A stretch of DNA of 64,000 nucleotides, taken from IMG/VR virus record IMGVR_UViG_3300042508_000526. One strand, given 5' to 3'. The stretch comes from a virus (taxonomy: Duplodnaviria; Caudoviricetes). Positions 1 through 64,000 of the stretch are shown here, piece after piece (the stretch's first letter is position 1; each line of letters starts with the position of its first letter). Both the position numbers and the translations under genes were made by a program. The notes beneath the pieces are model-generated. The model did not search any database, was not told the origin of the DNA, and saw nothing but the letters and a program-made list of their open reading frames with translations.

Positions 1-1
1 G

Positions 2-484
2 TATCTTTAAATCAAGATTAACTTCAAACGAACATTGGTCTGCGGCGCCACAATCACCCGGCGTGATATTCGGGATAATCGTGATGGTGTTCGTTGGCGT
101 AATGCAGCCCTGATAACCAACCTCGACGTCAAACGCGCCGGCCGTGATAGCTGTACACGGGGTCTGCGGCACAGCAATATTTAGATCCAGCGACAAATCG
201 TATTTGCATGGATCTACGTCTTTGCGCTCAATACGCAATACACTGCTAGACTCGTCGCAGCTTGGCCCGGCAAAACCGACGCTCACGGTCGATACGGTGT
301 CGATCGTCGGACACTCGACGCCTACGTCGTCCGGCACGTCACGCGGAATTACCGGGACCGTGCATCCGTAGATCGGCGGCGGCGGTGGGACGATATTACA
401 GACGTCCGTTACGAAGTCGAAATCGACTTTCGGTACCGGCTCTACAGGACAGTTCGAGTCCTTAAATAGGTTTTCATTGACCAT
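2..484 (-). CDS. Partial Cys/Pro-rich tail-associated protein (runs off window start)
   Basis: Hand translation from ATG 484: MVNENLFKDSNCPVEPVPKVDFDFVTDVCNIVPPPPP...CKYDLSLDLNI...CSFEVNLDLKI, open to position 2. Abuts the stop at 488. Absent from the ORF track because it is truncated. Confidence 0.75.
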   Translation of the reverse strand, partial: MVNENLFKDSNCPVEPVPKVDFDFVTDVCNIVPPPPPIYGCTVPVIPRDVPDDVGVECPTIDTVSTVSVGFAGPSCDESSSVLRIERKDVDPCKYDLSLDLNIAVPQTPCTAITAGAFDVEVGYQGCITPTNTITIIPNITPGDCGAADQCSFEVNLDLKI

Positions 485-487
485 CGT

Positions 488-1387
488 TTACGTGCACGTG
501 ACTTGAGTATTCGGTCTTTTCTGTACGGTGATTTGTCCGTCCTCTACGCGCACGTCTATACCCGCGCCGCCGATGATCGTAACGTTCGGCCCGCCGAGAC
601 CGTTGATCGTCGAAATGAGTTCGTCGCACGCCGGACCGCCGCTGTAAAACTTGCTGCCGGCAGGAATTGCTTCTCCGTTGTAAAGCGGGATCTCGCTGCC
701 GGCGGCGCACAGCGCCGAGTCGTACGAGGCACCTGCGCCCTTGGCTGCCGACACAACAATCTCGTTTGCGCGATTAACTTGCGTAATTTGGCAATTGTAA
801 CCTTCTTTAAGTTTGACGTCGCCCTTCAAACAACGCGCGTTCACTATGATTGCGCGGTCATCGTTGTTGCTGGTTTGGTTGCACCCGGGGACGCGAATGC
901 GATCGTAGTTGCCTACGCTGATGGAACGTAAATACGCTTTGTGCAGATTTTGAATACGGGCGGGTTCTAATTGGTACTCGTCTTGGGCAAATGATATTGT
1001 GCCATTGCCGGGCAGCATGGCGCGCAAATCTGTTAATGGTCCGGTGACAAGAAAACCCTCCCAAATTGGTTCTTCAGCGCACTCCAGATCCGCGACAACA
1101 CTTTCACTGTGCACAATTGCCCACTCGTTCAGTAACGCCGACTGCTCAAATACAAGCGCGTTTGGGACGGCGCCGGTGCTGAGCGTAAACCGAAAAATGT
1201 TACTAATGCGCTGCACTGACGACAGCCAAACGGTGTCTATCGCGTCGTCAAAATACGCGTCAAGACCCATGATTATGCCGCAGTCTACAATTGCGCTTGC
1301 GGGTAAGGCAGGTGTCGGCCAGCTTGTTCGATAAACAAACGGGCATGCGCGGTATTCGTTGTCGTTGTAAAAACCGGGACGTGGCAT
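488..1387 (-). CDS. Tail-tip/fibre-associated protein, paralogue 5 of Cys-rich array (299 aa)
   Basis: Shares FYNDNEYRxxPF, IVDC, GDVKL and STINGLGGPN motifs with its neighbours; TAATG coupling; lies downstream of the baseplate genes. Confidence 0.6.
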   Translation of the reverse strand: MPRPGFYNDNEYRACPFVYRTSWPTPALPASAIVDCGIIMGLDAYFDDAIDTVWLSSVQRISNIFRFTLSTGAVPNALVFEQSALLNEWAIVHSESVVADLECAEEPIWEGFLVTGPLTDLRAMLPGNGTISFAQDEYQLEPARIQNLHKAYLRSISVGNYDRIRVPGCNQTSNNDDRAIIVNARCLKGDVKLKEGYNCQITQVNRANEIVVSAAKGAGASYDSALCAAGSEIPLYNGEAIPAGSKFYSGGPACDELISTINGLGGPNVTIIGGAGIDVRVEDGQITVQKRPNTQVTCT

Positions 1388-2163
1388 TACACAAGACTCC
1401 TGCCGGCAGTGTCGATAACAATTGTTCCGTTATCCGGGTAAATGCGCAACACACTGTCGGCGACTTCTTGATTCGTTGCTGTGAACGTGAAATTACCGTA
1501 ATCGTCTGGGCCGCAGCCGTTGATCGTTTTAAGGTAATTTGGCGCTGGAAAATTCGCCGTTTGTGGTTCGCAAAGCGCGCGTTTAAACAGCGGCACACCA
1601 ACTATGTCGACGCGAATTGTGTTTACGTTTTCGCGGCGCAGAACAACGCCCTGATCGCCAATGAGCCAGATGTCGCCCGTCATTAGCTGCGCGGTAGCAG
1701 GTTGTATAGCTCTGACGCCCGGCTCTAGCGCCGGCCCAGCGACGCTAGCGACAAACTCTGTGGCGGCAACTGTAAATGTGTATGTGCCAACGGCCCACGA
1801 AGAAAACAGCGCAAGATTATCTTCTGTTGATAATAAAACACCGGCCGGACGGCCGTAGCTGTCCTCTACTGCGAGTAACCCGTCGGTCGGCGGCTTGAGC
1901 GGGTCGTAGCTCGCAGATGCGCGATTTGTTGCGCCCGCGTCGCCAATCACTATCGTTACGCGCTGCGTTGCAACAACGATTGACGAAATGTACGGTCGTC
2001 GATTGGCGCCTATTGTAAATAGCGCCGCGTCAACAAACATATCAACGGGTATGACGACATTAGCGTCTGTGGCGCTACGGAGCGTAACAGCGTCAGCAAA
2101 CGGGTAGCGTGACGCCGATTGCTCGTCGCGAAACTGCGGATATAAAATACGTTCGCCGGCCAT
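1387..2163 (-). CDS. Tail-tip protein, paralogue 4 (258 aa)
   Basis: SRYPF, FVDA, GDIWL and KTINGCGPDDYGNF motifs. Confidence 0.6.
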   Translation of the reverse strand: MAGERILYPQFRDEQSASRYPFADAVTLRSATDANVVIPVDMFVDAALFTIGANRRPYISSIVVATQRVTIVIGDAGATNRASASYDPLKPPTDGLLAVEDSYGRPAGVLLSTEDNLALFSSWAVGTYTFTVAATEFVASVAGPALEPGVRAIQPATAQLMTGDIWLIGDQGVVLRRENVNTIRVDIVGVPLFKRALCEPQTANFPAPNYLKTINGCGPDDYGNFTFTATNQEVADSVLRIYPDNGTIVIDTAGRSLV

Positions 2164-3923
2164 TAGACCACCGTTAGCTTATTGAAAAATGTATACGATT
2201 GATTGGCGAACAAACCAACACCGCCAGTGACTTCGCCCGGATTGGCGATAGATGTAAAACCGTCAGCGAGTTGAATCATTGTGTCATTTCGCATCTCGGC
2301 TAGCGAGAAATTCACTGTGAGCGCGCTACCGCTGAGATTTAAACCTGCTGACAACTGATACCACGCGTTAACGCCGACCGGGATTGGAATGCTTGTTTCT
2401 TCTGTGAACGTATCGTTTGTGTAGTGCAGCACGCGCAGTTTTGCCCGCGTAACGTCGACGACTACAGCGACATATCGAGTCGTGACAATGTTTGTGGCGG
2501 TGTCTAATGTTTGGGTGTAGTTCAGCACGAGCCCGCCATTTCGGGCGACGCCGTTAGTGCCGACTTTTAACTGCGCTGTGACCGTGCGCCCAATTGCCCA
2601 GTCTGTCGCGCAGTTTTTTAGCAGTGCAATATTGAGCCCGCCGATGCCTGTTGATACGTATGTTCCGTGCTCTGTAAATGGGCTTAAAATTGTTTCTGGA
2701 TTAAATGTGCCGTCATTGCAGTTGTTGCACGGCGTGGGCGCTAACGTGTTTTGCCCAGAGAACAGCCCCGTCGCAGTTACGAAATAGTAGCCGGGCGGGC
2801 AGGCCAAAAAATCTACGCAAAGCGGTAGCGTTAAACACGGATAGTTGGCGTCTTCGAGCGTTTGGTCGACAATCTCGTCAATTATCTGTGTCGGGTCAGT
2901 CCAGCAGTATTCATCAATTACAATGTCGGTTTCTTCGTAGTTGTTGTTTTCCCAACGATAAATTTTGTTGTTGTCGTATGCGCGATATAGTTTGCCCGTC
3001 TCGCCGGCTACTGGAAACGCGCTTAAGCTGGCAAACGTTAAAACAGACTCGCCCGTTAAATCGCAGCAAAGATCGTTGTACTCTTGCGGCTTTTTTGGTT
3101 TGTTCGCTTCGCACACGGCGGCGAGACTTACGTCTGTAACAATGTCTGCGCCGCCGCACGTTTCAAATGGGCGATATGAGAAATCTGCAAACGTAATGTC
3201 GATGTTGCCGTTACAGTCGGGCGACACGCCGTTGATTGTTTCAATTGGCGTCTTTGCGCACGTACCGCTTTCTGGCCGCTGCCCGCAAGGACCTAGAAAG
3301 CTTGCGAGCGGGTTATAGTCTGCAGAGATATCTAAGCTTGATAGCCTAAATACTATCGCGGGGCTGTCAGGGTTACCGTCGCCGTCTGCGTCTATGACTT
3401 CGTACGTGGCGCTGACCGGCTCTGCGCCAACTAGCCGTACAATGCCTTCAAGCGCTGACCCGACGCCTAGCTTGCCTATAGTCGGAATTGGCAGCGGGCG
3501 ATATGCGCGCGCTGACCGCGGTTGCAGCAGCGTCTGTTTAGGCGTGGTATACCGGCCGGAAAAGTTGTCGGATACACCGGGCCCGAACACAACCCAACCG
3601 AATACGCCGGGAACAATGTCTTTAACGCTGTAGTGCACGTACGGCGTGACCGGCTTCATCACCGAGATTGCGCATATTGTCGTACCGGTGATGGCGTCAA
3701 TGTCGTTTGCAACGCCGAATACTGCGGTGACTAGTCCGGGCGAAACAGTTAGCCCCTGCACGTATAAATACTTACCCAGCGTGCTTGGGAACCTAATGTG
3801 GCAATCAACAAGAATGTCGTCGCGAATGAACGCGCCCACGTCGTCTACACCGGTACTGATATCGTCCAGCGGGTAGCGCCGCGTCGACTGGAGGTTGTAC
3901 CAATTTTGATTACGAATAGGCAT
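2163..3923 (-). CDS. Tail-tip protein, paralogue 3, with a C-terminal beta-sandwich (possible receptor-binding) domain (586 aa)
   Basis: WYNLQSTRRYPL and ETINGVSPDCNGN motifs; fibre-type segment FPVAGETGKLYRAYDNNKIYRW; beta-rich C-terminus ending GGVGLFANQSYTFFNKLTVV. Confidence 0.6.
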   Translation of the reverse strand: MPIRNQNWYNLQSTRRYPLDDISTGVDDVGAFIRDDILVDCHIRFPSTLGKYLYVQGLTVSPGLVTAVFGVANDIDAITGTTICAISVMKPVTPYVHYSVKDIVPGVFGWVVFGPGVSDNFSGRYTTPKQTLLQPRSARAYRPLPIPTIGKLGVGSALEGIVRLVGAEPVSATYEVIDADGDGNPDSPAIVFRLSSLDISADYNPLASFLGPCGQRPESGTCAKTPIETINGVSPDCNGNIDITFADFSYRPFETCGGADIVTDVSLAAVCEANKPKKPQEYNDLCCDLTGESVLTFASLSAFPVAGETGKLYRAYDNNKIYRWENNNYEETDIVIDEYCWTDPTQIIDEIVDQTLEDANYPCLTLPLCVDFLACPPGYYFVTATGLFSGQNTLAPTPCNNCNDGTFNPETILSPFTEHGTYVSTGIGGLNIALLKNCATDWAIGRTVTAQLKVGTNGVARNGGLVLNYTQTLDTATNIVTTRYVAVVVDVTRAKLRVLHYTNDTFTEETSIPIPVGVNAWYQLSAGLNLSGSALTVNFSLAEMRNDTMIQLADGFTSIANPGEVTGGVGLFANQSYTFFNKLTVV

Positions 3924-3926
3924 GAT

Positions 3927-5603
3927 TTAGCACGGCAGTGTTGTGCGGCCCTCGCTGTCGCAGTTGAGCGTGCGCGTAGCTTCGGCGATCGCCGGCGGCG
4001 GCGGAGAACCGTCGGCAAGATTTTGTCCGCAATTCGGCAGTATCGGCAGTCCGCTGCTTAAATACGTTCCGGTTAATACGCCAGAAACTGCGTACGCACC
4101 GCGAGCTTTGATTGGCGTCGGCGGCGAGGTCGCATTGTCCAGTTGCGTAAATTTTACCCGAAAGCGCACATATGCTGAATCGCCAGCTTTTAATTGTGGC
4201 AGCGGCGCTGAATAACGTGTGCCGTTGTTGCTCACGGCAATACCCACAGCGGCGCCGTTTACACCGGGCGCGAAAATTTCGGTGTAGCCGCACTCTAACG
4301 TTGGCGTTACGGCGGTACCACTGGTGCCGCTGATACTCAGATCTACTGTTAGCTGCGTTGGCGGCACGCACGTTTCGCACGGATTGCACAGCATCATTAC
4401 GATGTCCATAAACGGGCACCGTTGCGGCACCATCAAAAGCCGTAACGGCTTTTGGACGCTACAGGACCGCTGATCGAGCCATCGCGCAATATTGTTTTCG
4501 TGCTCTGTGCGGACGCGCTCAGCGCGGCGCCCAATGAGTCGATATTGATTGCTGGTTTCGTTTAGATACTTTGCTGTATCGACATAATCTTCGCACGCGC
4601 AGCACGGCTGACAATCCGCGCCGATTTGTTGTTGCGCCGTAGCTGACGGGTTTGTCGCGTATTCAAGCTCCTCACCGTCGACCTGATTTTCCATTGTTAC
4701 GTAAGAGAAGATCGTGTCGTCTGTGATTACAAACTCTGTCGCCTCTGTGAGCAGTTTCGGGTAGAGCAGCACACTAGACACAGGGCGTCGCGCCCACAGG
4801 CAGTCTGCGCCACCGAGCAAGAAATCGCCGTTGTTGGCCGTGACGCCATTTATTTTTGATATGACGGGTAGCGTGGTGCCGCAGTTGCCGTATTTACCTC
4901 GTCCGCTACCTGCCACAGCGCTAAACGTTGTAGTCGTTACATTACGGAAATTTGTAACTGTTTGCGGGCCGGCGCTGATCTCGGTATTGAATCCGTTGGT
5001 AAAGACTACGTTGTTTCGGTAACGCGAGCTAAGCGCGCCGCCGTTGTTCACCCGCAGCGACAGCAGCCGCCGCGGCATTTTATACACCGCGCGCTCGTCT
5101 AGCCGCGCATTTAACGGGGCAAGATATTTGTTGTAGTTCCGCGGCGTGTCCTCGTCGCTAAGCTCGTTGTCGTCGTCTGGCCATGTTGTATATGCCACCA
5201 ACCGGCACACTGCGCGTGCTGTTTTCCACTCGTAAATCTTGTAATCGTCGCTCCAGTTTTGGACGAAAAAAGTTGCGTCCGCGGTATTCGTATTTAAGAT
5301 GACGCGGTCTGTGGCGTCGACGATTACGATATCGGCAGCGTGTACATTTGCGGGAAACGAGCTGATTGGGGGATTGTCTACGCAGCCTACGCCGTACAGA
5401 TACTTGATGCGCAGCGGATGCACAGCGGCCGGAATAGTCTCCGAATACTCGCCGTCATCGTCGTAGCTGAGATAGAAATCCGCCAGCAGATATTTGATAT
5501 CCGCGGACGGCGCCACAAGCGGAAAATTCAAACCGCTTTGAGGCTGCACGACGCCGATTCCGGCGCGACCGTTTTTTGATAGCGTAAAGTCGGGGCAAGT
5601 CAT
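3927..5603 (-). CDS. Tail-tip protein, paralogue 2 (558 aa)
   Basis: LNFPL, LADF and SKINGVTANNGDF motifs; CQPCCAC followed by a coiled-coil-like stretch and a beta-rich C-terminus. Confidence 0.6.
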   Translation of the reverse strand: MTCPDFTLSKNGRAGIGVVQPQSGLNFPLVAPSADIKYLLADFYLSYDDDGEYSETIPAAVHPLRIKYLYGVGCVDNPPISSFPANVHAADIVIVDATDRVILNTNTADATFFVQNWSDDYKIYEWKTARAVCRLVAYTTWPDDDNELSDEDTPRNYNKYLAPLNARLDERAVYKMPRRLLSLRVNNGGALSSRYRNNVVFTNGFNTEISAGPQTVTNFRNVTTTTFSAVAGSGRGKYGNCGTTLPVISKINGVTANNGDFLLGGADCLWARRPVSSVLLYPKLLTEATEFVITDDTIFSYVTMENQVDGEELEYATNPSATAQQQIGADCQPCCACEDYVDTAKYLNETSNQYRLIGRRAERVRTEHENNIARWLDQRSCSVQKPLRLLMVPQRCPFMDIVMMLCNPCETCVPPTQLTVDLSISGTSGTAVTPTLECGYTEIFAPGVNGAAVGIAVSNNGTRYSAPLPQLKAGDSAYVRFRVKFTQLDNATSPPTPIKARGAYAVSGVLTGTYLSSGLPILPNCGQNLADGSPPPPAIAEATRTLNCDSEGRTTLPC

Positions 5604-5606
5604 TGG

Positions 5607-6557
5607 TCACCCCGATGTTGTGCAGCCTGAGTCGCCGAGCCGGCTGCCCAGCACAACGAGACTCATTTGCGTTACTTCTGATCCGAGTCGCGTGACAAAG
5701 TTTTGCAACGTTGTAACGCCGTCGCCGAACCGATTGAGCTGGTCGATAATAGCGTCCAACTCCGTGCAACCGCAGCAGGGCTGTGCGCACGTGTCAGCGA
5801 TCTTGAGCCCGTTCGGTATCGGCGTAATTGTTACGCAATCGTCTTGCGACAGTACAAAATTGCCGTCGCTGGTGCACACGCCGTTAATGCAGCGAATGCA
5901 CTCTCCGGTGTCAGGCACGTCGCAGTAGCAATCTTCGTTCAGGTTTAGCCCGGAGATCGCGTCAAATCGGATATGTGTTTCGCCGGCTACTGTCGCTGCG
6001 GTAATTCTGATGTTATTTCCAGCCACAAGCGTGACGTCGCCGTAAATCGCGTCGCTGTACTCTGTGTTGTTAAAAATACGCAGGCGCGATACGCCGCGGA
6101 TCATTGGTCGGATAGCGTCTGGCTCCAGCGCTGTCCCGGCGTAATCAAACGTGTATAGCCCGGGCGCAATCTGATCGATTTCGTCAAGATTGCCGAGCGC
6201 GACGTGCCCGACGCAATCGTCAAAGTCGCCGATGCCGCCCAGCGCGTACGAGCGGTTAGCTTGATAGTTGCTGCGGACAATATTTGCCGCGGCGACGTCT
6301 ACGCTAGATGTTCCGTTGTAATAGCCAACGGTGATGTTAAAACCAGTCGGGGCTATCAGTACACTACTGATAAAAAAATTGCTGGGAGCGAATGATAACC
6401 CCGAGTGAATTGGTAAATACAAAGCAACAATAAAACTATCCGGCAGCCGTATAGCTCCGGTAGCTTCAGTGCTTTTCTTTGTGGCCCGTTCTGTCAGCGG
6501 ATAGGAGCGCTGCGAATTGTGGTTGAGCCACTGTAGGTTCCAGTTTCCAATAGGCAT
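5607..6557 (-). CDS. Tail-tip protein, paralogue 1 (316 aa)
   Basis: WLNHNSQRSYPL, GDVTL and RCINGVCTSDGNF motifs; CAQPCCGC plus heptad-like C-terminus. Confidence 0.6.
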   Translation of the reverse strand: MPIGNWNLQWLNHNSQRSYPLTERATKKSTEATGAIRLPDSFIVALYLPIHSGLSFAPSNFFISSVLIAPTGFNITVGYYNGTSSVDVAAANIVRSNYQANRSYALGGIGDFDDCVGHVALGNLDEIDQIAPGLYTFDYAGTALEPDAIRPMIRGVSRLRIFNNTEYSDAIYGDVTLVAGNNIRITAATVAGETHIRFDAISGLNLNEDCYCDVPDTGECIRCINGVCTSDGNFVLSQDDCVTITPIPNGLKIADTCAQPCCGCTELDAIIDQLNRFGDGVTTLQNFVTRLGSEVTQMSLVVLGSRLGDSGCTTSG

Positions 6558-6574
6558 GGCGGCTCACACAGTGC

Positions 6575-8473
6575 TTAAGTTGTGCTGTAAACAATTCCAG
6601 TAATCCTCAGTACGCCGACCTCTCCGTATACGTCCGCAGGATTTTCATCGCGGCCTATTGTAAACAGCACCGTATCGCCTTGGCTGACTCCAAACGGCGC
6701 GCTTTCTCGCTGGATGACTTTGTCCATCAGCAGCGAGATTGCCGGCAGCGGCGCGATTGGTGTATCAGCTGAAATTAAACCAATACCCGTGTTATTAGTC
6801 AGCGCTGGCGCGGGCAGTACGCGGTAAGACATGTACAGCGACGGCAATAACGCCGCCTGCTGCGCCGAGCCGCCGCGCCCGAAATACTGAACGCGAACTT
6901 TCATGTTCAAATTGTCGCCGATGTTTTGCCCCGGCACATTGAAACGCACGCGCAACAGAGACGCCTGCCCGTACGGAAAACCGATGTACGGAATATCCAT
7001 GTATAAGCGCTCTACGGTGTCGCTAAGCCTGATAATCTGCGGCGACAACTCGCGCTCGACTAATTGATCTGTATAGTCGATCTGCAACACGCCTTGCTGC
7101 AGCATGATCGTATTAGTCGTGCTCAGCTCTAACGCTTCTTTTTCAGCTGTAGTCAGCGCGCGTTCTTGTACGCCCTTGATGCTGATCTGATTCGATACCG
7201 TGAACGCGCCTTCGGCAACCCAGCCGCGTTTTAATTTCTTACCGGCTACAATTTGTTTGACTGCCTGACCGCCCAGCGCCTCGCCGGCGGCGTATTGCAT
7301 ATTGAGGTCAAGCCGAAGATCGCCTGTTGTGGCCGGCGCGCCTGCGCAGTTTGTGACCACAATCGGGCTTTCGTCGATATCCGGCTCGATGCTGGTTACG
7401 ACATTTCTGTCGTTGCCCAGTAACATCCGTAAAAACACGACAGACAGCCGCATTGTTTCTTCACGCGGGCACTCTTCAACACCCGGCGTAACTGGCGTCT
7501 CTGCGACAGTTGTATCTAACGTCGCCGGCCACGGAACATCGCCGTAGCAGTTGCTCATCCACCAGATGCCATTTGTGTCGCATACGACGAGACCTTGCGC
7601 GCCTAGCGGAACTTCCGTGGCGCCTACATGGTTTTCGCCTTTGTCCCAGAGAACCGCCACCGACTGAATGGGTAGCGGCGGCCATACGTTAGATAGCGCC
7701 GGATGCGCGTTTAAGTTGTAACCGAACAACGCGCCAGCCGGCGCCTTGTTATTAAAAACGCTGTGCGACACCGGCAACCAACCGGGCGTAGTAGCGCTTG
7801 TATCGCTTTCACTTTCTTCGTTGACTGTTATTACGTGCTCATCGCCGGTGTTTGGCGGCTCGTGCGGGCCGGCGGGGCGACAAACCAAATCGAACCGGTA
7901 GTGCGTGTGTTCGTCGATAAAGTCGCGCACGTGCGGCATGACAACAACGCGCGGCACAGTAGAGCACGCATCTTTTGGGCCGAGTACTTGGCAAACAAAT
8001 ACCGACACCGCGGGGCGCTGCTTCACCAGTTTGCCGCATGTTGTGCCGGACAAGTAATAGCGCCCGGGAGCGATCGGGCCTGTGATCGCGTTTTGTAGCT
8101 CCGGCATGTCCACGACGCCGTGCAGCACAACGTCAGCCAGCGTTTCGCCTTTTTTGCGCAAACACATACCGACGCAATCAGACGACGGAAGCACGACGAG
8201 TGTTTGCGACGTCGCGTCTGTTTCTACAGCTGCTTGCGCGCGCTCATAGCGTTTCTCTGTCGAGTTCCAGTAAACCGGATGCCCCGCAAGCACGTCAGGC
8301 GCTACGGTGGCGTCAGTGTCGAAAATAGCTTGTCCGAGCGCAGCGGCGTCAAGCCGGTCGCGAAGGTAGTCGGTACGGTTTTCAAGCGTGCGGTCGGGGC
8401 GCGATACAACGCCAGCCTGCACCGGCTCGCCCGGCGTTACGTGTTTAATATTATGTAGCCAGTTACCGGACAT
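6575..8473 (-). CDS. Baseplate/tail-fibre attachment protein (632 aa)
   Basis: N-terminal GEPVQAGVVSRPDRTLENRTDYL resembles myophage fibre/baseplate N-termini; position after the wedge genes. Confidence 0.5.
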   Translation of the reverse strand: MSGNWLHNIKHVTPGEPVQAGVVSRPDRTLENRTDYLRDRLDAAALGQAIFDTDATVAPDVLAGHPVYWNSTEKRYERAQAAVETDATSQTLVVLPSSDCVGMCLRKKGETLADVVLHGVVDMPELQNAITGPIAPGRYYLSGTTCGKLVKQRPAVSVFVCQVLGPKDACSTVPRVVVMPHVRDFIDEHTHYRFDLVCRPAGPHEPPNTGDEHVITVNEESESDTSATTPGWLPVSHSVFNNKAPAGALFGYNLNAHPALSNVWPPLPIQSVAVLWDKGENHVGATEVPLGAQGLVVCDTNGIWWMSNCYGDVPWPATLDTTVAETPVTPGVEECPREETMRLSVVFLRMLLGNDRNVVTSIEPDIDESPIVVTNCAGAPATTGDLRLDLNMQYAAGEALGGQAVKQIVAGKKLKRGWVAEGAFTVSNQISIKGVQERALTTAEKEALELSTTNTIMLQQGVLQIDYTDQLVERELSPQIIRLSDTVERLYMDIPYIGFPYGQASLLRVRFNVPGQNIGDNLNMKVRVQYFGRGGSAQQAALLPSLYMSYRVLPAPALTNNTGIGLISADTPIAPLPAISLLMDKVIQRESAPFGVSQGDTVLFTIGRDENPADVYGEVGVLRITGIVYSTT

Positions 8474-8500
8474 CCTGTCCTCCGGCGGTTAAATGCGTGT

Positions 8501-9130
8501 TTACAGAAACGCGATATCCCAAGTGATACCGATTTGCGACGACGGTTCTTTTGTGACCTGATTCGCGCCGCTGAATTGTGTGCGGGCAAAAATAACGTCC
8601 TTTGTGCGGTCACTAAAGTCCGGCGTTGCGACAAGGCACGCGGCGTAAACCTTGCTACTTGTGCCGAACGCCCGAGACGATTCCGGATACACGGCGTTCG
8701 CGCCCGCCGTCTGCGCAAAGAATGTCAACTGGTTACCGGACTGATTGACCGGTAAGTTGCCGTCATACCCGCTCGATACGCTCAACGCCGGCTCAAGGCT
8801 CAGCGGCACGCGCAGATAGTTTTTCGTCGTCGACGACGACAAGCCGTTGTAATAATCGATTCCGATATCGCGATTAAACGCTGGCGTAGAAATAACGCTA
8901 GCAGTATTTGCTAGATTTTCGTACTCGATGTACATCGCTGAGATATGGTAATCGGCACGGTCGGCTTGCCGCCTGTAGCCGATTTGTTTTGCCGCAATGT
9001 AACCCCACGTGTACTGGATCTGATTTGGCTGCGAAAAAACCGGGAGTTTAAGTCCGGTCCGGTCGTCGACGCGCCACACCGCGACATGACCTTTGACGCC
9101 AAATACTGAATTGATAGTGTCTGCAGCCAT
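8501..9130 (-). CDS. Baseplate-associated structural protein (209 aa)
   Basis: Beta-rich; synteny between wedge and fibre genes; C-terminal IFARTQF...ITWDIAF resembles tail-collar-type proteins. Confidence 0.45.
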   Translation of the reverse strand: MAADTINSVFGVKGHVAVWRVDDRTGLKLPVFSQPNQIQYTWGYIAAKQIGYRRQADRADYHISAMYIEYENLANTASVISTPAFNRDIGIDYYNGLSSSTTKNYLRVPLSLEPALSVSSGYDGNLPVNQSGNQLTFFAQTAGANAVYPESSRAFGTSSKVYAACLVATPDFSDRTKDVIFARTQFSGANQVTKEPSSQIGITWDIAFL

Positions 9131-9139
9131 AGTAAATCC

Positions 9140-10861
9140 TTATTGGCATGTGCCAGATATTAGTCTGGCCGTAGCGCCCAAATCGACCACATTTTGGGGT
9201 GTTGTAAGGGTATCTGTTACCGGTGTCATACCGCGGAAGTACGTAACTGTTTCGTTAAGTTGGCTTTCGGCGTTTACCACGTCTTTATCGGCATCCAGCT
9301 CGAAAATTACGAGCATAGCCGTTTGCGGCGGTAAAAGTTGGCGCAGATGCCTTATATTGTACAGCCCGAGTCTATTTTGCCCCAACGCCGAAACTAAAAT
9401 TCGCACTGTAAACACGTTGTTACGCAGCACGTTTTCAACGAGAAAACGCAGCGGATTTATTGTTGTCGGTAAATGTTGCGCCGTTGGCTCGCCCTCTGGA
9501 TTTACGCGCCGGTCCAGTAAGTGCGCAAGCGTACCTTTCCGCCGAGTGGGGTGGCACGGATCTGTCGGACTTTGCGCCGCGGCAATGCCCCGCGCGTGAA
9601 TTTCGTCGAAAAAGTATTCGACGTCTGCTGGATGTCCGCCGACGCGAAATTTAATGTATGTGTAATCGCTGGGGTGCGCAGAGTCTATCTCCAGCGGCAC
9701 GATACGATTTTCGAAGACAAGATCAGAGTAGAAGCAGGCTGCGATAAAACTGTTATCCAGCGCTAGCGCCGTAATAGGTCGGCGTGTCGGGCATGTTTCC
9801 GCGTTTGGATCTAGAATAATGTCGTCATTGTTTTCTGTTGTGACTGCCTCCCACGTATGCGTTATCAGCGTGTCATTAGGCGCCGGACAACACACAAGGT
9901 CATTTGCGCTGTTGTTTGGGATGTAGGCGTTGCCGATAAAAAACTCTGTGATTTCGATGGCGGTTACAAGTGGTGTTCCCGCCACAATGTGCTGCTCTGG
10001 CGCCACACTCGCTACAGCGTTTTCTGGAAAGCGGTAGACATTTTTATCGGTCACGATAAGCAGCCCCGCGGCGTCGTGCGTGACGACTTCTACTGTTTCT
10101 TGCGGTTCAAGACTAACTGGCAGTCCGCAAATGGCAGCTAAAGCGGTGTCAATGATAGCGGCTGTTGCGCCACCCTCGACGAGCCCGCTGATGATTGCGT
10201 TGGTAAGATCTTTGTAGCCCTGACTTGTTTGTAGCCGCAGACCAACGGTATACGCGAACTGTTCAAATACAAAGTCATAGTCGAACTGTCCGCGAAACCC
10301 CCACAGCGTTATTTCTTCGTCAGGGGCGGCTGCGTCAGTTACCGGTCGCTTTAAAAACGCGGCGTTATCGAACGGATTTGTTCGAAATATGATGGCGCGT
10401 CTTTCTAGATCGATTGTGAAATCAACATTTTTAACCAGCACGGCAGTCGGGAACGTAATTCGGTTAAACAACTGCTGCACGTTTACCAGCTTGTCGGGCA
10501 GCGGAAACGAAAACAATTCCGTGTTTTCTGGCACATCAAAAAATAGCTTTCCATCAAATGCAGCTGTAGTGCGGTCGAATAACGCAAGCGACGTGCGCGA
10601 CGAATTTTGCGCTGAGCGGCGCAGCACGATCGGCGTGATGTATTCGGTGTGGAAAAGCGGCGTGTCGTATCGGCTGGTAGCGGCGACAACTTCGAGCAGG
10701 TTTAGATATGTTTGATTAGCTACTAAAGCTGTACCAGTTGCATACGATTCAATTTGATCTGACGCTTCGTAGATGCGTGACCAAAAGCTGCCGAGCGCCG
10801 CAATTAAATTGCGGCTACGGTCGAAGTCGGACCCGGGATATGTAAATGTGCGCTTGTGCAT
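9140..10861 (-). CDS. Baseplate wedge protein (573 aa)
   Basis: Directly follows the baseplate J-like gene; N-terminal LGSFWS..YE and C-terminal LRQLLPPQT resemble the P2 gpI-like position. Confidence 0.5.
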   Translation of the reverse strand: MHKRTFTYPGSDFDRSRNLIAALGSFWSRIYEASDQIESYATGTALVANQTYLNLLEVVAATSRYDTPLFHTEYITPIVLRRSAQNSSRTSLALFDRTTAAFDGKLFFDVPENTELFSFPLPDKLVNVQQLFNRITFPTAVLVKNVDFTIDLERRAIIFRTNPFDNAAFLKRPVTDAAAPDEEITLWGFRGQFDYDFVFEQFAYTVGLRLQTSQGYKDLTNAIISGLVEGGATAAIIDTALAAICGLPVSLEPQETVEVVTHDAAGLLIVTDKNVYRFPENAVASVAPEQHIVAGTPLVTAIEITEFFIGNAYIPNNSANDLVCCPAPNDTLITHTWEAVTTENNDDIILDPNAETCPTRRPITALALDNSFIAACFYSDLVFENRIVPLEIDSAHPSDYTYIKFRVGGHPADVEYFFDEIHARGIAAAQSPTDPCHPTRRKGTLAHLLDRRVNPEGEPTAQHLPTTINPLRFLVENVLRNNVFTVRILVSALGQNRLGLYNIRHLRQLLPPQTAMLVIFELDADKDVVNAESQLNETVTYFRGMTPVTDTLTTPQNVVDLGATARLISGTCQ

Positions 10862-10862
10862 G

Positions 10863-12575
10863 TTAGCTCAAAAAGTCAACCGCTACGATGGATACAGACA
10901 CGTCTTCTGGCGCGGTTAAAAACGCCGTCGTGCGTCCGGTGACAAGCTTTTCGTATTCCGCCGGCAGCTGCAAGATTGTGTTGTTGCGCACAAATGTTGT
11001 TGTGCCGTCCGGCCGCCGGATACGCCCAAACATATCAATACTGCCGAGCGCCTGTTTGCCCGACAAGTATTTGTGAACAACATTGCTTATGTTTGACGCG
11101 TGCAATTGACCGGAGAAGCCAGTCGCAGCGACCGCCATGCTCACAGCCTCGCGAATTGCCGCGATATCCGGATCTGCCTCGCTTGCCGACTTGCGGATTT
11201 CAAATGAAATTTTTGTAAAGCACGGCACAGCTGCCCGCACGAGGACGTCTGTGCCACGCGGCCTATGTTCGCGCGCAGATATAAGGTCCTGCATTTCTGC
11301 AATAAGCGGCATTCCTTTTGTTGTGACTGCATAGATCTTTTTGCTTTGTCCGGCAATCAGGCTGGCGGCCGGCTGGGTATCAGTATCCTCGAATTGAATT
11401 ACCGCCGTCTGATATCGCGTGTATGTGCTTTCGTACGTGTATAGAATATCGGGCACGAAATCCAGTTCACTGAAATCGCGACCGCGTGTGTCTAGTACAA
11501 CGCCGTAGCCGCTGTTGTTCGGCGCGTTTGGCGGCGCTACGCGAGACACCTCATAAAAGCCGGGCGCTAACGACCGCGGAATGACAACCTGCCAAATCGT
11601 GCCCGGCTGCGTTGAGATTCCGATGCCAGACGGCCCGCAATTATTGTTAGCGGTGCGCGTGTAGGCTGCGTTGGGTCCGATATACACGGCTTCTAATAAG
11701 TGCTCAATTTCTTGCGCGTAACTATTTGTCTGCGCATAAACATCAACTTTTCCGCCGCCAGAGATCGGAAACAGCCCGTGCTGATCTCGTTGCTGTTCCG
11801 CGTCGCCGCAGCCGAGAATAGACAGGTGCAGCGTGTTTGAGAACTCTGGTTGATTAAGCACAAACGCAGCATAGCTTTGTCGGCTACCGATTGTCTTAGC
11901 CGCCAACGCCGGCGCTAATTTTGCAAGATACTCTTCGTTTGTACTTGGGTCTTTGCCGCGGATAAAGTCTGACGTTGCGTATACACTGGCTACGTTGTTT
12001 AGCACGCTGCTGGGGACAAGCGGTGTGCCGCGGCGAATATTGCCAGAAGCGCCAACCGCGACTGCGCGGACCGTAATGTTTGCCGCGTATGTGCCGTCAC
12101 CCACTGCGATCATCTTGCGTTCATTTGCCGCACTTGTCGTAGCCGTCGGTGGCAGCGCAACAAACGCGGCAGTTGGCACAAAGACTACTTGGCTGTTTTC
12201 TTCAGTAAACCGCGTGGCCAGCGGAATAGCCGTACGCGTAGGACCGTTAAAAATGACCGTCACAACACCGACCGCGGGCGTGCCGTTGTCGCGCGCAATA
12301 TTGAAATTTGACAGAACATTGTCAACGATTTCGGTATCAGCTAGCGTCGGGTCTTCGGTGATTTTCAGCAGACTGTTACTGGCGCGCACACGGTCGATGT
12401 TTTCCTGAATTGCCGCGTTGAGCAAACCATCAAAATACAGCACGAGGTCGTGGAACACGCCTCGGGTCAGTTCAACCTCCGGGTGGCGCTCCGCCATCCA
12501 CTGCGACAACGTCGCAACCATGCTCTGTACTTTTGTGTCGTCTAGCTGCGACAGGCTTGAAATTTCAATCGGCAT
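10863..12575 (-). CDS. Baseplate J-like wedge protein (570 aa)
   Basis: ITVRAVAVGASGNIRRG, FIRGKDPSTNEEYLAKL and GGKVDVY segments typical of Baseplate_J; follows a gp25-like gene. Confidence 0.8.
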   Translation of the reverse strand: MPIEISSLSQLDDTKVQSMVATLSQWMAERHPEVELTRGVFHDLVLYFDGLLNAAIQENIDRVRASNSLLKITEDPTLADTEIVDNVLSNFNIARDNGTPAVGVVTVIFNGPTRTAIPLATRFTEENSQVVFVPTAAFVALPPTATTSAANERKMIAVGDGTYAANITVRAVAVGASGNIRRGTPLVPSSVLNNVASVYATSDFIRGKDPSTNEEYLAKLAPALAAKTIGSRQSYAAFVLNQPEFSNTLHLSILGCGDAEQQRDQHGLFPISGGGKVDVYAQTNSYAQEIEHLLEAVYIGPNAAYTRTANNNCGPSGIGISTQPGTIWQVVIPRSLAPGFYEVSRVAPPNAPNNSGYGVVLDTRGRDFSELDFVPDILYTYESTYTRYQTAVIQFEDTDTQPAASLIAGQSKKIYAVTTKGMPLIAEMQDLISAREHRPRGTDVLVRAAVPCFTKISFEIRKSASEADPDIAAIREAVSMAVAATGFSGQLHASNISNVVHKYLSGKQALGSIDMFGRIRRPDGTTTFVRNNTILQLPAEYEKLVTGRTTAFLTAPEDVSVSIVAVDFLS

Positions 12576-12582
12576 TTTGCAC

Positions 12583-13050
12583 CTATGGCATTGTTTCTAT
12601 TGGCAGAATGATGGCGCGCTCGTCGCCGGCGTTGCTAATAATCATGACGCGCAGGTTTAAGTACCCGGGCAGGATAGCGACGGACACGAGATCAGCGTCT
12701 GAGAACCTTTCGTCGTCTGGCATGCCGTCGTACTCTTCAGCCCGCAGGGTAGCGCGTACCCGAATAGCCGCGGCGTAAAAGCTTTGCGCGACGTCGAGTT
12801 GTGTGCGTAATTTGCCCTGTCGAACGAGGGTCATAAAGTCAGAGCCGCGGTTTGGCAGTCCCGGCATAGAGCCTTTTTCTGTTAAAAACTCCAGCGCCCA
12901 TCGTTGCGCCAGTTTCTGTATACCGACGCAAAGTTTTCCAGCGGTGTCCTCGTTGTATAATTCGAGCCCCAACTTGCTTTCGCGCGCCGTATTGACGTTT
13001 TGAAAAGCAAGAAAATCGTATTTTCGGTTGGCGTAGTCCGCTATGCTCAT
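12583..13050 (-). CDS. gp25-like baseplate wedge/sheath initiator (155 aa)
   Basis: GIQKLAQRWALEFLTEKGSMPGLPNRGSDF matches the gp25/GPW pattern; size and synteny fit. Confidence 0.75.
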   Translation of the reverse strand: MSIADYANRKYDFLAFQNVNTARESKLGLELYNEDTAGKLCVGIQKLAQRWALEFLTEKGSMPGLPNRGSDFMTLVRQGKLRTQLDVAQSFYAAAIRVRATLRAEEYDGMPDDERFSDADLVSVAILPGYLNLRVMIISNAGDERAIILPIETMP

Positions 13051-13061
13051 TTAAACACCAG

Positions 13062-13523
13062 TTAAGATTGCCCTGCTTTGATAAATGAGTTTACACCATC
13101 CTTGAGGAACGAGAACACACTTACACCTGATTTACCGTGACCGTCTAGGCGGCCGTGCATAAAACAGGCACAACGCACATAACTTGCATGCCGTGTACGC
13201 CACGCTCGCTCTTCGGCCGCCATAAAATCTGCCTGCCACTTCATAGCAACCAGATCCCCCGTCGTGCCGCCTTGTTTTCCCGGTCCGGCTAAAATTGACT
13301 CCGAGTACAGCTGGTTAATTGCGTCGCGATTCCACGACGGCTCGTGCAGGCCGGGAACATCTAGCAGGTCATAACTTTTCATTTCTTCTGGCGTGTGCCA
13401 CGGGCGCTTGGCAGTGTTCCGAAACGATTCGGACATTTTTTGCGCTTTTTGTTCAAGCTCGTTAATTCGAGCGACGAACTTGCCGTCTAACTGCCCTTTA
13501 GATGTGCCAGTGCCGGGTGCCAT
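13062..13523 (-). CDS. Hypothetical protein (153 aa)
   Basis: AAGGAG RBS; tight packing. Confidence 0.65.
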   Translation of the reverse strand: MAPGTGTSKGQLDGKFVARINELEQKAQKMSESFRNTAKRPWHTPEEMKSYDLLDVPGLHEPSWNRDAINQLYSESILAGPGKQGGTTGDLVAMKWQADFMAAEERAWRTRHASYVRCACFMHGRLDGHGKSGVSVFSFLKDGVNSFIKAGQS

Positions 13524-13533
13524 TGGTTACTCC

Positions 13534-14355
13534 TTAAAATCCGCCATACGTGTACTTTTTATCGAGCAATGCCTGTATCTTTGCGGCGCGCTGACTGACT
13601 GCGCCGGGCGTTATGTTTAACCGGCGCGCAATGTCTTGCGTGCTGGCTTTTCTACGCCCATTACGCCCAAGAGTCATATCGGCAATCAGCTTGTCGACAG
13701 GGCTGAGGTCGTCGTACACGAAGTTAAACCACGCGTCGTCCGCGCGTGTACTGCCCGGAATCATACTCGCGGTGTCGCCGCCGTAATTTTCTTCTGGGCC
13801 CACGTCGCGGGTAGTCATACCCTCCGCTACTGGCTGATTGAACGCGCGAACTTTTCTGATGCGCCGAACAGACAAACCTGTTGCATCTGCTAGCTCGTCG
13901 TCAGAAGGATCTCTGCCGAGCTGGTCTCGCAGTTCATTTTCGCTTTCGTTCAATCGTGAGAAATCTAAACTAACCTGCTCAGGAATTGATATGATGTTTT
14001 GCGTTTGCGCCGACACACGACGCAGACTCTGCAACTGCGACAACAAATGAGTGCGTACGTTACCCTTTGCCGGGTCATACGTGTCTAGCGCTTTTAATGC
14101 CATTATTTTTGCCCGCGACTTTATAGTCGGGCTGGCGGCTTGCCCGGCGTAGCTCATAACAGCGGTGTCTATAACCGGCTGTAAGCTTTTGATGACTGCG
14201 CTATTGTTTTGCGGCGTCTTAGCCGTTTGCCACTGCGAATAAACAGTGTCAAAGTCGTCGGCAACGCCCGTAGGCTTTTTGCTGGAAAACGGTGCGGGTA
14301 CGTCACCCAGAATGGACGGCATACCGGTCGGTTGTGGTGATAACTTGTCTGCCAT
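13534..14355 (-). CDS. Sigma-70 family RNA polymerase sigma factor (group 3-like, regions 2-4; 273 aa)
   Basis: Region 2 ALDTYDPAKGNVRTHL; region 3 LGRDPSDDELADATGLS; region 4 LSPVDKLI...STQDIARRLNITPGAVSQR HTH. Confidence 0.85.
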   Translation of the reverse strand: MADKLSPQPTGMPSILGDVPAPFSSKKPTGVADDFDTVYSQWQTAKTPQNNSAVIKSLQPVIDTAVMSYAGQAASPTIKSRAKIMALKALDTYDPAKGNVRTHLLSQLQSLRRVSAQTQNIISIPEQVSLDFSRLNESENELRDQLGRDPSDDELADATGLSVRRIRKVRAFNQPVAEGMTTRDVGPEENYGGDTASMIPGSTRADDAWFNFVYDDLSPVDKLIADMTLGRNGRRKASTQDIARRLNITPGAVSQRAAKIQALLDKKYTYGGF

Positions 14356-14356
14356 G

Positions 14357-15991
14357 TTATGCCTGCTTCTTTAACGGGCCGCCATGCCACTTTGTGCCTT
14401 CTTTGTATAGCGGCGCAAAATCGTGGCTAATTAATTCGTCTTGGTCTTCCTCTAAGGTCCGAATGTAGCCGAGCGTAAATGACGTGCCGGCAGCAGCGCG
14501 TTCAGCGTTAATCATGTATGTCACTGACGTTACTGCTGCCACCATGTGCCCGTCGGATTCAATCTCTGTTTTCGGTAACTCAATCCGCACGATGCTCCCG
14601 GGCGCGATGTCAAAACGCAACTTGCCGGACATTTCTCCGTAGCGTTGCCCAAGTAGTTCCATCTTGTACCAGTGATGTGCAAACCGTTCCGCGACTTTGT
14701 CGGTCATTTCGTCCGCGGCTTGCGGCGGTGGCAGCCAGTTAGGTGGCGGTTCTTCTTCGCCAGTTTGCGGCGCCAAGCAGTCGCCCGGCTGCTTGCCTTT
14801 AATGCCGGTCGTCGGTCCGGTATAAACGGGCCACGGCGAAATGTTGGCGAGCCACGGCGGAAGGTCTTTAAATATCTTCAACCCCGGCTTGTCGACGCCT
14901 TTTTGCCCCTTGGGATATTCGCCGACCGGGAAAGTAAACGCGTCGATAGTCTGTGTTTCGCCGCCAGTGCCAAGCATTGGATCTGTTTGTGACGGCCAAA
15001 ACACCATAATGCTTTCCATCAACTGGTGCATTGCCGAGTTAAAATTTGCGTAGCTGTATTCATCTGCATATATGGTCTTTGCGCCCGGCGCGCCCTCTTG
15101 CCAACGCAGCCCGCCGAAAAACGGGATCACGCACGCATGCTCGATCGCTGGCGACACTGCAAAGAAAAAAGACGATGCGTATTCGCCGACGAGCTTGCCC
15201 CAGAAAGATGTGTACGCGAACGAATCGAGCGAGTCCTTTGTCAGCGCTGTGCGAATCGACAGCTCGATGTCGTTTGCGTTTAAACCCTCTAGGTCAAGGC
15301 GCAACGGCGTATTAAACGGCGCGCCGTCTGGTATTCGCTTTAACGCTGCCTGTGCAGCTGTATTCGGCCCGTCATTTGGCAGCGGATAATTGGCGATTTT
15401 TTCAAAGATGGGTTTGATTACGTTCCCCCACATATCCTGTTCAATCTTGCCTTTGTTTATGTAATCGCCGTTGATGTCGATAGCCGGAACAGATGACCAT
15501 TGGTCGCCGCCAGCGCCGCCACCCTCGCCGAGTTCGAGGGCGTAGAACGCCGCGTTTGTCGCCATGCTGTACGGCGCGTTTGGAAACCAGTTGCCGTTAA
15601 GCGCTGACGAGTTGTTAAGGTCGTCCAGCCAGTGGATAAGCTGCAGCGTAAAATTGGCATTGTTGCTAGACCGCTGATAACCAATGCCGGCCAGCATGCC
15701 CTCAAATATGATAAACTCGCCGCTCTCCATTTTTTCTGTATTACCGGCAGTCGGCGAAATCGTAAGCGTAACTACGGCTTTGTCGCGCGGCTTCAGCGTT
15801 TTGCGCGCTTTGTGGATTGTGGCTTGTTCTGTTTTGCCGGTATTGGCTTTATGTCCTACGGCAACAAGCAGTGTCGCGGTCGGAATATCGTTTAACGGAA
15901 AAGTAGCCGACATAGACACGACGTCGTTAAACGTGTGCCCGCCAATCACCGCTTTGAGCTTAAAACGTGTATAAACGTAGGGATCAGGCAT
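14357..15991 (-). CDS. Baseplate hub protein (gp27/gpD-like; 544 aa)
   Basis: C-terminal GEMSGKLRFDIAPGSIVRI...VTSVTYMI pattern; position downstream of the tape measure. Confidence 0.6.
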   Translation of the reverse strand: MPDPYVYTRFKLKAVIGGHTFNDVVSMSATFPLNDIPTATLLVAVGHKANTGKTEQATIHKARKTLKPRDKAVVTLTISPTAGNTEKMESGEFIIFEGMLAGIGYQRSSNNANFTLQLIHWLDDLNNSSALNGNWFPNAPYSMATNAAFYALELGEGGGAGGDQWSSVPAIDINGDYINKGKIEQDMWGNVIKPIFEKIANYPLPNDGPNTAAQAALKRIPDGAPFNTPLRLDLEGLNANDIELSIRTALTKDSLDSFAYTSFWGKLVGEYASSFFFAVSPAIEHACVIPFFGGLRWQEGAPGAKTIYADEYSYANFNSAMHQLMESIMVFWPSQTDPMLGTGGETQTIDAFTFPVGEYPKGQKGVDKPGLKIFKDLPPWLANISPWPVYTGPTTGIKGKQPGDCLAPQTGEEEPPPNWLPPPQAADEMTDKVAERFAHHWYKMELLGQRYGEMSGKLRFDIAPGSIVRIELPKTEIESDGHMVAAVTSVTYMINAERAAAGTSFTLGYIRTLEEDQDELISHDFAPLYKEGTKWHGGPLKKQA

Positions 15992-16853
15992 TTAAGTTCT
16001 TCCTGACTTCTTCGGCGCGGTAGATATAGGCCATTACAAGCCCGGCTATACGATACGCCGGTAGCGGGTGGTCAAACCATACGTTTTTAAACGTAGCATA
16101 AGGCTCGACGCTGTCTACACCGAACAGCTCTAGAAACACTGGTTCGCCAAGTAACTCTAACGTCGGTAATAGCGTCGTGATCGCGGCCGGCGGATTGGCC
16201 GCAAGCTTTACGTGCCACTTGGCTAGTTTTTCATCGTCGGTAAGTATTGCCGGCGCTTGTCCGTTATTTACGCGTAGCCGTATTTGTGTTTCCGGCAATT
16301 CGATCACCGGAAGATCTTTGAAATAGACCGTGGCGGTAGGCGGATCTCCTGTAAAGTCGTATACAAAGCCGTCTGCGCGAAACACGGGTACGCTGTCTTT
16401 TGTGTCTGTTACTGTCAGCACTAAACTATTTACCGTACTAAGCGATAATATTACGTCATATTCACGTAGTGCTTTTCCACCAGAGTTGCTAACTACAAAC
16501 TCGCCGCTAAAAGATAGGGTGCACGGCGTACCGTAGACTTGCTGAACCGTAACGCTAGGCTGATATTTGAACTCAGTCGATGTTTCTTCTGGCCAGTACG
16601 TCACGCGCGGATCTAATGCGTGCACATAACTAACTAGCTCTGTTTGATGCACATAGCTCAGCAGTTCTCGCACACGCAGATTTAAAAACCGCTGATCGGG
16701 ACGAGAGCCGAACAACACGCCACGAATAACGCGCAGAGTATTCGGCAGCGTTAGCGGTCGAAACGAGTCTGGTATGTACTCGTAGCCAGCGTCCTGTTTG
16801 TTGGCGCTCTGGGCAAAGATATTCAGTAGTAGTGTGCGCGCGTGATTAATCAT
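15984..16853 (-). CDS. Hypothetical baseplate-region protein (289 aa)
   Basis: Overlaps the hub start by 8 nt; synteny. Confidence 0.6.
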   Translation of the reverse strand: MINHARTLLLNIFAQSANKQDAGYEYIPDSFRPLTLPNTLRVIRGVLFGSRPDQRFLNLRVRELLSYVHQTELVSYVHALDPRVTYWPEETSTEFKYQPSVTVQQVYGTPCTLSFSGEFVVSNSGGKALREYDVILSLSTVNSLVLTVTDTKDSVPVFRADGFVYDFTGDPPTATVYFKDLPVIELPETQIRLRVNNGQAPAILTDDEKLAKWHVKLAANPPAAITTLLPTLELLGEPVFLELFGVDSVEPYATFKNVWFDHPLPAYRIAGLVMAYIYRAEEVRKNLNA

Positions 16854-16854
16854 G

Positions 16855-17307
16855 TTAATTTTTTGGCACTATGCTGAAGCGCAACGACCATTGACCAACT
16901 AATGTTGTGGGGTCTTGCATTTCAAGTCGCATGCCGGTTAAAAACGCAAAAAACGTGGCGTCTTGGCAGTCGCCGATCGTAACTGTGAGGTCGCCTCGTT
17001 TTGATATCTTGTTTTCTTGATAGAACGAAAATACTGTGCACAGCTTTGCGGAATCTGCGCCGGGACAGGCTTTCACGAAACCAAGCCCAGAGATCAGCAG
17101 TTCTCCGACGCGATCGCCGAAGGCGTATACGTAAATGAAATCATTTACCGTGTGCAGAAACTGATAGTTGCCGTTTTGCTCCAACACAAAACCGGTCATC
17201 GGGGCTGTGAGCGTGGCTCCGCCGAAACTGATTGAAAACGCAGCTTCGCCCTCGCAGCCGGGGACTTTGGCGATTGCGCCCAAGCACGGACTAAATATTG
17301 TTGGCAT
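16855..17307 (-). CDS. Tube-like baseplate/tail initiator protein (150 aa; start moved to ATG 17307)
   Basis: QFLHTVNDFIYVYAFGDRVGELLISG resembles the tube gene's FLYEIGSNNIYYVGNRR; AGGTGA RBS overlapping the TMP stop. Confidence 0.55.
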   Translation of the reverse strand: MPTIFSPCLGAIAKVPGCEGEAAFSISFGGATLTAPMTGFVLEQNGNYQFLHTVNDFIYVYAFGDRVGELLISGLGFVKACPGADSAKLCTVFSFYQENKISKRGDLTVTIGDCQDATFFAFLTGMRLEMQDPTTLVGQWSLRFSIVPKN

Positions 17308-17311
17308 GTGA

Positions 17312-20300
17312 TCACCTACCGTGATATGCGGTGTTACCGGGCGCCATGTCGATCGGCGCGCCACCGTCTGGCGATTCTTCCATTCGCCGGCCAGCCGCCG
17401 CCAGCACAGCTTCAGACAAGCCGCTCAGCGTTAACGTACCGTTAATTGTCATTTCTTTCCCGCCGCTTTGCCCGCCGCCCATTTGCGGATCGCCGCGGTC
17501 GCGGTGATAGTCAAGCTGACGTACGACCTGATCGCTACGCATCAACGTAGATCTTTGCCCGTCTGTAATAGACTCCCGACTTGCCTGTACCGCGTCCATG
17601 CCCTCACGCCGATCTTTGCCTAAAATGTCGTCGCGACGCTTGGTGAGAAAATCTAGTTGTTCTTTGTCTTCGCTGGATAACGTTTTCTCGCTGGTGAACC
17701 AGCCTGACTTTCCGCGCGACTGCACATCCGCAATTTGGCTATCTACTAGGCCCAGCGGGTTGCCAGACTCCAACTCCATTCTGCGCTGGCTTAGATCGCG
17801 ATAGCGAATCTTGTCGGATTCTTCTGAAAATGTCCGTTCGTTAGTAAACCAGCCAGACTTTGCTTTTGTATCGTAAAGCTTGGTCATTTCCTGCGTGATA
17901 GCGTCTAGCTCTCCCGCAGCGGCTGGCATAGACGGCCGCCCGCCGACGTTCTGCGACGAAACACCGCCCGGCGTCTTAGTGCCGACGGCGTCGCGGAGAC
18001 GCGACAGGTTTTGTACGTCCTTTTTGTCCATGCCGAGATACGACTGCGTAATACCGCTCGCGAGCACGCCGTCGATAGCTTCGATTCCCTGCTGTTGCGC
18101 TTCTGGCGTAAATTTGCCGAACAGGTCAACCGCAGCGCTGTCTGGAATTGTAAGTAATACTTTGCGTTGCTTTTCGTCCTGCATCGCGCGCTTCATAGCG
18201 GCGCCGCTTTGATCCTTGCCGATCTCATCAACCAGTTTTTTCTGTTCTGCCGTCAGCGACTTTGTTACGCCAAGTTTTTCGTAGTCGTAGGCGGCTTTTC
18301 CTGACGCAGCATCTACGGCCACAGCGTTGAACGCCGCACCTTCTGTATCTGCACCACGAGCCTCAGCCGCTTGCTTTGTCGCGTCGTACACCGCGTTCAT
18401 GCGGCGTGTAACAGTTTCTTTATCGGTACCGAACGCGGCGCCAAAGTGCGACTCAGCCATTTCTTTGGCGCGGGCCGGTACCATTCCTTTGCGCTCAAAG
18501 TGTTTTGTAAATTCTTCGGTTGTGCGGCGCTTCATGTAGTCCGCGCGCTCTTCAGGCGACATATTTGTCGTGCCGCCCATTTCGTTAACGGTGATGCCGG
18601 CAACAGTCTCACTGGCGCGGCGCACAAACTCTTTGCGCTGCACTTCTTTTTGTTGCGGATCTAAACCAGACGGCTGCAGCCGATCAAACGCTTTACTGTC
18701 TAGTCCTTTTTCAATTTGCGGCGCGAGACGATCACGTATCTCGCGTGTAAGTTCGTTTGCTTTGGCGGTAGACCGGTCTTGCGCCGACTCTACTGCCGCC
18801 GGTGACTGGCCTAACCCCGCGGCGTCTAAACCGCCCATGGCACTAGATGCGCGTAACGCACGCGCAATGCCGCGGGCGCGATCCTGATCTTCATCGCTCA
18901 GGCCGCTGCCAAATAAACCACGCTGCATACTTTTTTCAAATGTCGTGGTGTCATCGTTGATCGCGGATTTTGCAAACGCCTCCACCTGCTTTGGGTCTGC
19001 ATCAGCGCCAAGTATTTCTTGCGCCATAGCGCGCGCACCCGCCATAACGTCTTCTTTTTTGCCGGTGTTAAACGCTTTGAACATGATCGCAGCGCGCTTC
19101 TTTGTCGCTTCGCTTTTGGCTTTTTCGGCTTCTGTGTTGCCCTTAGCTGTTTCGCCCGACCGCATCATGGCGCGCTGACCTAGGCTGGCTGTTTCTTCTT
19201 CAGTTAGCTGCTGATCAGGTTTGAAGCCCGCCAGTTGCTTCAATGTCTTAGCCGCGGCGCCGTTAGGATCTTGCGCGGCTTGTTCTGTTAATTTATTAAT
19301 TTCTTCGGGCGTGGTTGTAGCGCCGCGGTCCATCTTGGCGACAGCAACTAAACCTTCTTGCATGTCCGGCGCATACTTCTGCAGAATGCTGTCTTCGGAT
19401 ACCACATTAAATACGCGCTTTAACGCGTCACTAGTCTGCCCCGCGTTACCAGAGCCGAGATTTTCTAGCTCATCGCCCACGCGCTGCAAAATAGTCGACT
19501 CGTGCCCCATGGTTGAGTCTTTTAGGCGTTCTGCCCGGCGCTCGTTTACTGTGCGTTGCGTATCGGCGTTGTCGATCGCGCGCTGATTGTACATCTGCTT
19601 ATTCGCCTCAATGCTGACGTTTGTACGATCAGCAGAGACTGCGCTTACTTCGGCGTATGTGGCAGCAAGGTTGGACTTCCGTTCTTTGGCGTCGCCGCCG
19701 TACATGGCCTCGAAATACTTCTCGGCTTCGGCCGATGCGGCTTTCGCGCTCATGCCGCCGCCACGGGCACTGCGGAAGTATTTTGTTAACTCTTCTTTGC
19801 CGCGCTTTTCCATGTGGGCTAGCCGCTGCTCAGACGTCATGTCCGCGGTTTCGTCCATGATGATGCCGGTCATCGCATAGCTGAAGCCCTTAGATAGATC
19901 GTCTTTTCGCTGCTGGAAGTCTTTGTCCGACATGCCAGACGGGCGCAGCTTCTCAAATTCTGCCGACGACATCTTGTCTCGGATTGCGCCTTCGTTTGCG
20001 CGCGAGAAATTACGCTGCAGCTCGTAACGTTGCGATTTGTACGCGTAACCTTCGTTTAAATATTCTTCTGTTCCGATTTTGTCGCGGGTGTACGCATACA
20101 GCGTACGATTATCCGCGCCAGACTCGCGCGCAAGGCTGTAGACGCCAGCTACACCTTGTCGGCCTGCTAGCTCCGCCAAGTTGGTCGTCTGACCATCGTG
20201 CGAAAACGTCGTCTGCCCTGCCCGGTAAGCTTTTACAGCGGCCTCAAGCTTTGTGCCTTTATACTTTTCCGGATCTTCCGAAACGAGGCGGTTCAACACG

Positions 20301-21760
20301 GCGAGCGATCGACCGACCGACGACGCGTCACCGCGCAAGCTCATTTGACGTTGCCGCTGCTCAGCTTCTCCGCGCTGCAGCTTGCCGAAACCAGACTTTT
20401 CAAAAACGCCGGCGTCGGACATTGCCTGCCCATGGATAAGCCGACCGGCCATGCCTTGTTCGACAGTGGCTTCTTGTAAGCCCAGTTGCCTACCAGTGGC
20501 TTTGTCCTCGTACATCATCGTCGTCAGAGCACTGAGATCAGTGTTTGTGTCCCGGGCTGCTAGGCGCATCTGCCGCACCATGCCCTCGACCTTGCCCTGC
20601 GAAAAGCTGCCCTGCGAGCCGTTAGTTAACTGCTGCAGGCTGCCCATTAACGCTTGAATTGGCGCGTTTGACTGTCCGTTGTCGCCGAAGATTTCACGAA
20701 TAGCCGCAATGGCGCCGTTGTACTCTTTGATAGCTTTAGACGTACGCTGCGCGTCTACCGCGCCGGCGGCACCGCCGAAACCAGTAAGTTGCTCAATCTC
20801 TTCCGCTGACTTTGCGCCAGCAGCTCCGGTCGAGAACTTGTCAATTTCAGAGAACGTCGCGTCAAGCTTGCCGCGGTATTCTTTGTGCTTGTCCGACCGC
20901 ATTATTTTTTGTTCTTCAGCGGTGGCGTTCGCGTAGTCGTAGTCGCGCTCCATAAGATCAGAATGCGCGAACTGCTCCGTCAACCGGTCCATCGACTTGT
21001 CGTCTCGTTGCGCTTTGCTAATAGTGCGCACCCGATCTGCCGCCGACATGGCGCCAAGGCTTTGCGGTAACTTGCCTTTCTGGAACAGATCCTCCATCAT
21101 CTCGCCCGCAGCCACGGCGCCGAAACCGTGCATCTCGTTTATGTTGGCGTCCGGGCCGTACAGGTTCTGATAGACGTTTTGCGAAAAACTCTCCAGAGAC
21201 CGCTCCGACATCTGTCGCCCGCCGCCAGCCGAGTCCGGGCGGAAAAAGCCGATACGGTTAGATGCGGCGGCAATAGCCGTCGGATCACCACGGCGGCCGA
21301 ACATTATCCCCTCTAAGTTTTCTGCGCCGATTTGACTGGCGGCAAAAGACTTAAAGATCGGATTGTTAAGTACCTGCGCTCCGATTTGTGCCTGCTCTCG
21401 GTCAAGCTGTGTCGGGGGTTTTCCGCCTGTTGCGATAGCCTGCGCGCCCAGCAGCTTCGTGGCTACCTGTTCGTTGCCGGCCATGTTCGCGGCCTGTATG
21501 GCTCGCGCGCCCTGCTGCTGGTAGCGAGAAGCAGCGTACTGGTCTGCCAGCGCCTGTCCGGGCATCTGGTGCGCTAAAAACGCGTCTGGGCCGGCTGCGC
21601 CCTTTACAAGCATCGGGCCGTACATATTGGCCAGATAGCCAAACGCGTCGTCTACGTTATTGGCGTTTTGGAACGGCGAGTAAACCGGCGGCGCGTATCG
21701 GTATGCCCGATCGGTTTGGTTTTGCGCATATCCGGTATTGTTAAAATCTATGCCGTTCAT
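17312..21760 (-). CDS. Tape measure protein (1482 aa; start moved to ATG 21760)
   Basis: Long, helical, Ala/Gln/Gly-rich; follows tube and chaperone genes; GAGG RBS. Confidence 0.85.
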   Translation of the reverse strand: MNGIDFNNTGYAQNQTDRAYRYAPPVYSPFQNANNVDDAFGYLANMYGPMLVKGAAGPDAFLAHQMPGQALADQYAASRYQQQGARAIQAANMAGNEQVATKLLGAQAIATGGKPPTQLDREQAQIGAQVLNNPIFKSFAASQIGAENLEGIMFGRRGDPTAIAAASNRIGFFRPDSAGGGRQMSERSLESFSQNVYQNLYGPDANINEMHGFGAVAAGEMMEDLFQKGKLPQSLGAMSAADRVRTISKAQRDDKSMDRLTEQFAHSDLMERDYDYANATAEEQKIMRSDKHKEYRGKLDATFSEIDKFSTGAAGAKSAEEIEQLTGFGGAAGAVDAQRTSKAIKEYNGAIAAIREIFGDNGQSNAPIQALMGSLQQLTNGSQGSFSQGKVEGMVRQMRLAARDTNTDLSALTTMMYEDKATGRQLGLQEATVEQGMAGRLIHGQAMSDAGVFEKSGFGKLQRGEAEQRQRQMSLRGDASSVGRSLAVLNRLVSEDPEKYKGTKLEAAVKAYRAGQTTFSHDGQTTNLAELAGRQGVAGVYSLARESGADNRTLYAYTRDKIGTEEYLNEGYAYKSQRYELQRNFSRANEGAIRDKMSSAEFEKLRPSGMSDKDFQQRKDDLSKGFSYAMTGIIMDETADMTSEQRLAHMEKRGKEELTKYFRSARGGGMSAKAASAEAEKYFEAMYGGDAKERKSNLAATYAEVSAVSADRTNVSIEANKQMYNQRAIDNADTQRTVNERRAERLKDSTMGHESTILQRVGDELENLGSGNAGQTSDALKRVFNVVSEDSILQKYAPDMQEGLVAVAKMDRGATTTPEEINKLTEQAAQDPNGAAAKTLKQLAGFKPDQQLTEEETASLGQRAMMRSGETAKGNTEAEKAKSEATKKRAAIMFKAFNTGKKEDVMAGARAMAQEILGADADPKQVEAFAKSAINDDTTTFEKSMQRGLFGSGLSDEDQDRARGIARALRASSAMGGLDAAGLGQSPAAVESAQDRSTAKANELTREIRDRLAPQIEKGLDSKAFDRLQPSGLDPQQKEVQRKEFVRRASETVAGITVNEMGGTTNMSPEERADYMKRRTTEEFTKHFERKGMVPARAKEMAESHFGAAFGTDKETVTRRMNAVYDATKQAAEARGADTEGAAFNAVAVDAASGKAAYDYEKLGVTKSLTAEQKKLVDEIGKDQSGAAMKRAMQDEKQRKVLLTIPDSAAVDLFGKFTPEAQQQGIEAIDGVLASGITQSYLGMDKKDVQNLSRLRDAVGTKTPGGVSSQNVGGRPSMPAAAGELDAITQEMTKLYDTKAKSGWFTNERTFSEESDKIRYRDLSQRRMELESGNPLGLVDSQIADVQSRGKSGWFTSEKTLSSEDKEQLDFLTKRRDDILGKDRREGMDAVQASRESITDGQRSTLMRSDQVVRQLDYHRDRGDPQMGGGQSGGKEMTINGTLTLSGLSEAVLAAAGRRMEESPDGGAPIDMAPGNTAYHGR

Positions 21761-21768
21761 GCGCCGCC

Positions 21769-22158
21769 TCAACCGGTTTTATTCTGCATCGTTTGTTTAT
21801 AGCGCTCAATTAATGATTGTGTTTCGCTATCAACTATTGTATCTTTTTGCGGGCCTTCTTCGGCCTTTTTCGCCTCAAGCCATGGAAATGTTGTTTTTTG
21901 GATTACGCCCATGACCTCGTTGGCGTGCTTTTTAACTGCTTTGAAGCTCTCTTCCGTTAAATTGCCGTGCGACAACAGCGCGAGCCAGTGCCGGTGAGCA
22001 ATTGTCAGGAGTTCGTAATCTTCGCGTCGTTCTACCTCGTCTAGAAGTAACCGGTGCTTTAATCGCCAGTGTCTGTCTCGGGGATCGGCTCCGGCGTAGT
22101 TAATTGCGCCGGACACAGCAGCCCGCACCATTAAGGCCGCTATTCGATCCCTTCCCAA
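21769..22158 (-). CDS. Probable tail assembly chaperone extension (T-like frame; 129 codons)
   Basis: Lies in the -1 frame overlapping the last codons of the upstream gene; TTG start without a clear RBS; directly precedes the TMP. Confidence 0.55.
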   Translation of the reverse strand: MGRDRIAALMVRAAVSGAINYAGADPRDRHWRLKHRLLLDEVERREDYELLTIAHRHWLALLSHGNLTEESFKAVKKHANEVMGVIQKTTFPWLEAKKAEEGPQKDTIVDSETQSLIERYKQTMQNKTG

Positions 22159-23132
22159 AAACTTGGTTCAAGCGCCATGGCCTCCAGCGCCTCTACAAGA
22201 CGCTGAAACTTTCTGAGGTGCATCGACACCAGTCGCCGCGTTACTTCGGCCGACAGGGGCTTTGTGTTGATTGTGTGACGCACGGCGGCCAGCACCGTCT
22301 GCGTCGGCTTGTCTTCCGGCGGCGTAAACGGCACATCTTGGATTTCTGGGTTGGCAAAAATAACTTTTCCGCTGGCGTCAAAGATGGCCTCTAGCGAGCA
22401 CGCCATACGATATTCCGCCATGCGCAAAAACCACTCTGCCTCCGATAAAATCTCCCCCGCGTTCTGGTCAAGTAAAAGCTGCCGCTGCACGAGAAAGTTT
22501 TCGTCGGCAAGCATGCTGCGTAACCGAATGCGCATTCGTCCGCCTGCGATTTCGTAATCTCGCCGGAAACGCTCGCCGCCGAGCAGCGTGGCCAAAAAAT
22601 CTTCTTTGTCGCGATCCGTAGTTTCGACGTCGTATTGCTGCCGCATGTCCCAGCCACATCGCGGGCAAAACGGCAGTACCGGCATAGCCGAGCTGACGCC
22701 AGTGTCCATTCTGTTTTCAATTGTCGGGTCTAGCGGCACGTCTTCTTTCGGCTCTTCTTTTACTTCCTCTTTTGCGGCCTGCTCACGGTCGTCGACGATT
22801 TGCGGCGCGTCTTCGGCCATCATTTTTTCGTAAGCTTCTCGCACACTTGGCGACATGTTTTCCGTCGCTTTGTCGATCTCCGCGGCCTTCTCTTTCTTGT
22901 TTAAAACATCCTTGGCTTTTTTAAGTAACTGCGCGACGGCCTCAACGTCCGCTTCTGTCATCGATTCCTTGTCGATAAGCACGTCTGTCCGCACCGTCGC
23001 CGGCATACGATCTTTGATCTTTATCATTAGATCGCCAAGGTCTGCTGGAATCGGATCGTTCGCCTTCCAGCCAAACTGCTCAAGCGTTTTCTTTGTAAAG
23101 TCAGAGACGTACGGGTTCTCAACCAGATCCAT
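22140..23132 (-). CDS. Probable tail assembly chaperone (G-like) with CPRC motif (330 aa)
   Basis: Position upstream of the TMP; acidic helical sequence; ends ALEPSFWEGIE; AAGGAG RBS. Confidence 0.55.
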   Translation of the reverse strand: MDLVENPYVSDFTKKTLEQFGWKANDPIPADLGDLMIKIKDRMPATVRTDVLIDKESMTEADVEAVAQLLKKAKDVLNKKEKAAEIDKATENMSPSVREAYEKMMAEDAPQIVDDREQAAKEEVKEEPKEDVPLDPTIENRMDTGVSSAMPVLPFCPRCGWDMRQQYDVETTDRDKEDFLATLLGGERFRRDYEIAGGRMRIRLRSMLADENFLVQRQLLLDQNAGEILSEAEWFLRMAEYRMACSLEAIFDASGKVIFANPEIQDVPFTPPEDKPTQTVLAAVRHTINTKPLSAEVTRRLVSMHLRKFQRLVEALEAMALEPSFWEGIE

Positions 23133-23147
23133 AAATAGCTCCTTCGG

Positions 23148-26036
23148 TTATCGACCAACAATCGGGTAGTAGCCGTTGATAATTTTCTTGTCGTTACTTT
23201 TGAACTCTGGTTCAGCGTATTCGCCGGCAAGGCCGGGTGCGTCGCCGCGGTCTTTATCGCGCAAACCGCCACCAGACAGCTGCACGATATTGAAATCTTG
23301 CTCCACGTACGCGGGTTCGTCGTTAAGCCACTTTTTGCCCGGGAACGGCCATGTCTCGTCGCATACCTTGGATTTAACAGGCTTTTCTGTCCATCGCTCT
23401 GGCACGTCGTTCATGAGCCGCGCCATTTGTTGCCACCGGTCTTCGTACAGCAAGAAGTCGGGTATTTGATATTGCGGATCTGTGCGAAATGTAAACTCCA
23501 TGATGTCCATGAGGCGCGGATGCCCCGGGCGCTTATCGGCGTACCACAGCTGCTCCAGCATTTCGTCGTCGATCTGGTCGCCGATTCTTGGCAGCTCTTC
23601 TTCAATTAGCTGGCGCACAGTTTCCAGCGCAGGCAATGCTTGGTCGGCGCAGTCGGCATCGCACGGCGCCACGAAGATGTTGCCCTTGGCGGCTTGGCCT
23701 GTAAATATGTGCGCATTTTCTTTTGCGCACAGGACGCTGCCGTGAAATATCGCGTTGCCGTCAGCGATGATGTCCGCGTCAGTCATTATTGGCCCGATTA
23801 GCAGCGTATTTTGGCTGCTAAACATATTGGCTTTTTTCGTTTCGTCGTCGGCACCGGCGCGGAAGAAGTGCAGAATTTTGCCCTCTTTGCCGACGTAGTT
23901 GTAGATGTTGTTGGACTTTGTAACTAGTTCGGCTTCGCCCTTACCGGCGTCGATAGTGATGTTGCCCGGCTTAATAGAGCTACCGCCGCCGCCAGTGCGC
24001 ATGTAAATGCGATGGCCAATGCTAACGACTTCAGATTTAGGCGCGCGCAATACGATGCCGCCAAAGATTACATCGTCGCCGCATTGCTCAAACTCGTAGA
24101 TCGGGTTGTTTGCACGGCTTTCAATAAGTACGCCGCCCTCGCGCTTCGAGCTGTCGTTGCCGGCGAGGATTAGAACGTTTTGTTCGCTCTTTAGGCGGAT
24201 GTTCTTGTCAGTCGTTGAAATATCGACGCCTTCTTTGGCGCGGATGATGCAGTCGCCGCCGCTCCAAGCCTGCGTGTGCCGCCCCGACTTCATCCACACG
24301 TCGCCCGGCGCCGAGAGAATAAGACAGCCGCCAGACATGCGAATTTCAGCGCCATACCCGTCGCCGATTACCACGCCGCCGTCTTCCAACAGCGAGATCG
24401 AGCATTCCGTCTCATAAAACTTTTGCGTGTTATACCGGTGGTCAATTTTGAGCATTCGCGGCGATTGCTCTTTGATATACATGGAGCCTTTAAGCTGGCT
24501 GAAGTTCGGTATGCGGTGATTGAATTGCGCGTACTGCAGTTCAGACTGCTCCCATGTTTTGAAATCTTTTTCGTGCCAGTAGAACGGGTGAATACCGGCG
24601 TAGTTAAACAGGTAGCCGTGCAGGTCGAGTACAGCGGCCGCGCGCTGCATATTCGGAAACTGCGTATCGGTTGTTTTGATATCGCCAGTGATTTTGTGGT
24701 CCGGCCCCGAGCCGTATTTACTGGCGGCTTTATAGTTGATATCCGCGTCGTCGCCGTCGCCAGCTTCTGGGCGCTTAGTGCGCTGGGGCATTGGCAGCAG
24801 CATGCGCTTTGACAGCACGATGCCTTTAGCCGACGCGATAAACCGCCGCCCGTCCATTGCGACGTTATCTTCGTGTAGGCCCTTGACTGGCTTTTCTTGA
24901 TAGTCGCGGTCTTTGCTTGGACCGCCGCCGCAATCAGGCGACAAGCCGTCCTTACCCTTTACAGACGACTCGAACGGCGGCGAAGGCGAACCGCTGCTGC
25001 CCGGCTTATACGTGAACCGCTGCAGCCCGTCAGGTGGCGCGTGTAACACCGATCGCTGACCTTGGCCGAGATAGCCAAAGAACTTTTGTGTGCGATGGTA
25101 GGGCTGCTGAAACTCGTGCTTGTTTTCCCAATGCGAGTAGTACGGTTTAGCGCGCGCGCACTGATAGTCTTTCGGCTCGTATTCGTTAATCATCGGCAGG
25201 CCCGGCTCGATTAACCCGACGGCTTCCCACGGATACGGCGAGTAGCCTTGGAGATCGTTGCATTCCGCTTGATCCATGTAGGCGTCGCGTTCGCTGCCGG
25301 CGGTCCAGACCTGCATGTTGTAGCCGGCAACACGCAGTAACGAATCGTGATAGAACCCGTAAATACCGCAGAACTCGTTTACCGACATGCGCATCATGAA
25401 GTCGTCGATGCTGATGCCAATGCCGGTAGTCGAGACGGCGCCCCATTCGCTGGCTAGTGTCGCATCCCACGGCCGCCAGCTGCTCCAGTCCACCATTTGG
25501 CCGTTCATCGGCTCTTTGATGTACTTCTTATGGCAGTCGTCTACGCGCTTTCTGGACGCCTGAGAGATGTAGTCGTGATAGGCGCGCTTGCCAACGTCGA
25601 GAACGTTAGGTACGGCGCCGAGAATATACGCCTGCCCAACTTTGTCGTGGATCATCAGAATAACTGATGTTCCGGGCGCGTACGTGTTAACAGTACTGGC
25701 GCCAAAGCAGACGTGGCTCGACTGCGATAGCGTCGCCGCGATAATAGGAGCGCGCGATTTTTCTACGAATACTTTATAGCAGTTGGCAATCGCCGTACCG
25801 TCGACGATCCACCCGGTGCAAAGTCGCCCGGTGTCTTGAAAACCCTGCTTGAAGCCGGCTAACTTTGTGTTAGGGTCGGCTACGGCCTGCAACTGGGCGC
25901 CATACGCAGCCGTGCCTGTCCGGCTAGAAAACTGCGTATTATTTTGAAGTCGCCTTGTTGCCTGAGTCGGGTCGTATGCGTGCTGATGGCCGGAAGACGG
26001 AGTAATGCCCACCGGCTTCGGGGGCTGTTGCGACAT
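23148..26036 (-). CDS. Baseplate central spike, gp5/VgrG-like (962 aa)
   Basis: OB-fold-like TGWIVDG...YAPGTSVILM...AYILGAVP; later beta-helix-like SLLEDGGVVIGDGYGAEIRMSGGCLILSAPGDVWMKSG. Confidence 0.65.
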   Translation of the reverse strand: MSQQPPKPVGITPSSGHQHAYDPTQATRRLQNNTQFSSRTGTAAYGAQLQAVADPNTKLAGFKQGFQDTGRLCTGWIVDGTAIANCYKVFVEKSRAPIIAATLSQSSHVCFGASTVNTYAPGTSVILMIHDKVGQAYILGAVPNVLDVGKRAYHDYISQASRKRVDDCHKKYIKEPMNGQMVDWSSWRPWDATLASEWGAVSTTGIGISIDDFMMRMSVNEFCGIYGFYHDSLLRVAGYNMQVWTAGSERDAYMDQAECNDLQGYSPYPWEAVGLIEPGLPMINEYEPKDYQCARAKPYYSHWENKHEFQQPYHRTQKFFGYLGQGQRSVLHAPPDGLQRFTYKPGSSGSPSPPFESSVKGKDGLSPDCGGGPSKDRDYQEKPVKGLHEDNVAMDGRRFIASAKGIVLSKRMLLPMPQRTKRPEAGDGDDADINYKAASKYGSGPDHKITGDIKTTDTQFPNMQRAAAVLDLHGYLFNYAGIHPFYWHEKDFKTWEQSELQYAQFNHRIPNFSQLKGSMYIKEQSPRMLKIDHRYNTQKFYETECSISLLEDGGVVIGDGYGAEIRMSGGCLILSAPGDVWMKSGRHTQAWSGGDCIIRAKEGVDISTTDKNIRLKSEQNVLILAGNDSSKREGGVLIESRANNPIYEFEQCGDDVIFGGIVLRAPKSEVVSIGHRIYMRTGGGGSSIKPGNITIDAGKGEAELVTKSNNIYNYVGKEGKILHFFRAGADDETKKANMFSSQNTLLIGPIMTDADIIADGNAIFHGSVLCAKENAHIFTGQAAKGNIFVAPCDADCADQALPALETVRQLIEEELPRIGDQIDDEMLEQLWYADKRPGHPRLMDIMEFTFRTDPQYQIPDFLLYEDRWQQMARLMNDVPERWTEKPVKSKVCDETWPFPGKKWLNDEPAYVEQDFNIVQLSGGGLRDKDRGDAPGLAGEYAEPEFKSNDKKIINGYYPIVGR

Positions 26037-26094
26037 TTATCCACCAAACGGTGAGGTTACGGGCGAAAAGCCCAAGGCGTATAGCCTAATACCA

Positions 26095-26129
26095 TAAGCG
26101 GCGGTTGCGTTTTCAGCAACCGCCGCTTA
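26095..26129 (-). terminator. Perfect 14-bp inverted repeat after the tube gene (terminator or processing stem)
   Basis: TAAGCGGCGGTTGC-7 nt-GCAACCGCCGCTTA; weak U-tract. Confidence 0.65.
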
Positions 26130-26154
26130 CTTAAATACCAATAACGCGTGAAAA

Positions 26155-26598
26155 TCAGGCGTAATCGATATCCGAGCAGATAAAGCCCAGATTCTCGTTA
26201 ATCACGATTTCCTGCGCGGTCACGCTCGCCCCAATCGAGGTTAGCGTGGCCTTCTTGAGCGTGTAGGTCACGTTTACAGTCACGCCACCGCAACCACCGC
26301 TACCCTCAAGCGTGAGGTCAGCGGGGTTACACATGTCGCCGTACTTCGTCACCATCGTCTTAAACGTCGCCGAGCCGCCCACAACGCGGACAAGCTGCGC
26401 CTGACCTTGCCGACGATTACCGACATAGTAAATGTTATTGGAGCCGATCTCATACAGGAAGTTCACAGTCCGGTTGACCGTGAAATTCGCCTGCTGCACT
26501 AGCGCCCCGTCACCGGACCCGCCGGCAAAGGTCATTTTCAGATCCTCTGCCCGGAACGTGCCCTTGTGCTGCTGTTCTTTGCCGAAAGGACTTGCCAT
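26155..26598 (-). CDS. Tail tube protein (147 aa)
   Basis: Directly downstream of the sheath; size and the LVQQANFTVNRTVNFLYEIGS pattern fit. Confidence 0.8.
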   Translation of the reverse strand: MASPFGKEQQHKGTFRAEDLKMTFAGGSGDGALVQQANFTVNRTVNFLYEIGSNNIYYVGNRRQGQAQLVRVVGGSATFKTMVTKYGDMCNPADLTLEGSGGCGGVTVNVTYTLKKATLTSIGASVTAQEIVINENLGFICSDIDYA

Positions 26599-26644
26599 AG
26601 TTCACCCTATGATTGTTAAGTTGACCCAGTTACAGTTTGAGCAA

Positions 26645-29600
26645 TTAGACCACTAAGTGCAGCTCAATGTTATTGAGCGGCGCCGGGACAACGAGATCGA
26701 GAACAATTTCGATTCGGTCCTTTAACAGCGGGTGGATTTGCAGTCTGCGAATCGTGCCGTCAACCAGCTGCGAACCCAGCTCTTCGGTGAAGCCGTTGGC
26801 CTTGAGGAAGTCGATGATCGCCGTGACTTCGAACCGCAGACGTCGCACCATACCTTCTTGCGCGTTGGTGCGGCCGATGAACGGACGCAGGCGGCGCAGG
26901 AACAGGTAGGACATCGAGTCCACGTTGCGGCGGATCATCTCTTCCCGACGATTCAGGTCGAGGTTGTCCGTCGTCAGCGCGTGCCGCGTGTGCGGCGTGC
27001 CGTCCTTGTCTTCTGTCACGATCCACACTCCGGCCTCAGCCATACGGTTGAGCTGAGTTTCGTTGAAGTACTTATACGACCGCGTGTAATCATCAAAACC
27101 GGCAACCTCGACGTTGGTCAGCGGCTGGTGGGGGACAACGCCGCTCACCAGACCAGCCAGCGCTGAAGCCAGATAGAAACCGGGCTGCAGTGTGCCAGCT
27201 TCGCCAACCTGATCCGGCCACACGGCGCAAACCCGGCGATTCGACAGCGAGCCACCCTGCTGCGCAATGTCTTCCGCGACCTCGTTGCGGTTACGGTTGT
27301 GATAGATCTCTACGCGTTGCGGCTGCGTTACCGCGGCATCAGCGCCGGAGTACAGCAGCAGCGTCGACTCAGACAGTACCTGATCGACAACGTACTCTTC
27401 ATACTGCTCGTCGCCGAAACCGTCGACCGAGAAGTTGTAACGGACGATGTCGCCGGGGCGAACGTCGTTCGTGATGAAGTAACCGTTGCCCGATGTGACC
27501 GTCAGCTTTGTGTACTGCGTGTTGGTCGCATTCGGATCGTCGGCCAGTGTCGCGAGAACGGGCGAGTCGATTTCTGTACCGAGCACGCCGTTAACCGGCA
27601 CGCCTTCGCCAGCCACCTTGACGACCGGGTGCGCCTTGAGGCTGAAGAAACCGGCCTTCCAGTTATTGGCGTACTCATTCGATTCGGCGCCGATGTGCGC
27701 AGCCCACAGATTTTGAATCTGCCGCTCGAACGTCAGCGGAACGAGGTTGTACATGTCGTCACGACCCTTGATGCGCTCAAGCACCTGCACCCAGCTGTCG
27801 AGGTTCGGGCCGATGTAGCGATTTTCCGAATCAAAACGATCCGGCTCGCCGACGGCCGTGTACTTCACAACTGTACCGTTGCTGTTAGAGAGCGCCTTAT
27901 AGACGCCCCACTTCAGCGGGTTATCCGGGTGCAGCTGGCCCTTGATCACGTCGAGATCAGCAACGTCGCTGATCGAGTTGACCTGATCGGCCAGCTCGCT
28001 GAGCCACTCGCGGTACTCGACGTAAACCTTGCCGCCCATGACGGGCAGCGGCTGTTCAGCACCAGCGCTTGTCCACTCAGGGTGGTAAGCGATGATGCCT
28101 TCCTGCACGCAGACTTGCGTATCTTCAAGCCAGTAGTTGGTCTCCGGCGCGTAACCGATACGATTACGCGAGACCTGAATGTCGTCCTTGATGTACAGCA
28201 TGAGGTCCATGTCCTCGCCGCTGATCAGGCTGACAGTCGCGCCGGTGGCTGTTGTACCGCCCACAGGTGCGGCAGCAAACGTTACCGTCGGCGCTGTGAC
28301 GTAACCCGAGCCGCGGTTCGTCACCGTTACGGCTACAACCTTGCCGGCTGTCGAACCCGTGCCGAGCACCGCGGTACCGGTCGCCGTTGTGGCGCCAATA
28401 TTACCGCTTGTCGGGGCCGAGAACGTGACGGTCGGGGCTGTGACGTAACCGGAGCCGATACCGCCGGCCGGAATGTTCACGAAGCCAACCTTATCAACGG
28501 GCAGGCCGTCTTCAGACAGCAGGCTGGTCGGCAGGTCATCGCGAAGGATGAGCTTGCGCACCGGGCCAGCTTGGCTGGAGTTAACCGTGATGTACCACTT
28601 GTCGCCCTTGCGGAGGCCAGCAACAGCGTCCGAGCTGCCGCCAGTCGCGCCGAGAAACTTAACCTTTACGCCGTTCGTGCCAATCGCCACCGAGATGGCG
28701 TTGGAACCTTCACCGTCGCCGACAACCTCGGTCGGACCAGAGAAGTCGAGGCCCTTGGCCGTCTTCACGGTGATTTCCGGAAGCTGCGCGAAGGTGCCGC
28801 CCTTTGTGCACTCGATGATGTAAACGTCGTTCTTAGCGCCGGCATACTTGCCGAGAATGTCAAGCTGACCAGCGACGCCGTTGACAGAGTCTTCAGTCGC
28901 GTAAACGCCGTCGGCATCCGAAACGGCGATCGCCGGCTCGAACGTCTGCTTTACAATGAACTGCCATTTCTGACCAACAACAAAGTTGTCGCTCGTCGAG
29001 CCGTTCGAGAAGCGGACCGACAGGCCGCGGGTGCCGATGAACGTAACGCCCGAAGCGGCATCAATTTCATTCGGCGTGATTTCCGCTTGATCGTCCGTTC
29101 CGCTGGCCGACGTTACGCGCAGCCGCGCAGCGTTGCAGCCAGAGATTGTGCTTTTGATAACTTCAACGGTATAGGTTTCGTTGACGTAGCCGTCAACAAG
29201 ACCGCTGTAGGTGTTGGCGCCGGCGTCTCCGCCGTCCAGAACAGTAACGGCAACAGCGTTGTCCGTACCGGCAATCTGAAAATTCGACGCGCCTGCCGCT
29301 GCAGTGACGTCTACGCCGCTAAGATCTGTTGCGGTGTAAGCGTCTTCATTATTAACGTCGGCTACGGCCGGAAGAATGCGCGACGGGACGAGGTCGCTGG
29401 CAAAGCCAGTAACGTATGTCTCAAGCACAGTCTCTTCGCAGTCGTTGTCGGCGCTCACAACGCGCAGCTTGACAACGTCACCGAGCTGAACGTCGCGGTC
29501 ATAAAACACGCCGCTACGCGGGTACGAACCGCCGTTCGCTTTGAACGACAGGTTCGACGATTGAATCCAATTCGATTTGCCGGGCACAGCCGTAACAGTT

Positions 29601-29896
29601 GTCGCGTTGTCGCCGACCGTGTGCGAGTAGTACTGCAGCATGGCGTCGTCGATGTAGACCTTTACATACGACGGATCGACGCGCGAGCCAGCAAGACGCT
29701 GCGGCCACGGATAGCATGTGTCGTTTAAACGATCGTAGACGCCGAGTAAGCAATCGGGCTTCTCATTCGCGTCGCCATAACGATGAAGAACAGCGTGCGG
29801 GCCAGCAATGTGGGCGCGCAGCGGTTCCGTGATCTCCGTCGGGACGATCCGGAACTCTTGAAAAACAAGAACTTGGGGTTTTACGTAGCTCGACAT
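26645..29896 (-). CDS. Tail sheath protein (1083 aa)
   Basis: N-terminal YVKPQVLVFQEF; C-terminal HALTTD...EEMIRRNVD...DRIEIVLDLVVPAPLNNIELHLVV sheath C-domain. Confidence 0.9.
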   Translation of the reverse strand: MSSYVKPQVLVFQEFRIVPTEITEPLRAHIAGPHAVLHRYGDANEKPDCLLGVYDRLNDTCYPWPQRLAGSRVDPSYVKVYIDDAMLQYYSHTVGDNATTVTAVPGKSNWIQSSNLSFKANGGSYPRSGVFYDRDVQLGDVVKLRVVSADNDCEETVLETYVTGFASDLVPSRILPAVADVNNEDAYTATDLSGVDVTAAAGASNFQIAGTDNAVAVTVLDGGDAGANTYSGLVDGYVNETYTVEVIKSTISGCNAARLRVTSASGTDDQAEITPNEIDAASGVTFIGTRGLSVRFSNGSTSDNFVVGQKWQFIVKQTFEPAIAVSDADGVYATEDSVNGVAGQLDILGKYAGAKNDVYIIECTKGGTFAQLPEITVKTAKGLDFSGPTEVVGDGEGSNAISVAIGTNGVKVKFLGATGGSSDAVAGLRKGDKWYITVNSSQAGPVRKLILRDDLPTSLLSEDGLPVDKVGFVNIPAGGIGSGYVTAPTVTFSAPTSGNIGATTATGTAVLGTGSTAGKVVAVTVTNRGSGYVTAPTVTFAAAPVGGTTATGATVSLISGEDMDLMLYIKDDIQVSRNRIGYAPETNYWLEDTQVCVQEGIIAYHPEWTSAGAEQPLPVMGGKVYVEYREWLSELADQVNSISDVADLDVIKGQLHPDNPLKWGVYKALSNSNGTVVKYTAVGEPDRFDSENRYIGPNLDSWVQVLERIKGRDDMYNLVPLTFERQIQNLWAAHIGAESNEYANNWKAGFFSLKAHPVVKVAGEGVPVNGVLGTEIDSPVLATLADDPNATNTQYTKLTVTSGNGYFITNDVRPGDIVRYNFSVDGFGDEQYEEYVVDQVLSESTLLLYSGADAAVTQPQRVEIYHNRNRNEVAEDIAQQGGSLSNRRVCAVWPDQVGEAGTLQPGFYLASALAGLVSGVVPHQPLTNVEVAGFDDYTRSYKYFNETQLNRMAEAGVWIVTEDKDGTPHTRHALTTDNLDLNRREEMIRRNVDSMSYLFLRRLRPFIGRTNAQEGMVRRLRFEVTAIIDFLKANGFTEELGSQLVDGTIRRLQIHPLLKDRIEIVLDLVVPAPLNNIELHLVV

Positions 29897-29947
29897 GCGT
29901 CAGGCCTCCGTGCCTAAAATTTGTGTGCGGTATGGCGTTCAGAGCGT

Positions 29948-29953
29948 AGTATA
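29948..29953 (-). promoter_or_regulatory. Candidate -10 element (G-TATACT) upstream of the sheath
   Basis: Intergenic; the same GTATACT recurs at 33205-33211. Confidence 0.45.
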
Positions 29954-29995
29954 CACAACTCCGCAGTCAACAAAAAAACACCTACCGTAAATTTG

Positions 29996-30706
29996 TTAAC
30001 AAGACAGTAAATCCGATGCCTTGAAGACAATCCGCTTTAGGCGCGGCGCATACGGCTGGAGCGACCAAGCTTCCTCGGCAACGTATGCAACAGTCACAGG
30101 GACGGCATATCCCTGAACGACCTCTTGAATTTCTCCTATGCCGCCTACTTCGGCGACGTAAAATCGAAACAAATCCATCTGTTCCCGAATTAGGGGCGAG
30201 AACTGCATCAAAAACTTGATGACTTCCGTCGCCATGAATTCGGTTTCGGCGCCGTTTTGTGCGAGACAGAACAGTGTGTGGCTGCCCTCCCACATTCCGG
30301 CATAAGTTACAGCTCCAGTATAGTCATTCTGACTTATCTTGTCACCAATACCCTGCCGTTGCCATTTCCACCCGTTTCTTTTTATTAACACTGATGGGCG
30401 CTTATCGGCTGTGTTTGGTGACCAGCGGGTAATGCTTTCGATAAGAATTCCGCCGCGATTATCGCCTGTGTCAGTGGGTTTCCATGCGCCAAGCGTCTCT
30501 ACATGGCGGCGGATGCGCGGCTCTTCAATATTGTTTGGGTCTGAAAAGTGGCCGATTAAAAGTTGCCGTAACAACCCGGTCATTACGTGCGGCCGCATAC
30601 CGTACGAGCACAGTGCGCTAACTTTATCGACACGATTTTCTGGTGCACTCCCAGCGGGAAATTGCGCTTCAACTTCCGGCGGGTTTGGCTCTTCGCAGGT
30701 ACTCAC
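29996..30706 (-). CDS. Tail completion/terminator-like protein (236 aa)
   Basis: Position between neck and sheath; RPSVLIKRNGW and YAVPVTVAY segments; GTG start. Confidence 0.55.
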   Translation of the reverse strand: MSTCEEPNPPEVEAQFPAGSAPENRVDKVSALCSYGMRPHVMTGLLRQLLIGHFSDPNNIEEPRIRRHVETLGAWKPTDTGDNRGGILIESITRWSPNTADKRPSVLIKRNGWKWQRQGIGDKISQNDYTGAVTYAGMWEGSHTLFCLAQNGAETEFMATEVIKFLMQFSPLIREQMDLFRFYVAEVGGIGEIQEVVQGYAVPVTVAYVAEEAWSLQPYAPRLKRIVFKASDLLSC

Positions 30707-30824
30707 GTAAATGATCCTTTTTGTTATCTGGGAACAGTTTATGCACTGTCCGCAGCCGTATCTTATCGAGCGTAACCTTTACTTTATCTAATACGGGCTC
30801 AGCTGCATTCTTTTTTTTAGCCAC
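30669..30824 (-). CDS. Small basic protein (51 aa), not in the ORF track
   Basis: Hand translation MAKKKNAAEPVLDKVKVTLDKIRLRTVHKLFPDNKKDHLREYLRRAKPAGS; fills an otherwise empty gap; GTG start 1 nt after the upstream stop with GAGG overlap. Confidence 0.5.
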   Translation of the reverse strand: MAKKKNAAEPVLDKVKVTLDKIRLRTVHKLFPDNKKDHLREYLRRAKPAGS

Positions 30825-30825
30825 C

Positions 30826-32127
30826 TCAAATCTCCCAGAAATCATCGGGGCTGTCGTTATTGCAGACTTTAAACTCGTCTACCGTATTTAATACTTTGCC
30901 GTCTTCCGTTGTAAGTACGAGCGGATCGCCGGTTTCGTCGGTGTCACCAAGCGGGAGTGACGGCGCCCACACACAGTCTAACGGCGCGCCCGGAGCGACG
31001 ACATTTACAAAATCGTAGTCCGGGCCGTAATCGCCAAGCTTTTCGTAAACAATAGCGTAATCGCCCGGATCTAAGTTAATAGACGTTGTCCACCGCCCGT
31101 TAGCCGTCGTAGTCGTTTTACCGAGCGCTAAGCTTTTAGACGTAGTTGTGCCGGTCTGATCGAAAACGGCTTTTGAAAATATGTAGACGCTCGCGCCGGT
31201 TATTGGGCAACCGCTTTCGTCTTTGTACGCGTAACGATCTAGCCCGCCGTAATTCTGATCAACGGGTACGGCGCCGCAACCCTCTATCGGCAACGTCGGC
31301 CCTACGCGCTCCGCAGGCTCGCCGCCAACTTCTAGCGCGTACGCCGTATTGCTGAACGGTATTAAACCCATCTTAATCTGGTAAACGATTGGGACATTTC
31401 GGATTGCGGCTGCAACCTGAATTGTTTCTACAAGCCAGCGCTCGTCGCTAGACCCGTTCACCCATATATCGTCTTTATTAATCGCGGGAAAACCAATTAC
31501 GCGCGCGGTGATATACGGGTTTTCACGCGTTACACCTTTGACCTGCGTATCTACGTCTTCCTGTATCGTTTGCGGCGAAATATCCCAGCACTGCAGCGCT
31601 AACGGCGGATGATAGCCAATTTCAAACCCGGTGCCGCTGCAGATAGGGCAGTCGGCGTCGAGTACTTCTTGCGTTAACTCGTCGCGGCAGCGGCGGCATG
31701 GCTTTCCAAACCTAAAAGGCTTTATTAGATAGCCCGGCACGGCAACATATTTAAACCGCAGCTGCTCCTTGCGAATGATTTCTCGCGCTATCACCCAGTC
31801 CCGTTCTGGGAGGTCGCCGTAGCAGTTGGCGGCCTGCGAAACATATACGTCTGTCGGCGTGGTCAGCACGACGCGGTAATGATCTAGCAGGTCGTAGCCC
31901 GCTTCTCGCCACGCCGGGTCATACGCTGCGTAACCGTTTACAACAGGCGGGCCGATATTCACCCAATCAGCAGCGTCGCGTAACCCGGTTTTGCCGAGCT
32001 GCAACTGAAACACATACGGACCCGGCGCGTTAAATTTTCGATCTAGCTGCCACCAGACGCGCGTTGAGCCGCGGACCATATGATCCACGGAAACACGGCG
32101 GAACGGGAAAACAGAAGATTGCGGCAT
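30826..32127 (-). CDS. Neck/head-closure-like protein with CxxC...CxxC finger and extra C-terminal beta domain (433 aa)
   Basis: CRRC...CPICSGTGF; ARVIGFPAINKDDIWV...RWLVETI; synteny. Confidence 0.55.
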   Translation of the reverse strand: MPQSSVFPFRRVSVDHMVRGSTRVWWQLDRKFNAPGPYVFQLQLGKTGLRDAADWVNIGPPVVNGYAAYDPAWREAGYDLLDHYRVVLTTPTDVYVSQAANCYGDLPERDWVIAREIIRKEQLRFKYVAVPGYLIKPFRFGKPCRRCRDELTQEVLDADCPICSGTGFEIGYHPPLALQCWDISPQTIQEDVDTQVKGVTRENPYITARVIGFPAINKDDIWVNGSSDERWLVETIQVAAAIRNVPIVYQIKMGLIPFSNTAYALEVGGEPAERVGPTLPIEGCGAVPVDQNYGGLDRYAYKDESGCPITGASVYIFSKAVFDQTGTTTSKSLALGKTTTTANGRWTTSINLDPGDYAIVYEKLGDYGPDYDFVNVVAPGAPLDCVWAPSLPLGDTDETGDPLVLTTEDGKVLNTVDEFKVCNNDSPDDFWEI

Positions 32128-32188
32128 GGTTATTTTTGACGTTCAGATGGGTTGAACATAACAAAATCGTGCTGATCCACACGAAACG

Positions 32189-33181
32189 TCAATAACGAAT
32201 TCTGAGCGCGTCTGTATACGCCGAGTACTTGTAGGTCGAAGAAACCTCGCCGTAGCAGTTTTCAAGGTTGATGCTGGCTTTTGTCGCGCGCACCCATTCT
32301 CGATACGCTTGCCAGCGAGCCTGTCCGGCGCGCTCGTAGCTGGACTCTTTGTTTTGATCGTTAATCGCTATTCCGGCCGCGTTGTAGTCGAGCTGATTGC
32401 GGCGGAACTGTTCCGCAACCATTAAAAACAGGTTGGCGCAAATGCCCTCTAACCAGTGATAGCGGAATGGGAACGTCTGCGTGTTGTACATCGCGTCTAG
32501 CGGCGGCGGGATCTCATTCCAGTACATAACCGGCCGAGAAATAGCCAACGCGATCTCGGCGTCATCAAACATTAAGTTATCAAGCAAAAAGCTTTCGTTC
32601 GGCGCTGAGTCGCGCAGGTGTAGCCGAATCTCGGCGATGCTGGGCGGACCACCGTATTGGTTTACGTCGCCAAATGTGCTGCGCGCAATAACGAGCGAAA
32701 ACGTATTAGAAAAGATGACGCACGGCTGCTGGCTCGTTAGCGCCGGCACACTAACCATGGCCATCTCAGCGTAGTAAACGCCCGGAACGCCCGTCATCGC
32801 AGGCGTAAGCGCCGCAGACACCTGCCCGGTTTCCGCGTTTACAATTGTCGCATCAACCTGTACCGGCGCGTTTTGATTACCTAGCGATAGCTGCTCTTTT
32901 AGCCGTAAAACGATTTTAAAGTCGTTGTCGTCAACGCAAGGCGCAAGATTTACAGGGCGACCTTCGCGGTCGTGCATTTGCCACGCAATTGTGGCGCACT
33001 GCCCCTGCGTCACCGTGACGGCCCGCATACGTGTAAGAATGGGCTGGCCATTTACTGCCGAAACTGGCGCGCTGATAACGTTTTGCGTTGCGCACGGTAC
33101 GGGCATAACTTGTTGCGCGGTAGTATTACCGTTGCAACACGGGACAATTGGATGCGCGGCAGGTGAAGCGATGACGACCAT
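32189..33181 (-). CDS. Head-tail adaptor with N-terminal BppU-like beta domain (330 aa)
   Basis: EIRLHLRD...LMFDDAEIALAI adaptor-like helices; VTQGQ...GVYYAEM N-domain. Confidence 0.6.
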   Translation of the reverse strand: MVVIASPAAHPIVPCCNGNTTAQQVMPVPCATQNVISAPVSAVNGQPILTRMRAVTVTQGQCATIAWQMHDREGRPVNLAPCVDDNDFKIVLRLKEQLSLGNQNAPVQVDATIVNAETGQVSAALTPAMTGVPGVYYAEMAMVSVPALTSQQPCVIFSNTFSLVIARSTFGDVNQYGGPPSIAEIRLHLRDSAPNESFLLDNLMFDDAEIALAISRPVMYWNEIPPPLDAMYNTQTFPFRYHWLEGICANLFLMVAEQFRRNQLDYNAAGIAINDQNKESSYERAGQARWQAYREWVRATKASINLENCYGEVSSTYKYSAYTDALRIRY

Positions 33182-33212
33182 GTAAACCTCCGTATTACAG
33201 CGTAAGTATACA

Positions 33213-33249
33213 AATAAAAACGGCTGGCCGCTTACGCAGCCAGCCGTTT
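33213..33249 (-). terminator. Rho-independent terminator ending the capsid operon
   Basis: AAACGGCTGGC-loop-GCCAGCCGTTT followed by TTATTT. Confidence 0.8.
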
Positions 33250-33274
33250 AGGAGAGTTTGACGAGGTTTAACGC

Positions 33275-33595
33275 TCAGTCCCAACCTTCCGGGGTTTTTG
33301 TGCCCAGAGTGTCGGCGTCGAGGTTCACCTGATCGATGCTGCCATCGTCTTCGTCGGTGAGGTAAACGGCCGGCGACTTCGTGATAACCAGCGTGCCGTC
33401 TTCAAGAGCGCGCTCAAGCGCCTTGAACTGCCGCTGACCACCGCGACCACCAGCGCCTACCGCGGCCACGAGATCGCCGGGAACGGTGTACGTTCCGTTG
33501 TTGGCGAGTCGCTTGCCGTGGGCACCGAGAAAACCGAACACGCGGGCGGCGCCCGACGTGTTCTTAACTGTCGTGTATAGACCGGGTACTGCCAT
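33275..33595 (-). CDS. Small virion protein (106 aa)
   Basis: Downstream of the capsid gene; GGAG RBS. Confidence 0.6.
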   Translation of the reverse strand: MAVPGLYTTVKNTSGAARVFGFLGAHGKRLANNGTYTVPGDLVAAVGAGGRGGQRQFKALERALEDGTLVITKSPAVYLTDEDDGSIDQVNLDADTLGTKTPEGWD

Positions 33596-33613
33596 TGTTA
33601 TTTACTCCATTCT

Positions 33614-34000
33614 TCAAGATGCGCTTTGCAGAGCCGCAGCGGCAGCCGCTTGCAGAGTCAGAACAGCCTGCGCGATCGCAGGTTGCTCAGCCGCAATGCC
33701 AGCTACGTCGCTGTAGGCAGCCGCTTTTTCAACTGTGCCGCCAAGGCCCGCGGCCGCAAGCATCGCGTCCAGCTGCTTGTTAGCAGCCGAGAGACCCGAC
33801 ACTTGCGCGGCCGCGGCCTTTTCTTGCTCCGCCGTGTAGAGCACATGAAGCTTGGAAGCAGCAGTCCACATCTCTGTGGCCTCGCTCTCCGAGCGCGGAG
33901 CAATTCCGTGCGCGGCAAGCTTCTCGAAGAAATACGGCGCGGCAAGTTCCGCCACGATGGTGGCATACGCTTGCTCTGCCGCCTCTTTAACGTTGTCCAT
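33614..34000 (-). CDS. Ala-rich head-associated protein (128 aa)
   Basis: AAGGAG RBS; four K-x-A motifs. Confidence 0.65.
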   Translation of the reverse strand: MDNVKEAAEQAYATIVAELAAPYFFEKLAAHGIAPRSESEATEMWTAASKLHVLYTAEQEKAAAAQVSGLSAANKQLDAMLAAAGLGGTVEKAAAYSDVAGIAAEQPAIAQAVLTLQAAAAAALQSAS

Positions 34001-34034
34001 AACGTGCTCCTTTTGGTTTAAACCTTACACGGCA

Positions 34035-34961
34035 TCACTTGAAGTCGACGCGGGCGAGACCGTTCGTATGGCCGAACGAGCCGCCGGACGTCTGATACGC
34101 AAAGTACTCAAGCATGTAAGCCTCACGACGGATGTACATCGTGGTGGGCTCCAGCTCGTAGTTCTTACCGATGAACTTCGGGCTGGCGAACATGAAGAGC
34201 GAATCGTCGGGGATCAGGTTGCGCTTGATCGTGACGATCCAACGGCAGTTGAGGAAGTTAGTTTCCGCCCAGCCGTTCTTGATGATGTCTTGCGAGAAGT
34301 CACCACCCATTTCGTCGCGACCAAACTTGAGGAGTTCCTTGATCGTGATGTTATTCACGAGGCAGGTTTCAACCTCAAAGTGACTCGGTGTCCGCGGCAT
34401 GACCTTCAGCGCGTCGACGAGCGTCTCACGGGTGATGCCACCCGAGATCTCTTCGTACTGCACCGTGTCCGACAGGGTCACTATCTGGCCGGGAGCCGTA
34501 AGAACCGCATTGAACGCCGCGATAAACTTCGAGTCCTCTTCGGCAAGCATGTCCTTGATCATGTTGTCGCTGAGAACCTGACGGATGTCGATCACGTACG
34601 TACGCAGCTCGTCGACGTCCTTCACAGCGCGGGGCGACACGATCCGGTCAAACATGACGCGGTAGCGCGGGCCACGGATGTAGAAGTTAATCGGGAGCGT
34701 CGCGAACGGAAGCGACACAGCCGCCGGGGAATCGGGTTCTTTGTCCACAACCTTAACGGGCTTGTCAGTATCAACCTGACGGTCAAGCTCGTCGTTGGTG
34801 ATGGTCAGCGGCGGCATGATCCGCCGGTAGAACCCGTCTTCACGCATCTTGGTGCGCGTGAAGTCGTTAACCGCATCGATGGCCTGCTTCTGCATGCCGG
34901 GGGTATCAAGCTGCTCAAAAAGCGTCTCGTTAAGCAGCTGGATTTCTTGCTGAGTGGGCAT
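34035..34961 (-). CDS. Major capsid protein, HK97 fold (308 aa; start moved to ATG 34961)
   Basis: REDGFYRRIMPP; IRQVLSDNMIKDMLAEEDSKFI backbone helix; follows protease, scaffold and decoration genes; GGAGG 8 nt upstream of ATG 34961. Confidence 0.85.
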   Translation of the reverse strand: MPTQQEIQLLNETLFEQLDTPGMQKQAIDAVNDFTRTKMREDGFYRRIMPPLTITNDELDRQVDTDKPVKVVDKEPDSPAAVSLPFATLPINFYIRGPRYRVMFDRIVSPRAVKDVDELRTYVIDIRQVLSDNMIKDMLAEEDSKFIAAFNAVLTAPGQIVTLSDTVQYEEISGGITRETLVDALKVMPRTPSHFEVETCLVNNITIKELLKFGRDEMGGDFSQDIIKNGWAETNFLNCRWIVTIKRNLIPDDSLFMFASPKFIGKNYELEPTTMYIRREAYMLEYFAYQTSGGSFGHTNGLARVDFK

Positions 34962-35001
34962 TTTGGGAACCTCCATGTTCCTGAATTAGTTAGGGATTAG
35001 A

Positions 35002-35589
35002 TCACGGATCAATGGTGGCTGCAGTGCCAGCCGGCAGGTACACGCACCAGAACGATAGCGTGGCCACACCGTTGTGATTCTTCGCTGCGCCGCTGGAAAC
35101 GACACCGCAAACCGGATTCACGTACTGGACAGCGTTGCTCTTGGTCAGCACACCCTCGACGGCAGCGCCGCCGGAAGTGGGAGCCGTAAGCAGGTCGCCC
35201 GGGTTATAAACCACGGCCACAGCAGGACTGCCGGACGTCTTCACGTACTCGGTGGTGGCAATTTCATAACCACCGGTAGCAACAAGACCCGACAGCTTGC
35301 CCGAGGGCGAAACCGCTTGGTGCATGAAGTTACCAGCCGCTGTGGTGCCGGGATTGCTGACGTCAGCATCCGACGAGCCGTTCAGCAAGAAAATCGCGAC
35401 GCCCGTGTTAGAAAGGCCCGGAACGAAAACGTCCTTGCCGCCCTCTTTCGAGAGATGCACGACGCGGCCGCGCGGGACATCATAAGTGACTGTGCTCAGC
35501 AGCTTGGCTGAGTAGTCGAGCGACGCCATATCGAACCAGCCCTTTTTGACGTCAAGGCCGTGTTCAAACATAAGATCGGGAGCAGGCAT
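35002..35589 (-). CDS. Capsid decoration/cement protein (195 aa)
   Basis: Immediately upstream of the MCP; beta-tulip-like GRVVHL...YNPGDLLTA...VCGVVS pattern. Confidence 0.6.
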   Translation of the reverse strand: MPAPDLMFEHGLDVKKGWFDMASLDYSAKLLSTVTYDVPRGRVVHLSKEGGKDVFVPGLSNTGVAIFLLNGSSDADVSNPGTTAAGNFMHQAVSPSGKLSGLVATGGYEIATTEYVKTSGSPAVAVVYNPGDLLTAPTSGGAAVEGVLTKSNAVQYVNPVCGVVSSGAAKNHNGVATLSFWCVYLPAGTAATIDP

Positions 35590-35645
35590 TGTTAGACCTC
35601 CGTGTCTTTAATCAATTGGAAACGTGTTCCGTGAAGGGGACGAAA

Positions 35646-36068
35646 TCAGGCAGTGGGCGGATTGAGACCAAGGCCAGTGAACAACTTCACATCGGAAGCC
35701 TTGAGGCGACCATCGCGGGCACCCACATACCCGCTCGTCAGACTGTTCGTCGGATCATAACCAGCGGTCTTTGTGGCCACCGGCGTACCGAGACGCGCCA
35801 TTTCAGCGGCGTTACGATGCGACGCTAATTTGACGACAAGTTCCATAGTGCGCACCGGATCTTGAAGCGCCGCAGCGAGCGCTTCCTTCTGGTGAGCTTC
35901 AATCCGCTCGTTATCCACGCACGCCTTTACGGCTTCGGGGATCAGGTGAGCGAGCTTTTCAGCAGCCTCATCCTGCGCCTTTTGGGCGGCGGCGGCTTTG
36001 GTCATCGCGGCATCGGAGTAACCGATGTAGTCGATGATTTTCTGTACGAGCGCGTTAGTTTCGGCCAT
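35646..36068 (-). CDS. Helical head-assembly protein (140 aa)
   Basis: Ala/Lys/Glu-rich; K-x-A motifs; GGAGG RBS. Confidence 0.6.
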   Translation of the reverse strand: MAETNALVQKIIDYIGYSDAAMTKAAAAQKAQDEAAEKLAHLIPEAVKACVDNERIEAHQKEALAAALQDPVRTMELVVKLASHRNAAEMARLGTPVATKTAGYDPTNSLTSGYVGARDGRLKASDVKLFTGLGLNPPTA

Positions 36069-36088
36069 AGTAAAAAACCTCCGTGTAA

Positions 36089-37438
36089 TCAGCGATTCAC
36101 AAGTTCAAGCACATGCTGCTTCATCATGTCCCGCAGTTCGCGCGAACGCTTTGTGCGGGCCTCTTTAACTTGAAACCGACCAGCGCGCTTGAAGTTGACA
36201 ACAGCACGACCAATCGCGTCTAAGTCTTTAGCAGCGGCAGTCTTCGGGGCTTCGGGCATCGGGGCAGCTTCGGGAGCGGGGCCGGCTTCGCCGCCCATAC
36301 CGCCACCCATGCCGCCTTCTTGCACAGCTTGCAGCAAGGCTTCGGGCGGGATGCCAAGCTCTTCAAGAGCCATCGCTAGCTCTTGCACAGCCTCGTCTTC
36401 CGACGGCTCGCCACCTTCACCAGCAGCTTCGGGCGCCATCTCGCCGCCTTCGCCGCCCATCATGGCTTCAAGACCAGCCGGAGCGCCACCAGCTTCGGCA
36501 GCCGGGGCGTCACTCATACCAGACGCAGCATCGCCCGGGGCAGAATGATCTTCGCCCTCAGCGGCTTCTTCAGTCGGATCAGCACCGGCTGTCTTAGCGT
36601 TTAAAAAACCGATGAACAGGTCAGCCATTTCATCGGCGTCGCGGAGCGTGTTAGCGCACACCTCGCGAACCGAGGCTTCAGCAGCAGCCTTGTCCATGCC
36701 AAGAGCAGCGGCAAGTTCATAGCCGGCTTTGAAAGCAGCTTCTTTGCCCGACCGCAGCGCAGCGAGATCAGAACCCTCGATCTTACCGTCGTTGTCCGTG
36801 TCGAGCTTGTGCTGATCACCCTTTAAACCGCTGCCGGAGTGCTCGGCTTTCTCCTCAGCGGGAGACTCTTTTTTTTCTTCGGCCTTTTCTTTCAGGAAAG
36901 CCGGCATCTCAGCCGCCTTCTCGTTTACAAGCTTGCCGGTACCGAAATTGATCAGGTTGGCAAGAATATCGTTACCAAGCGAAGCAGCGCGGTCACGAGC
37001 TTCCTTGAACGAGACAGACGAGTACTTCTCGCCGTCATCCGCCTTCACCGGCGAAGAAGTGCCGGGATCGTCTTTCGTGCCCTTAAAGTCTTTTTCATTG
37101 GACGGGTCTTCGCCGGTCGCCTTAGCAGTCACGCCGATGTTTGTCTGCACATCGTCTTGACGACCTTCTTGCGACATCTCCGGTGTGTTGTCGACAGAGA
37201 GAGCACCTTGCTGCTTCTTGATGTCGGACTCGTACTCAGAAGCGCGCGCACCGGTGTTAGCGTTTTGAACGCCGTTGTCGGCGCTAGTAGTCGGGTGCGA
37301 GGAGGCGCCTTGATAACCGCCCGGATCGGCAGGCACGGGGCCAGCAGATTTTTCGGCCGCCGTCTTCACGGGGCTCTGCGAGATCTCTTCGGCGAGAGCG
37401 TTAAGTTGAGCGAACAGTGAACGTTGCATCCGTGCCAT
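36089..37438 (-). CDS. Capsid scaffolding-like protein (449 aa)
   Basis: Acidic low-complexity sequence between protease and MCP; many K-x-A motifs; AAGGAG RBS. Confidence 0.65.
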   Translation of the reverse strand: MARMQRSLFAQLNALAEEISQSPVKTAAEKSAGPVPADPGGYQGASSHPTTSADNGVQNANTGARASEYESDIKKQQGALSVDNTPEMSQEGRQDDVQTNIGVTAKATGEDPSNEKDFKGTKDDPGTSSPVKADDGEKYSSVSFKEARDRAASLGNDILANLINFGTGKLVNEKAAEMPAFLKEKAEEKKESPAEEKAEHSGSGLKGDQHKLDTDNDGKIEGSDLAALRSGKEAAFKAGYELAAALGMDKAAAEASVREVCANTLRDADEMADLFIGFLNAKTAGADPTEEAAEGEDHSAPGDAASGMSDAPAAEAGGAPAGLEAMMGGEGGEMAPEAAGEGGEPSEDEAVQELAMALEELGIPPEALLQAVQEGGMGGGMGGEAGPAPEAAPMPEAPKTAAAKDLDAIGRAVVNFKRAGRFQVKEARTKRSRELRDMMKQHVLELVNR

Positions 37439-37481
37439 GACTTTCTCCTTTAGGGCCTAACCGTTTCCGATTAGCTTCCGT

Positions 37482-38933
37482 TCATGTGACATAATTTTGC
37501 AATACACAGTGGTTTGCTGTCAACCAATGATTCCCGTGTTTTTCACAAATGGCAGCATAAGCAGCAATCTTATACAGCGCGTAGTGTTGTGCAAGAGCTG
37601 TTTCAGCTGCTCCACTGGCTTGTTTATACGACGGAAACTCATCAGACTGAACACCGCGAAGAACCGCTAAATAAGCACGTTTCTCTACGTTGGTCAGTAA
37701 TACGCTATGGGTGTGTGCTAGTTTTTCTGCCCATACACGTGCACTTGGCGACGCAGCAGGAGCAGGATAGTAGGCGTTGTTTTCTAGTAGCTTAACGACA
37801 TCCGCGTCGTTGGCTAACTTCGAAAATATGTTAGGCAGCGCATTAACCACTGCACTAACAAGTCTCGCATCGGCGGTCTTTACTGTCAACGCTAAAAAGT
37901 CCCGCACAGGCAGAACTACTCCGGCGTCGGCAAGGCCGCGCAACACTTCGGATATTTTAACAGAATAGCAGGCATTTACATCAATAGGTGTTTGCACAGC
38001 CGGCGATGACGCCAGCGCCACCTGCGCCCAGCTATGCCCGGCAGTCGCTGTTTTCTCAGCCGCCGCCAGTTGTGTTAACGCCTCTAACTGCTGCTGTACC
38101 CGCGGTAAAAGCGGCTCGCCGCTGAAGTTAATAGGCGCGGTTACACCCAGCTGCTCGGCGAGTTCGGACCCGGATAGACAACCTGCTGCGGCAGCCTTGA
38201 GCTGCCCAGAGACATAAGCGATCCTGTCAGCCGGCCGGAAAACGTGAGAAATATCAAAAAACGTGGGGTTTGGGTTGTCGGCGTGCAGGACGTGCCCGTC
38301 TTCAAGCACGCGCCCCATGTTGTGCCGCAAGCCGCCGGCTTTACAGTGGCCGCCGCGCTCAACAGAGTCGCAGTACTCTGCGCGCGTCTTGGCTTTGTTT
38401 CCGCACGACGAGCACTTATCGAATGGAATCTTGCAGGCCATGGACACAGCGATGTCGTCGCCCTTAGCCAGCTTTTCTAGTTCCTTGTCGGCAATAAGTC
38501 CGCCGTTTCGATCCGCCGCTTCTTTACTTCCGTTTAGAGCGACGACTAACTCAATTCGCTTCATCGGCTCGTGGTACGCCGACGCTTTTACTAAGCCGAA
38601 AGACTTTGCCGGGTTCTTATTGGCGTGGTCGCGATAGAACCGCGCAAACTTCTCAAACGTTTGGTGGTAGTTACGGCAACAATCGCGCGTAAATCCGTCA
38701 CCGTTTCGGTTCGGTCCGTAGTCCTCAGTAGCGCCGATGGCGATCATATGCACCGGCACTTCGTCTTTGGCAAACTTGATGTTCTCAAGTTTATGCGCAA
38801 ATTCAGCGCCGGCGCGCTTAACAAGCTCTTGGCGATCAGTGCCGATAATGCCGCGGCTTGATACTTTTATCAAAGCGGCTACGGGCTCGCTAAAATCCTG
38901 CGCATGCGGTTGAATGACTTTAATCATGCTCAT
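37482..38933 (-). CDS. Prohead maturation protease (HK97/assemblin-type) with Cys-rich insert (483 aa)
   Basis: GPNRNGDGF; FYRDH (His); VSMAC (Ser); FFDISHVFRPADRIA; CSSC...YC...HC insert. Confidence 0.8.
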   Translation of the reverse strand: MSMIKVIQPHAQDFSEPVAALIKVSSRGIIGTDRQELVKRAGAEFAHKLENIKFAKDEVPVHMIAIGATEDYGPNRNGDGFTRDCCRNYHQTFEKFARFYRDHANKNPAKSFGLVKASAYHEPMKRIELVVALNGSKEAADRNGGLIADKELEKLAKGDDIAVSMACKIPFDKCSSCGNKAKTRAEYCDSVERGGHCKAGGLRHNMGRVLEDGHVLHADNPNPTFFDISHVFRPADRIAYVSGQLKAAAAGCLSGSELAEQLGVTAPINFSGEPLLPRVQQQLEALTQLAAAEKTATAGHSWAQVALASSPAVQTPIDVNACYSVKISEVLRGLADAGVVLPVRDFLALTVKTADARLVSAVVNALPNIFSKLANDADVVKLLENNAYYPAPAASPSARVWAEKLAHTHSVLLTNVEKRAYLAVLRGVQSDEFPSYKQASGAAETALAQHYALYKIAAYAAICEKHGNHWLTANHCVLQNYVT

Positions 38934-38935
38934 AG

Positions 38936-39916
38936 TTATTCACCTGCGGCTGCGCCGCTGCTAAAGCTGTTCAATGCCGCCGGCCCGGCCAGCGCGCCTA
39001 GCAGCGGCAGACCTAAACCCACAAGACCGCCGCCGCGACGGGGTAACCGGCGCAGCGCCTGTCGCAGCTGCGCGCCCGTTAGCTTGCGGCCGGCAGTGCC
39101 GACGCCAGCAGCCGGTTCGGCGGCGATGGCAGTTAAAACGTTTGCCGCGTCATCTGCGTTGCGTCCAAAAAGGCCGCCAAAGAAGTTACCGCGAGCAGTA
39201 TTTCTCGCGGACTGTACGCGCCCCGCTACGGCAGACGGCGACGTAATACCGGCATCTTCTAGGTGCATGCCGACGTCGCGGGCAAGATGATCTTGTCCGC
39301 GCGCCAATGCCTGCAACCGGCCCATTAACGTTGGGTTGTTTACTGGCGGAGCGGCGCGGAGCCGATCTGTTAAATTTTCTGTGATTTTTGTAGCGCCGCT
39401 GGTTGAACGCAGGCTGTCAACGGTTGGCTGCAGTTGTTTGGCAATGGCTGGATCAGCTGCGAGCAGACGGTCTAACTTGCCGTGCGCGTCGATTGCATTG
39501 GCCACTTGCCGGCCGCCGTAAGCGCCAGCACCGGATGCCGCAAGGCCGGCGACTGCGTTAGCCGGGTTATTGTCGTACTTAGCTTCCGCTACAGCTGCAG
39601 GCGGTGTTGCCGGCGTTAGCAGCATGTTCTTTGCCGCCGTAGCCCCGAGTCCGCCGAGGCCGCCCATGAGTGCGTAGTCCAGCGTGGCGCGGCGCTTCTT
39701 CTTACCCTGCAGCATGCCAATAAGCCCACCAGCACCGGCGCCGATCAAGGCGTTTTGGGTGTACGGGCTGCTGAGCACGTCTTTCAGCTCAAGCGCCTCT
39801 TTTTCAAAGTGCAGATCAACTACAGCGGCAGCAAGTTTACTGCGTTCGGGCACCGGTTCGCCCAGCGCAATGCCGGACAGGCCACGAGCAAGTTGTTTTG
39901 CGTCATCTGTGTGCAT
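38936..39916 (-). CDS. Glycine-zipper head-associated protein (326 aa)
   Basis: ALIGAGAGGLIGML, ALMGGLGGLGA and GGGLVGLGLPLLGAL hydrophobic GxxxG segments; KLA and KEA motifs. Confidence 0.6.
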   Translation of the reverse strand: MHTDDAKQLARGLSGIALGEPVPERSKLAAAVVDLHFEKEALELKDVLSSPYTQNALIGAGAGGLIGMLQGKKKRRATLDYALMGGLGGLGATAAKNMLLTPATPPAAVAEAKYDNNPANAVAGLAASGAGAYGGRQVANAIDAHGKLDRLLAADPAIAKQLQPTVDSLRSTSGATKITENLTDRLRAAPPVNNPTLMGRLQALARGQDHLARDVGMHLEDAGITSPSAVAGRVQSARNTARGNFFGGLFGRNADDAANVLTAIAAEPAAGVGTAGRKLTGAQLRQALRRLPRRGGGLVGLGLPLLGALAGPAALNSFSSGAAAGE

Positions 39917-39925
39917 GGCTAAATC

Positions 39926-41305
39926 CTAGATCAGTTCGCGCGCCTTGGTTTGCGCTTCGAGGTTGGCCTTTAGACTTTCAGCGCGCAGCTTTTCCATCTC
40001 AATCATCTGCTTAACGTCGAAATCGGCGAGCTGACCAGCTTCTAACCGCTTGCGCAAAAGAGCCTGCATAGCCGCGCTAGATCCTGTGAAATTTGGCGCC
40101 ATCTCGGCAATTTGGTTATACGCGCTGGCCACTTCGTGCGGATCGTAACCCGAGATAACTGGGTCGTTTAAAATCAGATCATTTAACACGCCGCGCGACT
40201 TTATCTGCTGCAACCTGTTCTCATGATCAGAGTCCGAAATGCGCATGTATGCTTTTTCTTTTTGCGCTTTCGGGTCGCCTGCCGCATCCGCTTTCGCGAG
40301 GGCAGCTTGAGGGCCCATGATTTTGCCCATGTGCGAAATTACACCGCTATACGAGCCTAGCGGGGCCGGTTCGGGTTGCTCAGGTTTTTTTTTACCTTTA
40401 GCGGCGACGGCGGCCACTTTTAGGGCCAACGGCGCAGTTTTAGCGTCGTATAGAATTGAGCCAGTTACTACTTCCGGCGCAGCCTTCGGGGTTTGCGCAG
40501 AAGCCGTTTTTTGCGAAACGTTGCGCTGGGCGTCGTTGTACGCTGTAACGTCGCGCACTACCTGCTCGACTAACGTCACAACAGGCAACGTACCGAAGTA
40601 GTCGTTTTTCGTCGTAGCCTGTTTTGCTAGGTGCGGATAAACAGCCGCAACTTTCTGCAACACCGATACGCCGGTCTCGCCAAGACGCAAGCCGACTTCG
40701 CGCAGCGCATCGTTAAACGACATGTTGCCGGGCACACGGAAATACTCGCAGAGCTTTTCCATGCTCGCAGCAGCTTTCGAGTGCGCGGCGGTGGCCTGTC
40801 GCCGCAGTTCTTCAGCGGCGCGCTTTTCCGCGACGCGCTGGCTGTACTCGCGGCGAGCTGCGGACAGCTCATCACGCGGCGCGGGCGTCCACGTGCTGGC
40901 GGGCAACTCATACTTAGCCGCAGCCGCTTTTTGCTGCGCGGCAGCGCGACGACCAATAAAGCCGGCCGGCGACACAGCGTATTCTGTTGAAACTGTCGTG
41001 TCTTGGCGCAGCTCTGCTGACGTTTTAACTTGCGCCGGATACAGAGCAGCCATTACCTTATTCGCGTCGGCTAACTGAAAATCAGCCGCCTTCTCTACTG
41101 CGTCTTCGCCCTGTTCGCGCTGTTTGTTTGTGCGGCCTGTGTTGTACGCGTGCACCATAAGATTAATGTGCCCGGCGGGAACATTAGCGTCGCTGGCGCT
41201 TTTGATGATGGCGTCATTCGGCGACGCGCCATCGTTTACAAGTGACGCCGCGCGCTCAATTGCGCTGATCAGTTTCTGCTCAGCTTCTTTACTTAATGCC
41301 CGCAT
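39926..41305 (-). CDS. Helical head-associated protein (459 aa; start moved to ATG 41305)
   Basis: GGAG RBS; multiple K-x-A motifs. Confidence 0.65.
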   Translation of the reverse strand: MRALSKEAEQKLISAIERAASLVNDGASPNDAIIKSASDANVPAGHINLMVHAYNTGRTNKQREQGEDAVEKAADFQLADANKVMAALYPAQVKTSAELRQDTTVSTEYAVSPAGFIGRRAAAQQKAAAAKYELPASTWTPAPRDELSAARREYSQRVAEKRAAEELRRQATAAHSKAAASMEKLCEYFRVPGNMSFNDALREVGLRLGETGVSVLQKVAAVYPHLAKQATTKNDYFGTLPVVTLVEQVVRDVTAYNDAQRNVSQKTASAQTPKAAPEVVTGSILYDAKTAPLALKVAAVAAKGKKKPEQPEPAPLGSYSGVISHMGKIMGPQAALAKADAAGDPKAQKEKAYMRISDSDHENRLQQIKSRGVLNDLILNDPVISGYDPHEVASAYNQIAEMAPNFTGSSAAMQALLRKRLEAGQLADFDVKQMIEMEKLRAESLKANLEAQTKARELI

Positions 41306-42236
41306 TGTTAATCTCCGGATAATGCAAAGCTTCGATGGTTGTTTGGTTATCCAACTTCCCGCCGACAGCCACAACCATTAGTTCATCGTTTCTTAATTCA
41401 GCGGCGTTATTATCATAAGGTAACATTTTTCTGGCTTCGGAATCTAGCTTTGTACCGACGCCAAACGGCAGCGACGAGAGCATTGCGCCTATATTTTCAA
41501 CAATTGTGGTGTGGGCTTTGCTCGCGTTGTCCGTGTTCCGCTCGATCTCGACATATTTTACAAAAGAATCGATTAGCGGTAACTGGGTATGAGTATTAAC
41601 TGGCACGCTGAGGCTGGCAAGGGCGGCTTTGTACTTCATGCAGCTAACCGCCATGTCCTGAAAGTAACTAGAAACGCCGTCCGGCCCTTCTGGCCGCGGA
41701 ATTGCGCCAAATTTATTTATCACCGCATCAATGACATGCGTGCCGCCACGAAACCCCAGCAATTTCCACAGTAAGTCGTAGTGCCGCTCCTGAAGCCCGC
41801 GCGTCACCGCCTCAGCCATGATTACATTTTGCACGTAATCCATGTTGTCGAGCTTTTCGCGCACGTCGAAAAACGTGTTGATATAAGCGGCGATTACCTC
41901 TGTTTTTGTGCCAACGCGTTGAGCGATTTCTTCGTCCGTCTGCCCCGCCAAAACACGCGCCTCGATTCCCCAGCGTGTTGGCGTTTTATCTTCACTCCAA
42001 ATTGTGTGCGCCCAGTACAGGTCGGGGTCTCGGTGAAGGATGGCGTAAAGAGACTGCGGGCGATTGTTTGCGCGCTCAAAGTGCCGTTTAAGCGTCACGG
42101 CACGGCGAATCCATTTAAAACCGTCCGGCCCGTCGATTGTCCGTGACGCGCGAAAACCACCGCTATCAATTTCAATCGCGCGCAGCCACCTCCAGTTTGG
42201 CGCGCGGCGCGGACTGTCGCGTAACGAGTTGTTCAT
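41289..42236 (-). CDS. Hypothetical protein with HTH-like segment (315 aa)
   Basis: IEARVLAGQTDEEIAQRVGTKTEVIAAY. Confidence 0.55.
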   Translation of the reverse strand: MNNSLRDSPRRAPNWRWLRAIEIDSGGFRASRTIDGPDGFKWIRRAVTLKRHFERANNRPQSLYAILHRDPDLYWAHTIWSEDKTPTRWGIEARVLAGQTDEEIAQRVGTKTEVIAAYINTFFDVREKLDNMDYVQNVIMAEAVTRGLQERHYDLLWKLLGFRGGTHVIDAVINKFGAIPRPEGPDGVSSYFQDMAVSCMKYKAALASLSVPVNTHTQLPLIDSFVKYVEIERNTDNASKAHTTIVENIGAMLSSLPFGVGTKLDSEARKMLPYDNNAAELRNDELMVVAVGGKLDNQTTIEALHYPEINNAGIK

Positions 42237-42620
42237 TTAGCGCAGCGTCGGGGTGTCGACCGTGACCGAAAACACGAGCGTCTTCGTGGCGGCCGGAGTA
42301 ATTTTCAAATACAAATAACGCTGCGGATTTGTCGGCGTGCCGTCTCGGTTTAAATACGATACGTCTAAGTCGTTTTTGAACGGCGTCGACTGATCAAACG
42401 ACAGCACTTTAAAAGTGTCTGCGGGTAATGTGCTATTTGGCGCCTTATCTTGCTTGCTCGAATACAGCGTCGCAGAGAAGTTGCCAGTAGCCCCGCCGGC
42501 AGCCTCAACAAGGCTATACCCGCGCAATACGGCGCGATGCGGCATCGGCACGGCAATTGTGTTAGCTTGCCCGCCAGTGGCTTCAAATGTAACGCTGCCA
42601 GACCAAACTGTACTTGGCAT
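42237..42620 (-). CDS. Small beta-sandwich virion protein (127 aa)
   Basis: Alternating beta pattern; AGGTGA RBS. Confidence 0.55.
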   Translation of the reverse strand: MPSTVWSGSVTFEATGGQANTIAVPMPHRAVLRGYSLVEAAGGATGNFSATLYSSKQDKAPNSTLPADTFKVLSFDQSTPFKNDLDVSYLNRDGTPTNPQRYLYLKITPAATKTLVFSVTVDTPTLR

Positions 42621-42629
42621 ATTTCACCT

Positions 42630-45008
42630 TTAGACGTTTGCAACAGCGCTAAGATCAACGTTTTGCGCCGCTTCTTCGGGATACGGTTCAACGGTTTTTT
42701 GCTTAAGGAACAGGATCACGTCGCCCAGCATTTCAAACGCGTTGCGCAGCGAATCCTCAAGCTCGGGCATGTCGGCTTTGCCGTAACGCTCAGCAAACCG
42801 ATCGCCGTGCCAGTAAAACATAAACAGGATACGGCCCAGCTTGTCGAGCCCCTTTGTCAGTTCGCCCATATACCGATCGACCAACGAGTCATCGCGGACG
42901 GCGCGCAGCATCGAACCGACCATGGCCGTGTCAAACACTTCACGCTGCCCGCTCTGCGCGGCGTCGATGACGGACCGCACATCCTTTTGGTCAAACATCG
43001 GGTTGGGGTTGTAAATCTGCCGATCCGTGTTGCTGGCGCTCATGCCAGATACCGGCAAGCCAACGTCGATGCCAAGCTGCGTCGGCACGCTTGTACCCAT
43101 GATGCTTTCGCCGCCCATAACGGCACCCGGATCAGACGGCGCGTTCGGCGCGCTGTTCACAAGCATCGGCCCGCCATACGGATCAGCGTACTTCACGCGG
43201 CACTCAAACTTACGTTTCGCGGAAGCCTGCTTTAAGATCTCGCGGGCAGCTTCTTCACGCAGACCGTGATGCTCAACAAGCGTAACGAGCGCTTTGATCG
43301 GGCTGACCGCCGCGGCTTTGTTAATCGTGACTTCGGTGCCGGTGTGGTACACCGTCAGCGACGCTGTCTTCTGGAACAACGCCAGTTGCGCGTCAACAAG
43401 ATTGCCGGGCTGCAGAGCCGGCGGATCACTCTCGCCGCAACCGCAGGCGCTTTGATCTTCGGCTGTTTCCTTGTCGTCTTCTCCGCGGCTGACGTTCAAC
43501 AGCTTAAAGCCTTCGGGGACAAAGATGTCGCCCATGCTCGCCCGCAGGCTGGAGCCCTTCTTGCCGTTTAAATGCAGACGGACACCGTCGCGCCACTTGT
43601 CGTAGTTTAACGGGTCGTTGTAGCAGCAGGGCGAAATCGTGCCTTTCGGCGGATACTTGGAGTGATCTTCTAGATGCACTTCGTAGCATGTATCGCCGTC
43701 GCCTTTGCCGTATTCTTTGATAACACGAAACGGCGCGGTTGTGTCACCGCGTCGGCTCAGCGCTACATAACGGCTCGACTTGTTCGGAACACTGTTGGCG
43801 TCGGGCAGGCCATCAAACCACTTGTCGAACTCTTCGCCTTCGATCCGCGATAGCGCAAAGACCTGATCGGCACGGGTGTTAAGCCAGTTACGCGCGCCCT
43901 CGACGCGAATAACGGTCACAAAGTTTTCGCGCTTTGCGGCACCCTGCGGATGAACGGCGACATAGCAGCGCTCAACTCCACCCGGCTTGACCAGAATCTC
44001 GTACAGCCCGCTCTCGGTCGGGTTAAACAGTTTCTTTTCGACTTGGATATGATACGGTACCGATACGTTATCACGATCACGCTGGTCGAGAATCAGTACG
44101 CCGTCGCGCAGCAGCTTTTCTTGATCTTCTTCCGTATGGCCAGCCGGCAGCTTGGTCTGCACTGTGGCGTCATACGTGATAACTTTCAGTCCCGTTGCCG
44201 ATTCGGGCTTTTCGGGTGCTTCTGAAAGTACGCTCGCTACTTTCGGCTGATTTTCGCGCGCCTTGGCCGACGCGATAGCTTGCTTAATAACATCTAGCCC
44301 GTGGAACTCGTCGATAGCCGCGGCAATTTGCGGCGCATGCTTGCAGGTGTTAACAAGCGTGCTGATCATTTGCAGACCAGCTTCTTTGAGCAAAAACGTT
44401 TTTAGATTCAGCGCGTCGCCAATTTCTTTAAACGTCTGTTCGGTGTTCAGGGTTGCCGACTTCGCAAACGCACCGATGGCGGCGGCCATCATCTCTTTGA
44501 GCGTCGGCTGCGCCGATCCAAACTTTGCCGGGCTCCGCGACAGCTGCGTAAAGTCTGGCTGGCGCTGACCAAGCCGCGACAACGACCGGTCGACGCCGCT
44601 ACCGAGAATGTTCGGCTTGCGGTTGATTAGATAATTAATCCAGTTTTCCTTGAGCGGCACGAACATGTCCTGATTCTTGATGTACAGGAGTTCGTGGCCC
44701 TTGAGGTCGCCATTGAGGAAGAATACCGGCGCATACAGCCAGTTAGAGCCGACCTTAAACGCAAAGACGCCAACGGCCTTTGTGTTTTCTTTGTTGCGGT
44801 CGAGAAGCTGGAAACCGATTTCGTGGTCGAGCAGTTTGGGCGCTGAGTCGCGCAGATAGGCGTGCGCCAAGTTGCTAAACGACTGCTCAAAGGACGTGTC
44901 GTCGCCTTTTCCGCCGAGATCAGCATATTTGGTTTGCGTGCGATCGTACGACCGCATTACGTTTAACCAATGCTTTACAGACGACTCTTTAGCTTTTTTG
45001 TTGTACAC
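42630..45008 (-). CDS. Large head-associated protein (792 aa; start moved to GTG 45008)
   Basis: GGAGG 6 nt upstream of GTG; K-x-A motifs (KYA, KSA, KEA, KTA, KAA, KQA, KYA) separate apparent domains. Confidence 0.65.
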   Translation of the reverse strand: MYNKKAKESSVKHWLNVMRSYDRTQTKYADLGGKGDDTSFEQSFSNLAHAYLRDSAPKLLDHEIGFQLLDRNKENTKAVGVFAFKVGSNWLYAPVFFLNGDLKGHELLYIKNQDMFVPLKENWINYLINRKPNILGSGVDRSLSRLGQRQPDFTQLSRSPAKFGSAQPTLKEMMAAAIGAFAKSATLNTEQTFKEIGDALNLKTFLLKEAGLQMISTLVNTCKHAPQIAAAIDEFHGLDVIKQAIASAKARENQPKVASVLSEAPEKPESATGLKVITYDATVQTKLPAGHTEEDQEKLLRDGVLILDQRDRDNVSVPYHIQVEKKLFNPTESGLYEILVKPGGVERCYVAVHPQGAAKRENFVTVIRVEGARNWLNTRADQVFALSRIEGEEFDKWFDGLPDANSVPNKSSRYVALSRRGDTTAPFRVIKEYGKGDGDTCYEVHLEDHSKYPPKGTISPCCYNDPLNYDKWRDGVRLHLNGKKGSSLRASMGDIFVPEGFKLLNVSRGEDDKETAEDQSACGCGESDPPALQPGNLVDAQLALFQKTASLTVYHTGTEVTINKAAAVSPIKALVTLVEHHGLREEAAREILKQASAKRKFECRVKYADPYGGPMLVNSAPNAPSDPGAVMGGESIMGTSVPTQLGIDVGLPVSGMSASNTDRQIYNPNPMFDQKDVRSVIDAAQSGQREVFDTAMVGSMLRAVRDDSLVDRYMGELTKGLDKLGRILFMFYWHGDRFAERYGKADMPELEDSLRNAFEMLGDVILFLKQKTVEPYPEEAAQNVDLSAVANV

Positions 45009-45088
45009 GGCCAGCCTCCATGCGGCACACAATTAACAAACCGCTGTAATTTACCGACTTGCGGTCCCTATATCGTACAAAAACTAGC

Positions 45089-46969
45089 TCAGGGCTTCCA
45101 CCCGCTAGTTGTACCCGTCACGCCAAACTGCTCGCCTTGGGCTAAAGACGGCACATAACTGCTGCCGGCTGTATCGCTACTTAACCCCCGGTGAACGCTA
45201 TTCATAAGCCCCTTTTCCTGATATGAGCCCAGCATTCGGGTCATCCAGTCAGGGTCGTTCGAAATGTTTGCCATGCCGCGCACCATTTCGGGTTGGAACG
45301 GCGGCGGCTCTTTGTGGGCTTGTATGTTTTTAATTCCGTACTTATTCAGGTTGTTCAATACCCCGCGCCCGATTTTTGTGCCGATCGAGTAGTGCAGCAC
45401 CGGTTTTTCGAGGTAATGGCCTGTTAGCGTTTGCGGGGCGCCAGCCACACTACCTTCACGCGGCGTCCAGTTTCTCTCCAACATCGCGTACGGCACAATG
45501 TCGTCCGGCGCATAATTCCCGTACTCGTCTGTGAGGCGCACGTGATTTACAAGTCCGCGGGATAGCAGCTCAATATTGCGGCGATGCGCTCCGATGCCGC
45601 TATTACCCATAACTTGGCGCATAGCTTGCACAAAATAGCGCCGCCCTTCGCCGATACCCTTGTGCTTTACGATTTCCGACGGATTCGGCATTCCGTCAGA
45701 TAGAACGTCGCCAGCCTCCAGATCATCACCCTTTTTGATCGCCAACGATCTTTCCGTCGGCACATAATGATCTTGGCCGTTAATTTGCACGTAGTATCCG
45801 CCCTGCGGAGCCGGCCTGATTTCTTGCACGCGGCCATCAGTTTGGGCGTGTGCGGCGCCGTCCGGGTATTTCTTCGGGACCTGTACAAGGGCGTTGAGCG
45901 CTTTAAAACCCGAGATTGCGCCAGCGCCTCCGACGCCGCCAGAGTGTTTCGAGCTAATCTGGCTCTGTGTGACAGGTTCAGACAGCGCTTGGGCCGCAGC
46001 GATACCCACATAATCTCCAGCCGGCGGTAAACGGCCTTTTTCTCTAAAACCGACATCGCGCGCGTATACGCCGCCATCAGCCGGGCCTCCTACGATTGGG
46101 CTACGCACAAGAATATCTTTTGTGCCCATCTCTTTGATGTCGCGCAGGATCTTGGGCGTTAATACGGTGTTGCGCTTGTACGGCCCGACAGGACGCGCAA
46201 GTAACGCGCCTTCGTTGTCCGGGTCGTCAACATCGGTCGGATAACCACGCTCTAGCGCATCAGCTTTTCGGTCTTCATCATCGTCGTCATCGTCGTCGGC
46301 CGTGACCAGCAAACGATGCGTCATCTGCGCGAGCTGTTTACCGTAGAAACCAGCGTCCGCAGTCGCCGTCTTAAGATCGATAACACCTTTGCGCGTGCCG
46401 AAAGCGCCGGCAAAATACTCGACAGGTCGTAGCCCCTGCCCGTAGCCGCGAAGAACGGGAATTGGAATTGGATCGCCGCGGTGATCCAGATACTGCATGT
46501 CTGCGCCGATCAGCGAATTCAATTGATATTTATTGCCAACGCCAGAGCCAGTGATTTGATGCACAAGCGGATTGTCTTGCGACTCGGCTTCTTTGTACAC
46601 CTTGTCGAGTAGTTCCGACTGCGTGTTAGCGGCTAATTCCAGCAGTTTTACTTGCTTTTCTTTGTCGCCCAATTTCTTGTTCGACAAGATTTCTTGCATT
46701 GCGTGCTGCGTGCGGATCTGCGCCGCTTTAACGGCCAATGTCGGCCGAATGTGCTTCAGGCTAAACGACAGCCCTGCGCTAGAATATCCCGCGTCCTTGC
46801 CGACGTCGTGCAGCCGCTTCATTACATCCCGGTACTTGTCGGGATGCTTTTGTGCTAGCTCAGTGGCTAGCGCGCCCATGCTTTTCTTGGTTAATACCCG
46901 ATCGTAATCCCGCATTTCTGGCGGGAGCGCGTCGTTAATCAGGATTTGACCAAGCGTTGTTTTAAGCAT
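45089..46969 (-). CDS. rpoC: RNA polymerase beta' subunit, C-terminal half (626 aa; start moved to ATG 46969)
   Basis: TTLGQILIN; bridge helix FGTRKGVIDLKTATADAGF; trigger loop AAQALSEPVTQSQISSKHSGG; HRRNIELLSRGL; WMTRMLGSYQEKGL. Confidence 0.92.
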   Translation of the reverse strand: MLKTTLGQILINDALPPEMRDYDRVLTKKSMGALATELAQKHPDKYRDVMKRLHDVGKDAGYSSAGLSFSLKHIRPTLAVKAAQIRTQHAMQEILSNKKLGDKEKQVKLLELAANTQSELLDKVYKEAESQDNPLVHQITGSGVGNKYQLNSLIGADMQYLDHRGDPIPIPVLRGYGQGLRPVEYFAGAFGTRKGVIDLKTATADAGFYGKQLAQMTHRLLVTADDDDDDDEDRKADALERGYPTDVDDPDNEGALLARPVGPYKRNTVLTPKILRDIKEMGTKDILVRSPIVGGPADGGVYARDVGFREKGRLPPAGDYVGIAAAQALSEPVTQSQISSKHSGGVGGAGAISGFKALNALVQVPKKYPDGAAHAQTDGRVQEIRPAPQGGYYVQINGQDHYVPTERSLAIKKGDDLEAGDVLSDGMPNPSEIVKHKGIGEGRRYFVQAMRQVMGNSGIGAHRRNIELLSRGLVNHVRLTDEYGNYAPDDIVPYAMLERNWTPREGSVAGAPQTLTGHYLEKPVLHYSIGTKIGRGVLNNLNKYGIKNIQAHKEPPPFQPEMVRGMANISNDPDWMTRMLGSYQEKGLMNSVHRGLSSDTAGSSYVPSLAQGEQFGVTGTTSGWKP

Positions 46970-46970
46970 G

Positions 46971-47210
46971 TTACTTTGGCCAGATAATTTGCTGCATTGG
47001 CTTTGGCTTGAAATCAGATACGACAACCGTTTTTTCGATGCCAAGCGCCCGCAACATCGAATGGAAATCTGGCTCACCCGGCGTGGAATACACGATCGCT
47101 TCGTCTACTTGAATAGCGACGAAGATCGGATTGCCCAGATCGTCTTCAACTACAACACTGTGCGCTTTCTGCTCAGTAGGTTGTAATTTGTGCTGCGTTT
47201 TAACGAGCAT
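46971..47210 (-). CDS. Hypothetical protein (79 aa) between the RNAP genes
   Basis: Coupled to both neighbours (TAACATG to rpoC-C). Confidence 0.65.
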   Translation of the reverse strand: MLVKTQHKLQPTEQKAHSVVVEDDLGNPIFVAIQVDEAIVYSTPGEPDFHSMLRALGIEKTVVVSDFKPKPMQQIIWPK

Positions 47211-47928
47211 TGCCGTTGAGACTCCGAACCATTGCAGCTATAGCGTTTGCTTTAATCTGCATGTCGGTCGGCTCATCGGGATTTTGCCGGTCAACGGGAT
47301 GCCCGATATACGACGCCGACTTTGTTTCAGTCTGCTGCCACCACGCAGCCTTCGCGTTGGGATCGGGTTGTGGCGCATTGGGCGGAAGCGGACCGCCGGG
47401 AGGAAGCGGACCACCGGGCGGCTGCATACCGCCGCCTTGTGCGTTCGGGTCTTGCGGCGGCGGTGCCATCGGTCCGCCGGGCAGCGCTGTCTCAGCCGGC
47501 GGGGCACCTGTCGTTCCCGGGGGCAGCACAAGTGACTCCGGCGGAACTTGAACACCCATCGCGTTCATAATCGCGGTGAGCTGCTGCTGCATGTTGTAAA
47601 GCCGGTAGTCGAGCATCTGCATCATTTGCTCGGGCTTGAGTTTCTGCTGAGTGGCTGGAGCCATCCCCGGTGCCGCCGGGGCGGCAGGCGCAGCTGGCAT
47701 CGCGGGAGGAGCGGCACCCATCGCAGCCGGATCTACCGGCGCGGCACCACCAGCCATCATGGCCGGATCGGCAGGGGGCGCAGCTGCGGCTGCCGCGGGA
47801 TCAGCCGCCGGATCTACCGGCGGTGCACCACCTGCGGCGGCCGGATCAACGGCGGCACCGGGGACGAAAGCGGCTTTTTCAAATCGCGCTTTTGCAAGCG
47901 CAATTAATTCTGGATTGACTGTAAACAT
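47200..47928 (-). CDS. Pro/Ala/Gly-rich disordered protein with central helix (242 aa; start moved to ATG 47928)
   Basis: GGAGG RBS; PPVDPAA and GGPLPP repeats; QMMQMLDYRLYNMQQQL helix. Confidence 0.65.
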   Translation of the reverse strand: MFTVNPELIALAKARFEKAAFVPGAAVDPAAAGGAPPVDPAADPAAAAAAPPADPAMMAGGAAPVDPAAMGAAPPAMPAAPAAPAAPGMAPATQQKLKPEQMMQMLDYRLYNMQQQLTAIMNAMGVQVPPESLVLPPGTTGAPPAETALPGGPMAPPPQDPNAQGGGMQPPGGPLPPGGPLPPNAPQPDPNAKAAWWQQTETKSASYIGHPVDRQNPDEPTDMQIKANAIAAMVRSLNGNAR

Positions 47929-47950
47929 GTGACCTCCGTGTGCGCCAAAG

Positions 47951-50900
47951 TTACTTATTATCTTCCACAATATGAACCGGGGTGTCTACCTCTATTTCGC
48001 CGCGCCGATACGCCAGCACGGCGTCTTGCCGGTTTCTAAACACGCGCGGCTTGGCTTTGTTATTGATGCGGCTAGACGCCACGTATAAGCCAGTTTGATA
48101 GTCTTTATTGGGCACGTAGTGCGCCCGGAAGCTCGACGCCGCGAACAGATTTTTACTCGGCAGCATCTTGTCGACAGCTTCTTTTGCTGCATCTTCAGTC
48201 GACGGCACGTGATACTGCATAGCGTCGCCGTCAAAGTCGGCGCCGAATCCCTTTGTGATAACGGGGTTTACTTCCATGACCTTGTTCTTTGTTAGCCGCG
48301 GGTAGAACGCCATCATTCCATAGCGATGCAGAACCGGCGCGCGATTGATGATAATTGGCCGGGAATTCATTTGCTTGTCTAGCTCGGCCGCTGCTTCTTT
48401 GTTCTTTTTCTCAACCGCTTCCAATGCTTGCATGCGCGGTAACCCACGGCGCACTAGCCCGCGCACCACAAACGGCTTGTAGATATCCCACGCCTTTTCT
48501 TCGGGCAAGGCCACCTGATCCATGTCTAGATCGGGGTTTGGCGTAATTACCGCGCGGCCGACGAGGTCGACCGTCGAGCTTAATAATTTGCGCTGCACAG
48601 TGCCGTACTTTGGTGACGCCCCAAAAATGTGGCGTAAAAACCCTTTTACGTTTCGTTCAGCGTTTTTGGGCTGCTGCGGTTCGCCTAGGCCAGTCACGCC
48701 CTTCATTGCGTCGTACACACTGAGTCGCTCGTCGCCGTACTCAGCTAGTGCGCCGGACGTATCTTTCAGCGTGTTGTTGGCGTCCAGCAACTCCTTGTAT
48801 AAGTAATTTGCGTCAGCTACGAGCGGCAGCTTTTTGCTGCCCATCGTACTAACGGGCCGAAACAGAGGCGGCAGCACCGGCACGCGTGTTAGCATCCAGT
48901 CTTTTGGATGCACGCCGGTAGACTCCGCACTCTTTAAAAAGCCAAGCCGTCGTACCGCTGCGTCGCGTAACGTTTTTCGGCCGGATTTGATATCTTCGCG
49001 CGCCTGTTCAATGGCCTTTGGCAAATTGATTTTGGCTAGCGCGTCTGCAATCGCTTTTGGGCCGGTTTGGTCGCCAAGCTGGTCCGTACCCGCTAACACG
49101 CCGCGAAATTTTTTCTCCGTCAAGCCCAGCACGCGGCGGATCGGATCTTCCATCACCGGATTCGGCATGGGCTCGTGTAATGTTATTTTTGACCATCGGT
49201 TACCGCCGTGGCCGCCAGTAAGTGACTCGTCGAACAGGCCGCCCTTGATCGGCTTAAGCCTGCCCTTCCAGTCAACCGTCTCGGCGTTTTCGATTTCACG
49301 TGCGCCGGCTAATCCGTCGACGTCTTTGTCTGTAAGCGCCATAACGTTTGTGCGTGTACCGCTGCGCACAACGTTAATGCCAGACGCCTTCAGCTGCCCG
49401 ACAAACTTTTCGTATACGTGTGGGACGCGCGGAAGCGGCGGCGTGTAACCGGCCATGAACTGCGACCAGTACTCTGGATTAGCTTGGCCGCGCACCATCT
49501 TGGCGTCACGAATTACTTTGCCAGCGCCGTGCGACAGCAAGGCGCCAAGATCCAACATGCCAACCCGCTTAGCGCCTTCTGATCCACCCTTCGCCGGAGT
49601 GCCTTCCGCGGTGTATGCGCCCGTTGCACGCCCCTGCGCTTTGGACTCGCTGGTGTGATGCAGTTTCATAAAAAAGCGCGAGCCGGTAAGCACACCCGGA
49701 ATCTTTCGACCTGTCTCCGGGTCGGTTAAGTCTTCTGTATCAGATAACCCGTTCCTGTCTAATTCTTTCTGCGCAAACTCGACAAGATCTTTCTGGTCAT
49801 CGAAGTCTTTGATCTTAAACGGCTTGCCAGTCTTTGCGGCAACTTTGCCCAACGCCGCCTCAATAACCTGCGCCGGATTAACACGCGAAATTAAACCTAG
49901 CGGGCTAACCAGCACCTCGAACGGATTGCCGTCTTTGTCTTGCGGCATCTGGTCATCGGGGATGATGTCTGCCACAACGCCTTTATCGCCAAAGCGGCCT
50001 GTAAGCTTGTCGCCAACGTCCATCGCGGCTTGGTTTTTAACAACGACGCTCACGCCCTTTTTTGTGTGCACAACGTCCGTAACGACTCCGGGCGCATGGT
50101 GTTCCCACGTCACCGTCTCGTTGGTGAAGCTGCCCGCGCGGCCGCGATGCACTTTGCCGTAAACCGTGTCTTTTTTCTTAGCTACCAGCACCAGCGGATC
50201 GCCAAAGTTAACTGTGGTGCCCTTTTTAATTGCGCCCTGATCGTCAAAGTTGTCCAGCATCTTGCGCTCGTATTCGCGGGGGAAAAGACTCACGAACGCC
50301 TTTTTGCCAACGTGAGTGTTATCGTCCCATTCCGCTTCGTGCTGGTACATGTGCTCTGACGTAAGCCGCTTGGCCGCAGACTCGGAGATCACTACGGCGT
50401 CTTCGTAGTTTTTGCCGCGAAAGGGCAGATAAGCTACGCGCATGTTCAGACCCAGCGCGGCGCTCCCTTGATCGTCCGTAAAGTTCGACTTGGCAAGCAG
50501 CTGTCCCGGCTTTACGTAATCGCCCGGTTTAACCAGCGGCGTTTGATGTAAAAACGTTTTTCGGTTGTACGGCATCTCGTTGTACAGCTCGATCGTTTTC
50601 TTTTCGCCGTTCTTGTCGCGCAGCACGATCGCATCTGGCGTAACGTCGACAACCTGCCCGGCTTCAGCCGCTCTCGCCGCGCCAAGCTTTTCGCCCATCT
50701 CGTCTTCGTGCGATACGTTTTCATCGTCAAACTTGGCCGACTGCACAAGCGGCGTTTGGGCGCCAACGAGCGGAAGCGCCTGCGTAAACATGCGACTACC
50801 CATGATCACGCGCTGCCCTTTAACCATGGCTTTCATCGGCACCATGTTTGTGAGCGCAGAAAACGTCGAATCCATGTTTGACAGGCTGTACTGCGCATCT

Positions 50901-52378
50901 TTGCGGTCGACGTACTTCATCTTGCCGTTTACAAGCGCAGCCACTACCGGCATTTTGTTATTTGTCTCGCCCGGGAACACGAGCGGCGTATCCGCTAGTT
51001 CCTGCGGCGTCTTGTATTCCGTCTCACCTGTTTTCATGTTGATCACAGGCGTGTACACCTTCCCATCGGCGCCCTTCATAGCGCCCCGCGCAAACCGCAT
51101 ATCAACGCCAACTTTGCCGGACTCAGGCGTGCGCAGATAGTCGATAAAGCCCAGATGGCTGGGCTGCACACTGCGCGACTCTGCCGGCACGGCGTCGAGT
51201 GACGCGATGCCGCCTTCGCCCATTCGCGTAACGCGTGTTTGGTGGTCAAAAATTTCGGCGGGGTTGATCTCTTCAAGACTCGATCCAAGACCAGACCCGA
51301 TCAGCGCAGCAGAAATCGCTTTATCGAAGACGCCGCTCGGAATGTGATCAATCGACTTCTTCGCCGTGGCTTTCCACAGCAACTTGTTTAAACCCTGCCG
51401 ATCTTTGGTGAAGCGCTCAGAGATGAGATCCTCTGGCCCGACGACAGATTGAAACACCATGTTGTCGCGGTCGTCACTCTCGGCTTCGCGTCGGTTAACA
51501 GCTAGCAGCTTTTTTGTAATTGCCAGAATGGTGTCTGGCGTCATGTTTTTGTATTCGCTACCTAGCGTGCGGCGTGTGACTTCAGGATCAAGCTCTGTTT
51601 TGGCAAACTCTTCAAGCAACGCCTTGGCTTTGATCGTGGCGTCTGCTCCGGCGACTGGTTTATTCACAAAGCGACTGTACAGCTTGTCGAGCGTACCGGC
51701 GTCGCCTTTTTCCATATTGACGGCCGTTATCTCGTTGCCCCACGCCTCGCGGATCTGGCTGTCCGTAACGCCCATGGTTTTCAGCAGCGGCATTAGCGGA
51801 ATCTGCGCCTGTCCGACGCTGATTTTAAACACGCCCGTTTTCGGATCTAAAAAGTAACGGTGCGAGCGGCCTTTGCCCGGCAGTGTGTTTACGTGCGCTT
51901 CGATTTCGCCGTTGTCTTTTTCGCGGGTGAAGACGCCGGACTTAAGCCGCATCTGATGCGCCAGCGTGTACTCGACACCGCCGTTGACGAACGTGCCAGC
52001 ATCTGTCAGATAAGGCACATGCGCGATAGTTGCACGCTTCTGCCCAAGCGGCTGTCCGGTTTTGTTATCAACTAGCGCCCACGTACCCTGTAAACGACGC
52101 GACAGCGAGCCGCGCGAGAGCACTGCCTTTTTTTGGTCGGCCCGCGTAAATCGTTCGGGCCCCGTGTAGCCGACGTCTTGCAGCTGCAGCGTATACAAAT
52201 CGTTTTGCAGCGGGCGCAAACCCTGCGCGCTTGTCAGCGCCTGATTGAAGATGTTGTCGCGCATCGAGCCGATGTCGCCAAACGTCCGCATTGGTGGCGG
52301 CGTTGTCGGCGGCGCTGTCGGCACCGCGGGCGGCTGGCTGCTGAACTGCTTCAGCGGCGGCAATTCAGGCGCTGGCAT
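47951..52378 (-). CDS. rpoBC: RNA polymerase beta subunit fused to beta' N-terminal half (1475 aa)
   Basis: beta motifs: RTPESGKVG, GKNYEDAVVISE, GDKLTGRFGDKGV, FMKLHH. beta' motifs: PVLPPLFRP, VDLVGRAVI, NRAPVLH, GADFDGD. Single ORF. Confidence 0.95.
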   Translation of the reverse strand: MPAPELPPLKQFSSQPPAVPTAPPTTPPPMRTFGDIGSMRDNIFNQALTSAQGLRPLQNDLYTLQLQDVGYTGPERFTRADQKKAVLSRGSLSRRLQGTWALVDNKTGQPLGQKRATIAHVPYLTDAGTFVNGGVEYTLAHQMRLKSGVFTREKDNGEIEAHVNTLPGKGRSHRYFLDPKTGVFKISVGQAQIPLMPLLKTMGVTDSQIREAWGNEITAVNMEKGDAGTLDKLYSRFVNKPVAGADATIKAKALLEEFAKTELDPEVTRRTLGSEYKNMTPDTILAITKKLLAVNRREAESDDRDNMVFQSVVGPEDLISERFTKDRQGLNKLLWKATAKKSIDHIPSGVFDKAISAALIGSGLGSSLEEINPAEIFDHQTRVTRMGEGGIASLDAVPAESRSVQPSHLGFIDYLRTPESGKVGVDMRFARGAMKGADGKVYTPVINMKTGETEYKTPQELADTPLVFPGETNNKMPVVAALVNGKMKYVDRKDAQYSLSNMDSTFSALTNMVPMKAMVKGQRVIMGSRMFTQALPLVGAQTPLVQSAKFDDENVSHEDEMGEKLGAARAAEAGQVVDVTPDAIVLRDKNGEKKTIELYNEMPYNRKTFLHQTPLVKPGDYVKPGQLLAKSNFTDDQGSAALGLNMRVAYLPFRGKNYEDAVVISESAAKRLTSEHMYQHEAEWDDNTHVGKKAFVSLFPREYERKMLDNFDDQGAIKKGTTVNFGDPLVLVAKKKDTVYGKVHRGRAGSFTNETVTWEHHAPGVVTDVVHTKKGVSVVVKNQAAMDVGDKLTGRFGDKGVVADIIPDDQMPQDKDGNPFEVLVSPLGLISRVNPAQVIEAALGKVAAKTGKPFKIKDFDDQKDLVEFAQKELDRNGLSDTEDLTDPETGRKIPGVLTGSRFFMKLHHTSESKAQGRATGAYTAEGTPAKGGSEGAKRVGMLDLGALLSHGAGKVIRDAKMVRGQANPEYWSQFMAGYTPPLPRVPHVYEKFVGQLKASGINVVRSGTRTNVMALTDKDVDGLAGAREIENAETVDWKGRLKPIKGGLFDESLTGGHGGNRWSKITLHEPMPNPVMEDPIRRVLGLTEKKFRGVLAGTDQLGDQTGPKAIADALAKINLPKAIEQAREDIKSGRKTLRDAAVRRLGFLKSAESTGVHPKDWMLTRVPVLPPLFRPVSTMGSKKLPLVADANYLYKELLDANNTLKDTSGALAEYGDERLSVYDAMKGVTGLGEPQQPKNAERNVKGFLRHIFGASPKYGTVQRKLLSSTVDLVGRAVITPNPDLDMDQVALPEEKAWDIYKPFVVRGLVRRGLPRMQALEAVEKKNKEAAAELDKQMNSRPIIINRAPVLHRYGMMAFYPRLTKNKVMEVNPVITKGFGADFDGDAMQYHVPSTEDAAKEAVDKMLPSKNLFAASSFRAHYVPNKDYQTGLYVASSRINNKAKPRVFRNRQDAVLAYRRGEIEVDTPVHIVEDNK

Positions 52379-52382
52379 ATAA

Positions 52383-53255
52383 CTACCCCGCCTGCGCTTG
52401 TTCGGCTCGCTGCTTCAGGGCGACAATCTCGTCGGGATCTACGTACGTCGGCAGAATACCGGCGATACGCGCCTTGGATTGCGCCGCCTCTTCTACAGCC
52501 TTGGCACGAGAACGCTCGCGGGCCCGGTCGTACATTAACTTGGCCGCAAGTCCGCCCAGTCCTAAACCAGTGGCCACATAGGCGCCACCCACGGCCGACG
52601 GAACACGTTTGGCGGTGTCCCACATGCTCGTCAGCATCTCTAGCGGGTTCGCCTGCTTCTCCGCAGCGGCCTTTTGCCCGGCGAGGTCATACACACCGTC
52701 TAGTTTGTTCGCCGACGGGCCGACCAGCGCGGCATAGTACTCTTTTTCGGCCGCATCAATCTCGGCCTGCCGATCGCGTTTCTTCTTACGGTTGTGCAGC
52801 GCTTGAATAAGTTTATAGCCGCCGTATGTGCCTAGTGCACCGGCGCCCAGCGTAGCAGCCGTACCAAACGACGAACGAATAACGTTTGGATCGTACGAGT
52901 TCGGCGCTTTGGGTGTAACCGCCGGCGTAAACGGCTTTAGAAAATCAACAACGGAGTCGGGCAGTGCGCGGCCAATACCGCCAGCGACGTCGTCGTAGGC
53001 ACCGGCCATTTTGTTGCCCGGCACTACAGCTTCCGCTGGGTTTTCGTCTTCTTCGACTTCGGGCTTGCGGTCGCGAATCGCTTGCGACAAGCCGCGGGCA
53101 AGATAATAAAGCCCTGCAGCGCCAGCGCCGAGACCGAGACCACCAACACCAGTGCGCAAAATGCGATCACCCCAAAAACGCTGGAAGTCTTGGGGCGTAG
53201 GTTTGCCAGCAACGGCGGGTTGAACGTCATTTGCGAGCTTTGCGGTAGTCGTCAT
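52383..53255 (-). CDS. Glycine-zipper head-associated protein (290 aa)
   Basis: GVGGLGLGAGAAGLYYL, AATLGAGALGTYGGY and ATGLGLGGLAAKL; KLA, KMA, KAA and KQA motifs. Confidence 0.6.
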   Translation of the reverse strand: MTTTAKLANDVQPAVAGKPTPQDFQRFWGDRILRTGVGGLGLGAGAAGLYYLARGLSQAIRDRKPEVEEDENPAEAVVPGNKMAGAYDDVAGGIGRALPDSVVDFLKPFTPAVTPKAPNSYDPNVIRSSFGTAATLGAGALGTYGGYKLIQALHNRKKKRDRQAEIDAAEKEYYAALVGPSANKLDGVYDLAGQKAAAEKQANPLEMLTSMWDTAKRVPSAVGGAYVATGLGLGGLAAKLMYDRARERSRAKAVEEAAQSKARIAGILPTYVDPDEIVALKQRAEQAQAG

Positions 53256-53267
53256 TTTAGCCCCTCA

Positions 53268-53615
53268 TTACAGTTTCGGCGGAAGCATGCCGTATACCTG
53301 CGCCCACTCCAACCAAACGCGAAAATGTTTTTTTTCGTCGTCCCAGTTGTCGCTGCGCTTCAACAGCCGATACCAGCCGTTCACTATCTTATCATTTATG
53401 TCGTCAAATTCTTGCTTTTGCTGCTCGTCCCACAGGTCGAACATACGCGACTTGTAATCAAACCGCAGATCTATATTTTCCAGTTCGTCCTGCTTTAAAT
53501 CAGCGCGAAACCCATTGCCGACGACGGGAAAACCCTCCATCGTGCCCGGCCAGTTTAACTGATCGCCGCCGTGCTGCGGGCCGCCTAACTCAGCGTGATA
53601 TTTGCGCAGGCTCAC
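53268..53615 (-). CDS. Hypothetical protein (115 aa)
   Basis: Tight packing; Trp-rich globular sequence. Confidence 0.6.
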   Translation of the reverse strand: MSLRKYHAELGGPQHGGDQLNWPGTMEGFPVVGNGFRADLKQDELENIDLRFDYKSRMFDLWDEQQKQEFDDINDKIVNGWYRLLKRSDNWDDEKKHFRVWLEWAQVYGMLPPKL

Positions 53616-53618
53616 AAA

Positions 53619-53975
53619 TTACCTTTCTGGTCGATACAGCCGTAACTTCCGATTTGTCTTGGCCCGGGCGGCGTAGGCTTTGTACGCCGCGGCTAGTTCT
53701 CGCGCCTTAAGGTCATCTTCATCGACATCGGGCTCGGTTAATTTCCCGGCCAGATGCCCCGCCAACCCGCCACCAGCCGTCGCTAAAAGCAGCGGGGCGT
53801 AGGCAATATTGCCCGCCCAGCTGCCCACATTGGACAGCGAATTCATGTCAAAGCCGCTTTTTGCGAAATCTTCTGCGGCCTTAATGCGCCCGTTTAACGC
53901 GTCGCCCGTCAGGGCTTCTTCGGCGCACCTGTGTAAAAAGCCCAGCCTAAAGGCTTCCTTTTCCGTGACATCCAT
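53619..53975 (-). CDS. Small glycine-zipper protein (118 aa)
   Basis: LLLATAGGGLAGHLAG after a KSG motif. Confidence 0.6.
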   Translation of the reverse strand: MDVTEKEAFRLGFLHRCAEEALTGDALNGRIKAAEDFAKSGFDMNSLSNVGSWAGNIAYAPLLLATAGGGLAGHLAGKLTEPDVDEDDLKARELAAAYKAYAARAKTNRKLRLYRPER

Positions 53976-53976
53976 G

Positions 53977-54468
53977 TCAAAAGTCTCCGGGCAGAATAAG
54001 TTTCTTTGGCTGCGACCCGACGCTAAAGTCGGGCGTTACGTGCTTACCGGTATCCTTTCCGATAGGCAGCGCACCGGGCAGCGAAGTTGCAAAATTCGCG
54101 CCGCTCGCCATGGATATCTTACTCTTTCGACCCGGCCTGTGTCGCCTAAACCACGCGTCAACAGCCGGATCGTCCCGGTCGCCCTGCTCTTGGGCTTCTT
54201 TTGTTACCTCGATCATATTCTCGATCGCCCGCTGTAAGTCCATGCGGTCCGCGGCCATCCACGGCGCCTGCATCGGATTTTCAGCCGCCATGGTCCGTAA
54301 ACGCCGCGCTTCTTCGCTGATAGCCTGCGCGCGCTGCAAAAATTCTTTACGCGTTAAAACAAAAAACTCGCCGGTCTGTTCGTCGTGCAGACAGACGAAT
54401 CCATTTTTGGCGTAAAATTTGAGACCGCGATAGCTGTAACATTTACCGGTTTTTTGGTAAGCCGACAT
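53977..54468 (-). CDS. Hypothetical protein (163 aa)
   Basis: AAGGTG RBS; tight packing. Confidence 0.6.
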   Translation of the reverse strand: MSAYQKTGKCYSYRGLKFYAKNGFVCLHDEQTGEFFVLTRKEFLQRAQAISEEARRLRTMAAENPMQAPWMAADRMDLQRAIENMIEVTKEAQEQGDRDDPAVDAWFRRHRPGRKSKISMASGANFATSLPGALPIGKDTGKHVTPDFSVGSQPKKLILPGDF

Positions 54469-54476
54469 TCAACACC

Positions 54477-54830
54477 TTACGCGTGGGGAATCTCACAGCC
54501 GTTCTCGTCGCACTTGCTGGACTTCGCCGGCGGTACGGGCGGGAGCGGTTTGACCTGCAACTTCATCGACGGCATCGGGCCAGCCTCTTTCATGCCGCCC
54601 TCTTTCGGCTCGCACTCGGGGCAGTCCGTCCAGCCCTGACCGTCGCCCGTGCGAACCTTGCCGACGCCATTACACCGCGTGCAGTCTTTTGTGTCTACAA
54701 GCGGTTTGACTACCGGCGCAGCAGGAAGCATAGAAGCGTAAGCAGCCTCTGCAGCGACCACACCGATATAGTCTTTTTTGGGCGGAGCTGCATGAGACGA
54801 CGGAGCCATTAATAAAAGCCAATCGAGCAT
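54477..54830 (-). CDS. Small protein with DnaJ-type CxxCxGxG...CxxC finger (117 aa)
   Basis: CTRCNGVGKVRTGDGQGWTDCPEC; hydrophobic N-terminus. Confidence 0.55.
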   Translation of the reverse strand: MLDWLLLMAPSSHAAPPKKDYIGVVAAEAAYASMLPAAPVVKPLVDTKDCTRCNGVGKVRTGDGQGWTDCPECEPKEGGMKEAGPMPSMKLQVKPLPPVPPAKSSKCDENGCEIPHA

Positions 54831-54845
54831 GTTAACCCCACTGAT

Positions 54846-55871
54846 TTAGATATTACCAAGCGCGCCGAAACTACGCAGCTTCTTCGGCGGCCAACCGTTT
54901 ACACCCGAAATCGCCACCATGTAACGATTTTTGATATCAGACCAGCGAGCCCAGAACGCACCAACTGGAATGTCAATGTTCGTGCCGAAGATGCGGCGAC
55001 TTCCTTCATTCCACGCGCCCCAGCTGTTTTGGACCAACACCAGCGGCTCGCCGTATAGCTTTACTATTTCTGCGCGATCGTCAACACCAAGATAGGCGAG
55101 CGCATGCGCCCAACTGCCTTTGCGTTTACTTACGCCGTTTGCATCGCGTTGATCGGAGAAGCCCTCGCTGCCGCACGAGCTAACGCAGTAACCGTTTGCT
55201 AGCAGGTCGCGAAGCGCCTCGTACTCTTCGACTTCCGTAATTGTTTGCACGCGATGGTTTTCACCAATCTTGCGCCACGACTCAGGCGGCGTTCGAGAGC
55301 CGTATAGTCCGGCATTGCGCGCGCTGTATTGTGTAAAATCAACATCAATTTCGTCGTACTTCTTTCGCAGCCACAAGCCGGAATCGTTTAACGCGACCTG
55401 CGCCGCCTCTGCGCAGCTCCAGCCGTCCCCGCCGTGCCGCCGCCAATTGTAAAACGCTTCAGTGCTGAGCACGCCGTTCAGTCGCGCCGTATCACTGACG
55501 TCGGGCGCGCCCTCTAGACGACCACTGTTCGGGTCCGGCACACCGCTTGTGATCTCGCAGCACATCGTGCCGAGGCACGCGTTGCGCGTCGACCAACTTA
55601 CGCAGTCGCCGCGTCCCTGCGCGCCACCCGGTAAGGAGTCGGGGTACAGCTTGAGTACTTCCAGCACGGGCAGGCTTAACTTGCCTTTGCCGGTTTCCTC
55701 AAGGCTGTACTCCGCGCACGCCATGGCGCCGTCGGGGATACCGCCGGCGTTTTTAATCTGATCTCGAAGTGCTGCGGCAGCTTCCGGGTTGCTGTAGGCG
55801 CCAACGAAGCCGCCTTCATAAGCTGCCACAACGTCGTAAACGTTCGAGAAGAACTGTTCATTATCAGCCAT
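54846..55871 (-). CDS. Papain-like (C1 family) cysteine peptidase (341 aa)
   Basis: QGRGDCVSW (oxyanion Gln, catalytic Cys); WAHAL (His); VQNSWG (Asn); GGAGG RBS. Confidence 0.85.
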   Translation of the reverse strand: MADNEQFFSNVYDVVAAYEGGFVGAYSNPEAAAALRDQIKNAGGIPDGAMACAEYSLEETGKGKLSLPVLEVLKLYPDSLPGGAQGRGDCVSWSTRNACLGTMCCEITSGVPDPNSGRLEGAPDVSDTARLNGVLSTEAFYNWRRHGGDGWSCAEAAQVALNDSGLWLRKKYDEIDVDFTQYSARNAGLYGSRTPPESWRKIGENHRVQTITEVEEYEALRDLLANGYCVSSCGSEGFSDQRDANGVSKRKGSWAHALAYLGVDDRAEIVKLYGEPLVLVQNSWGAWNEGSRRIFGTNIDIPVGAFWARWSDIKNRYMVAISGVNGWPPKKLRSFGALGNI

Positions 55872-55891
55872 GACGTGCCTCCAAACTTAAC

Positions 55892-56365
55892 TCAAGCCGT
55901 CGGCTCTTCGGGCGTAACCGGAGCTTCAGGGGCCGGCGACTCGCTAACAAGCGTGACACCGAGGAACCCGGGCTGCGCCGGCGGAAGCGTGTCGACCGCT
56001 GTAAACTCATACTCAGCGGCCGGCGAAACGTTGCCGGCATCGTCGACGTCAACCAGCGAGAGCTTGACCACGGCGTCTTGCGGTACAACCACAACGCCGA
56101 GATCTTCGCTCACCGGGTAAGACGTCGAACCTTTTTCTTCACCATTCACGGTCACCGACAGAATACGCGACACGACATCGCTGTCGACGGGCGCACCGGC
56201 GGAAACACGATACGTAAGCACATCAGCCATATTTACATTGCTCCTGATCTGCACTACTGTTAAGCCAACCGGCTCCGATGGCCCGTGCAGGGCAAGCCAT
56301 TCGTGTAACACTACCAACAACCAAAAGACGAGACATACGAGCAGTACGGCAACGCTGAGCGCCAT
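55892..56365 (-). CDS. Membrane-anchored Ig/FN3-like protein (157 aa; possible internal start at 56230)
   Basis: N-terminal hydrophobic helix; VSLVDVDDAGNVS FN3-like strand; AGGAG upstream of the internal ATG. Confidence 0.55.
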   Translation of the reverse strand: MALSVAVLLVCLVFWLLVVLHEWLALHGPSEPVGLTVVQIRSNVNMADVLTYRVSAGAPVDSDVVSRILSVTVNGEEKGSTSYPVSEDLGVVVVPQDAVVKLSLVDVDDAGNVSPAAEYEFTAVDTLPPAQPGFLGVTLVSESPAPEAPVTPEEPTA

Positions 56366-56366
56366 G

Positions 56367-56825
56367 TTATTTCTTACCATTAGCGGAATTGGCTACCGTG
56401 ACACATGCTTCAATAAGTTTTGCGCGAGTGGCGTCGTTTGCAGGCACAACGTCGTCCGTACCAACAGCCCGCAAAAATACCGCCTCAATTGCCTTGTCGA
56501 GGTCGGGGTATTTGCCCGGAGTGTCGATAGCCATGTTGAGCGTACGCGCCTGTAACTCAGCCCATTGCTCTGTCGTAACAATACGCTTGACCGGCTGACC
56601 ACCGTCGCGCCGCAGTACTTCCGCAAGGCCGTTGTACACGCCGTTAATTCGGTCGGTATCGACGGTGTCTGCGTCAACAAGCAGCTCGACAATCTTGGTG
56701 TCTGTTGGCCCCGCGGGCGTGACTGGCGCGACAGGCTTTACCTGCGGAATTAACGACGGCACGCCGTTCGGAAACACGAACGACAAAGCGAGCAGCAAAC
56801 CAAAGACCCAAACAAGCTTTTTCAT
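56367..56825 (-). CDS. Exported or membrane-anchored protein (152 aa)
   Basis: MKKLVWVFGLLLALSFVFP signal-like N-terminus. Confidence 0.65.
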   Translation of the reverse strand: MKKLVWVFGLLLALSFVFPNGVPSLIPQVKPVAPVTPAGPTDTKIVELLVDADTVDTDRINGVYNGLAEVLRRDGGQPVKRIVTTEQWAELQARTLNMAIDTPGKYPDLDKAIEAVFLRAVGTDDVVPANDATRAKLIEACVTVANSANGKK

Positions 56826-57097
56826 ACAACACCCTTTGACGGTTGCTCATACTCTACGATCACACGCAGTAGCGACGTGCAGGCTTCGACACCGGCCCCG
56901 CAGCCCTCCGCGGCAAGCTTGTCGCGCAGCTTGGTGACGGCAATGATATCGTCCACAAGCGGCACAGCGATCGACGCTGTCACGCCGCCCGTTACCGTTT
57001 TGTCGGCGCGGCGGATGAGGCTAAGCAGTTTGTCGCGGTATGTTACCGCCAGCGCAACTACGAACAGACCAGCCAGTACCAGTTGAACCGTATTCAT
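56822..57097 (-). CDS. Small membrane protein (91 aa; start moved to ATG 57097)
   Basis: GGAGG RBS; N-terminal TM segment LVLAGLFVVALAVTY. Confidence 0.6.
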   Translation of the reverse strand: MNTVQLVLAGLFVVALAVTYRDKLLSLIRRADKTVTGGVTASIAVPLVDDIIAVTKLRDKLAAEGCGAGVEACTSLLRVIVEYEQPSKGVV

Positions 57098-57130
57098 AGA
57101 ACCTCCAATTGAAAGTAACACCCTAGTTTA

Positions 57131-57952
57131 TCAAGTTTGCGGCACCAGTACATACGGCCGACCGTTAATCACAATAGTGCCGTTAATTTGCAGTCCAGCA
57201 TCTTTTGTAATCGGATAAACCGCGGTGCGCTTTCCGTAAAGTTTTATGATTTCGGCGATATCGCCTTCTTGCGGTTTTGTTACGTTCGGATCGTAGTAGG
57301 GCGCCATCAGGTTACCCGCGTTTAAATGCGGTAGCCCCAACGCGTGCCCCAGCTCGTGACAAATAACAGCAACAGCCATGTTGAACGACCAGTCTTCCGC
57401 TTCGTCGAACATCTGATCAAGCTGGACGTTTTCGGCTACACCGCACGGCAACTCGCTCCACGCCAGTGTGCCGCCCTTGTTATCTAAACCGTTTTTCTTT
57501 CCGACACCGGAGCGCGCATAAATGTTCGCCTTGGTGTGCGTATCGACGCGCTGCGGCTCCAGCGCACACACCTCTGCCCACTGCGAAAACGCAATGTCGT
57601 AGGCTTCGGCCACCTGCTGTTCTGTCAGCCCCGGCAAATGGATTTTGTGATAGTACGTCACATTCGGCATCGGCCACTTGCACGGATCGCCGCCCGGAGC
57701 GGTGATATTGAAGTCCGGCAGACCGCAGCGCCGCTTGTTGATGCGATGCGCTGTCTTGGGGCCCACAGTACCTGTGGGGTTTAAGCCGTTAAACGACTGG
57801 AAGGCGCGGATCGCTTTTTGCAACTCCGCGCCTTTAATCTTCTTGACCTGCGCCAGCGTTTTATCGCCGAAATACCCCAGCGCATGCAGCCGCGTGAGAA
57901 TCTCGCTGATCGGTAAAACGTGGGTTTCGTGAGCGGTTGGCTTCCGTGCCAT
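57131..57952 (-). CDS. Pro-matrixin (M10 metallopeptidase) with PGBD-like prodomain (273 aa)
   Basis: AIRAFQSFNGLNPTGTVG (PG-binding-like); cysteine switch RRCGLPD; HELGHALGLPH zinc motif; Met-turn LMAP. Confidence 0.9.
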   Translation of the reverse strand: MARKPTAHETHVLPISEILTRLHALGYFGDKTLAQVKKIKGAELQKAIRAFQSFNGLNPTGTVGPKTAHRINKRRCGLPDFNITAPGGDPCKWPMPNVTYYHKIHLPGLTEQQVAEAYDIAFSQWAEVCALEPQRVDTHTKANIYARSGVGKKNGLDNKGGTLAWSELPCGVAENVQLDQMFDEAEDWSFNMAVAVICHELGHALGLPHLNAGNLMAPYYDPNVTKPQEGDIAEIIKLYGKRTAVYPITKDAGLQINGTIVINGRPYVLVPQT

Positions 57953-57973
57953 CGTGCGCCTCCGTGCTTGATG

Positions 57974-58381
57974 TTAGCGCGCGGGAGCCAGTTCCATTAG
58001 CCCAGCAGCCGCGGCATCATCAATTGTATCACTTAGGCTGTACACAGCACCCACAACTGGATTATCACGCGTATAGGTCGTGCCAGTCTTTGCGCAATGT
58101 TCTCGCCATAAATTATTTAACCGACGGCGCAAGCGCATTAACTTCCGCGGCGGCAACGTGCGAAGCTCACGCATGTTTTGCGCAATAGATTCGTCCGAGT
58201 TTTGCTCGCGGCAGTGAATGATTACCTGCACCAACACCGAGATAATCATGATTACGAGAATCGGATCAAACTGGCAGTTCTCGTTATCTGCCTGCAGCAC
58301 AAGCTCATCCGTGAGCTTGCGTTGCAGGTCTTGCAAAGCCGGAGACGCAGCGATCCGCTGCTGCAGTTCTTCGGTGGTCAT
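57974..58381 (-). CDS. Hypothetical protein with central hydrophobic helix (135 aa)
   Basis: PILVIMIISVLVQVIIHC; TGATG coupling. Confidence 0.6.
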   Translation of the reverse strand: MTTEELQQRIAASPALQDLQRKLTDELVLQADNENCQFDPILVIMIISVLVQVIIHCREQNSDESIAQNMRELRTLPPRKLMRLRRRLNNLWREHCAKTGTTYTRDNPVVGAVYSLSDTIDDAAAAGLMELAPAR

Positions 58382-58752
58382 CAGTTCGCAGTCCTTTCAG
58401 CGCGCATCTTCTCGACAGCCACGGCTTCCATGTAGCGATACCGCGCATCAATCATCTGGGCACGCAGCTCAGTGCGACCAGCCAGATACTTCCAAATCAG
58501 CGCGCTATTGAGCACAACAATCTGCGTTGCGCCGACAATCGCCGTCACAGCCTTGGTCAGCGTCTCGGCCTGCGAGGTGTCAACCCATCCAACCAGAACG
58601 CCCACCGCGATCAGATTGCTGACAGCGCCCACAGCCATGGTCCAGAATTCCGGCGTCAGCCAGTTTCCGGTATCTACGTTCACATCGTCAGCGGCGCTAT
58701 TTAAAACGCGCAGCTCTTCGCGGACAGTTTCAACGCTTTTTTTGATCGCCAT
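58381..58752 (-). CDS. Two-TM membrane protein, holin-like (123 aa; start moved to ATG 58752)
   Basis: WLTPEFW then two hydrophobic helices and a charged C-terminus; AAGGAG RBS. Confidence 0.45.
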   Translation of the reverse strand: MAIKKSVETVREELRVLNSAADDVNVDTGNWLTPEFWTMAVGAVSNLIAVGVLVGWVDTSQAETLTKAVTAIVGATQIVVLNSALIWKYLAGRTELRAQMIDARYRYMEAVAVEKMRAERTAN

Positions 58753-58818
58753 AACACGCTCCTTAAGTAACGAGGAAAGCACATTATGCCCCGGATATGT
58801 TCCGGCTGCAATACGTTT

Positions 58819-59853
58819 TTATCGCCCAAACAGACTGGGTACGACGGCGTGCATCATACCGCCCCATAACCCCAGATCTTGTAACTTTGCTTGCCCAGCT
58901 GGTGTTAATCCGGCCATGGCTGACAGCGCTTTACCCGCCAGCGTCGCCGTGGCAAGCCCGACGCCCGCCGAGGCAATACCGTGAATAACGTCAATGGGCC
59001 GGATAATCGGGGATTGCATACTAGTGCTGATGCCACTCATTAAACCGGTCGTGGCCGCGGCGTAAGCTGGCGGCGTGTAATTGCTGAAGTTACCCGCCCG
59101 CATGCCGCGATTTACGTCTTGCCACGCGGCCTGATTAAACTGCGGCACGCTTACAATGGGGCTGTAGAGCGCTGGCGGCTGCCCCGGAAACATGCTGCTT
59201 TTTTCGCGCTCTTGCATCTTTTTTTCATACGGGTACACAACCGCCGTATTGTTATTTGTGATCAGGCCACGCGGAAAGCTTGTACGCAGCGCGCGGGCAT
59301 TGGCATAGCCGCCAAGCCCCGCCACGGCAGCGCCGCTCAGCGCGCCGAGTAAACCCAGCGTGCGGCGCAGTTTTCCGCGCTCGATATAGCGCTCTGGAAA
59401 CAGCTGCTCCGCGAGCATACCGGCGCCGTATCCAGTTCCGCCGGCAAGTAAGCCGGTCATAATGCCGTTCGACAGCGGCGATGGTCCCGCCAGCAGGGTG
59501 TTGCCCGTGTTCCACACCGCTGGCAAGCCGGGAACCAAGGAACCACGTTTGACGACGACCTGCTGCGCAAAATCGGGTGTTGCAGAAGACAACAAATGCG
59601 CCGCGCAGCTATATCCGCGTTCCGCCATAACCGCGGCGTACTTTTCGCGGGCATCGGCGGCGATCTCAATCGGGCTGTATAGCGTAACGGCGTTTGTGGT
59701 GGGATTCCAAGCCGCTACGGTATGCGACAGCACGTGCGTAGCTGCGCCTGCCTGCTCGTGCGCAACTTTGACCGCATGCGCACACGGCAACAGCTCTGCT
59801 ACTCGCGCCGGCACACGCTGCCAGTCCTCGACGGTGTAGATACTGGTTGTCAT
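58819..59853 (-). CDS. Glycine-zipper multi-segment protein (344 aa; start moved to ATG 59853)
   Basis: GLLAGGTGYGAG, GLLGALSGAAVAGLGG and GIASAGVGLATA; KVA, KYA, KRG and KSS motifs. Confidence 0.6.
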   Translation of the reverse strand: MTTSIYTVEDWQRVPARVAELLPCAHAVKVAHEQAGAATHVLSHTVAAWNPTTNAVTLYSPIEIAADAREKYAAVMAERGYSCAAHLLSSATPDFAQQVVVKRGSLVPGLPAVWNTGNTLLAGPSPLSNGIMTGLLAGGTGYGAGMLAEQLFPERYIERGKLRRTLGLLGALSGAAVAGLGGYANARALRTSFPRGLITNNNTAVVYPYEKKMQEREKSSMFPGQPPALYSPIVSVPQFNQAAWQDVNRGMRAGNFSNYTPPAYAAATTGLMSGISTSMQSPIIRPIDVIHGIASAGVGLATATLAGKALSAMAGLTPAGQAKLQDLGLWGGMMHAVVPSLFGR

Positions 59854-59854
59854 A

Positions 59855-60118
59855 TTAGTGCGCAACTGAAAAAACGAAGCGAAGTGCCAGCGAAATCCAC
59901 GCAAGAAGTCCGCTGATAGCTAAAAAAACAATAATCGCAGTCAGCAGCGCCACGCTACCCAGTTTTTCGAACGGAATTTTTTTAAACAGGTTCCACGCGC
60001 GCAGGTAATCAATCGCGTTTGGGGGTTTAGGCGGCGGTGCGGGCGCAGGTACAGGCTCGGGTTTTTTGGTATCGATCCCTAGAGCTTTTTTGATCATGTC
60101 GAGCAGCGGTGTGGCCAT
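59855..60118 (-). CDS. Small membrane protein with Pro-rich linker (87 aa)
   Basis: PEPVPAPAPPPKPP plus C-terminal TM; TAATG coupling. Confidence 0.6.
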   Translation of the reverse strand: MATPLLDMIKKALGIDTKKPEPVPAPAPPPKPPNAIDYLRAWNLFKKIPFEKLGSVALLTAIIVFLAISGLLAWISLALRFVFSVAH

Positions 60119-61425
60119 TATTTCTTCCCCCAACGAGAGATAGTGTCAAAAATATCATTGCCGTAAAGCTGCACAATCTTGTCCGTGGGGTTCATTTGCG
60201 GCAGCGTGCCGTTAATCGCCATCTGCGCCACTTGATAACGATAGTTTGGGTCAAGCTGCGACCGGTACAAGTGTGATTTATGCCGCGCCGCCATAATAAA
60301 GTCGCCGCGCTGTTTGGCCTTGAGCAAATGATCGGTCACGTTTTGAAAAACGGGCTTACTGTGGTCGTAGATAAGCGGCTCGCGGAAGTTCAATAGGTTG
60401 CGAAACTGTTGCCCGTACACGCTAGCGCCAGCTTTCTCTATTTTTTGGACTTTTTTGTAGTAGTCGGGGTCTTCGGACAAGTGATCCTTGGCAATTTCTT
60501 TGGCAACTTGACCATTGTCTGTGTGTTCGCGCTCATGTTTAGCTCCTTCAGCTAAAGCAGGTTCAGAAAAATCCCGATCGGGTAAATTATCGGCTTCACC
60601 GCCCGGTAACAGGTCTTTTTGTCCCGAACGGGAAAGTGCGTTTGGCTGCTGTTTTTCTGCGGCAGATACCTTCTCGGCGGCGCAGCGGCCGGATTTTTTA
60701 CACACGCACGTTTCAGGGCACATGCACGGACCGGAGCAGCCACAGTCGTACGTGGTCTTATCATCCGCGGCGGCTTTGAGTTCTCCCCTGCTGATGGGGT
60801 TACTAAACCTATGCTCGTCGGCGCTTTCGGCCGAGGTTTCGGAACCCTTGGCCGTGCCGTTGTCGCGTAAAACGCCTTTGCGCCGGACAGCGAATGTGAT
60901 GTGAAACGGTTGATCGTCCTTGGGCAGCGCCGAAAGGCCGTAACTCTTGCGCAAGGCAGACAGCGCCGGACTGAGCACATGTAGCGCCCATACTTTGCTG
61001 ACGCCGCGCACGTTTTTGACGTCAATTTCTTTTAGGCCGCCCAGCGTATAGCCGAACATGTGACCGCGTTCGTTAATCTTGTCGCCGCCGATTGCTTCTA
61101 CTTCAGCCGCCGTCATCACCGAGATGTGCGCATTGACCAACTCGCCATCGACGTTTGGTACATTCATCACGCCGGCAGTCGGCAGCTCAGTGCCGGGCTC
61201 GGTAAGGGCGTCAAATACACCGCGGACGAGCGCGTTGGGCACCGCCAGCAGCAACCAGCCGCTTTTTGCGAGATATAGCCGACCCGAAAGCGGGTAGCTC
61301 GTGGCGGCGTTCTTGTCGCCGCTCATATACAGCCAGCCTAGCGCGTTGCCAGCAGCGTAGGCGGGGTGCTCGCGGAAGTATTCCGAGTCCCACGCGAGCG
61401 GATCTAAAGCGGATAGCGTATCCAT
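60118..61425 (-). CDS. Multidomain protein: 2H phosphoesterase + Cys cluster + DUF5661-like domain (435 aa)
   Basis: Two HxS/T motifs (HISV 61117-61128, HITF 60892-60903); CGCSGPCMCPETCVCKKSGRC; GAKHEREHT...AKEIAKDHLSEDPDYYKK. Confidence 0.75.
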   Translation of the reverse strand: MDTLSALDPLAWDSEYFREHPAYAAGNALGWLYMSGDKNAATSYPLSGRLYLAKSGWLLLAVPNALVRGVFDALTEPGTELPTAGVMNVPNVDGELVNAHISVMTAAEVEAIGGDKINERGHMFGYTLGGLKEIDVKNVRGVSKVWALHVLSPALSALRKSYGLSALPKDDQPFHITFAVRRKGVLRDNGTAKGSETSAESADEHRFSNPISRGELKAAADDKTTYDCGCSGPCMCPETCVCKKSGRCAAEKVSAAEKQQPNALSRSGQKDLLPGGEADNLPDRDFSEPALAEGAKHEREHTDNGQVAKEIAKDHLSEDPDYYKKVQKIEKAGASVYGQQFRNLLNFREPLIYDHSKPVFQNVTDHLLKAKQRGDFIMAARHKSHLYRSQLDPNYRYQVAQMAINGTLPQMNPTDKIVQLYGNDIFDTISRWGKK

Positions 61426-61441
61426 GCGGGACTCGTCCTTA

Positions 61442-61517
61442 TGGCTGCCTGAGTAGGACTCGAACCTACGACCCGGCGGTTAACAGCCGCCTGCTCTACC
61501 AACTGAGCTATCAGGCA
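61442..61517 (-). tRNA. trnN: tRNA-Asn (GTT)
   Basis: 76 nt; acceptor stem TGCCTGA/TCAGGCA; D-arm TAGCTCAGTTGGTAGAGC; anticodon arm GGCGG-CTGTTAA-CCGCC; GGTTCGAGTCC T-loop; encoded GCCA end. Confidence 0.97.
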
Positions 61518-61523
61518 ATTTTG

Positions 61524-61670
61524 TCACGGGTGCGTAGTCATCGTTGGCATGTCAGTATGCCCGTGACTGTGCGCTACTGCGGCTAGCGCAGACACGAACA
61601 GAAGCAGACAAAACATAGCGGACGCGCCCCACGCCGCTACGCTCAATTGTTTACGAATTGTCATTGTCAT
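61524..61670 (-). CDS. Small hydrophobic peptide (48 aa)
   Basis: AAGGAG RBS; one TM or signal-like helix; overlaps the holin-like gene end. Confidence 0.45.
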   Translation of the reverse strand: MTMTIRKQLSVAAWGASAMFCLLLFVSALAAVAHSHGHTDMPTMTTHP

Positions 61671-62007
61671 GCTCGTGATCTCCTTGACGATCGCGCTCGT
61701 GCACAATAGTGACTTTGATACCAGCTCCGGCTAGCAAAGATATCACAAGATCGGTCATTGTGGAGCCGCCCATACCGGCGAGCACACAGATTCCGATCAA
61801 ACCGTAAACGTTCTCTGCTTTTCGGTAGTTTTGGTACCAAATCAGCGCAATGGCCAAACCCAGAAAACCGGCGTTGAGCATGGCGCTGACAACAGCTAGT
61901 TTAGATAACTTCTTGGCAAACCGCAAAAAGGTCGCCAAGCCTGCAAAAGCAGCAGCGCCAAATGCGCTAAAAAGCACCGACAACGAATGTAGTGTTTCGT
62001 CGCCCAT
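61651..62007 (-). CDS. Three-TM holin-like protein (118 aa; start moved to ATG 62007)
   Basis: Three hydrophobic helices and a charged C-terminal tail (HERDRQGDHEHDNDNS). Confidence 0.5.
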   Translation of the reverse strand: MGDETLHSLSVLFSAFGAAAFAGLATFLRFAKKLSKLAVVSAMLNAGFLGLAIALIWYQNYRKAENVYGLIGICVLAGMGGSTMTDLVISLLAGAGIKVTIVHERDRQGDHEHDNDNS

Positions 62008-62049
62008 GTTTAATAACTGCCGACTGTGTAACGATTTGTGAAATGTGAA

Positions 62050-62276
62050 TGTACGCCAAAAGCCCCTGCGATCCCCTGTCCGCAGGTCCGTGTCCCGACC
62101 GAAGTCAGGACTCCGCAGCAACTTTCAAGGACAAAATTTATCCTGTGTGGCATTTGCTGCTCCTCCGCCCGCGTGCCCGACAGAATCTGACCGCGGAACC
62201 TGTAACCCCGTTGGCATCCATGCCGCCGAAGAAACGCCTAACCAGCCGGCCACCACGACTAACTTTTGACGCACAT
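62050..62276 (-). ncRNA. Candidate structured RNA (GGA-rich sRNA or long 5' leader)
   Basis: 349-bp gap with no credible ORF. Helices GGC-ATGGAT-GCC, GCAGCAA/TTGCTGC enclosing AGGATAA/TTGTCCT, GTCCTGAC-TTCG-GTCGGGAC and CCTGCG/CGCAGG followed by GGCTTTT. The UUCG loop and G-U pair favour the minus strand. Confidence 0.55.
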
Positions 62277-62282
62277 ACAGTA

Positions 62283-62291
62283 ATTTTAACA
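62283..62291 (-). promoter_or_regulatory. Extended -10 promoter (TGnTAAAAT)
   Basis: TGTTAAAAT just downstream of a terminator and upstream of the structured region. Confidence 0.5.
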
Positions 62292-62333
62292 CTCGCGGTA
62301 TGCAGTAACTACAGACCGCTAAACAGATTTTCA

Positions 62334-62375
62334 AAGAACAAAAATACCGGCGCAATTTAGATATAACGCGCCGGT
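62334..62375 (-). terminator. Rho-independent terminator overlapping the GDPD-like gene end
   Basis: ACCGGCGC...GCGCCGGT followed by ATTTTTGTTCTTT. Confidence 0.6.
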
Positions 62376-62815
62376 TCGTTACTGCATAGCCCGGCTGGCT
62401 CGTAATTATCCAGCCAGCTGGGCTCGGCCAGCTCGGGAAACGCCGCGATTGAGCGCGGCGAAAGTTCGCGCGGCGGCATCGTCCAGATAAATTGCGCCGT
62501 GGTCAGCGACAGCGGAATTTCGCCGCCCATAAACGCGTGCGCGCCAATTGTGCACAGCGCGTCGAGCGTTTCGGCGTTGTAACAGCGCGACCAGACCCGC
62601 TGCTGGGAAAAGAAACTGGGCGGCGCGACACTGAAACCATTTTCGTTGGGCAGCACAAATCCGCCATTTAAAAGCTGCACATCGACGCAAACATGCCAGC
62701 CAGCTTTCAAACTCGCCTGCACATATTTCAGCGTATTTTCCAGCTCTGGTTGCCGGCCGTCGATGTTGCCCAAGTGCGAAATGATAATCCCGTCGAAGCG
62801 CGCCCTGCGTCCCAT
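62357..62815 (-). CDS. Short GDPD-like (glycerophosphodiester phosphodiesterase fold) protein (152 aa)
   Basis: IISHLGN...PELENT...LKAGWHVCVDV parallels the family's SHRGN...EN...G.D.EIDV. Confidence 0.55.
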   Translation of the reverse strand: MGRRARFDGIIISHLGNIDGRQPELENTLKYVQASLKAGWHVCVDVQLLNGGFVLPNENGFSVAPPSFFSQQRVWSRCYNAETLDALCTIGAHAFMGGEIPLSLTTAQFIWTMPPRELSPRSIAAFPELAEPSWLDNYEPAGLCSNEPARYI

Positions 62816-62901
62816 ACACTGGCCTTTTTTTTGTTAACAGCCGCCACAATTGCATGTGACGTATCGTACCGACGTTCGTGACCTATGTCCACGAACCTGT
62901 G

Positions 62902-63918
62902 TCACAAAATCTTGGCCGCAATGAGACAACCGCGCGCGACCGCATGCAGCGGATCATTGGCGTGACGTACTTCTTTGACCGGCAGCGGAAAACCATGCTC
63001 GTCAAGTTTCTTTTGAAACATTTCAACGAAGCCTTTAGCGCGTGTCGTGCCGCCGGCCAATGTTATCAGAATCGGCTCTTTGAACTTGGGCAGAGCTTTG
63101 TGGCCCTGTAACGCGTGCGCAAGCATCTTCACGGTGTAATCGATCAGACGCTCGTAGTACACGCTAACAGCAGACAAAATTGCGCTGTCACTCTGCTCGC
63201 CAATCACAAACGTGCCGTGCTCTTTCTCTGCCTGCACAACTGAATCCGGCTCATTTGTGGCAACGGCCGTCATGCGGTCAATCCAGTCGCCGGACTTCGT
63301 TGTCGAAAACAGCACGGTGGGTTCGCCGTTGAGCATGACACAGCAATTCACCATGCCCGCGCCCCACGACAAGCCAATGCCGGTGTAATCATCGTTTTCC
63401 AGCTCCGAGTAGCACAGCGCTTCGGCTTCGTTAATCGCCCGGGCCGTGTAACCCTGCTCCGCCAGCACCGTGCGCACAACGTCTTCGTGATACGCGACGT
63501 CAAAATCATCGTCTTCCTGATCGACGGGCTGGGCCGGCACGCAAAAGATCAGCTTTTCGTGCGGCTCGCTGGCGGTGCCGACAACTTCCTTGAGGATAAA
63601 CGCCAGCACGCGCTTGGCTTCTTTTTCCTTGGGGCTAACCACGCCGCGATACATGGGGCGCTTGGCCGAGTCATTGCGCTCAACGGCCTTTTCGATGGCG
63701 TCTTGGCCGAGAATAATAAACGTGCCGTCGGCGTCGCGCACAAATACCTTACCCTGTAGACCTTTTTCGATCATCTTGGTGGCCACGGGGGTCGTCGGCT
63801 TGATGACGTAAAACGCATCGCGGAAATCTTTGTATTGAACGCTGGCCGCGACGGCAGAGTCCAGCGCGTCTTGCGCCAGCACGATAAACGATGTTCCGAC
63901 GTCTAAACCCTTAGCCAT
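62902..63918 (-). CDS. Actin-fold ATPase, volactin/MreB-like (338 aa)
   Basis: Phosphate-1 GLDVGTS; connect-1 INEAEAL; phosphate-2 GLSWGAGMVN; adenosine LAGGTTRAKGF; connect-2 NDPLHAVARG. Confidence 0.9.
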   Translation of the reverse strand: MAKGLDVGTSFIVLAQDALDSAVAASVQYKDFRDAFYVIKPTTPVATKMIEKGLQGKVFVRDADGTFIILGQDAIEKAVERNDSAKRPMYRGVVSPKEKEAKRVLAFILKEVVGTASEPHEKLIFCVPAQPVDQEDDDFDVAYHEDVVRTVLAEQGYTARAINEAEALCYSELENDDYTGIGLSWGAGMVNCCVMLNGEPTVLFSTTKSGDWIDRMTAVATNEPDSVVQAEKEHGTFVIGEQSDSAILSAVSVYYERLIDYTVKMLAHALQGHKALPKFKEPILITLAGGTTRAKGFVEMFQKKLDEHGFPLPVKEVRHANDPLHAVARGCLIAAKIL

Positions 63919-63920
63919 AA

Positions 63921-63998
63921 CTACTTACCTTTCTTCTTGAGTTTCTTTTCCAGCTGCTTAATGTACTTGTTTTGCTTCTGCAGCTTATCGCACTGTTT
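63921..63998 (-). CDS. Partial CDS (3' end only), Lys-rich coiled-coil tail
   Basis: KQCDKLQKQNKYIKQLEKKLKKKGK*, ending 2 nt before the actin ATG. Confidence 0.6.
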   Translation of the reverse strand, partial: KQCDKLQKQNKYIKQLEKKLKKKGK

Positions 63999-64000
63999 TT

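Follow-up and report, generated by a model that had tools for sequence, protein, structure and literature searches.

CsrA is among the best-studied bacterial post-transcriptional regulators, and the described systems closest to the one analysed here are those of RsmE on hcnA and CsrA on glgC (Pseudomonas and E. coli; 2JPP), in which GGA is displayed in an A-N-GGA-N hexaloop that is closed by C-G and A-U pairs and lies over the Shine-Dalgarno sequence (SD), and in which some targets carry a pair of sites separated by 10-63 nt. The CsrA/RsmE consensus is (A/U)CANGGANG(U/A), and the RNA-binding regions of the protein are residues 2-7 and 40-47, R44 included (PMC5864733). The features of CsrA sites found by SELEX are ACA, GGA and GU elements, a hexaloop, AC-GU pairing, stems of no more than 4 bp and the same 10-63 nt spacing of two sites (PMC7652899). 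In the Bacillus subtilis CsrA-hag-FliW system the subunit whose SD carries the CsrA sites is structural and made in very high copy, an arrangement that would let its synthesis be coupled to assembly. Phage T4 encodes RegA, an RNA-binding protein that blocks the ribosome-binding sites of several of the phage's own (early) mRNAs, and the coat-protein operators of MS2 (which has a single one) and Q-beta are hairpins that contain a ribosome site; unlike the system below, these involve proteins and RNA motifs unrelated to CsrA and its sites.

Phage copies of csrA have been catalogued (30 of 2517 phage genomes, PMC7366521; surveys of GenBank and IMG/VR, PMC8450108) without a demonstrated role, and plasmid pQBR103 carries the CsrA homologue RsmQ (PMC9928087). 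Published ideas on phage CsrA concern host manipulation, and for the mobile-element homologues, which share with our case a CsrA-family gene on a mobile element, the action proposed or demonstrated is on host mRNAs, with no set of cognate sites on the element's own genes reported. Our literature searches found no paper that describes a set of csrA-type hairpins on a phage's own genes, in agreement with the original prediction, which knew of no such phage-wide regulon.

The phage analysed here resembles the hcnA and glgC systems in the protein family, in its RNA-binding residues and in the hexaloop with its closing pairs over the SD; two sites were seen at three of its genes (below). It differs from them in that regulator and putative targets are both virus-encoded (binding being predicted), in that the loop mostly ends in G (so that the SD is a full GGAGG) and has C or U just before GGA, and in that no sponge sRNA was found in the phage genome.

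The phage and its CsrA

The window (the whole stretch of DNA analysed, 64,000 nucleotides) is part of the 203-kb genome of a lake-water phage for which a megablast search found no cultured relative. The original prediction had proposed a search for a CsrA gene, and the phage does encode its own CsrA, about 10 kb outside the window:

G000:C1:38420-38614, outside the window: csrA (PF02599), 64 aa, identified by profile match

The protein scores 62.8 bits against PF02599 (the curated cut-off is 27 bits) and its match covers residues 1-48 of the 53-position profile. Residues 1-49 align with the CsrA/RsmE chains 1Y00, 2JPP and 1VPZ, end-to-end with 2JPP and 1Y00. Its N-terminus is MLVISRK and its residues 40-47 are V-T-V-I-R-G-E-L, so by sequence comparison both RNA-binding regions are conserved; L2, V3, R6, R44 and E46 are invariant in nine family members. 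The gene is an intact member of the CsrA/RsmA family (PF02599). CsrA proteins are domain-swapped homodimers with two RNA-binding surfaces, and for the phage protein sequence-specific binding to GGA-containing RNA is predicted.

Neither a FliW (PF02623) match at E <= 1 nor an Rfam match to any Csr/Rsm sRNA (CsrB/CsrC, RsmX/Y/Z) was found in a scan of the whole phage genome. In a GGA-density scan no 300-nt segment had more than 10 GGA on the coding strand or more than 11 on the opposite one, none had a hexaloop array, and inspection of the GGA-rich stretch 139978-141412 revealed no sponge RNA. A host sRNA or an undescribed RNA may act as a sponge.

Hairpins on translation starts

All 14 of the hairpins listed in the original prediction were found as written on the minus (coding) strand of the window. 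Apart from two that were rejected (below), and together with one hairpin absent from that list (33990-34005), the candidate sites are as follows:

8468-8480, minus: GGAC-AGGAT-GTCC across the start codon of a 632-aa gene, its loop one base shorter than that of relatives; strongly conserved
26645-29896, minus: 1083-aa sheath-like gene (weak PHROG tail-sheath match), with TTAGGC-ACGGAG-GCCTGA on its SD at 29900-29917 (core 29902-29915); strongly conserved
33181-33199, minus: TGTAAT-ACGGAG-GTTTACA, imperfect, overlying the SD of a 330-aa gene whose ATG falls within the 3' arm
33990-34005, minus: ACGTT-ATGGAC-AACGT across the start of a 128-aa gene; weak candidate
34966-34981, minus: GGAAC-ATGGAG-GTTCC on the SD of the major capsid gene (34035-34961; identified by tblastn to the Salmonella phage Arash MCP); strongly conserved
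35594-35607, minus: AGAC-ACGGAG-GTCT on the SD of a 195-aa gene upstream of the capsid gene (it may be a decoration protein, as first proposed); strongly conserved
36077-36086, minus: AC-ACGGAG-GT, a 2-bp stem, on the SD of a 140-aa gene
37426-37435, minus: GC-ACGGAT-GC, the second site of a 449-aa gene, at +7 in its coding region and 17 nt past the GGA of the SD
45010-45026, minus: GCCGC-ATGGAG-GC(T)GGC on the SD of a 792-aa gene (GTG start); strongly conserved
47932-47941, minus: AC-ACGGAG-GT on the SD of a 242-aa gene
53966-53979, minus: TGAC-ATGGAT-GTCA with the start codon of a 118-aa gene in the loop; weaker candidate
57938-57951, minus: TGGC-ACGGAA-GCCA, site 2 of a double site, at +7 in the matrixin coding region and 18 nt from site 1
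57958-57967, minus: GC-ACGGAG-GC, site 1 of the double site, on the SD of a PG-binding/matrixin gene (57131-57952; Pfam Peptidase_M10 and PG_binding_1); the double site is strongly conserved
62213-62224, minus: GGC-ATGGAT-GCC, with no recognisable start there

The sites present GGA in the loop of a short hairpin, as A-N-GGA-N closed by C-G and then A-U, and they overlap an SD or a start codon; the motif agrees with (A/U)CANGGANG(U/A) and with the SELEX features. Part of this agreement is forced, because given any hairpin the 5' AC must pair with the GU of a GGAGGU SD.

Is the arrangement more frequent than the SDs themselves would produce? The following whole-genome counts are based on our own gene calls. 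SD-positioned GGAGG is preceded by CA[CT] in 12 of 27 cases, whereas GGAGG elsewhere is so preceded in 3 of 62 (Fisher p 1.8e-5; with 3% taken as background, binomial p 5e-12), and two of those three non-SD occurrences precede starts of small genes missed by the gene caller. Only 1 of 53 SDs with GGAG followed by a base other than G is preceded by CA[CT], which indicates that the C at -3 is coupled to the G at +4, with which it forms the closing pair. There are 16 copies of CA.GGAGG on the coding strand and two on the other; 15 of the 16 are CA[CT]GGAGG, 14 of which stand 9-15 nt before a start, and the sixteenth, CAAGGAGG, is also an SD. CA[CT]GGAGG is in this genome almost exclusively a ribosome site. 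The count first given for the window, seven of 11 GGAGG SDs preceded by CAN, became seven of 12 when repeated.

Among 179 GGA sites in start zones, 24 have a hexaloop (NN-GGA-N) and a stem of at least 3 bp. An SD-preserving null of the kind that had been proposed, here one in which the SD is kept and 5' flanks are exchanged, predicts 9.5 +/- 2.9, and none of 5000 shuffles reached 24. When 25 loop registers were scanned, only the hexaloop NN-GGA-N register was clearly enriched. The enrichment is restricted to the start zone: A-N-GGA-N hexaloops with stems of at least 3 bp were found at 16 of 55 A-N-GGA sites in the SD zone (29%), 3 of 18 across the ATG, 3 of 20 at +4 to +30 and 17 of 329 (5%) far from starts. 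In SD-type sites the GGA precedes the start by 7-15 nt, and in the others it is at +2 to +9. The capsid hairpin is the predicted minimum-energy fold. By folding z-score the leaders are unremarkable, close to zero (capsid +0.5, sheath -0.4), the GNAT-gene hairpin being the only outstanding one (z -5.9), so stability is weak evidence and covariation (below) carries the argument.

That the hairpins are chance or a by-product of SD composition is extremely improbable: some listed sites do have 2-bp stems and two are not conserved in relatives, but it is contradicted by the flank-exchange null, by the enrichment of one register alone, by the asymmetry between the strands and by the covariation, and for the set as a whole chance is refuted by the register scan together with the covariation at the capsid and 195-aa genes.

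The sites were first read as a switch on virion and lysis genes, and in that form this part of the claim lacks support. They occur genome-wide, with only 7 of the 21 best in the window (about the window's share of the genome), and are found also on a GNAT acetyltransferase gene, on that of a SEC-C-motif protein and on many genes without annotation; PHROGs and Pfam named almost no target gene. The phage's low-copy tail and baseplate genes have no hairpin sites. Clear double sites 17-18 nt apart were found at three genes (matrixin, 449-aa and 241-aa, the last at G184204-184929), and most targets have one recognisable site.

Conservation and covariation in relatives

In 65 related phage loci the hairpins of the capsid and 195-aa genes both have an unchanging A-Y-GGA-G loop above covarying stems. 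In 38 relatives the stem of the capsid hairpin has 88.9% of its cells paired versus 71% in shuffles, and 30 cells changed on both sides versus 7.8; all 38 rows close with C-G, 33 of the 38 follow it with A-U, and the loop A-Y-GGA-G does not vary. The hairpin of the 195-aa gene behaves similarly in 37 distinct relatives (85.4% of cells paired versus 67.4%, 29 changed on both sides versus 9.9, and the same invariant loop). At these two genes the stems covary; two other hairpins on the original list failed the comparison. The hub site (15994-16009, minus) is not conserved in relatives and was rejected as an operator, as was the 7-bp hairpin at 58300-58319 in the 135-aa gene, which is explained by a coding palindrome (K-L-T-D-E-L) and decays when the protein changes.

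Other sites are retained to various depths. The sheath hairpin is kept in relatives (in L043 as TCAGC/GCTGA) and lost in one subclade, where the SD is GGAGAG. In relatives the 792-aa gene has GCCGC-A[TCG]GGAG-GTGGC or CAGC/GCTG stems, and the 632-aa gene has a canonical hexaloop, GGAC-A[AC]GGAT-GTCC (the stem is GGC/GCC in L196). The 140-aa-gene motif CACGGAGGTTT is widely kept, with a GATC/GATC stem in distant relatives; closer relatives retain CA[CT]GGAGG at the 242-aa gene, where their stems measure 1 to 5 bp; and the 330-aa gene has CACGGAGG and a bulged stem in close relatives and plain SDs in more distant ones. At the 449-aa gene about 27 relatives (N-terminal 120 aa 74-94% identical) were compared, and most of them keep ATG GCA CGG ATG unchanged at synonymous positions. 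About 10 close relatives keep the 118-aa-gene site, which is missing from distant ones and has no covariation, and the 128-aa-gene hairpin is kept in only some close relatives.

Matrixin site 1 takes the form TGC-AAGGA[T/A/C]-GCG, in which the last loop base is free and the hexaloop and C-G closure are kept, so what is conserved is not SD strength. Site 2 is kept in most relatives down to about 55% identity (N-terminal 120 aa), with a GAC/GTC stem instead of GGC/GCC in L158, and is absent from several at 54-59%. Since the non-SD loops AAGGAT, AAGGAA and AAGGAC (matrixin site 1) and ACGGAA and ACGGAT (inside coding sequence) are conserved, SD strength cannot account for the non-SD sites. Neighbouring genes with plain SDs have no comparable conservation in relatives. 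Consensus match, enrichment, covarying stems and the presence of csrA in the phage support the proposal that the hairpins are candidate CsrA/RsmE-type sites on translation starts.

Of the 18 relatives with a completeness of at least 90%, 15 carry csrA, every complete close relative among them, and the three most distant relatives have neither csrA nor hairpins. Enrichment odds ratios in six csrA-positive genomes are 1.6-4.6 (five significant) and in the three csrA-negative relatives 0.9, 0.9 and 1.7 (none significant), the latter having plain SDs on the same genes. In the capsid tree one branch separates the csrA-positive from the csrA-negative genomes, which makes the co-occurrence a single evolutionary contrast, confounded with host. 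The temperate csrA-positive phage phi297 has no hairpin enrichment, nor is it significant at 62 other csrA-positive viral loci collected by a degenerate DNA pattern (7.7% versus 6.0%, p 0.10; only a few kb around csrA were covered, and regulons elsewhere are possible). Carriage of csrA alone is thus insufficient elsewhere, and the pattern is lineage-specific.

This last point fits the view that the hairpins are CsrA-independent structured ribosome sites, in which GGAG in a loop sets translation efficiency or protects the mRNA 5' region while the phage csrA acts on host mRNAs only. The AC...GU closing pairs would follow from pairing with GGAGGU, the strongest sites are on genes expected to be highly expressed (contigs from lake RNA libraries cover the capsid gene), and host manipulation or anti-CRISPR roles have been proposed for phage CsrA (PMC8450108, PMC7366521). 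We consider this account rather unlikely, because it leaves unexplained the invariant loop A and the non-complementary C/U 5' of GGA (where the SD would favour A), the fixed six-base loop, the pairing of the last SD G, which partly hides the SD, and the conserved non-SD loops (AAGGAT, ACGGAA) and second sites in coding sequence; the plain SDs of csrA-negative relatives on the same genes also argue against it.

The probable binder and what it may control

The reading we prefer, to which we assign a probability of roughly 60%, is that the hairpins are CsrA/RsmE-type translational operators of a regulon of about 20-30 genes and that their likely binder is the phage CsrA, possibly with host CsrA. 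The phage would then probably control translation of its own genes through them as follows: the mRNA site would show A-(C/U)-G-G-A-N in a six-base loop closed by C-G, usually then A-U, and 1 to 4 further pairs, with the loop GGA normally being that of the SD and, on a few genes, a second loop 17-18 nt downstream within the first codons. A CsrA-family dimer, most likely of the phage's 64-aa protein and possibly together with host CsrA, would bind these loops and limit 30S loading. The outcome would be a phage-encoded post-transcriptional regulon whose members include the virion's highest-copy proteins (capsid, sheath and the product encoded upstream of capsid). CsrA binding, repression upon binding and the phage rather than the host protein as ligand are inferred. 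The purpose may be timing or dosage of abundant proteins; a reason to repress the late proteins that the phage needs most is not obvious.

But would the host's protein serve equally well? Host CsrA could gate phage translation, or late mRNAs could titrate it and so reprogram host metabolism, with the phage CsrA having another role. The sites fit a general consensus to which host proteins bind as well (PMC5864733, PMC7652899), a host with CsrA is probable since phage and host CsrA presence are reported to be correlated (PMC8450108), and high-copy late mRNAs would make effective sponges. Against this, a sponge needs no exact placement on the SDs or start codons of about 20 genes, and hairpins occur only in the csrA-positive clade (though this is a single contrast); we regard host CsrA as the ligand as distinctly unlikely. 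Recognition of GGAG loops by another phage protein, such as a RegB-like endonuclease that cuts GGAG or a repressor, is very improbable: most of the phage's genes belong to no recognisable family, which leaves room for one, but no candidate factor was found, the sites fit the CsrA consensus at every specified position, and a conserved CsrA is present.

A more specific form of regulation by the phage CsrA, which we view as doubtful, is that it keeps the highest-copy virion mRNAs (capsid, sheath and others) repressed until a phage antagonist releases them in a timed or assembly-fed-back manner. It would amount to a virus's equivalent of the flagellin-FliW-CsrA homeostat and would add a new class to the known modes of late-gene control in viruses. 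Unlike B. subtilis, the phage has no FliW homologue, and coupling of synthesis to assembly in it is pure speculation; the csrA neighbourhood is kept only among close relatives and so provides no antagonist candidate.

If the preferred reading is correct, a phage family with csrA and about 20-30 cognate operators would have a virus-encoded translational regulon built from a host regulator, and phage CsrA would have a concrete, testable function and a defined set of RNA targets. The covarying operator variants would be a natural set that could inform CsrA specificity, and a strong GGAGG ribosome site in a phage genome could not be taken just for an efficient one, since it may be under regulation.

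Freshwater metatranscriptome contigs, which come from relatives, have no 5' ends and are silent on regulation, match the capsid gene at 90-99% identity.

Hairpins at the translation starts

The original prediction placed CsrA/RsmA-type stem-loops with A-N-GGA-N loops on the translation starts of virion and lysis genes and proposed a translational late-gene switch; the hairpin sequences it listed are all present exactly as written. Its hand count, in which 7 of 11 GGAGG Shine-Dalgarno (SD) sequences in the window follow CAN, has the correct numerator, but the denominator is 12. The window spans bases 48270-112269 of a virus record of 203,206 bp that has terminal repeats and is rated complete, and nearly all of its genes lie on the minus strand (single-base differences between the window and the genome sequence are found at 38607 and 38637). 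Genes were called with our own codon-usage model, with starts chosen by SD and start codon, and some small genes were missed.

The coding strand of the complete genome has 89 copies of GGAGG, 27 of them 4-20 nt upstream of a called start and another six ahead of small-gene starts that our caller missed. CA[CT] precedes 12 of the 27 SD-positioned copies versus 3 of the 62 at other places (Fisher p 1.8e-5; for the 12 of 27, binomial p 5e-12 given that 3% is the background for CA[CT] in upstream regions), and two of those three precede uncalled small-gene starts. CA.GGAGG is found 16 times on the coding strand and 2 times on the other; 15 of the 16 are CA[CT]GGAGG, of which 14 are ribosome sites, and the sixteenth, CAAGGAGG, is a ribosome site as well. 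CA[CT] is nearly absent from GGAG[not G] SDs (1 of 53), so the C at -3 goes with the G at +4, and pairing of these two bases closes a six-base loop, A-Y-G-G-A-G.

At 24 of the 179 GGA sites within -22..+12 of starts, a stem of at least 3 uninterrupted pairs encloses a loop that has two bases before GGA and one after it. When each SD and its downstream sequence were kept and the 5' flanks were swapped between genes, 9.5 ± 2.9 such sites were obtained and none of 5000 permutations reached 24, so the predicted enrichment over SD-preserving shuffles is borne out; that the hairpins are a product of chance is extremely improbable. Among 25 loop registers tested on the same GGA sites, only this one gave a clear excess. 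The share of A-N-GGA-N loops with a stem of at least 3 bp falls from 29% in the SD zone through 17% for sites that span the ATG and 15% in the +4..+30 interval to 5% for sites remote from any start. The start zone holds 21 sites with stems of at least 3 bp (4-5 expected) and 32 with at least 2 bp.

The published optimum for RsmE is (A/U)CANGGANG(U/A) (PMC5864733). For CsrA, SELEX gave the consensus RUACARGGAUGU, in which ACA and GGA never vary and AC is paired with GU; most loops have six bases, most stems have no more than four pairs, and two sites can be bridged at a distance of 10-63 nt (PMC7652899). The phage sites, for example G-ACA-C-GGA-G-GU-C, match every specified position of the CsrA/RsmE consensus. 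They have short stems, and in three genes another such site follows at a spacing of 17-18 nt. Recognition of the loops by an RNA-binding factor other than CsrA is very unlikely in our judgement. Ribosome sites that are structured independently of CsrA, with csrA aimed at the host, are an unlikely explanation. As a caution, the 5'-side AC is forced by the GU of GGAGGU once a hairpin exists. SD function leaves unexplained the loop A, the constant size of the loop, the paired state of the last SD G and the non-SD loops. The same is true of the C or U directly 5' of GGA, where complementarity to 16S rRNA (the anti-SD) would favour A.

Conservation and covariation in relatives

The capsid protein as query gave 65 related loci (55-96% identity), and loci around the matrixin, 626-aa and 632-aa genes came from three additional scans. 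The following window sites are kept in relatives:

8468-8480, minus strand, 632-aa gene
29902-29915, minus strand, sheath-like gene
34966-34981, minus strand, capsid gene
35594-35607, minus strand, 195-aa gene upstream of the capsid gene
37426-37435, minus strand, 449-aa gene
45010-45026, minus strand, 792-aa gene
57938-57967, minus strand, double site of the matrixin gene

The predicted stem covariation is seen at the capsid gene (its 308-aa protein, 34035-34961, is 28% identical to the major capsid protein of Salmonella phage Arash) and at the 195-aa gene. Across 38 sequences the capsid loop A-Y-GGA-G and its closing C-G are invariant while the stem changes (GGAAC/GTTCC, AGAC/GTCT, GCAC/GTGC, GATC/GATC, TAAC/GTTA, TTC/GAA); 88.9% of cells are paired versus 71.0 ± 1.8 in shuffles and at most 64% in all slid controls, and 30 cells are changed on both sides versus 7.8 in shuffles. 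For the 195-aa gene the values are 85.4% versus 67.4% paired and 29 versus 9.9 cells changed on both sides. Stem variants also preserve pairing in the sheath-like, 792-aa and 632-aa gene hairpins, the last of which is a canonical hexaloop in relatives, GGAC-A[AC]GGAT-GTCC, with a loop one base shorter in the window copy.

The matrixin gene is the most telling case. Its first site is TGC-AAGGA[T/A/C]-GCG in relatives, where the last loop base is free and the SD weak, and the hexaloop and its closure are kept; its second, GGC-ACGGAA-GCC, lies at +7 inside the coding region, cannot act as an SD, and is conserved, with GAC/GTC replacing GGC/GCC in one relative. In the 449-aa gene, too, ACGGAT is kept at +7, and synonymous positions there do not vary. 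The SD context of plain-SD neighbours (341-aa, 91-aa and 626-aa genes) varies freely in relatives.

Two listed sites do not hold up in this comparison. The hub site at 15994-16009 is not kept in relatives, and the perfect 7-bp hairpin in the 135-aa gene is a by-product of coding for K-L-T-D-E-L that decays once the protein changes.

The phage CsrA and its distribution

A search of the rest of the genome for CsrA (PF02599) was positive: the phage encodes a 64-aa CsrA at G000:C1:38420-38614 (minus strand; G000 is the whole genome), about 10 kb before the window, with a score of 62.8 bits (cut-off 27). Residues 1-49 align with RsmE (2JPP) and CsrA (1Y00), the RNA-binding regions are retained, and nine family members all share L2, V3, R6, R44 and E46. 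Among 18 relatives at least 90% complete, 15 have csrA (one in two copies, one as a tandem fusion) and the 3 that lack it are the most distant. Variant csrA loci are L068 (G004:C1:11292-11729), L073 and L076 (G007), and L075 (G010); in one of them a 184-aa frame carries two tandem CsrA domains and may encode a single-chain dimer, and one variant protein has an insertion of about 16 residues past the first strand.

Table. SD-positioned A-N-GGA-N loops with a stem of at least 3 bp versus the rest of each genome (gene-call-free proxy; one-sided Fisher test)
Genome; csrA; SD-positioned; elsewhere; p
G000 (genome of the window); present; 23%; 6%; 6e-6
G003; present; 10%; 6%; 0.11
G004; present (tandem fusion); 29%; 11%; 1.5e-8
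G005; present; 18%; 9%; 3e-4
G007; present (two copies); 15%; 7%; 2e-3
G010; present (weak match); 12%; 6%; 0.015
G008; absent; 4%; 5%; not significant
G009; absent; 6%; 6%; not significant
G053 (complete); absent; 7%; 4%; 0.11

A single branch of the capsid tree splits the genomes with csrA from those without it, and the table therefore gives a single evolutionary comparison in which host is a confounder. It is distinctly unlikely in our estimate that host CsrA is the ligand or that late mRNAs act as a CsrA sponge. No known antagonist is encoded by the phage: searches of its genome found neither a CsrB/Rsm-type RNA nor FliW. The hairpin pattern is not generic to csrA-bearing phages: it is absent from the temperate Pseudomonas phage phi297, and 62 other csrA-positive viral loci pooled gave 7.7% versus 6.0% (p 0.10).

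Phage csrA has been catalogued in 30 of 2517 genomes (PMC7366521) and in GenBank and IMG/VR (PMC8450108), and it is discussed as a means of host manipulation. The plasmid homologue RsmQ acts on host mRNAs (PMC9928087). Full-text literature searches found no report of cognate CsrA sites on a phage's own genes. We favour, with a probability of roughly 60%, a reading in which a CsrA-family dimer, most likely the phage's own, would bind the hairpin loops and so limit ribosome loading on about 20-30 phage mRNAs. That the bound dimer would repress is suggested by the position of the sites.

Genes that carry sites, and genome setting

Genes other than those for virion and lysis also carry sites, and the late-gene switch is for this reason too narrow a reading. 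Only 7 of the 21 best sites are inside the window, about its share of the genome, and those outside are on genes for a GNAT acetyltransferase and a SEC-C-motif protein and on unannotated genes. Within the virion module, high-copy components have sites and the tail-fibre and baseplate genes have none. The GNAT hairpin (L138:13355-13405 = G000:C1:33355-33405, minus strand; ACGGAG loop) is by far the longest operator-like hairpin, with a perfect stem of 10 bp (13 pairs in the predicted fold), a paired and buried start codon and a fold z of -5.9.

No cultured virus is a close relative of the phage. Most of a 5-kb stretch of its genome is present in each of at least 19 metagenome runs on lake water, drawn from many studies, which marks it as a freshwater phage. 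It has a full-length tmRNA (L141:9144-9494 = G000:C1:141413-141763, minus strand; Rfam RF00023, 130 bits) with several tRNA genes near it (about 142.0-145.0 kb). Further tRNA genes lie at 3.7, 33.4 and 38.1 kb, and the window itself contains one for tRNA-Asn (61442-61517). Beside the tmRNA lies a 1.4-kb stretch (G000:C1:139978-141412) in which GGA is twice as dense as expected and our caller accepted no gene. It has several short open frames, and CsrA-type hexaloops are not arrayed along it. Another stretch without a called gene holds a match to Rfam's DUF3800-VIII sRNA motif (L139:1513-1588 = G000:C1:41513-41588, minus strand; 43.1 bits, just over the gathering score of 40.2).

Conserved extended -10-like elements are present 10-25 nt upstream of some hairpins or SDs in the window and related loci, at about 33205-33225 and about 57110-57135 (minus strand) in the window. 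The element upstream of the 330-aa gene reads TTTGTATACT, and the one upstream of the 91-aa gene reads TGATAAAAT/TGATAAACT. Such elements suggest sigma-70-type promoters from which transcripts would start shortly ahead of the operator.

What the first reader, a model, noticed from the sequence alone, without database searches (positions are those of the whole stretch)
45089..52378. Phage RNA polymerase with an unusual subunit partition: beta fused to beta'-N, beta'-C separate
Seen: the beta C-terminal motif PHVYEKFVGQLKASGINVVR joins the beta' N-terminal motif NVMALTDKDV...KGGLFD through only about 4 residues (SGTR, ~49355-49366). The fusion ends at AYRRGEIEVDTPVHIV, and the second gene restarts at TTLGQILIN. 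Established: whole beta-beta' fusions occur in Helicobacter and Wolbachia; cyanobacteria split beta' just after the TTxGR motif; phiKZ-type enzymes split both subunits. Here the split falls just before TTxG and is combined with a fusion, so it matches none of these. The motifs are strikingly bacterial-like. No alpha or omega gene is visible in the window. The genes lie among head-protein genes, suggesting a virion-packaged or late polymerase (inference).
Basis: partly seen in the sequence, partly recalled or inferred. Interest (0 to 1): 0.85.

Follow-up and report, generated by a model that had tools for sequence, protein, structure and literature searches.

The report
Two-chain phage RNA polymerase, beta fused
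A 203-kb lake-water phage encodes a stripped-down bacterial-type RNA polymerase made of only two chains (beta joined to the first half of beta-prime, plus the second half), a layout shared by a huge uncultured phage family and a few cultured phages but not yet described as such in the papers I could search.

Summary
On the minus strand, 47951-52378 is one 1475-aa ORF in which a bacterial-type beta runs through five residues (SGTRT, 49349-49363) into the N-half of beta-prime. It ends three residues before the TTxG motif. The C-half (626 aa) starts at ATG 46969. It is not adjacent: a P/A-rich ORF and a 79-aa ORF fill the 981 nt between.

It is no artefact. Contigs from four independent lake metagenomes bridge the junction and the split without indels. 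Of the 150 best cluster representatives (50% identity), 146 span the junction and 146 stop at the same point.

Salmonella phage Arash (gp206/gp216) and Vibrio phages D69, D148 and D181 share the layout. The Arash paper found both proteins and a sigma homologue in particle preparations, but calls them beta and beta-prime.

This complete genome has one polymerase set, one sigma-like gene (13534-14355), and no alpha or omega by Pfam. The beta-prime zinc-binding domain is deleted, and all three proteins lack cysteine.

Best reading: a sigma-dependent, alpha-less, two-chain polymerase, probably packaged and injected. Packaging is inferred, not shown. The searched literature does not describe this partition.

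This scan noted the same layout on other genomes (e1-5377686, e1-5403756, e1-5390922; follow-up e1-5340489).

The parts
47951..52378 (-). Fused gene, 1475 aa: beta joined to the N-half of beta-prime. No cysteines.
   Evidence: ORF and translation. Pfam Rpb2_3, Rpb2_6, Rpb1_1, Rpb1_2. Best PDB matches are bacterial beta and beta-prime. Zero Cys.
52292..52378 (-). N-terminal 29-aa extension: MPxPELPPLK plus a Pro/Ala-rich spacer. It precedes the conserved beta N-terminal R-x-F-G motif.
   Evidence: Alignment of N-termini of close homologues. Comparison with the E. coli beta N-terminus is from the Salmonella sequence and my own reading.
49364..52291 (-). Beta-like portion (aa 30-1005). Includes GRFGDKG (aa 794) in place of GRHGNKG.
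   Evidence: phmmer against Salmonella beta, residues 117-1337.
49349..49363 (-). Beta/beta-prime junction SGTRT (aa 1006-1010). Head-to-tail join with no length variation across the family.
   Evidence: Bridged by contigs of 4 independent runs.
47951..49348 (-). Beta-prime N-half (aa 1011-1475): clamp helices and the catalytic double-psi barrel. Ends ...VHIVEDNK, at about E. coli beta-prime 568.
   Evidence: phmmer against Salmonella beta-prime 159-545, and collinear alignment across the split.
49199..49216 (-). Site where the beta-prime zinc-binding domain (E. coli ~64-98, four Cys) is replaced by GGHGGN.
   Evidence: Alignment to Salmonella beta-prime. The same deletion is present in all 38 family members aligned.
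48224..48241 (-). Mg-binding motif ADFDGD (aa 1380-1385), preceded by Gly instead of the usual Asn (GADFDGD).
   Evidence: The preceding residue varies in the family (G, N, A, T, S).
47200..47928 (-). Intervening ORF 1: 242-aa Pro/Ala/Gly-rich, cysteine-free protein with a GGAGG ribosome-binding site. Function unknown.
   Evidence: Conserved in close relatives (236 aa in L011). No Pfam hit.
46971..47210 (-). Intervening ORF 2: 79-aa protein whose stop abuts the beta-prime-C start. A conserved small family kept between the two RNAP genes.
   Evidence: 54 clusters. A profile also finds the syntenic ORFs of distant relatives L017 (E 1.5e-4) and L018 (E 2.9e-3). AF2 pLDDT 86.6, five strands plus one helix. 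No PDB match.
45089..46969 (-). Beta-prime C-half, 626 aa, starting MLKTTLGQ. Contains the bridge helix and trigger loop. No cysteines.
   Evidence: Pfam Rpb1_5. PDB beta-prime matches. 100%-identical 626-aa database protein. Zero Cys.
13534..14355 (-). Sigma-70-family protein, 273 aa, cysteine-free, in the virion-gene block. Homologue of Arash gp10.
   Evidence: Pfam Sigma70_r3, 40.2 bits against a cut-off of 25.3, plus weak region 4. PDB SigA E 9e-7 over residues 82-260. tblastn to Arash gp10, E 1e-17.

Best explanation
Shown: this complete 203-kb phage genome encodes a single, minimal, bacterial-type multisubunit RNA polymerase built from two polypeptides.
- Chain 1 (1475 aa) is beta joined head-to-tail to the beta-prime N-half. 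Both catalytic double-psi barrels, the clamp helices and the Mg-binding DFDGD therefore sit on one chain.
- Chain 2 (626 aa) is the beta-prime C-half, with the bridge helix and trigger loop.
- The cut lies at about E. coli beta-prime 568/569, three residues before TTVGR.
- The genome has one sigma-70-family gene and no recognisable alpha or omega.
- The beta-prime zinc-binding domain is deleted, and chain 1, chain 2 and sigma have no cysteine at all.
- The partition is ancient and is conserved across a very large, intein-ridden metagenomic family and in cultured phages Arash and Vibrio D69/D148/D181.

Inferred: the genes are expressed late with the virion genes. The two chains plus sigma are packaged in the capsid and ejected with the DNA. 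They then reassemble in the host and transcribe early genes from sigma-type promoters, independently of host polymerase. The covalent beta to beta-prime-N tether probably substitutes for the missing alpha-dimer assembly platform. The zinc-free, cysteine-free make-up fits passage in an unfolded state.
For: Architecture:
-.
- Independent support: contigs of 4 lake runs bridge the junction and the split, no indels. 24 runs hold the stretch.
- Family conservation: all top 150 representatives have E<1e-174. 146/150 span the junction, 146/150 end within 15 aa of the same point, 0/150 contain beta-prime-C. Junction length is invariant.
- Beta-prime-C homologues are stand-alone, 617-666 aa. It is always a separate downstream gene in diverse relatives.

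Gene content:
- Single enzyme set.
- Sigma.
- No alpha or omega.

Packaging, indirect:
- Arash gp206 had the highest spectral count of the particle proteome (3516). gp216 had 1210 and sigma gp10 had 467 (PMC10585845). That is about 2.0-2.3 spectra per residue for all three (my arithmetic).
- This phage's three proteins are their homologues.
- Zero Cys in 2374 residues against a genome mean of 1.36%.
- The capsid-protein homologue lies 10 kb downstream on the same strand.
Against: - There are no virion data for this phage.
- The Arash preparation also yielded many plainly non-structural enzymes (ribonucleotide reductases, ligases, kinase, primase), and no CsCl step is mentioned. Carry-over of an abundant late protein is therefore possible.
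- No junction-spanning peptide has been reported, so the mature protein could be cleaved.
- That the phage sigma pairs with the phage core rather than with host core is not shown.
- Host alpha or omega could be borrowed.
- Neighbouring genes gave almost no PHROG or Pfam hits, so 'virion module' rests on a few Arash homologies.
Confidence: 0.62

Rival explanations
1. Same two-chain enzyme, but not packaged. It is made during infection and transcribes middle or late genes, while host RNA polymerase (perhaps redirected by the phage sigma) reads the early genes.
For: There is no direct virion evidence for this phage. The Arash particle list contains many non-structural enzymes. Other phages with bacterial-like beta and beta-prime keep them in the replication block next to a sigma gene (Cobetia phage Carin-5, Rhizobium phage RHph_Y65).
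Against: In Arash the fused chain is the most-detected protein of all, above the capsid protein. Here the genes sit with capsid and tail homologues, not with replication genes. The strict absence of cysteine in core, sigma and a few other large proteins is hard to explain for a purely cytoplasmic enzyme.
Confidence: 0.25
2. The gene is fused, but the mature enzyme is not. The 1475-aa precursor is cut at or near the junction (for example by a prohead protease), giving ordinary beta and beta-prime-N chains.
For: Packaged proteins of large phages are often processed. No junction-spanning peptide has been reported.
Against: The junction is five residues long and length-invariant, with no conserved cleavage-like insert, across 38 diverse members. 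That fits a structural tether better than a linker meant to be cut.
Confidence: 0.08
3. The fusion or the split is an assembly or annotation artefact. Alternatively, the two beta-prime halves are joined at RNA or protein level by an intron or a split intein.
For: The family is riddled with inteins. A relative carries a group I intron in the fused gene.
Against: - Four independent runs bridge both sites without indels, and hundreds of assemblies agree.
- No Rfam intron lies in 44500-53000.
- The two halves align collinearly to beta-prime with no spare residues for split-intein halves.
- Two conserved ORFs lie between the halves here.
- In Arash, nine genes lie between them, six on the opposite strand.
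Confidence: 0.01
4. A recent capture of host rpoB-rpoC that is decaying in this phage.
For: The best PDB matches are bacterial enzymes.
Against: Identity to any bacterial beta or beta-prime is only about 27-34%. The layout is conserved over clusters that are themselves only 45-63% identical. Catalytic elements are intact.
Confidence: 0.02

Closest known systems
Salmonella phage Arash gp206 / gp216 / gp10 (OQ632216; PMC10585845) and Vibrio phages D69, D148, D181
   Same: - Same fused beta::beta-prime-N chain (1525-1527 aa; 31-32% identity over aa 56-1470 in one piece).
- Same cut point just before the TTxG-equivalent, and the same zinc-domain deletion.
- Separate beta-prime-C of 606-609 aa, and a sigma homologue.
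- Also shared: terminase, portal, capsid protein and a helicase.
   Different: Only about 24-32% identical. In Arash, nine genes lie between the two RNAP genes (six on the opposite strand) and the portal gene sits just upstream. Here two small ORFs lie between and the portal is about 75 kb away. The published record calls the chains 'beta' and 'beta-prime' and does not note the fusion.
phiKZ / AR9-type jumbo-phage multisubunit RNA polymerases (PMC7598289, PMC7824862)
   Same: Phage-encoded and alpha-less. Beta-prime is cut after the catalytic barrel. One enzyme form travels in the virion.
   Different: Those enzymes split beta into 2-3 pieces, come as two paralogous sets, use a gp68/gp226-type fifth subunit and have no sigma. 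Here beta is whole and fused, there is one set, and a sigma-70-type gene is present. tblastn shows no similarity at E 1e-3.
mReC phages (Weinheimer & Aylward 2020, PMC7481178) and cultured phages with separate beta and beta-prime (Cobetia phage Carin-5, Rhizobium phage RHph_Y65)
   Same: Compact, bacterial-like beta (~900-1360 aa) and beta-prime (~900-1130 aa) encoded by tailed phages, often next to a sigma gene.
   Different: Beta and beta-prime are separate full-length genes there. That study's filter required NADxDGD. The copy here and most close homologues read GADFDGD and would fail it, though about a third of the family keep Asn. P0001 scores higher against Salmonella subunits than against Carin-5 or Y65.
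Whole RpoB-RpoC fusions of Helicobacter and Wolbachia (my own knowledge)
   Same: Beta C-terminus joined directly to the beta-prime N-terminus.
   Different: There the entire beta-prime is included, and alpha, omega and the zinc sites are kept.
Cyanobacterial and plastid split beta-prime (gamma/RpoC1 plus RpoC2)
   Same: Beta-prime is cut in the stretch after the catalytic barrel.
   Different: The cyanobacterial cut maps to about E. coli 602-617. The phage cut is at 568/569, before rather than after TTVGR. This comes from PDB alignment coordinates, not a direct alignment. Beta is separate in cyanobacteria.
Virion-packaged RNA polymerases of N4-like and crAss-like phages (my own knowledge)
   Same: The proposed life-cycle role: the enzyme is injected with the DNA to start early transcription.
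   Different: Unrelated or extremely divergent folds and single giant polypeptides. These are not bacterial-type sigma-dependent cores.

Membership tests
Bacterial-type multisubunit RNA polymerase core | Beta catalytic barrel (Rpb2 domain 6) with conserved Lys | tested here: met
   PF00562, E 2.3e-52. GRFGDKG aligns to GRHGNKG with the Lys kept.
Bacterial-type multisubunit RNA polymerase core | Beta-prime catalytic barrel with the NADFDGD Mg triad | tested here: met
   PF00623, and ADFDGD at aa 1380-1385. The three Asp are kept, but the leading Asn is Gly.
Bacterial-type multisubunit RNA polymerase core | Bridge helix and trigger loop (Rpb1 domain 5) | tested here: met
   PF04998, E 1.5e-22, in the separate 626-aa chain. 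Aligns to beta-prime 720-946 and 1181-1265.
Bacterial-type multisubunit RNA polymerase core | Alpha dimer assembly platform | tested here: not met
   No PF01000 or PF01193 match in the complete genome at E 0.1, while controls ring in 14/14 genomes. Use of host alpha is not excluded.
Bacterial-type multisubunit RNA polymerase core | Omega subunit | tested here: not met
   No PF01192 match. The 79-aa neighbour is beta-rich, unlike helical omega.
Bacterial-type multisubunit RNA polymerase core | Beta-prime zinc-binding domain and second zinc site | tested here: not met
   The N-terminal zinc domain is replaced by GGHGGN. Both chains have zero Cys.
Bacterial-type multisubunit RNA polymerase core | Sigma-70-family initiation factor | tested here: inconclusive
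   A sigma-like gene is present and the beta-prime clamp helices are retained (my reading). Pairing with the phage core is not shown.
Arash-type fused phage RNA polymerase | Single chain carrying beta plus beta-prime up to the residues before TTxG; separate ~610-aa beta-prime-C; zinc domain deleted | tested here: met
Arash-type fused phage RNA polymerase | Presence of the chains in virions | not testable with these tools
   Known only for Arash, from one proteome.
phiKZ/AR9-type phage RNA polymerases | Beta split into 2-3 chains; two paralogous sets; no sigma | tested here: not met
   Beta is intact and fused. There is one set. Sigma is present. No tblastn similarity.
mReC phage RNA polymerase | Separate beta and beta-prime genes, each of 800 aa or more, with NADxDGD | tested here: not met
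   Fused and split layout, with GADFDGD.
Whole RpoBC fusion | Complete beta-prime on the fused chain | tested here: not met
   0/150 family representatives contain the beta-prime-C region.
Cyanobacterial-type split beta-prime | Cut at the gamma/beta-prime boundary (about E. coli 602-617) | tested here: not met
   Gamma extends 67 residues beyond the point where the fused chain ends. The phage cut is at 568/569.

The most novel reading that the evidence does not exclude
This family represents the smallest natural bacterial-type RNA polymerase: two chains plus a sigma, with no alpha, omega, zinc or cysteine. The covalent beta to beta-prime-N tether replaces the alpha-dimer assembly platform. This lets the enzyme be unfolded, shot through the tail and refolded unaided to launch early transcription. 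It would be an independent third solution, beside the N4/crAss and phiKZ types, to the problem of bringing your own polymerase.
Probability: 0.35. Interest if true: 0.8.

Novelty: new variant of a known kind. Interest (0 to 1): 0.62.

Why it matters
Phage multisubunit RNA polymerases are known, and a review asks how their large subunits hold together without alpha (PMC7598289). This family offers a natural answer to test: beta tethered to the catalytic half of beta-prime.

The family is abundant. At least 150 clusters at 50% identity were found, and near-identical DNA occurs in at least 24 lake metagenome runs. It has cultured members on tractable hosts (Salmonella Typhimurium ATCC 14028, Vibrio). 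Biochemistry, cryo-EM and rifampicin tests are therefore feasible now.

A two-chain, zinc-free, cysteine-free, sigma-dependent core would be a useful minimal model for RNA polymerase assembly and evolution. The family also partly escaped the main metagenomic survey of phage RNA polymerases, whose filter demanded NADxDGD; only the members that keep Asn could have passed.

Tried and rejected
- Complex prediction of beta-prime-C with the 79-aa ORF: no verdict (score 0.00). It is not evidence either way.
- Fold searches of the 79-aa model (Foldseek PDB, VIA-align wide): no match. The idea that it is an omega analogue has no support, because the model is beta-rich.
- PHROG and Pfam scans of ten neighbouring genes: one PHROG of unknown function and one sub-threshold Pfam hit, otherwise nothing. 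The sigma gene was found in the Pfam batch.
- Near-identical DNA in the phage collection: none.
- RNA runs: no RNA holder listed, so nothing can be said on expression.
- Search for a phage-specific promoter: only a short TTTTTTTAGCTAT motif behind terminator-like hairpins, 6-7 copies. This is inconclusive.
- Tubulin in this genome: none, though one relative has it.
- Intron or split-intein joining of the two beta-prime halves: rejected.
- A direct residue alignment to cyanobacterial gamma was not obtainable, so that mapping rests on PDB hit coordinates.
- No tree was built.
- Literature searches for a description of this partition found none. The library lacks most subscription journals.

Full report
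**What is in the sequence**

All long ORFs of the 64-kb window lie on the minus strand. window:47951-52378:- is a 1475-aa ORF. Its Pfam hits run Rpb2_3, Rpb2_6 (beta), then Rpb1_1, Rpb1_2 (beta-prime N-half). window:45089-47077:- carries Rpb1_5, the beta-prime C-half.

The true start of the second gene is the ATG at 46969 (MLKTTLGQ...). A 100%-identical 626-aa protein is on record, and relatives are called the same way.

The two RNAP genes are not contiguous. The 981 nt between them hold two ORFs.
- A 242-aa Pro/Ala-rich ORF (47200-47928) behind a GGAGG ribosome-binding site.
- A 79-aa ORF (46971-47210) whose stop abuts the next start, TAAcATG.

**Exact anatomy**

I aligned the chains to Salmonella beta and beta-prime, which share E. 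coli numbering.
- The beta C-terminal motif ...SGINVVR is followed by SGTRT (aa 1006-1010; nt 49349-49363).
- NVMALTD... follows, which matches beta-prime ~AIKIALAS. The join is therefore head to tail, and the first ~15 residues of E. coli beta-prime are absent.
- The beta-prime zinc-binding domain (E. coli ~64-98) is replaced by GGHGGN.
- Concatenating the end of chain 1 with the start of chain 2 aligns collinearly to beta-prime with nothing missing. The cut falls at about residue 568/569, three residues before TTVGR (572-576).
- The catalytic motif reads GADFDGD (aa 1379-1385). Beta has GRFGDKG for GRHGNKG.
- The bridge helix and trigger loop are on chain 2.
- The cyanobacterial gamma chain runs 67 residues beyond the point where chain 1 ends. 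By PDB coordinates the cyanobacterial cut maps to about E. coli 602-617. That is the same linker region but not the same site.

**Not an artefact**

The stretch occurs near-identically in at least 24 lake-water metagenome runs from many studies. I laid the contigs of four runs that are not the likely source. Each bridges the junction, and together they bridge the stop of chain 1, both small ORFs and the start of chain 2. No insertions or deletions were seen.

**How widespread it is**

- The word-indexed search returned more than 120 clusters at 79-95% identity, many on 200-212-kb contigs.
- The exhaustive search with aa 850-1475 returned 150 representatives of 50%-identity clusters, all with E<1e-174.
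- By local phmmer, 146/150 span the junction, 146/150 end within 15 residues of the same C-terminus, and none contains beta-prime-C.
- Junction length is invariant, and the zinc-domain deletion is universal, in 38 diverse members including Arash and D69.
- In four further relatives sampled (one close, three diverse), beta-prime-C is a separate downstream gene with 2-6 small genes in between.
- Stand-alone beta-prime-C homologues are 617-666 aa.

**Cultured relatives**

Among 50,697 phage records, only Salmonella phage Arash and Vibrio phages D69, D148 and D181 match aa 56-1470. In Arash and D69 this is one uninterrupted chain; in D148 and D181 an intron splits the match in two.
- In Arash, gp206 (1525 aa) and gp216 (606 aa) are annotated 'beta' and 'beta-prime' and lie 4.7 kb apart.
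- The Arash paper reports gp206 as the most-detected protein of the particle proteome (3516 spectra). gp216 had 1210 and the sigma factor gp10 had 467.
- Per residue that is about 2.3, 2.0 and 2.0 (my arithmetic), which is compatible with a stoichiometric complex.
- The same list also contains many non-structural enzymes, and no gradient step is mentioned. The evidence is suggestive, not conclusive.
- This phage shares with Arash the terminase, portal, capsid protein (34035-34976), another structural protein (37482-38933), a helicase and sigma.

**The rest of the transcription kit**

The window belongs to a complete 203,206-bp record with direct terminal repeats.
- It has one beta match and one beta-prime match only.
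- It has no alpha (PF01000, PF01193), no omega (PF01192) and no tubulin.
- It has one sigma-70-family ORF at 13534-14355: Sigma70_r3 above cut-off, weak region 4, and PDB SigA E 9e-7.
- Chain 1, chain 2 and sigma contain no cysteine in 2374 residues, against a genome mean of 1.36%.
- Of 103 close intein-free chain-1 homologues, 100 have no cysteine. All 116 chain-2 homologues have none.

This agrees with an earlier follow-up on another genome (e1-5340489), and I re-tested it here.

**Comparison with known kinds**

- phiKZ/AR9 enzymes split beta, come in two sets and lack sigma. They are not detectably similar here.
- mReC phages and cultured phages such as Carin-5 and RHph_Y65 keep separate full-length beta and beta-prime.
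- The mReC filter required NADxDGD. The copy here and most close homologues read GADFDGD and would fail it, although a sizeable minority of the family keep Asn.
- Chain 1 scores better against Salmonella subunits (E 3e-58 and 9e-49) than against Carin-5 or Y65.
- Whole rpoBC fusions include all of beta-prime.
- Full-text searches found no description of a beta::beta-prime-N plus beta-prime-C partition in phages.

**Mechanism**

Shown: a conserved two-chain catalytic core with intact catalytic elements, retained clamp helices, a cognate-looking sigma, and no alpha, omega, zinc domain or cysteine.

Inferred: late expression with the virion genes, packaging, ejection with the DNA, self-assembly aided by the covalent tether, and sigma-directed early transcription.

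The main rival is that the enzyme is not packaged and serves middle or late transcription. Cleavage of the precursor at the junction is possible. It is disfavoured by the short, invariant junction.

Joining of the two beta-prime halves by an intron or a split intein is rejected. No Rfam intron lies in the region. No spare residues remain at the cut. In Arash, genes on the opposite strand lie between the two halves.

**Side observations**

- The fused gene is a hot spot for mobile elements. 128/150 representatives carry at least one large insertion, at 15 or more recurrent sites, including directly after DFDGD.
- Pfam confirms intein splicing and LAGLIDADG domains in these insertions.
- Close 1800-aa homologues carry a 346-aa intein after residue 419.
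- Vibrio phage D181 carries a group I intron with a homing endonuclease in the beta part.
- The 79-aa ORF defines a small conserved family kept between the two RNAP genes even in distant relatives. It has a confident beta-rich model that matches nothing solved.

**Verdict**

This is a real, ancient and very common but so far undescribed partition of a phage-encoded bacterial-type RNA polymerase, so a new variant of a known kind. Packaging and alpha-independence remain to be shown, and cultured relatives make both testable.

Noticed in passing
Family of window:47951-52378 (proteins P0124-P0273; P0015, P0027, P0041 etc.): The fused RNAP gene is heavily invaded by inteins. 128 of 150 cluster representatives carry 1-5 large insertions at 15 or more recurrent sites (for example after aa 419, 607, 793, 831, 935, 1259 and 1385, the last directly after DFDGD). 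Pfam confirms Intein_splicing, LAGLIDADG_3 and Hom_end. Beta-prime-C homologues also occur with inteins. The copy in this window has none.
   Followed up: partly
L020:1931-2211 (Vibrio phage D181, OZ196140): A group I intron (RF00028, 100.7 bits), followed by a homing-endonuclease gene, interrupts the beta part of the fused gene in D181 and D148. The gene is intact in D69.
   Followed up: yes
window:17312-21772, 38936-39916, 52383-53255, 47200-47928, 46971-47210, 13534-14355; also outside the window (window-relative 75051-77555, 73514-75109, 71229-71861, 65553-66050, 91052-91759, and -25384 to -24443): Besides the RNAP chains and sigma, a small set of other ORFs, some very long (1486 aa, 834 aa), have no cysteine at all, against a genome mean of 1.36%. 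They may mark the set of proteins that leave the capsid with the DNA.
   Followed up: partly
window:46971-47210 (-): The 79-aa ORF between the RNAP genes belongs to a conserved family. Its confident AF2 model (five strands plus one helix) matches no solved structure. Its role is unknown.
   Followed up: yes
Whole genome G000 (window = C1:48270-112269): Almost all of about 250 genes lie on the minus strand, in long co-directional runs. This is an unusually unidirectional 203-kb genome.
   Followed up: no
window:59924 and five to six other sites outside the window (window-relative 81115, 81508, 88820, 129804): The motif TTTTTTTAGCTAT recurs directly behind GC-rich hairpins with a T-run. These are possible terminator-promoter units. 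Bacterial-style intrinsic terminators seem to be in use.
   Followed up: partly
window:48242-48244 (codon before ADFDGD): The otherwise near-invariant Asn of NADFDGD is Gly here. It varies (G, N, A, T, S) across the family, which suggests relaxed or altered sugar discrimination at the active site.
   Followed up: partly
L018:1425-2609 (distant relative, JGI 3300037504): A relative with the same fused RNAP carries a tubulin-family gene about 5 kb upstream. This genome has none.
   Followed up: partly
window:57131-57952 (-): The homologue of this 273-aa ORF in close relatives carries PG_binding_1 and Peptidase_M10 domains, so it is a likely cell-wall-degrading virion or lysis protein about 5 kb upstream of the RNAP gene.
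   Followed up: no

Follow-up and report, generated by a model that had tools for sequence, protein, structure and literature searches.

The gene at 60118-61425 encodes a phage protein built of several dissimilar modules, and it raises the question whether this protein is a cargo that is packaged into the head, cut at its joints and injected with the DNA, and which bonds its 2H phosphoesterase domain would then attack. In the preliminary description of the window (the whole stretch of 64,000 nucleotides analysed), the protein was read as polyprotein-like cargo with K-x-A sites between its modules, from which the head protease would release an Acb1-like 2H enzyme together with a small metal-binding peptide.

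Gene context and module organization

The gene was carried by a complete phage genome of 203 kb with terminal repeats, according to the virus record. It started with ATG, had an AAGGA ribosome-binding site 8 nt upstream, and was probably co-transcribed with the tRNA-Asn gene located before it. No sigma-70-like promoter was detected around the gene, and terminator-like matches there stayed at chance level. A small tail-anchored membrane ORF follows, and the pairing of the two ORFs was kept in relatives. The gene was situated between metabolic-type genes and a possible lysis or entry cassette, with the tRNA and an actin-like gene among its immediate neighbours. Its position is outside the head module, on the same strand as the portal-like gene and about 15 kb upstream of that gene. 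The features of the locus and of the protein were as follows.

61442..61517, minus strand: tRNA-Asn (GTT), 16 nt upstream of the 2H ORF
60118..61425, minus strand: modular polyvalent-type phage protein, 435 aa plus stop
61306..61425, minus strand: putative N-terminal tag, residues 1-40; helix 21-36 (PAYAAGNALGWLYMSG), then disordered G-D-K-N-A
60847..61305, minus strand: 2H phosphoesterase domain (2H-SAK), residues 41-193; Pfam, pLDDT above 90
61117..61128, minus strand: first catalytic motif H-I-S-V (H100), from conservation
60892..60903, minus strand: second catalytic motif H-I-T-F (H175), from conservation
60763..60846, minus strand: disordered linker, residues 194-221; pLDDT below 50, conserved S-R-G-E-L-K-A-A-A joint
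60676..60762, minus strand: Cys mini-module, residues 222-250; optional cassette, pLDDT 62-72
60619..60675, minus strand: linker, residues 251-269; degenerate joint E-K-V-S-A-A-E-K and an L-S-R-S-G-Q-K motif
60427..60618, minus strand: DUF5661, residues 270-333; Pfam, conservation, pLDDT 90-97
60121..60426, minus strand: C-terminal helical bundle, residues 334-435, after the joint K-A-G-A / S-V-Y
59855..60118, minus strand: small tail-anchored membrane ORF, its ATG overlapping the stop codon of the 2H gene

All strings quoted in the preliminary description were present in the ORF at the places given for them, namely DKNAA (residues 37-41), HISV (100-103), HITF (175-178), ELKAAA (215-220), EKVSAAEK (251-258), EHT (300-302), IAKDHLSEDPDYY (311-323) and EKAGA (330-334). 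A single-sequence AlphaFold model only reached a pLDDT of 34.6, while the model built with a 140-sequence alignment reached 82.5 and was the one used. It contained confident domains separated by low-pLDDT segments (residues 36-40, 189-221 and 251-265), so the protein is a string of independently folding modules on disordered linkers. Pfam, the model and conservation together bore out that this phage protein is composed of several modules, among them a Cys cluster, DUF5661 and a 2H domain that looks intact. Neither PHROGs nor NCBIfam held a family for the 435-aa protein, and tblastn against 50,697 phage records, used to look for cultured relatives, returned the DUF5661 piece only, in 5 records.

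The 2H domain and its possible substrates

Pfam 2H-SAK (PF22547) was matched by residues 94-183 with 31.9 bits against a cut-off of 27 (E 1.8e-7). H100, V103, H175 and T177 were conserved in at least 90% of 140 sequences, and the domain ended in a nearly invariant N-x-[VT]-x-K193, with K193 present in 95% of the remote relatives. From these sequence features, the domain is a putative phosphodiesterase with an apparently intact catalytic site. The fold agreed with this: residues 54-187 aligned to more than 25 solved 2H enzymes with Z of 5-7.6 and no competing fold, and Foldseek on the 2H region gave probabilities up to 0.96, at weak E-values of 0.01-0.5.

Comparison with Acb1 and LigT, proposed in the preliminary description, thus confirmed the 2H fold, but it did not single out Acb1. 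Acb1 of phage FBB1 headed the structural matches (Z 7.6; 108 of 137 residues aligned, rmsd 3.5 A), with a lead of about 1 Z unit over LigT-type CPDases (6.5-6.6), Usb1 (6.4), the penguinpox cGAMP phosphodiesterase (6.3) and the phosphodiesterase of Burkholderia phage BCSR5 (6.2). In Foldseek, Usb1 was the best match (E 0.011) and Acb1 followed with E 0.2; in a viral structure library, Acb1 entries scored no better than entries named RNA 2',3'-cyclic phosphodiesterase. A search with the family profile found no solved 2H enzyme by sequence. Since several 2H enzymes match about equally and no sequence link exists, the anti-CBASS reading was left without specific support.

The known enzymes differ from the phage domain in other respects too. 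Acb1 (phage FBB1, PDB 7T26/7T27; T4 57B) shares the 2H fold and two H-x-[ST] motifs with it, but identity is 12-13%, and Acb1, at about 150 aa, stands alone, whereas the phage domain heads a multi-module protein. LigT, the archaeal and bacterial 2',3'-cyclic phosphodiesterases and Usb1 have the same fold (Z 6.2-6.6) and no sequence relation, and the phage domain adds an N-terminal helix and the conserved N-x-V-x-K-A-A tail.

Two specific roles were considered for the domain, and both are improbable, to about the same degree. In the first, the excised domain would be Acb1-like, injected with the DNA and destroying CBASS-type or other cyclic-oligonucleotide signals before the phage genes are expressed. 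Its place at the head of the structural list speaks for this, as do the NUDIX and InPase modules of relatives, which likewise act on nucleotides, and nucleotide-signal degradation was one of the roles, besides RNase activity, proposed for the 2H domains of polyvalent proteins, which were themselves proposed to be injected (Iyer et al. 2017, PMC5512222); the structural tie, the first rank of Usb1 and the stand-alone nature of Acb1 weigh against it. In the second, the domain would prepare tRNAs or mRNAs that host ribonuclease defences have cleaved for resealing, by opening their 2',3'-cyclic phosphate ends, or would be a Usb1-like 3' exoribonuclease. The 2H-SAK assignment, the Foldseek rank of Usb1, the nearby tRNA gene, and a few relatives with RNA-end-type modules, LigD_N 3'-phosphoesterase (3), kinase-type P-loop (3) and ATP-dependent ligase (2) among 84 remote relatives, are consistent with it. 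However, neither an Rnl2-type RNA ligase nor RtcB was present in the complete phage genome, the 435-aa protein itself has no kinase, HAD or ligase module, and 2H versions in polyvalent proteins show no association with RNA ligases (Iyer et al. 2017, PMC5512222).

Exchangeable cassettes in a large family

The 2H-headed proteins formed a very large, nameless, metagenomic family: at least 446 homologues passed E<=1e-3, 5132 clusters were counted at 50% identity, and the length of relatives reached 1428 aa. Synteny was identical in close and remote relatives. At this syntenic gene the 2H head stayed constant and the modules behind it were exchanged, through two cassette slots, one after position 220 and one at position 333. 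The 84 remote relatives carried 2H-SAK (80), DUF5661 (26), NUDIX of two kinds (14), InPase (11) and C39-like peptidase (4), as well as SNF2, SET and GNAT domains.

The first slot corresponded in the alignment to the linker of residues 194-221, behind which the Cys mini-module follows. All 7 Cys of the protein fell in residues 228-248, window positions 60682-60744, exactly as had been described. The module had the pattern TTYDC-x-C-SG-x-C-x-CP-x-TC-x-CK-x2-G-x-C with a Cys spacing of CxC-x3-CxC-x3-CxC-x5-C; 52 of 121 close relatives had it, as did 11 of 147 remote ones, in every case between K-A-A and K-x-A-A. Its earlier label, metallothionein-like, holds for the Cys spacing, but no Pfam family, metallothionein included, was matched by residues 205-262 at E <= 1. 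The N-terminal domain of plant type-1 metallothionein has the spacing CxC-x3-CxC-x3-CxC, which the phage module shares; unlike metallothionein, the module is a cassette of 25-30 residues inside a phage protein, with conserved T-T-Y-D, S-G, C-P and C-K positions. The L-S-R-S-G-Q-K motif in the linker behind it occurred nowhere else in the genome.

Pfam DUF5661 (PF18905) was matched by residues 294-331 with 36.8 bits against a cut-off of 27 (E 4.9e-9), and the conserved pattern was GG-x-AD, E-x-EHT and A-x-EIAKDHL-x-EDP-x-YY; nothing on DUF5661 was found in a limited literature search. A minimal zincin was considered for this domain from its H-E-R-E-H (HExxH) string and rejected, as conservation is poor at the first His and the conserved core is E-x-E-H-T; Pfam revealed no peptidase family in the 435-aa protein. 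The C-terminal bundle, which occupies the second cassette slot, had no Pfam family and its structure matched generic helical bundles with Z below 6. Within the whole-protein model, fold searches returned nothing specific for it or for DUF5661.

By its sequence, the gene fits the polyvalent pattern described by Iyer, Burroughs, Anand, de Souza and Aravind (2017, PMC5512222). As in polyvalent proteins, unrelated effector-type domains are combined in one phage polypeptide, and the repertoire is partly common to both: 2H, NUDIX-associated InPase, GNAT, SNF2 and papain-like peptidase. Two differences were observed. The 435-aa protein lacks a MuF domain, a portal domain and a processing peptidase of the zincin type (MPTase); such a peptidase is common but not universal in polyvalent proteins, and 4 of the 84 relatives have the C39-like peptidase instead. 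In addition, the junctions of the 2H-headed proteins carry a K-x-A-[AS] motif that is also present in the head-assembly proteins of the phage.

The K-x-A joints and possible packaging

K-x-A sites had been described at all module borders. Their conservation at the junctions stood, and it is by this conservation that they exceed chance, since their count within the single protein does not; strict K-x-A, however, occurred only at K38 and K217. The other two proposed sites (K-V-S-A-A and K-A-G-A) were degenerate, but their junction positions recur in relatives. Among 121 close relatives, K-x-[AS]-[AS] was present at position 38 in 113, at 193/217 in 93, at 252-258 in 45 and at 331-333 in 30; recurrent sites were never inside folded domains, and the junctions coincided with low-pLDDT segments of the model. 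In 90 remote relatives, K.A[AS] occurred 170 times against 55 +/- 7 expected, about 3-fold, while the reversed motif, R.A[AS] and E.A[AS] were at expectation. As K is not replaceable by R and the reverse is unenriched, the motif is unlike a generic Ala/Lys-rich linker. Genome-wide, bare K-x-A was unenriched (289 against 302 expected) and K.A[AS] was enriched weakly, its reverse likewise; the signal was confined to head-module proteins and the 2H-headed family.

In nine head-module ORFs, K-x-A-[AS] occurred 22 times against 5.9 expected, a count that none of 500 shuffles reached, and the reversed motif 8 times against 6.1 expected. Both enrichment and selective conservation were seen in the scaffold-like, protease-like and portal-like proteins. 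At sites of the scaffold-like and neighbouring proteins (25-29 orthologues), conservation was 0.92-1.00 for K and A, 0.00-0.67 for the middle residue and 0.37-0.83 for the flanks. A candidate protease (37482-38933) had an invariant K246-A-A ending its conserved half and a weak language-model (Atlas) likeness of 0.88-0.89 to S78/S77/S80 proteases; Pfam, NCBIfam and PDB sequence profiles revealed no head protease. A conserved K-Q-A close to the N-terminal end of the major capsid protein was dropped as evidence, because its flanks are equally conserved and it is therefore uninformative. Since the same directional motif is conserved in head-assembly proteins, processing of the 2H-headed protein by the head protease is a reasonable suggestion, which we hold at slightly less than even chances. 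In a limited literature search, no description of a K-x-A protease motif was found, including K-x-A-[AS] at polyvalent-protein junctions.

Comparable systems are known from other large phages. The ejection proteins of SPN3US and phiKZ are cut by gp245/gp175 at A-X-E, and some SPN3US propeptides are short, at 20-24 residues (PMC10052503). The T4 capsid-targeting sequence and the proteins IPI-III and Alt, cut by gp21, likewise have a short N-terminal peptide ending in the head-protease motif, and in T4 and SPN3US, as here, scaffold, protease and portal proteins (here scaffold-like, protease-like and portal-like) contain the motif as well. In contrast, the motif here is K-x-A-[AS] instead of the L/I-x-E or A-x-E type, and the predicted sites would separate several folded modules, as in a polyprotein, whereas those of T4 and SPN3US only remove a propeptide.

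The first 40 residues could correspond to such a peptide. Remote relatives shared the pattern Y-x-x-G-x-A-x3-L-x-K-x-A across the family, and a regular expression for it matched 7 N-termini in the phage genome against 1.65 expected, which gives modest support. A leader HMM built from close relatives matched no other protein in the genome, and a tag HMM from remote relatives had its best other match at the N-terminus of 71872-72696, at a marginal E of 0.048. The N-terminal helix also aligned structurally with database 2H-SAK proteins, and for this reason it may belong to the 2H domain rather than to a removable tag.

With these data, we consider it an even chance that the protein is a phage polyvalent effector whose joints would be protease sites, and which would be packaged and injected as a cargo carrying a 2H hydrolase. 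The K-x-A motif would be the recognition site of the head-maturation protease of this phage clade. Loading into the prohead, possibly mediated by the N-terminal tag, would be followed by cleavage of the protein into its individual modules, which would then enter the host with the DNA. The delivered 2H module would hydrolyse 2',3'-cyclic, 2'-5' or cyclic-oligonucleotide phosphodiester bonds early in infection, in host alarm nucleotides or at damaged or target RNA ends. Counted against this cargo reading were the location outside the head module, the missing HMM match for a protease, two degenerate joints of four, the genome-wide level of bare K-x-A, the marginal tag HMM and the possible membership of the helix in the 2H domain.

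More tentatively, at roughly one chance in three, K-x-A-[AS] could be the head-protease cutting code used by a large clade of freshwater phages with genomes of roughly 200 kb, and the 2H-headed gene a hypervariable "cargo polyprotein" locus, whose product would be loaded by the tag and cut at every joint into injected effectors. Those freed here would be the 2H enzyme, a metal-binding Cys6-7 peptide of roughly 30 residues and DUF5661, and in relatives NUDIX, InPase and peptidase modules; cassette swaps between the K-x-A joints would be enough to change the injected arsenal.

Somewhat less likely still is that the protein works uncut in the cytoplasm as a multi-domain enzyme, is produced in the course of infection and is never packaged, with K-x-A-A conserved as a linker or helix-capping element, a partner docking motif or a recombination joint for cassettes. 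The gene lies outside the head module near metabolic-type genes, HMMs identify no head protease, two joints of the protein are degenerate, and cassettes bounded by the joint clearly move from one protein to another, all of which would suit an uncut enzyme. It agrees poorly with conservation of the motif in scaffold-like, protease-like and portal-like proteins that show no cassette swapping, with the strict requirement for K and the unenriched reverse, and with the position of the motif in predicted disorder.

Even with uncut joints, the locus clearly exemplifies a fixed-position, fast-swapping gene for polyvalent-type effectors. If they are cut, the injected effectors of a very abundant, uncultured group of large phages would become readable from sequence, and K-x-A-[AS] would be a third protease specificity of large phage heads beside L/I-x-E and A-x-E. 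A viral-polyprotein strategy would then exist in a tailed phage, with the nameless cassettes as candidate counter-defence modules, and the tag and joint could, like the T4 targeting sequence, be put to use in filling capsids with foreign proteins.

The 2H gene and its surroundings

The 2H gene and the rest of the window come from a virus record that is complete (203,206 bp, direct terminal repeats) and has nearly all of its genes on the minus strand. A fused multi-subunit RNA polymerase, a tail-sheath-like protein, an HK97-fold capsid protein, a Volactin-type actin and a matrixin-type peptidase that carries a peptidoglycan-binding domain are encoded in this genome.

Features around the 2H gene
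57131-57952, minus strand: matrixin (M10) peptidase with PG_binding_1 domain; neighbours span 55892-59904
59855-60118, minus strand: small protein with Pro-rich middle and C-terminal membrane helix; the ATG and the 2H gene stop codon overlap by 1 nt
60118-61425, minus strand: 2H gene, 435 aa, with AAGGA ribosome-binding site
61442-61517, minus strand: tRNA-Asn (GTT), 16 nt upstream of the 2H gene
62902-63918, minus strand: Volactin-family actin-like protein (Pfam E 1.6e-63)

The coupled pair of 2H gene and small membrane protein was also present in relatives (related phage loci L002 at 9866 and L003 at 9332). The position of the actin-like gene was the same in L003, and the tRNA-Asn shared 93-95% identity over ~60 nt with the tRNA-Asn genes of Virus Rctr197k and Pseudomonas phage vsMR. 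The matrixin peptidase has small membrane proteins and a 361-aa protein rich in glycine on its flanks, and together with its neighbours (55892-59904) may serve for lysis or, alternatively, for entry/ejection.

The 2H gene held the same position in relatives both close and remote, with actin-like and metabolic-type genes upstream. On the downstream side lay the small membrane protein, translationally coupled to the 2H gene, then a 330-360-aa glycine-rich protein, two small proteins, the matrixin/PG-binding peptidase and finally the RNA polymerase, and the synteny of the matrixin set with the 2H gene was retained even in remote relatives (locus L041). The conserved place therefore marks a single locus, kept in synteny, whose head (N-terminal helix and 2H domain) is fixed and whose cargo changes fast.

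The 2H domain and the N-terminal helix

Pfam placed 2H-SAK at residues 94-183 and DUF5661 at residues 294-331, each scoring over its curated cut-off, so both domains had been named correctly in the preliminary description. A model predicted from a 140-sequence alignment (pLDDT 82.5) was confident for residues 41-188 (2H domain) and 270-435 (DUF5661 and three to four long helices). In structure searches with this model residues 54-187 matched 2H enzymes only, with weak Foldseek E-values (Usb1 0.011, penguinpox cGAMP phosphodiesterase 0.14, Acb1 0.2). The structural aligner gave Z 7.6 for Acb1 of phage FBB1 (rmsd 3.5 Å, 108 residues aligned), 6.5-6.6 for LigT-type enzymes, 6.4 for Usb1, 6.3 for the penguinpox phosphodiesterase and 6.2 for a Burkholderia phage phosphodiesterase, differences which are ties by its own rule. 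Both H-x-[ST] motifs were kept in at least 90% of the 140-sequence set; with the exclusive fold matches this identifies the domain as a 2H enzyme, and, judged from its sequence, the head is apparently active.

The family profile gave zero sequence-level matches to solved proteins. Of the proposed Acb1-like nuclease, the 2H fold was borne out, with Acb1 at the top Z; a kinship to Acb1 in particular was not specifically supported, Acb1 being tied with LigT, Usb1 and the poxvirus enzyme. Signalling nucleotides, RNA 2',3'-cyclic ends and Usb1-like trimming are all candidate readings of the substrate; an Acb1-type anti-CBASS function is one among several and an improbable one. Neither an Rnl2-type ligase nor RtcB was found in the complete genome, which speaks mildly against a self-contained repair pathway.

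Before the domain, a helix (residues 21-36) followed by K-N-A-A fits the family pattern Y-x-x-G-x-A-x3-L-x-K-x-A. A regular expression of this pattern occurred 7 times in the genome against 1.65 expected, and five of the seven instances were N-terminal (residues 1-70), among them three in neighbouring genes 7-11 kb upstream that lack a 2H domain, as would suit a portable, removable targeting peptide. However, HMM support for a portable tag was marginal and the helix also aligned with database 2H-SAK models, as would be the case if it were part of the 2H domain; on this divided evidence the helix may be either.

Swappable cassettes and their joints

At least 446 homologues, all unnamed proteins and many on contigs of 190-215 kb, were found at E <= 1e-3 by a word-indexed search (8000 candidates scored). 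An exhaustive search gave 5132 clusters at 50% identity, where the match was nearly always to residues 20-200 and N-terminal in proteins of 187-1428 aa. Among 121 aligned relatives the head (residues 1-195) was constant, as were DUF5661 and the C-terminal domain, and sequence came and went in two slots. The first, after S-R-G-E-L-K-A-A, was empty or held the Cys module, either of two NUDIX kinds, an acylphosphatase-like piece or unknown domains; the second, from DUF5661 to the C-terminal domain, held a ~75-residue module ending in V-K-A-A in many relatives. A conserved module of ~75 residues without known family (ILDELRAAK...THTPTKFRFH...VKAA) lies in residues 329-424 of relative P0003, and in residues 191-405 of relative P0069 there is a cassette whose signature is acylphosphatase-like (Pfam E 0.02).

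In 84 remote relatives Pfam detected 2H-SAK (80), DUF5661 (26), NUDIX (14), InPase (11) and C39-like peptidases (4), and also LigD_N, kinases, ligase, SNF2, SET, GNAT and a sigma-factor piece. The phage 2H protein is modular, with swappable cassettes, and of the polyvalent type; its family has the domain repertoire and logic that Iyer et al. 2017 described for polyvalent proteins. That work treats 2H domains in polyvalent proteins and suggests RNase or signal-nucleotide-degrading roles (PMC5512222).

All seven Cys of the protein fall in residues 228-248 (window 60682-60744), as previously described, in a module of intermediate confidence (pLDDT 62-72). Across relatives the module has six invariant Cys, arranged as CxC pairs, and a seventh Cys, and conserves the T-T-Y-D, S-G, C-P and C-K positions. 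The metallothionein-like label held for the Cys spacing only, which resembles that of plant type-1 metallothionein; no Pfam family matched the module.

DUF5661 conserves E-x-E-H-T and D-H-L-x-E-D-P-x-Y-Y; a zincin was rejected on the conservation pattern (E-x-E-H-T retained). In other proteins it stands alone, is fused to HD domains or, in one cluster of the Atlas, accompanies a crAss cargo-protein domain, giving a weak hint of virion cargo (PMC10172136). The C-terminal domain was a generic helical bundle in structure searches with the predicted model. One further motif precedes DUF5661:

60610-60639, minus strand: L-S-R-S-G-Q-K-D-L motif, residues 263-272, just before DUF5661

It occurs in one to three tandem copies in relatives, e.g. 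FSRSGAKLSRAGQNDL, and was not found elsewhere in the genome.

The strings quoted earlier from the ORF were all present where they had been placed. Segments below pLDDT 50 (residues 36-40, 189-221 and 251-265) coincide exactly with D-K-N-A-A, K-G-S...E-L-K-A-A-A and E-K-V-S-A-A-E-K. The motif was not above chance in the 2H protein alone, where two sites are strict K-x-A and the other two are degenerate. Across the 121 relatives recurrent K-x-[AS]-[AS] was confined to four junctions, at position 38 (113 relatives), 193/217 (93), 252-258 (45) and 331-333 (30); a looser K-x-A-x(0-3)-S-V-Y was present in most, and every inserted cassette ends in its own K-x-A-A. Remote relatives carry L-x-K-x-A before the head and N-x-V-S-K-A-A after it (K in 95%), beyond which their sequences are unrelated. 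In 90 of them K.A[AS] was observed 170 times against 55 +/- 7 in shuffles, whereas the controls were flat (observed versus expected: reversed 58 and 53, R.A[AS] 57 and 59, E.A[AS] 56 and 56) and K.G[AS] was depleted (21 and 49). The excess, the flat controls and the restriction to junctions therefore indicate a linear motif that is specific and directional and lies in disordered linkers.

The joint motif in head-assembly proteins

K-x-A was not enriched genome-wide. Across the capsid gene, the portal-like gene and the ORFs between them, nine in all, K.A[AS] occurred 22 times against 5.9 expected, a count reached in 0 of 500 composition-preserving shuffles, with the reversed motif at 8 against 6.1.

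Features of the head module
34035-34976, minus strand: major capsid gene (HK97-fold MCP model, E 1.6e-6)
35646-45032, minus strand: head-module proteins with K-x-A-[AS] (140, 449, 483, 326, 482 and 800 aa)
37482-38933, minus strand: candidate head protease, N-terminal 240 residues highly conserved

The long plus-strand ORF 33852-35000 is a shadow of the capsid gene, and most capsid homologues begin at the second Met (308 aa).

Orthologues of the head proteins were aligned from 37 related loci. All four sites of the scaffold-like 449-aa protein keep K and A in 96-100% and the middle residue in 0-46%; five of seven sites in the 482-aa protein have the same pattern, with flanks 37-73% conserved. 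The K-x-A-[AS] joint is common to the 2H protein and the head-assembly proteins. T4 and the phiKZ/SPN3US group have a similar pattern for their own head motifs, L/I-x-E and A-x-E, in place of K-x-A-[AS]. In SPN3US the propeptides at the N-terminus can be short, at 20-24 residues (PMC10052503).

The candidate protease matched no HMM or PDB profile, and its sole positive signal was a weak language-model likeness (Atlas) to prohead proteases S78/S77/S80. An invariant K246-A-A stands exactly at the end of its conserved N-terminal half. H62 and S111 are invariant, and their spacing is that of the HK97 protease catalytic pair.

From its sequence, a polyprotein reading of the 2H protein is plausible: of the proposed polyprotein cut by the head protease, the joints at junctions and the motif in head proteins stood, but two of the four sites are degenerate. 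The head protease may cut the 2H protein at its joints, from which packaging and then delivery would follow, a course of events that we put forward tentatively and rate slightly below an even chance. The 2H protein belongs to a described kind, the polyvalent proteins, and its junction code is apparently undescribed.
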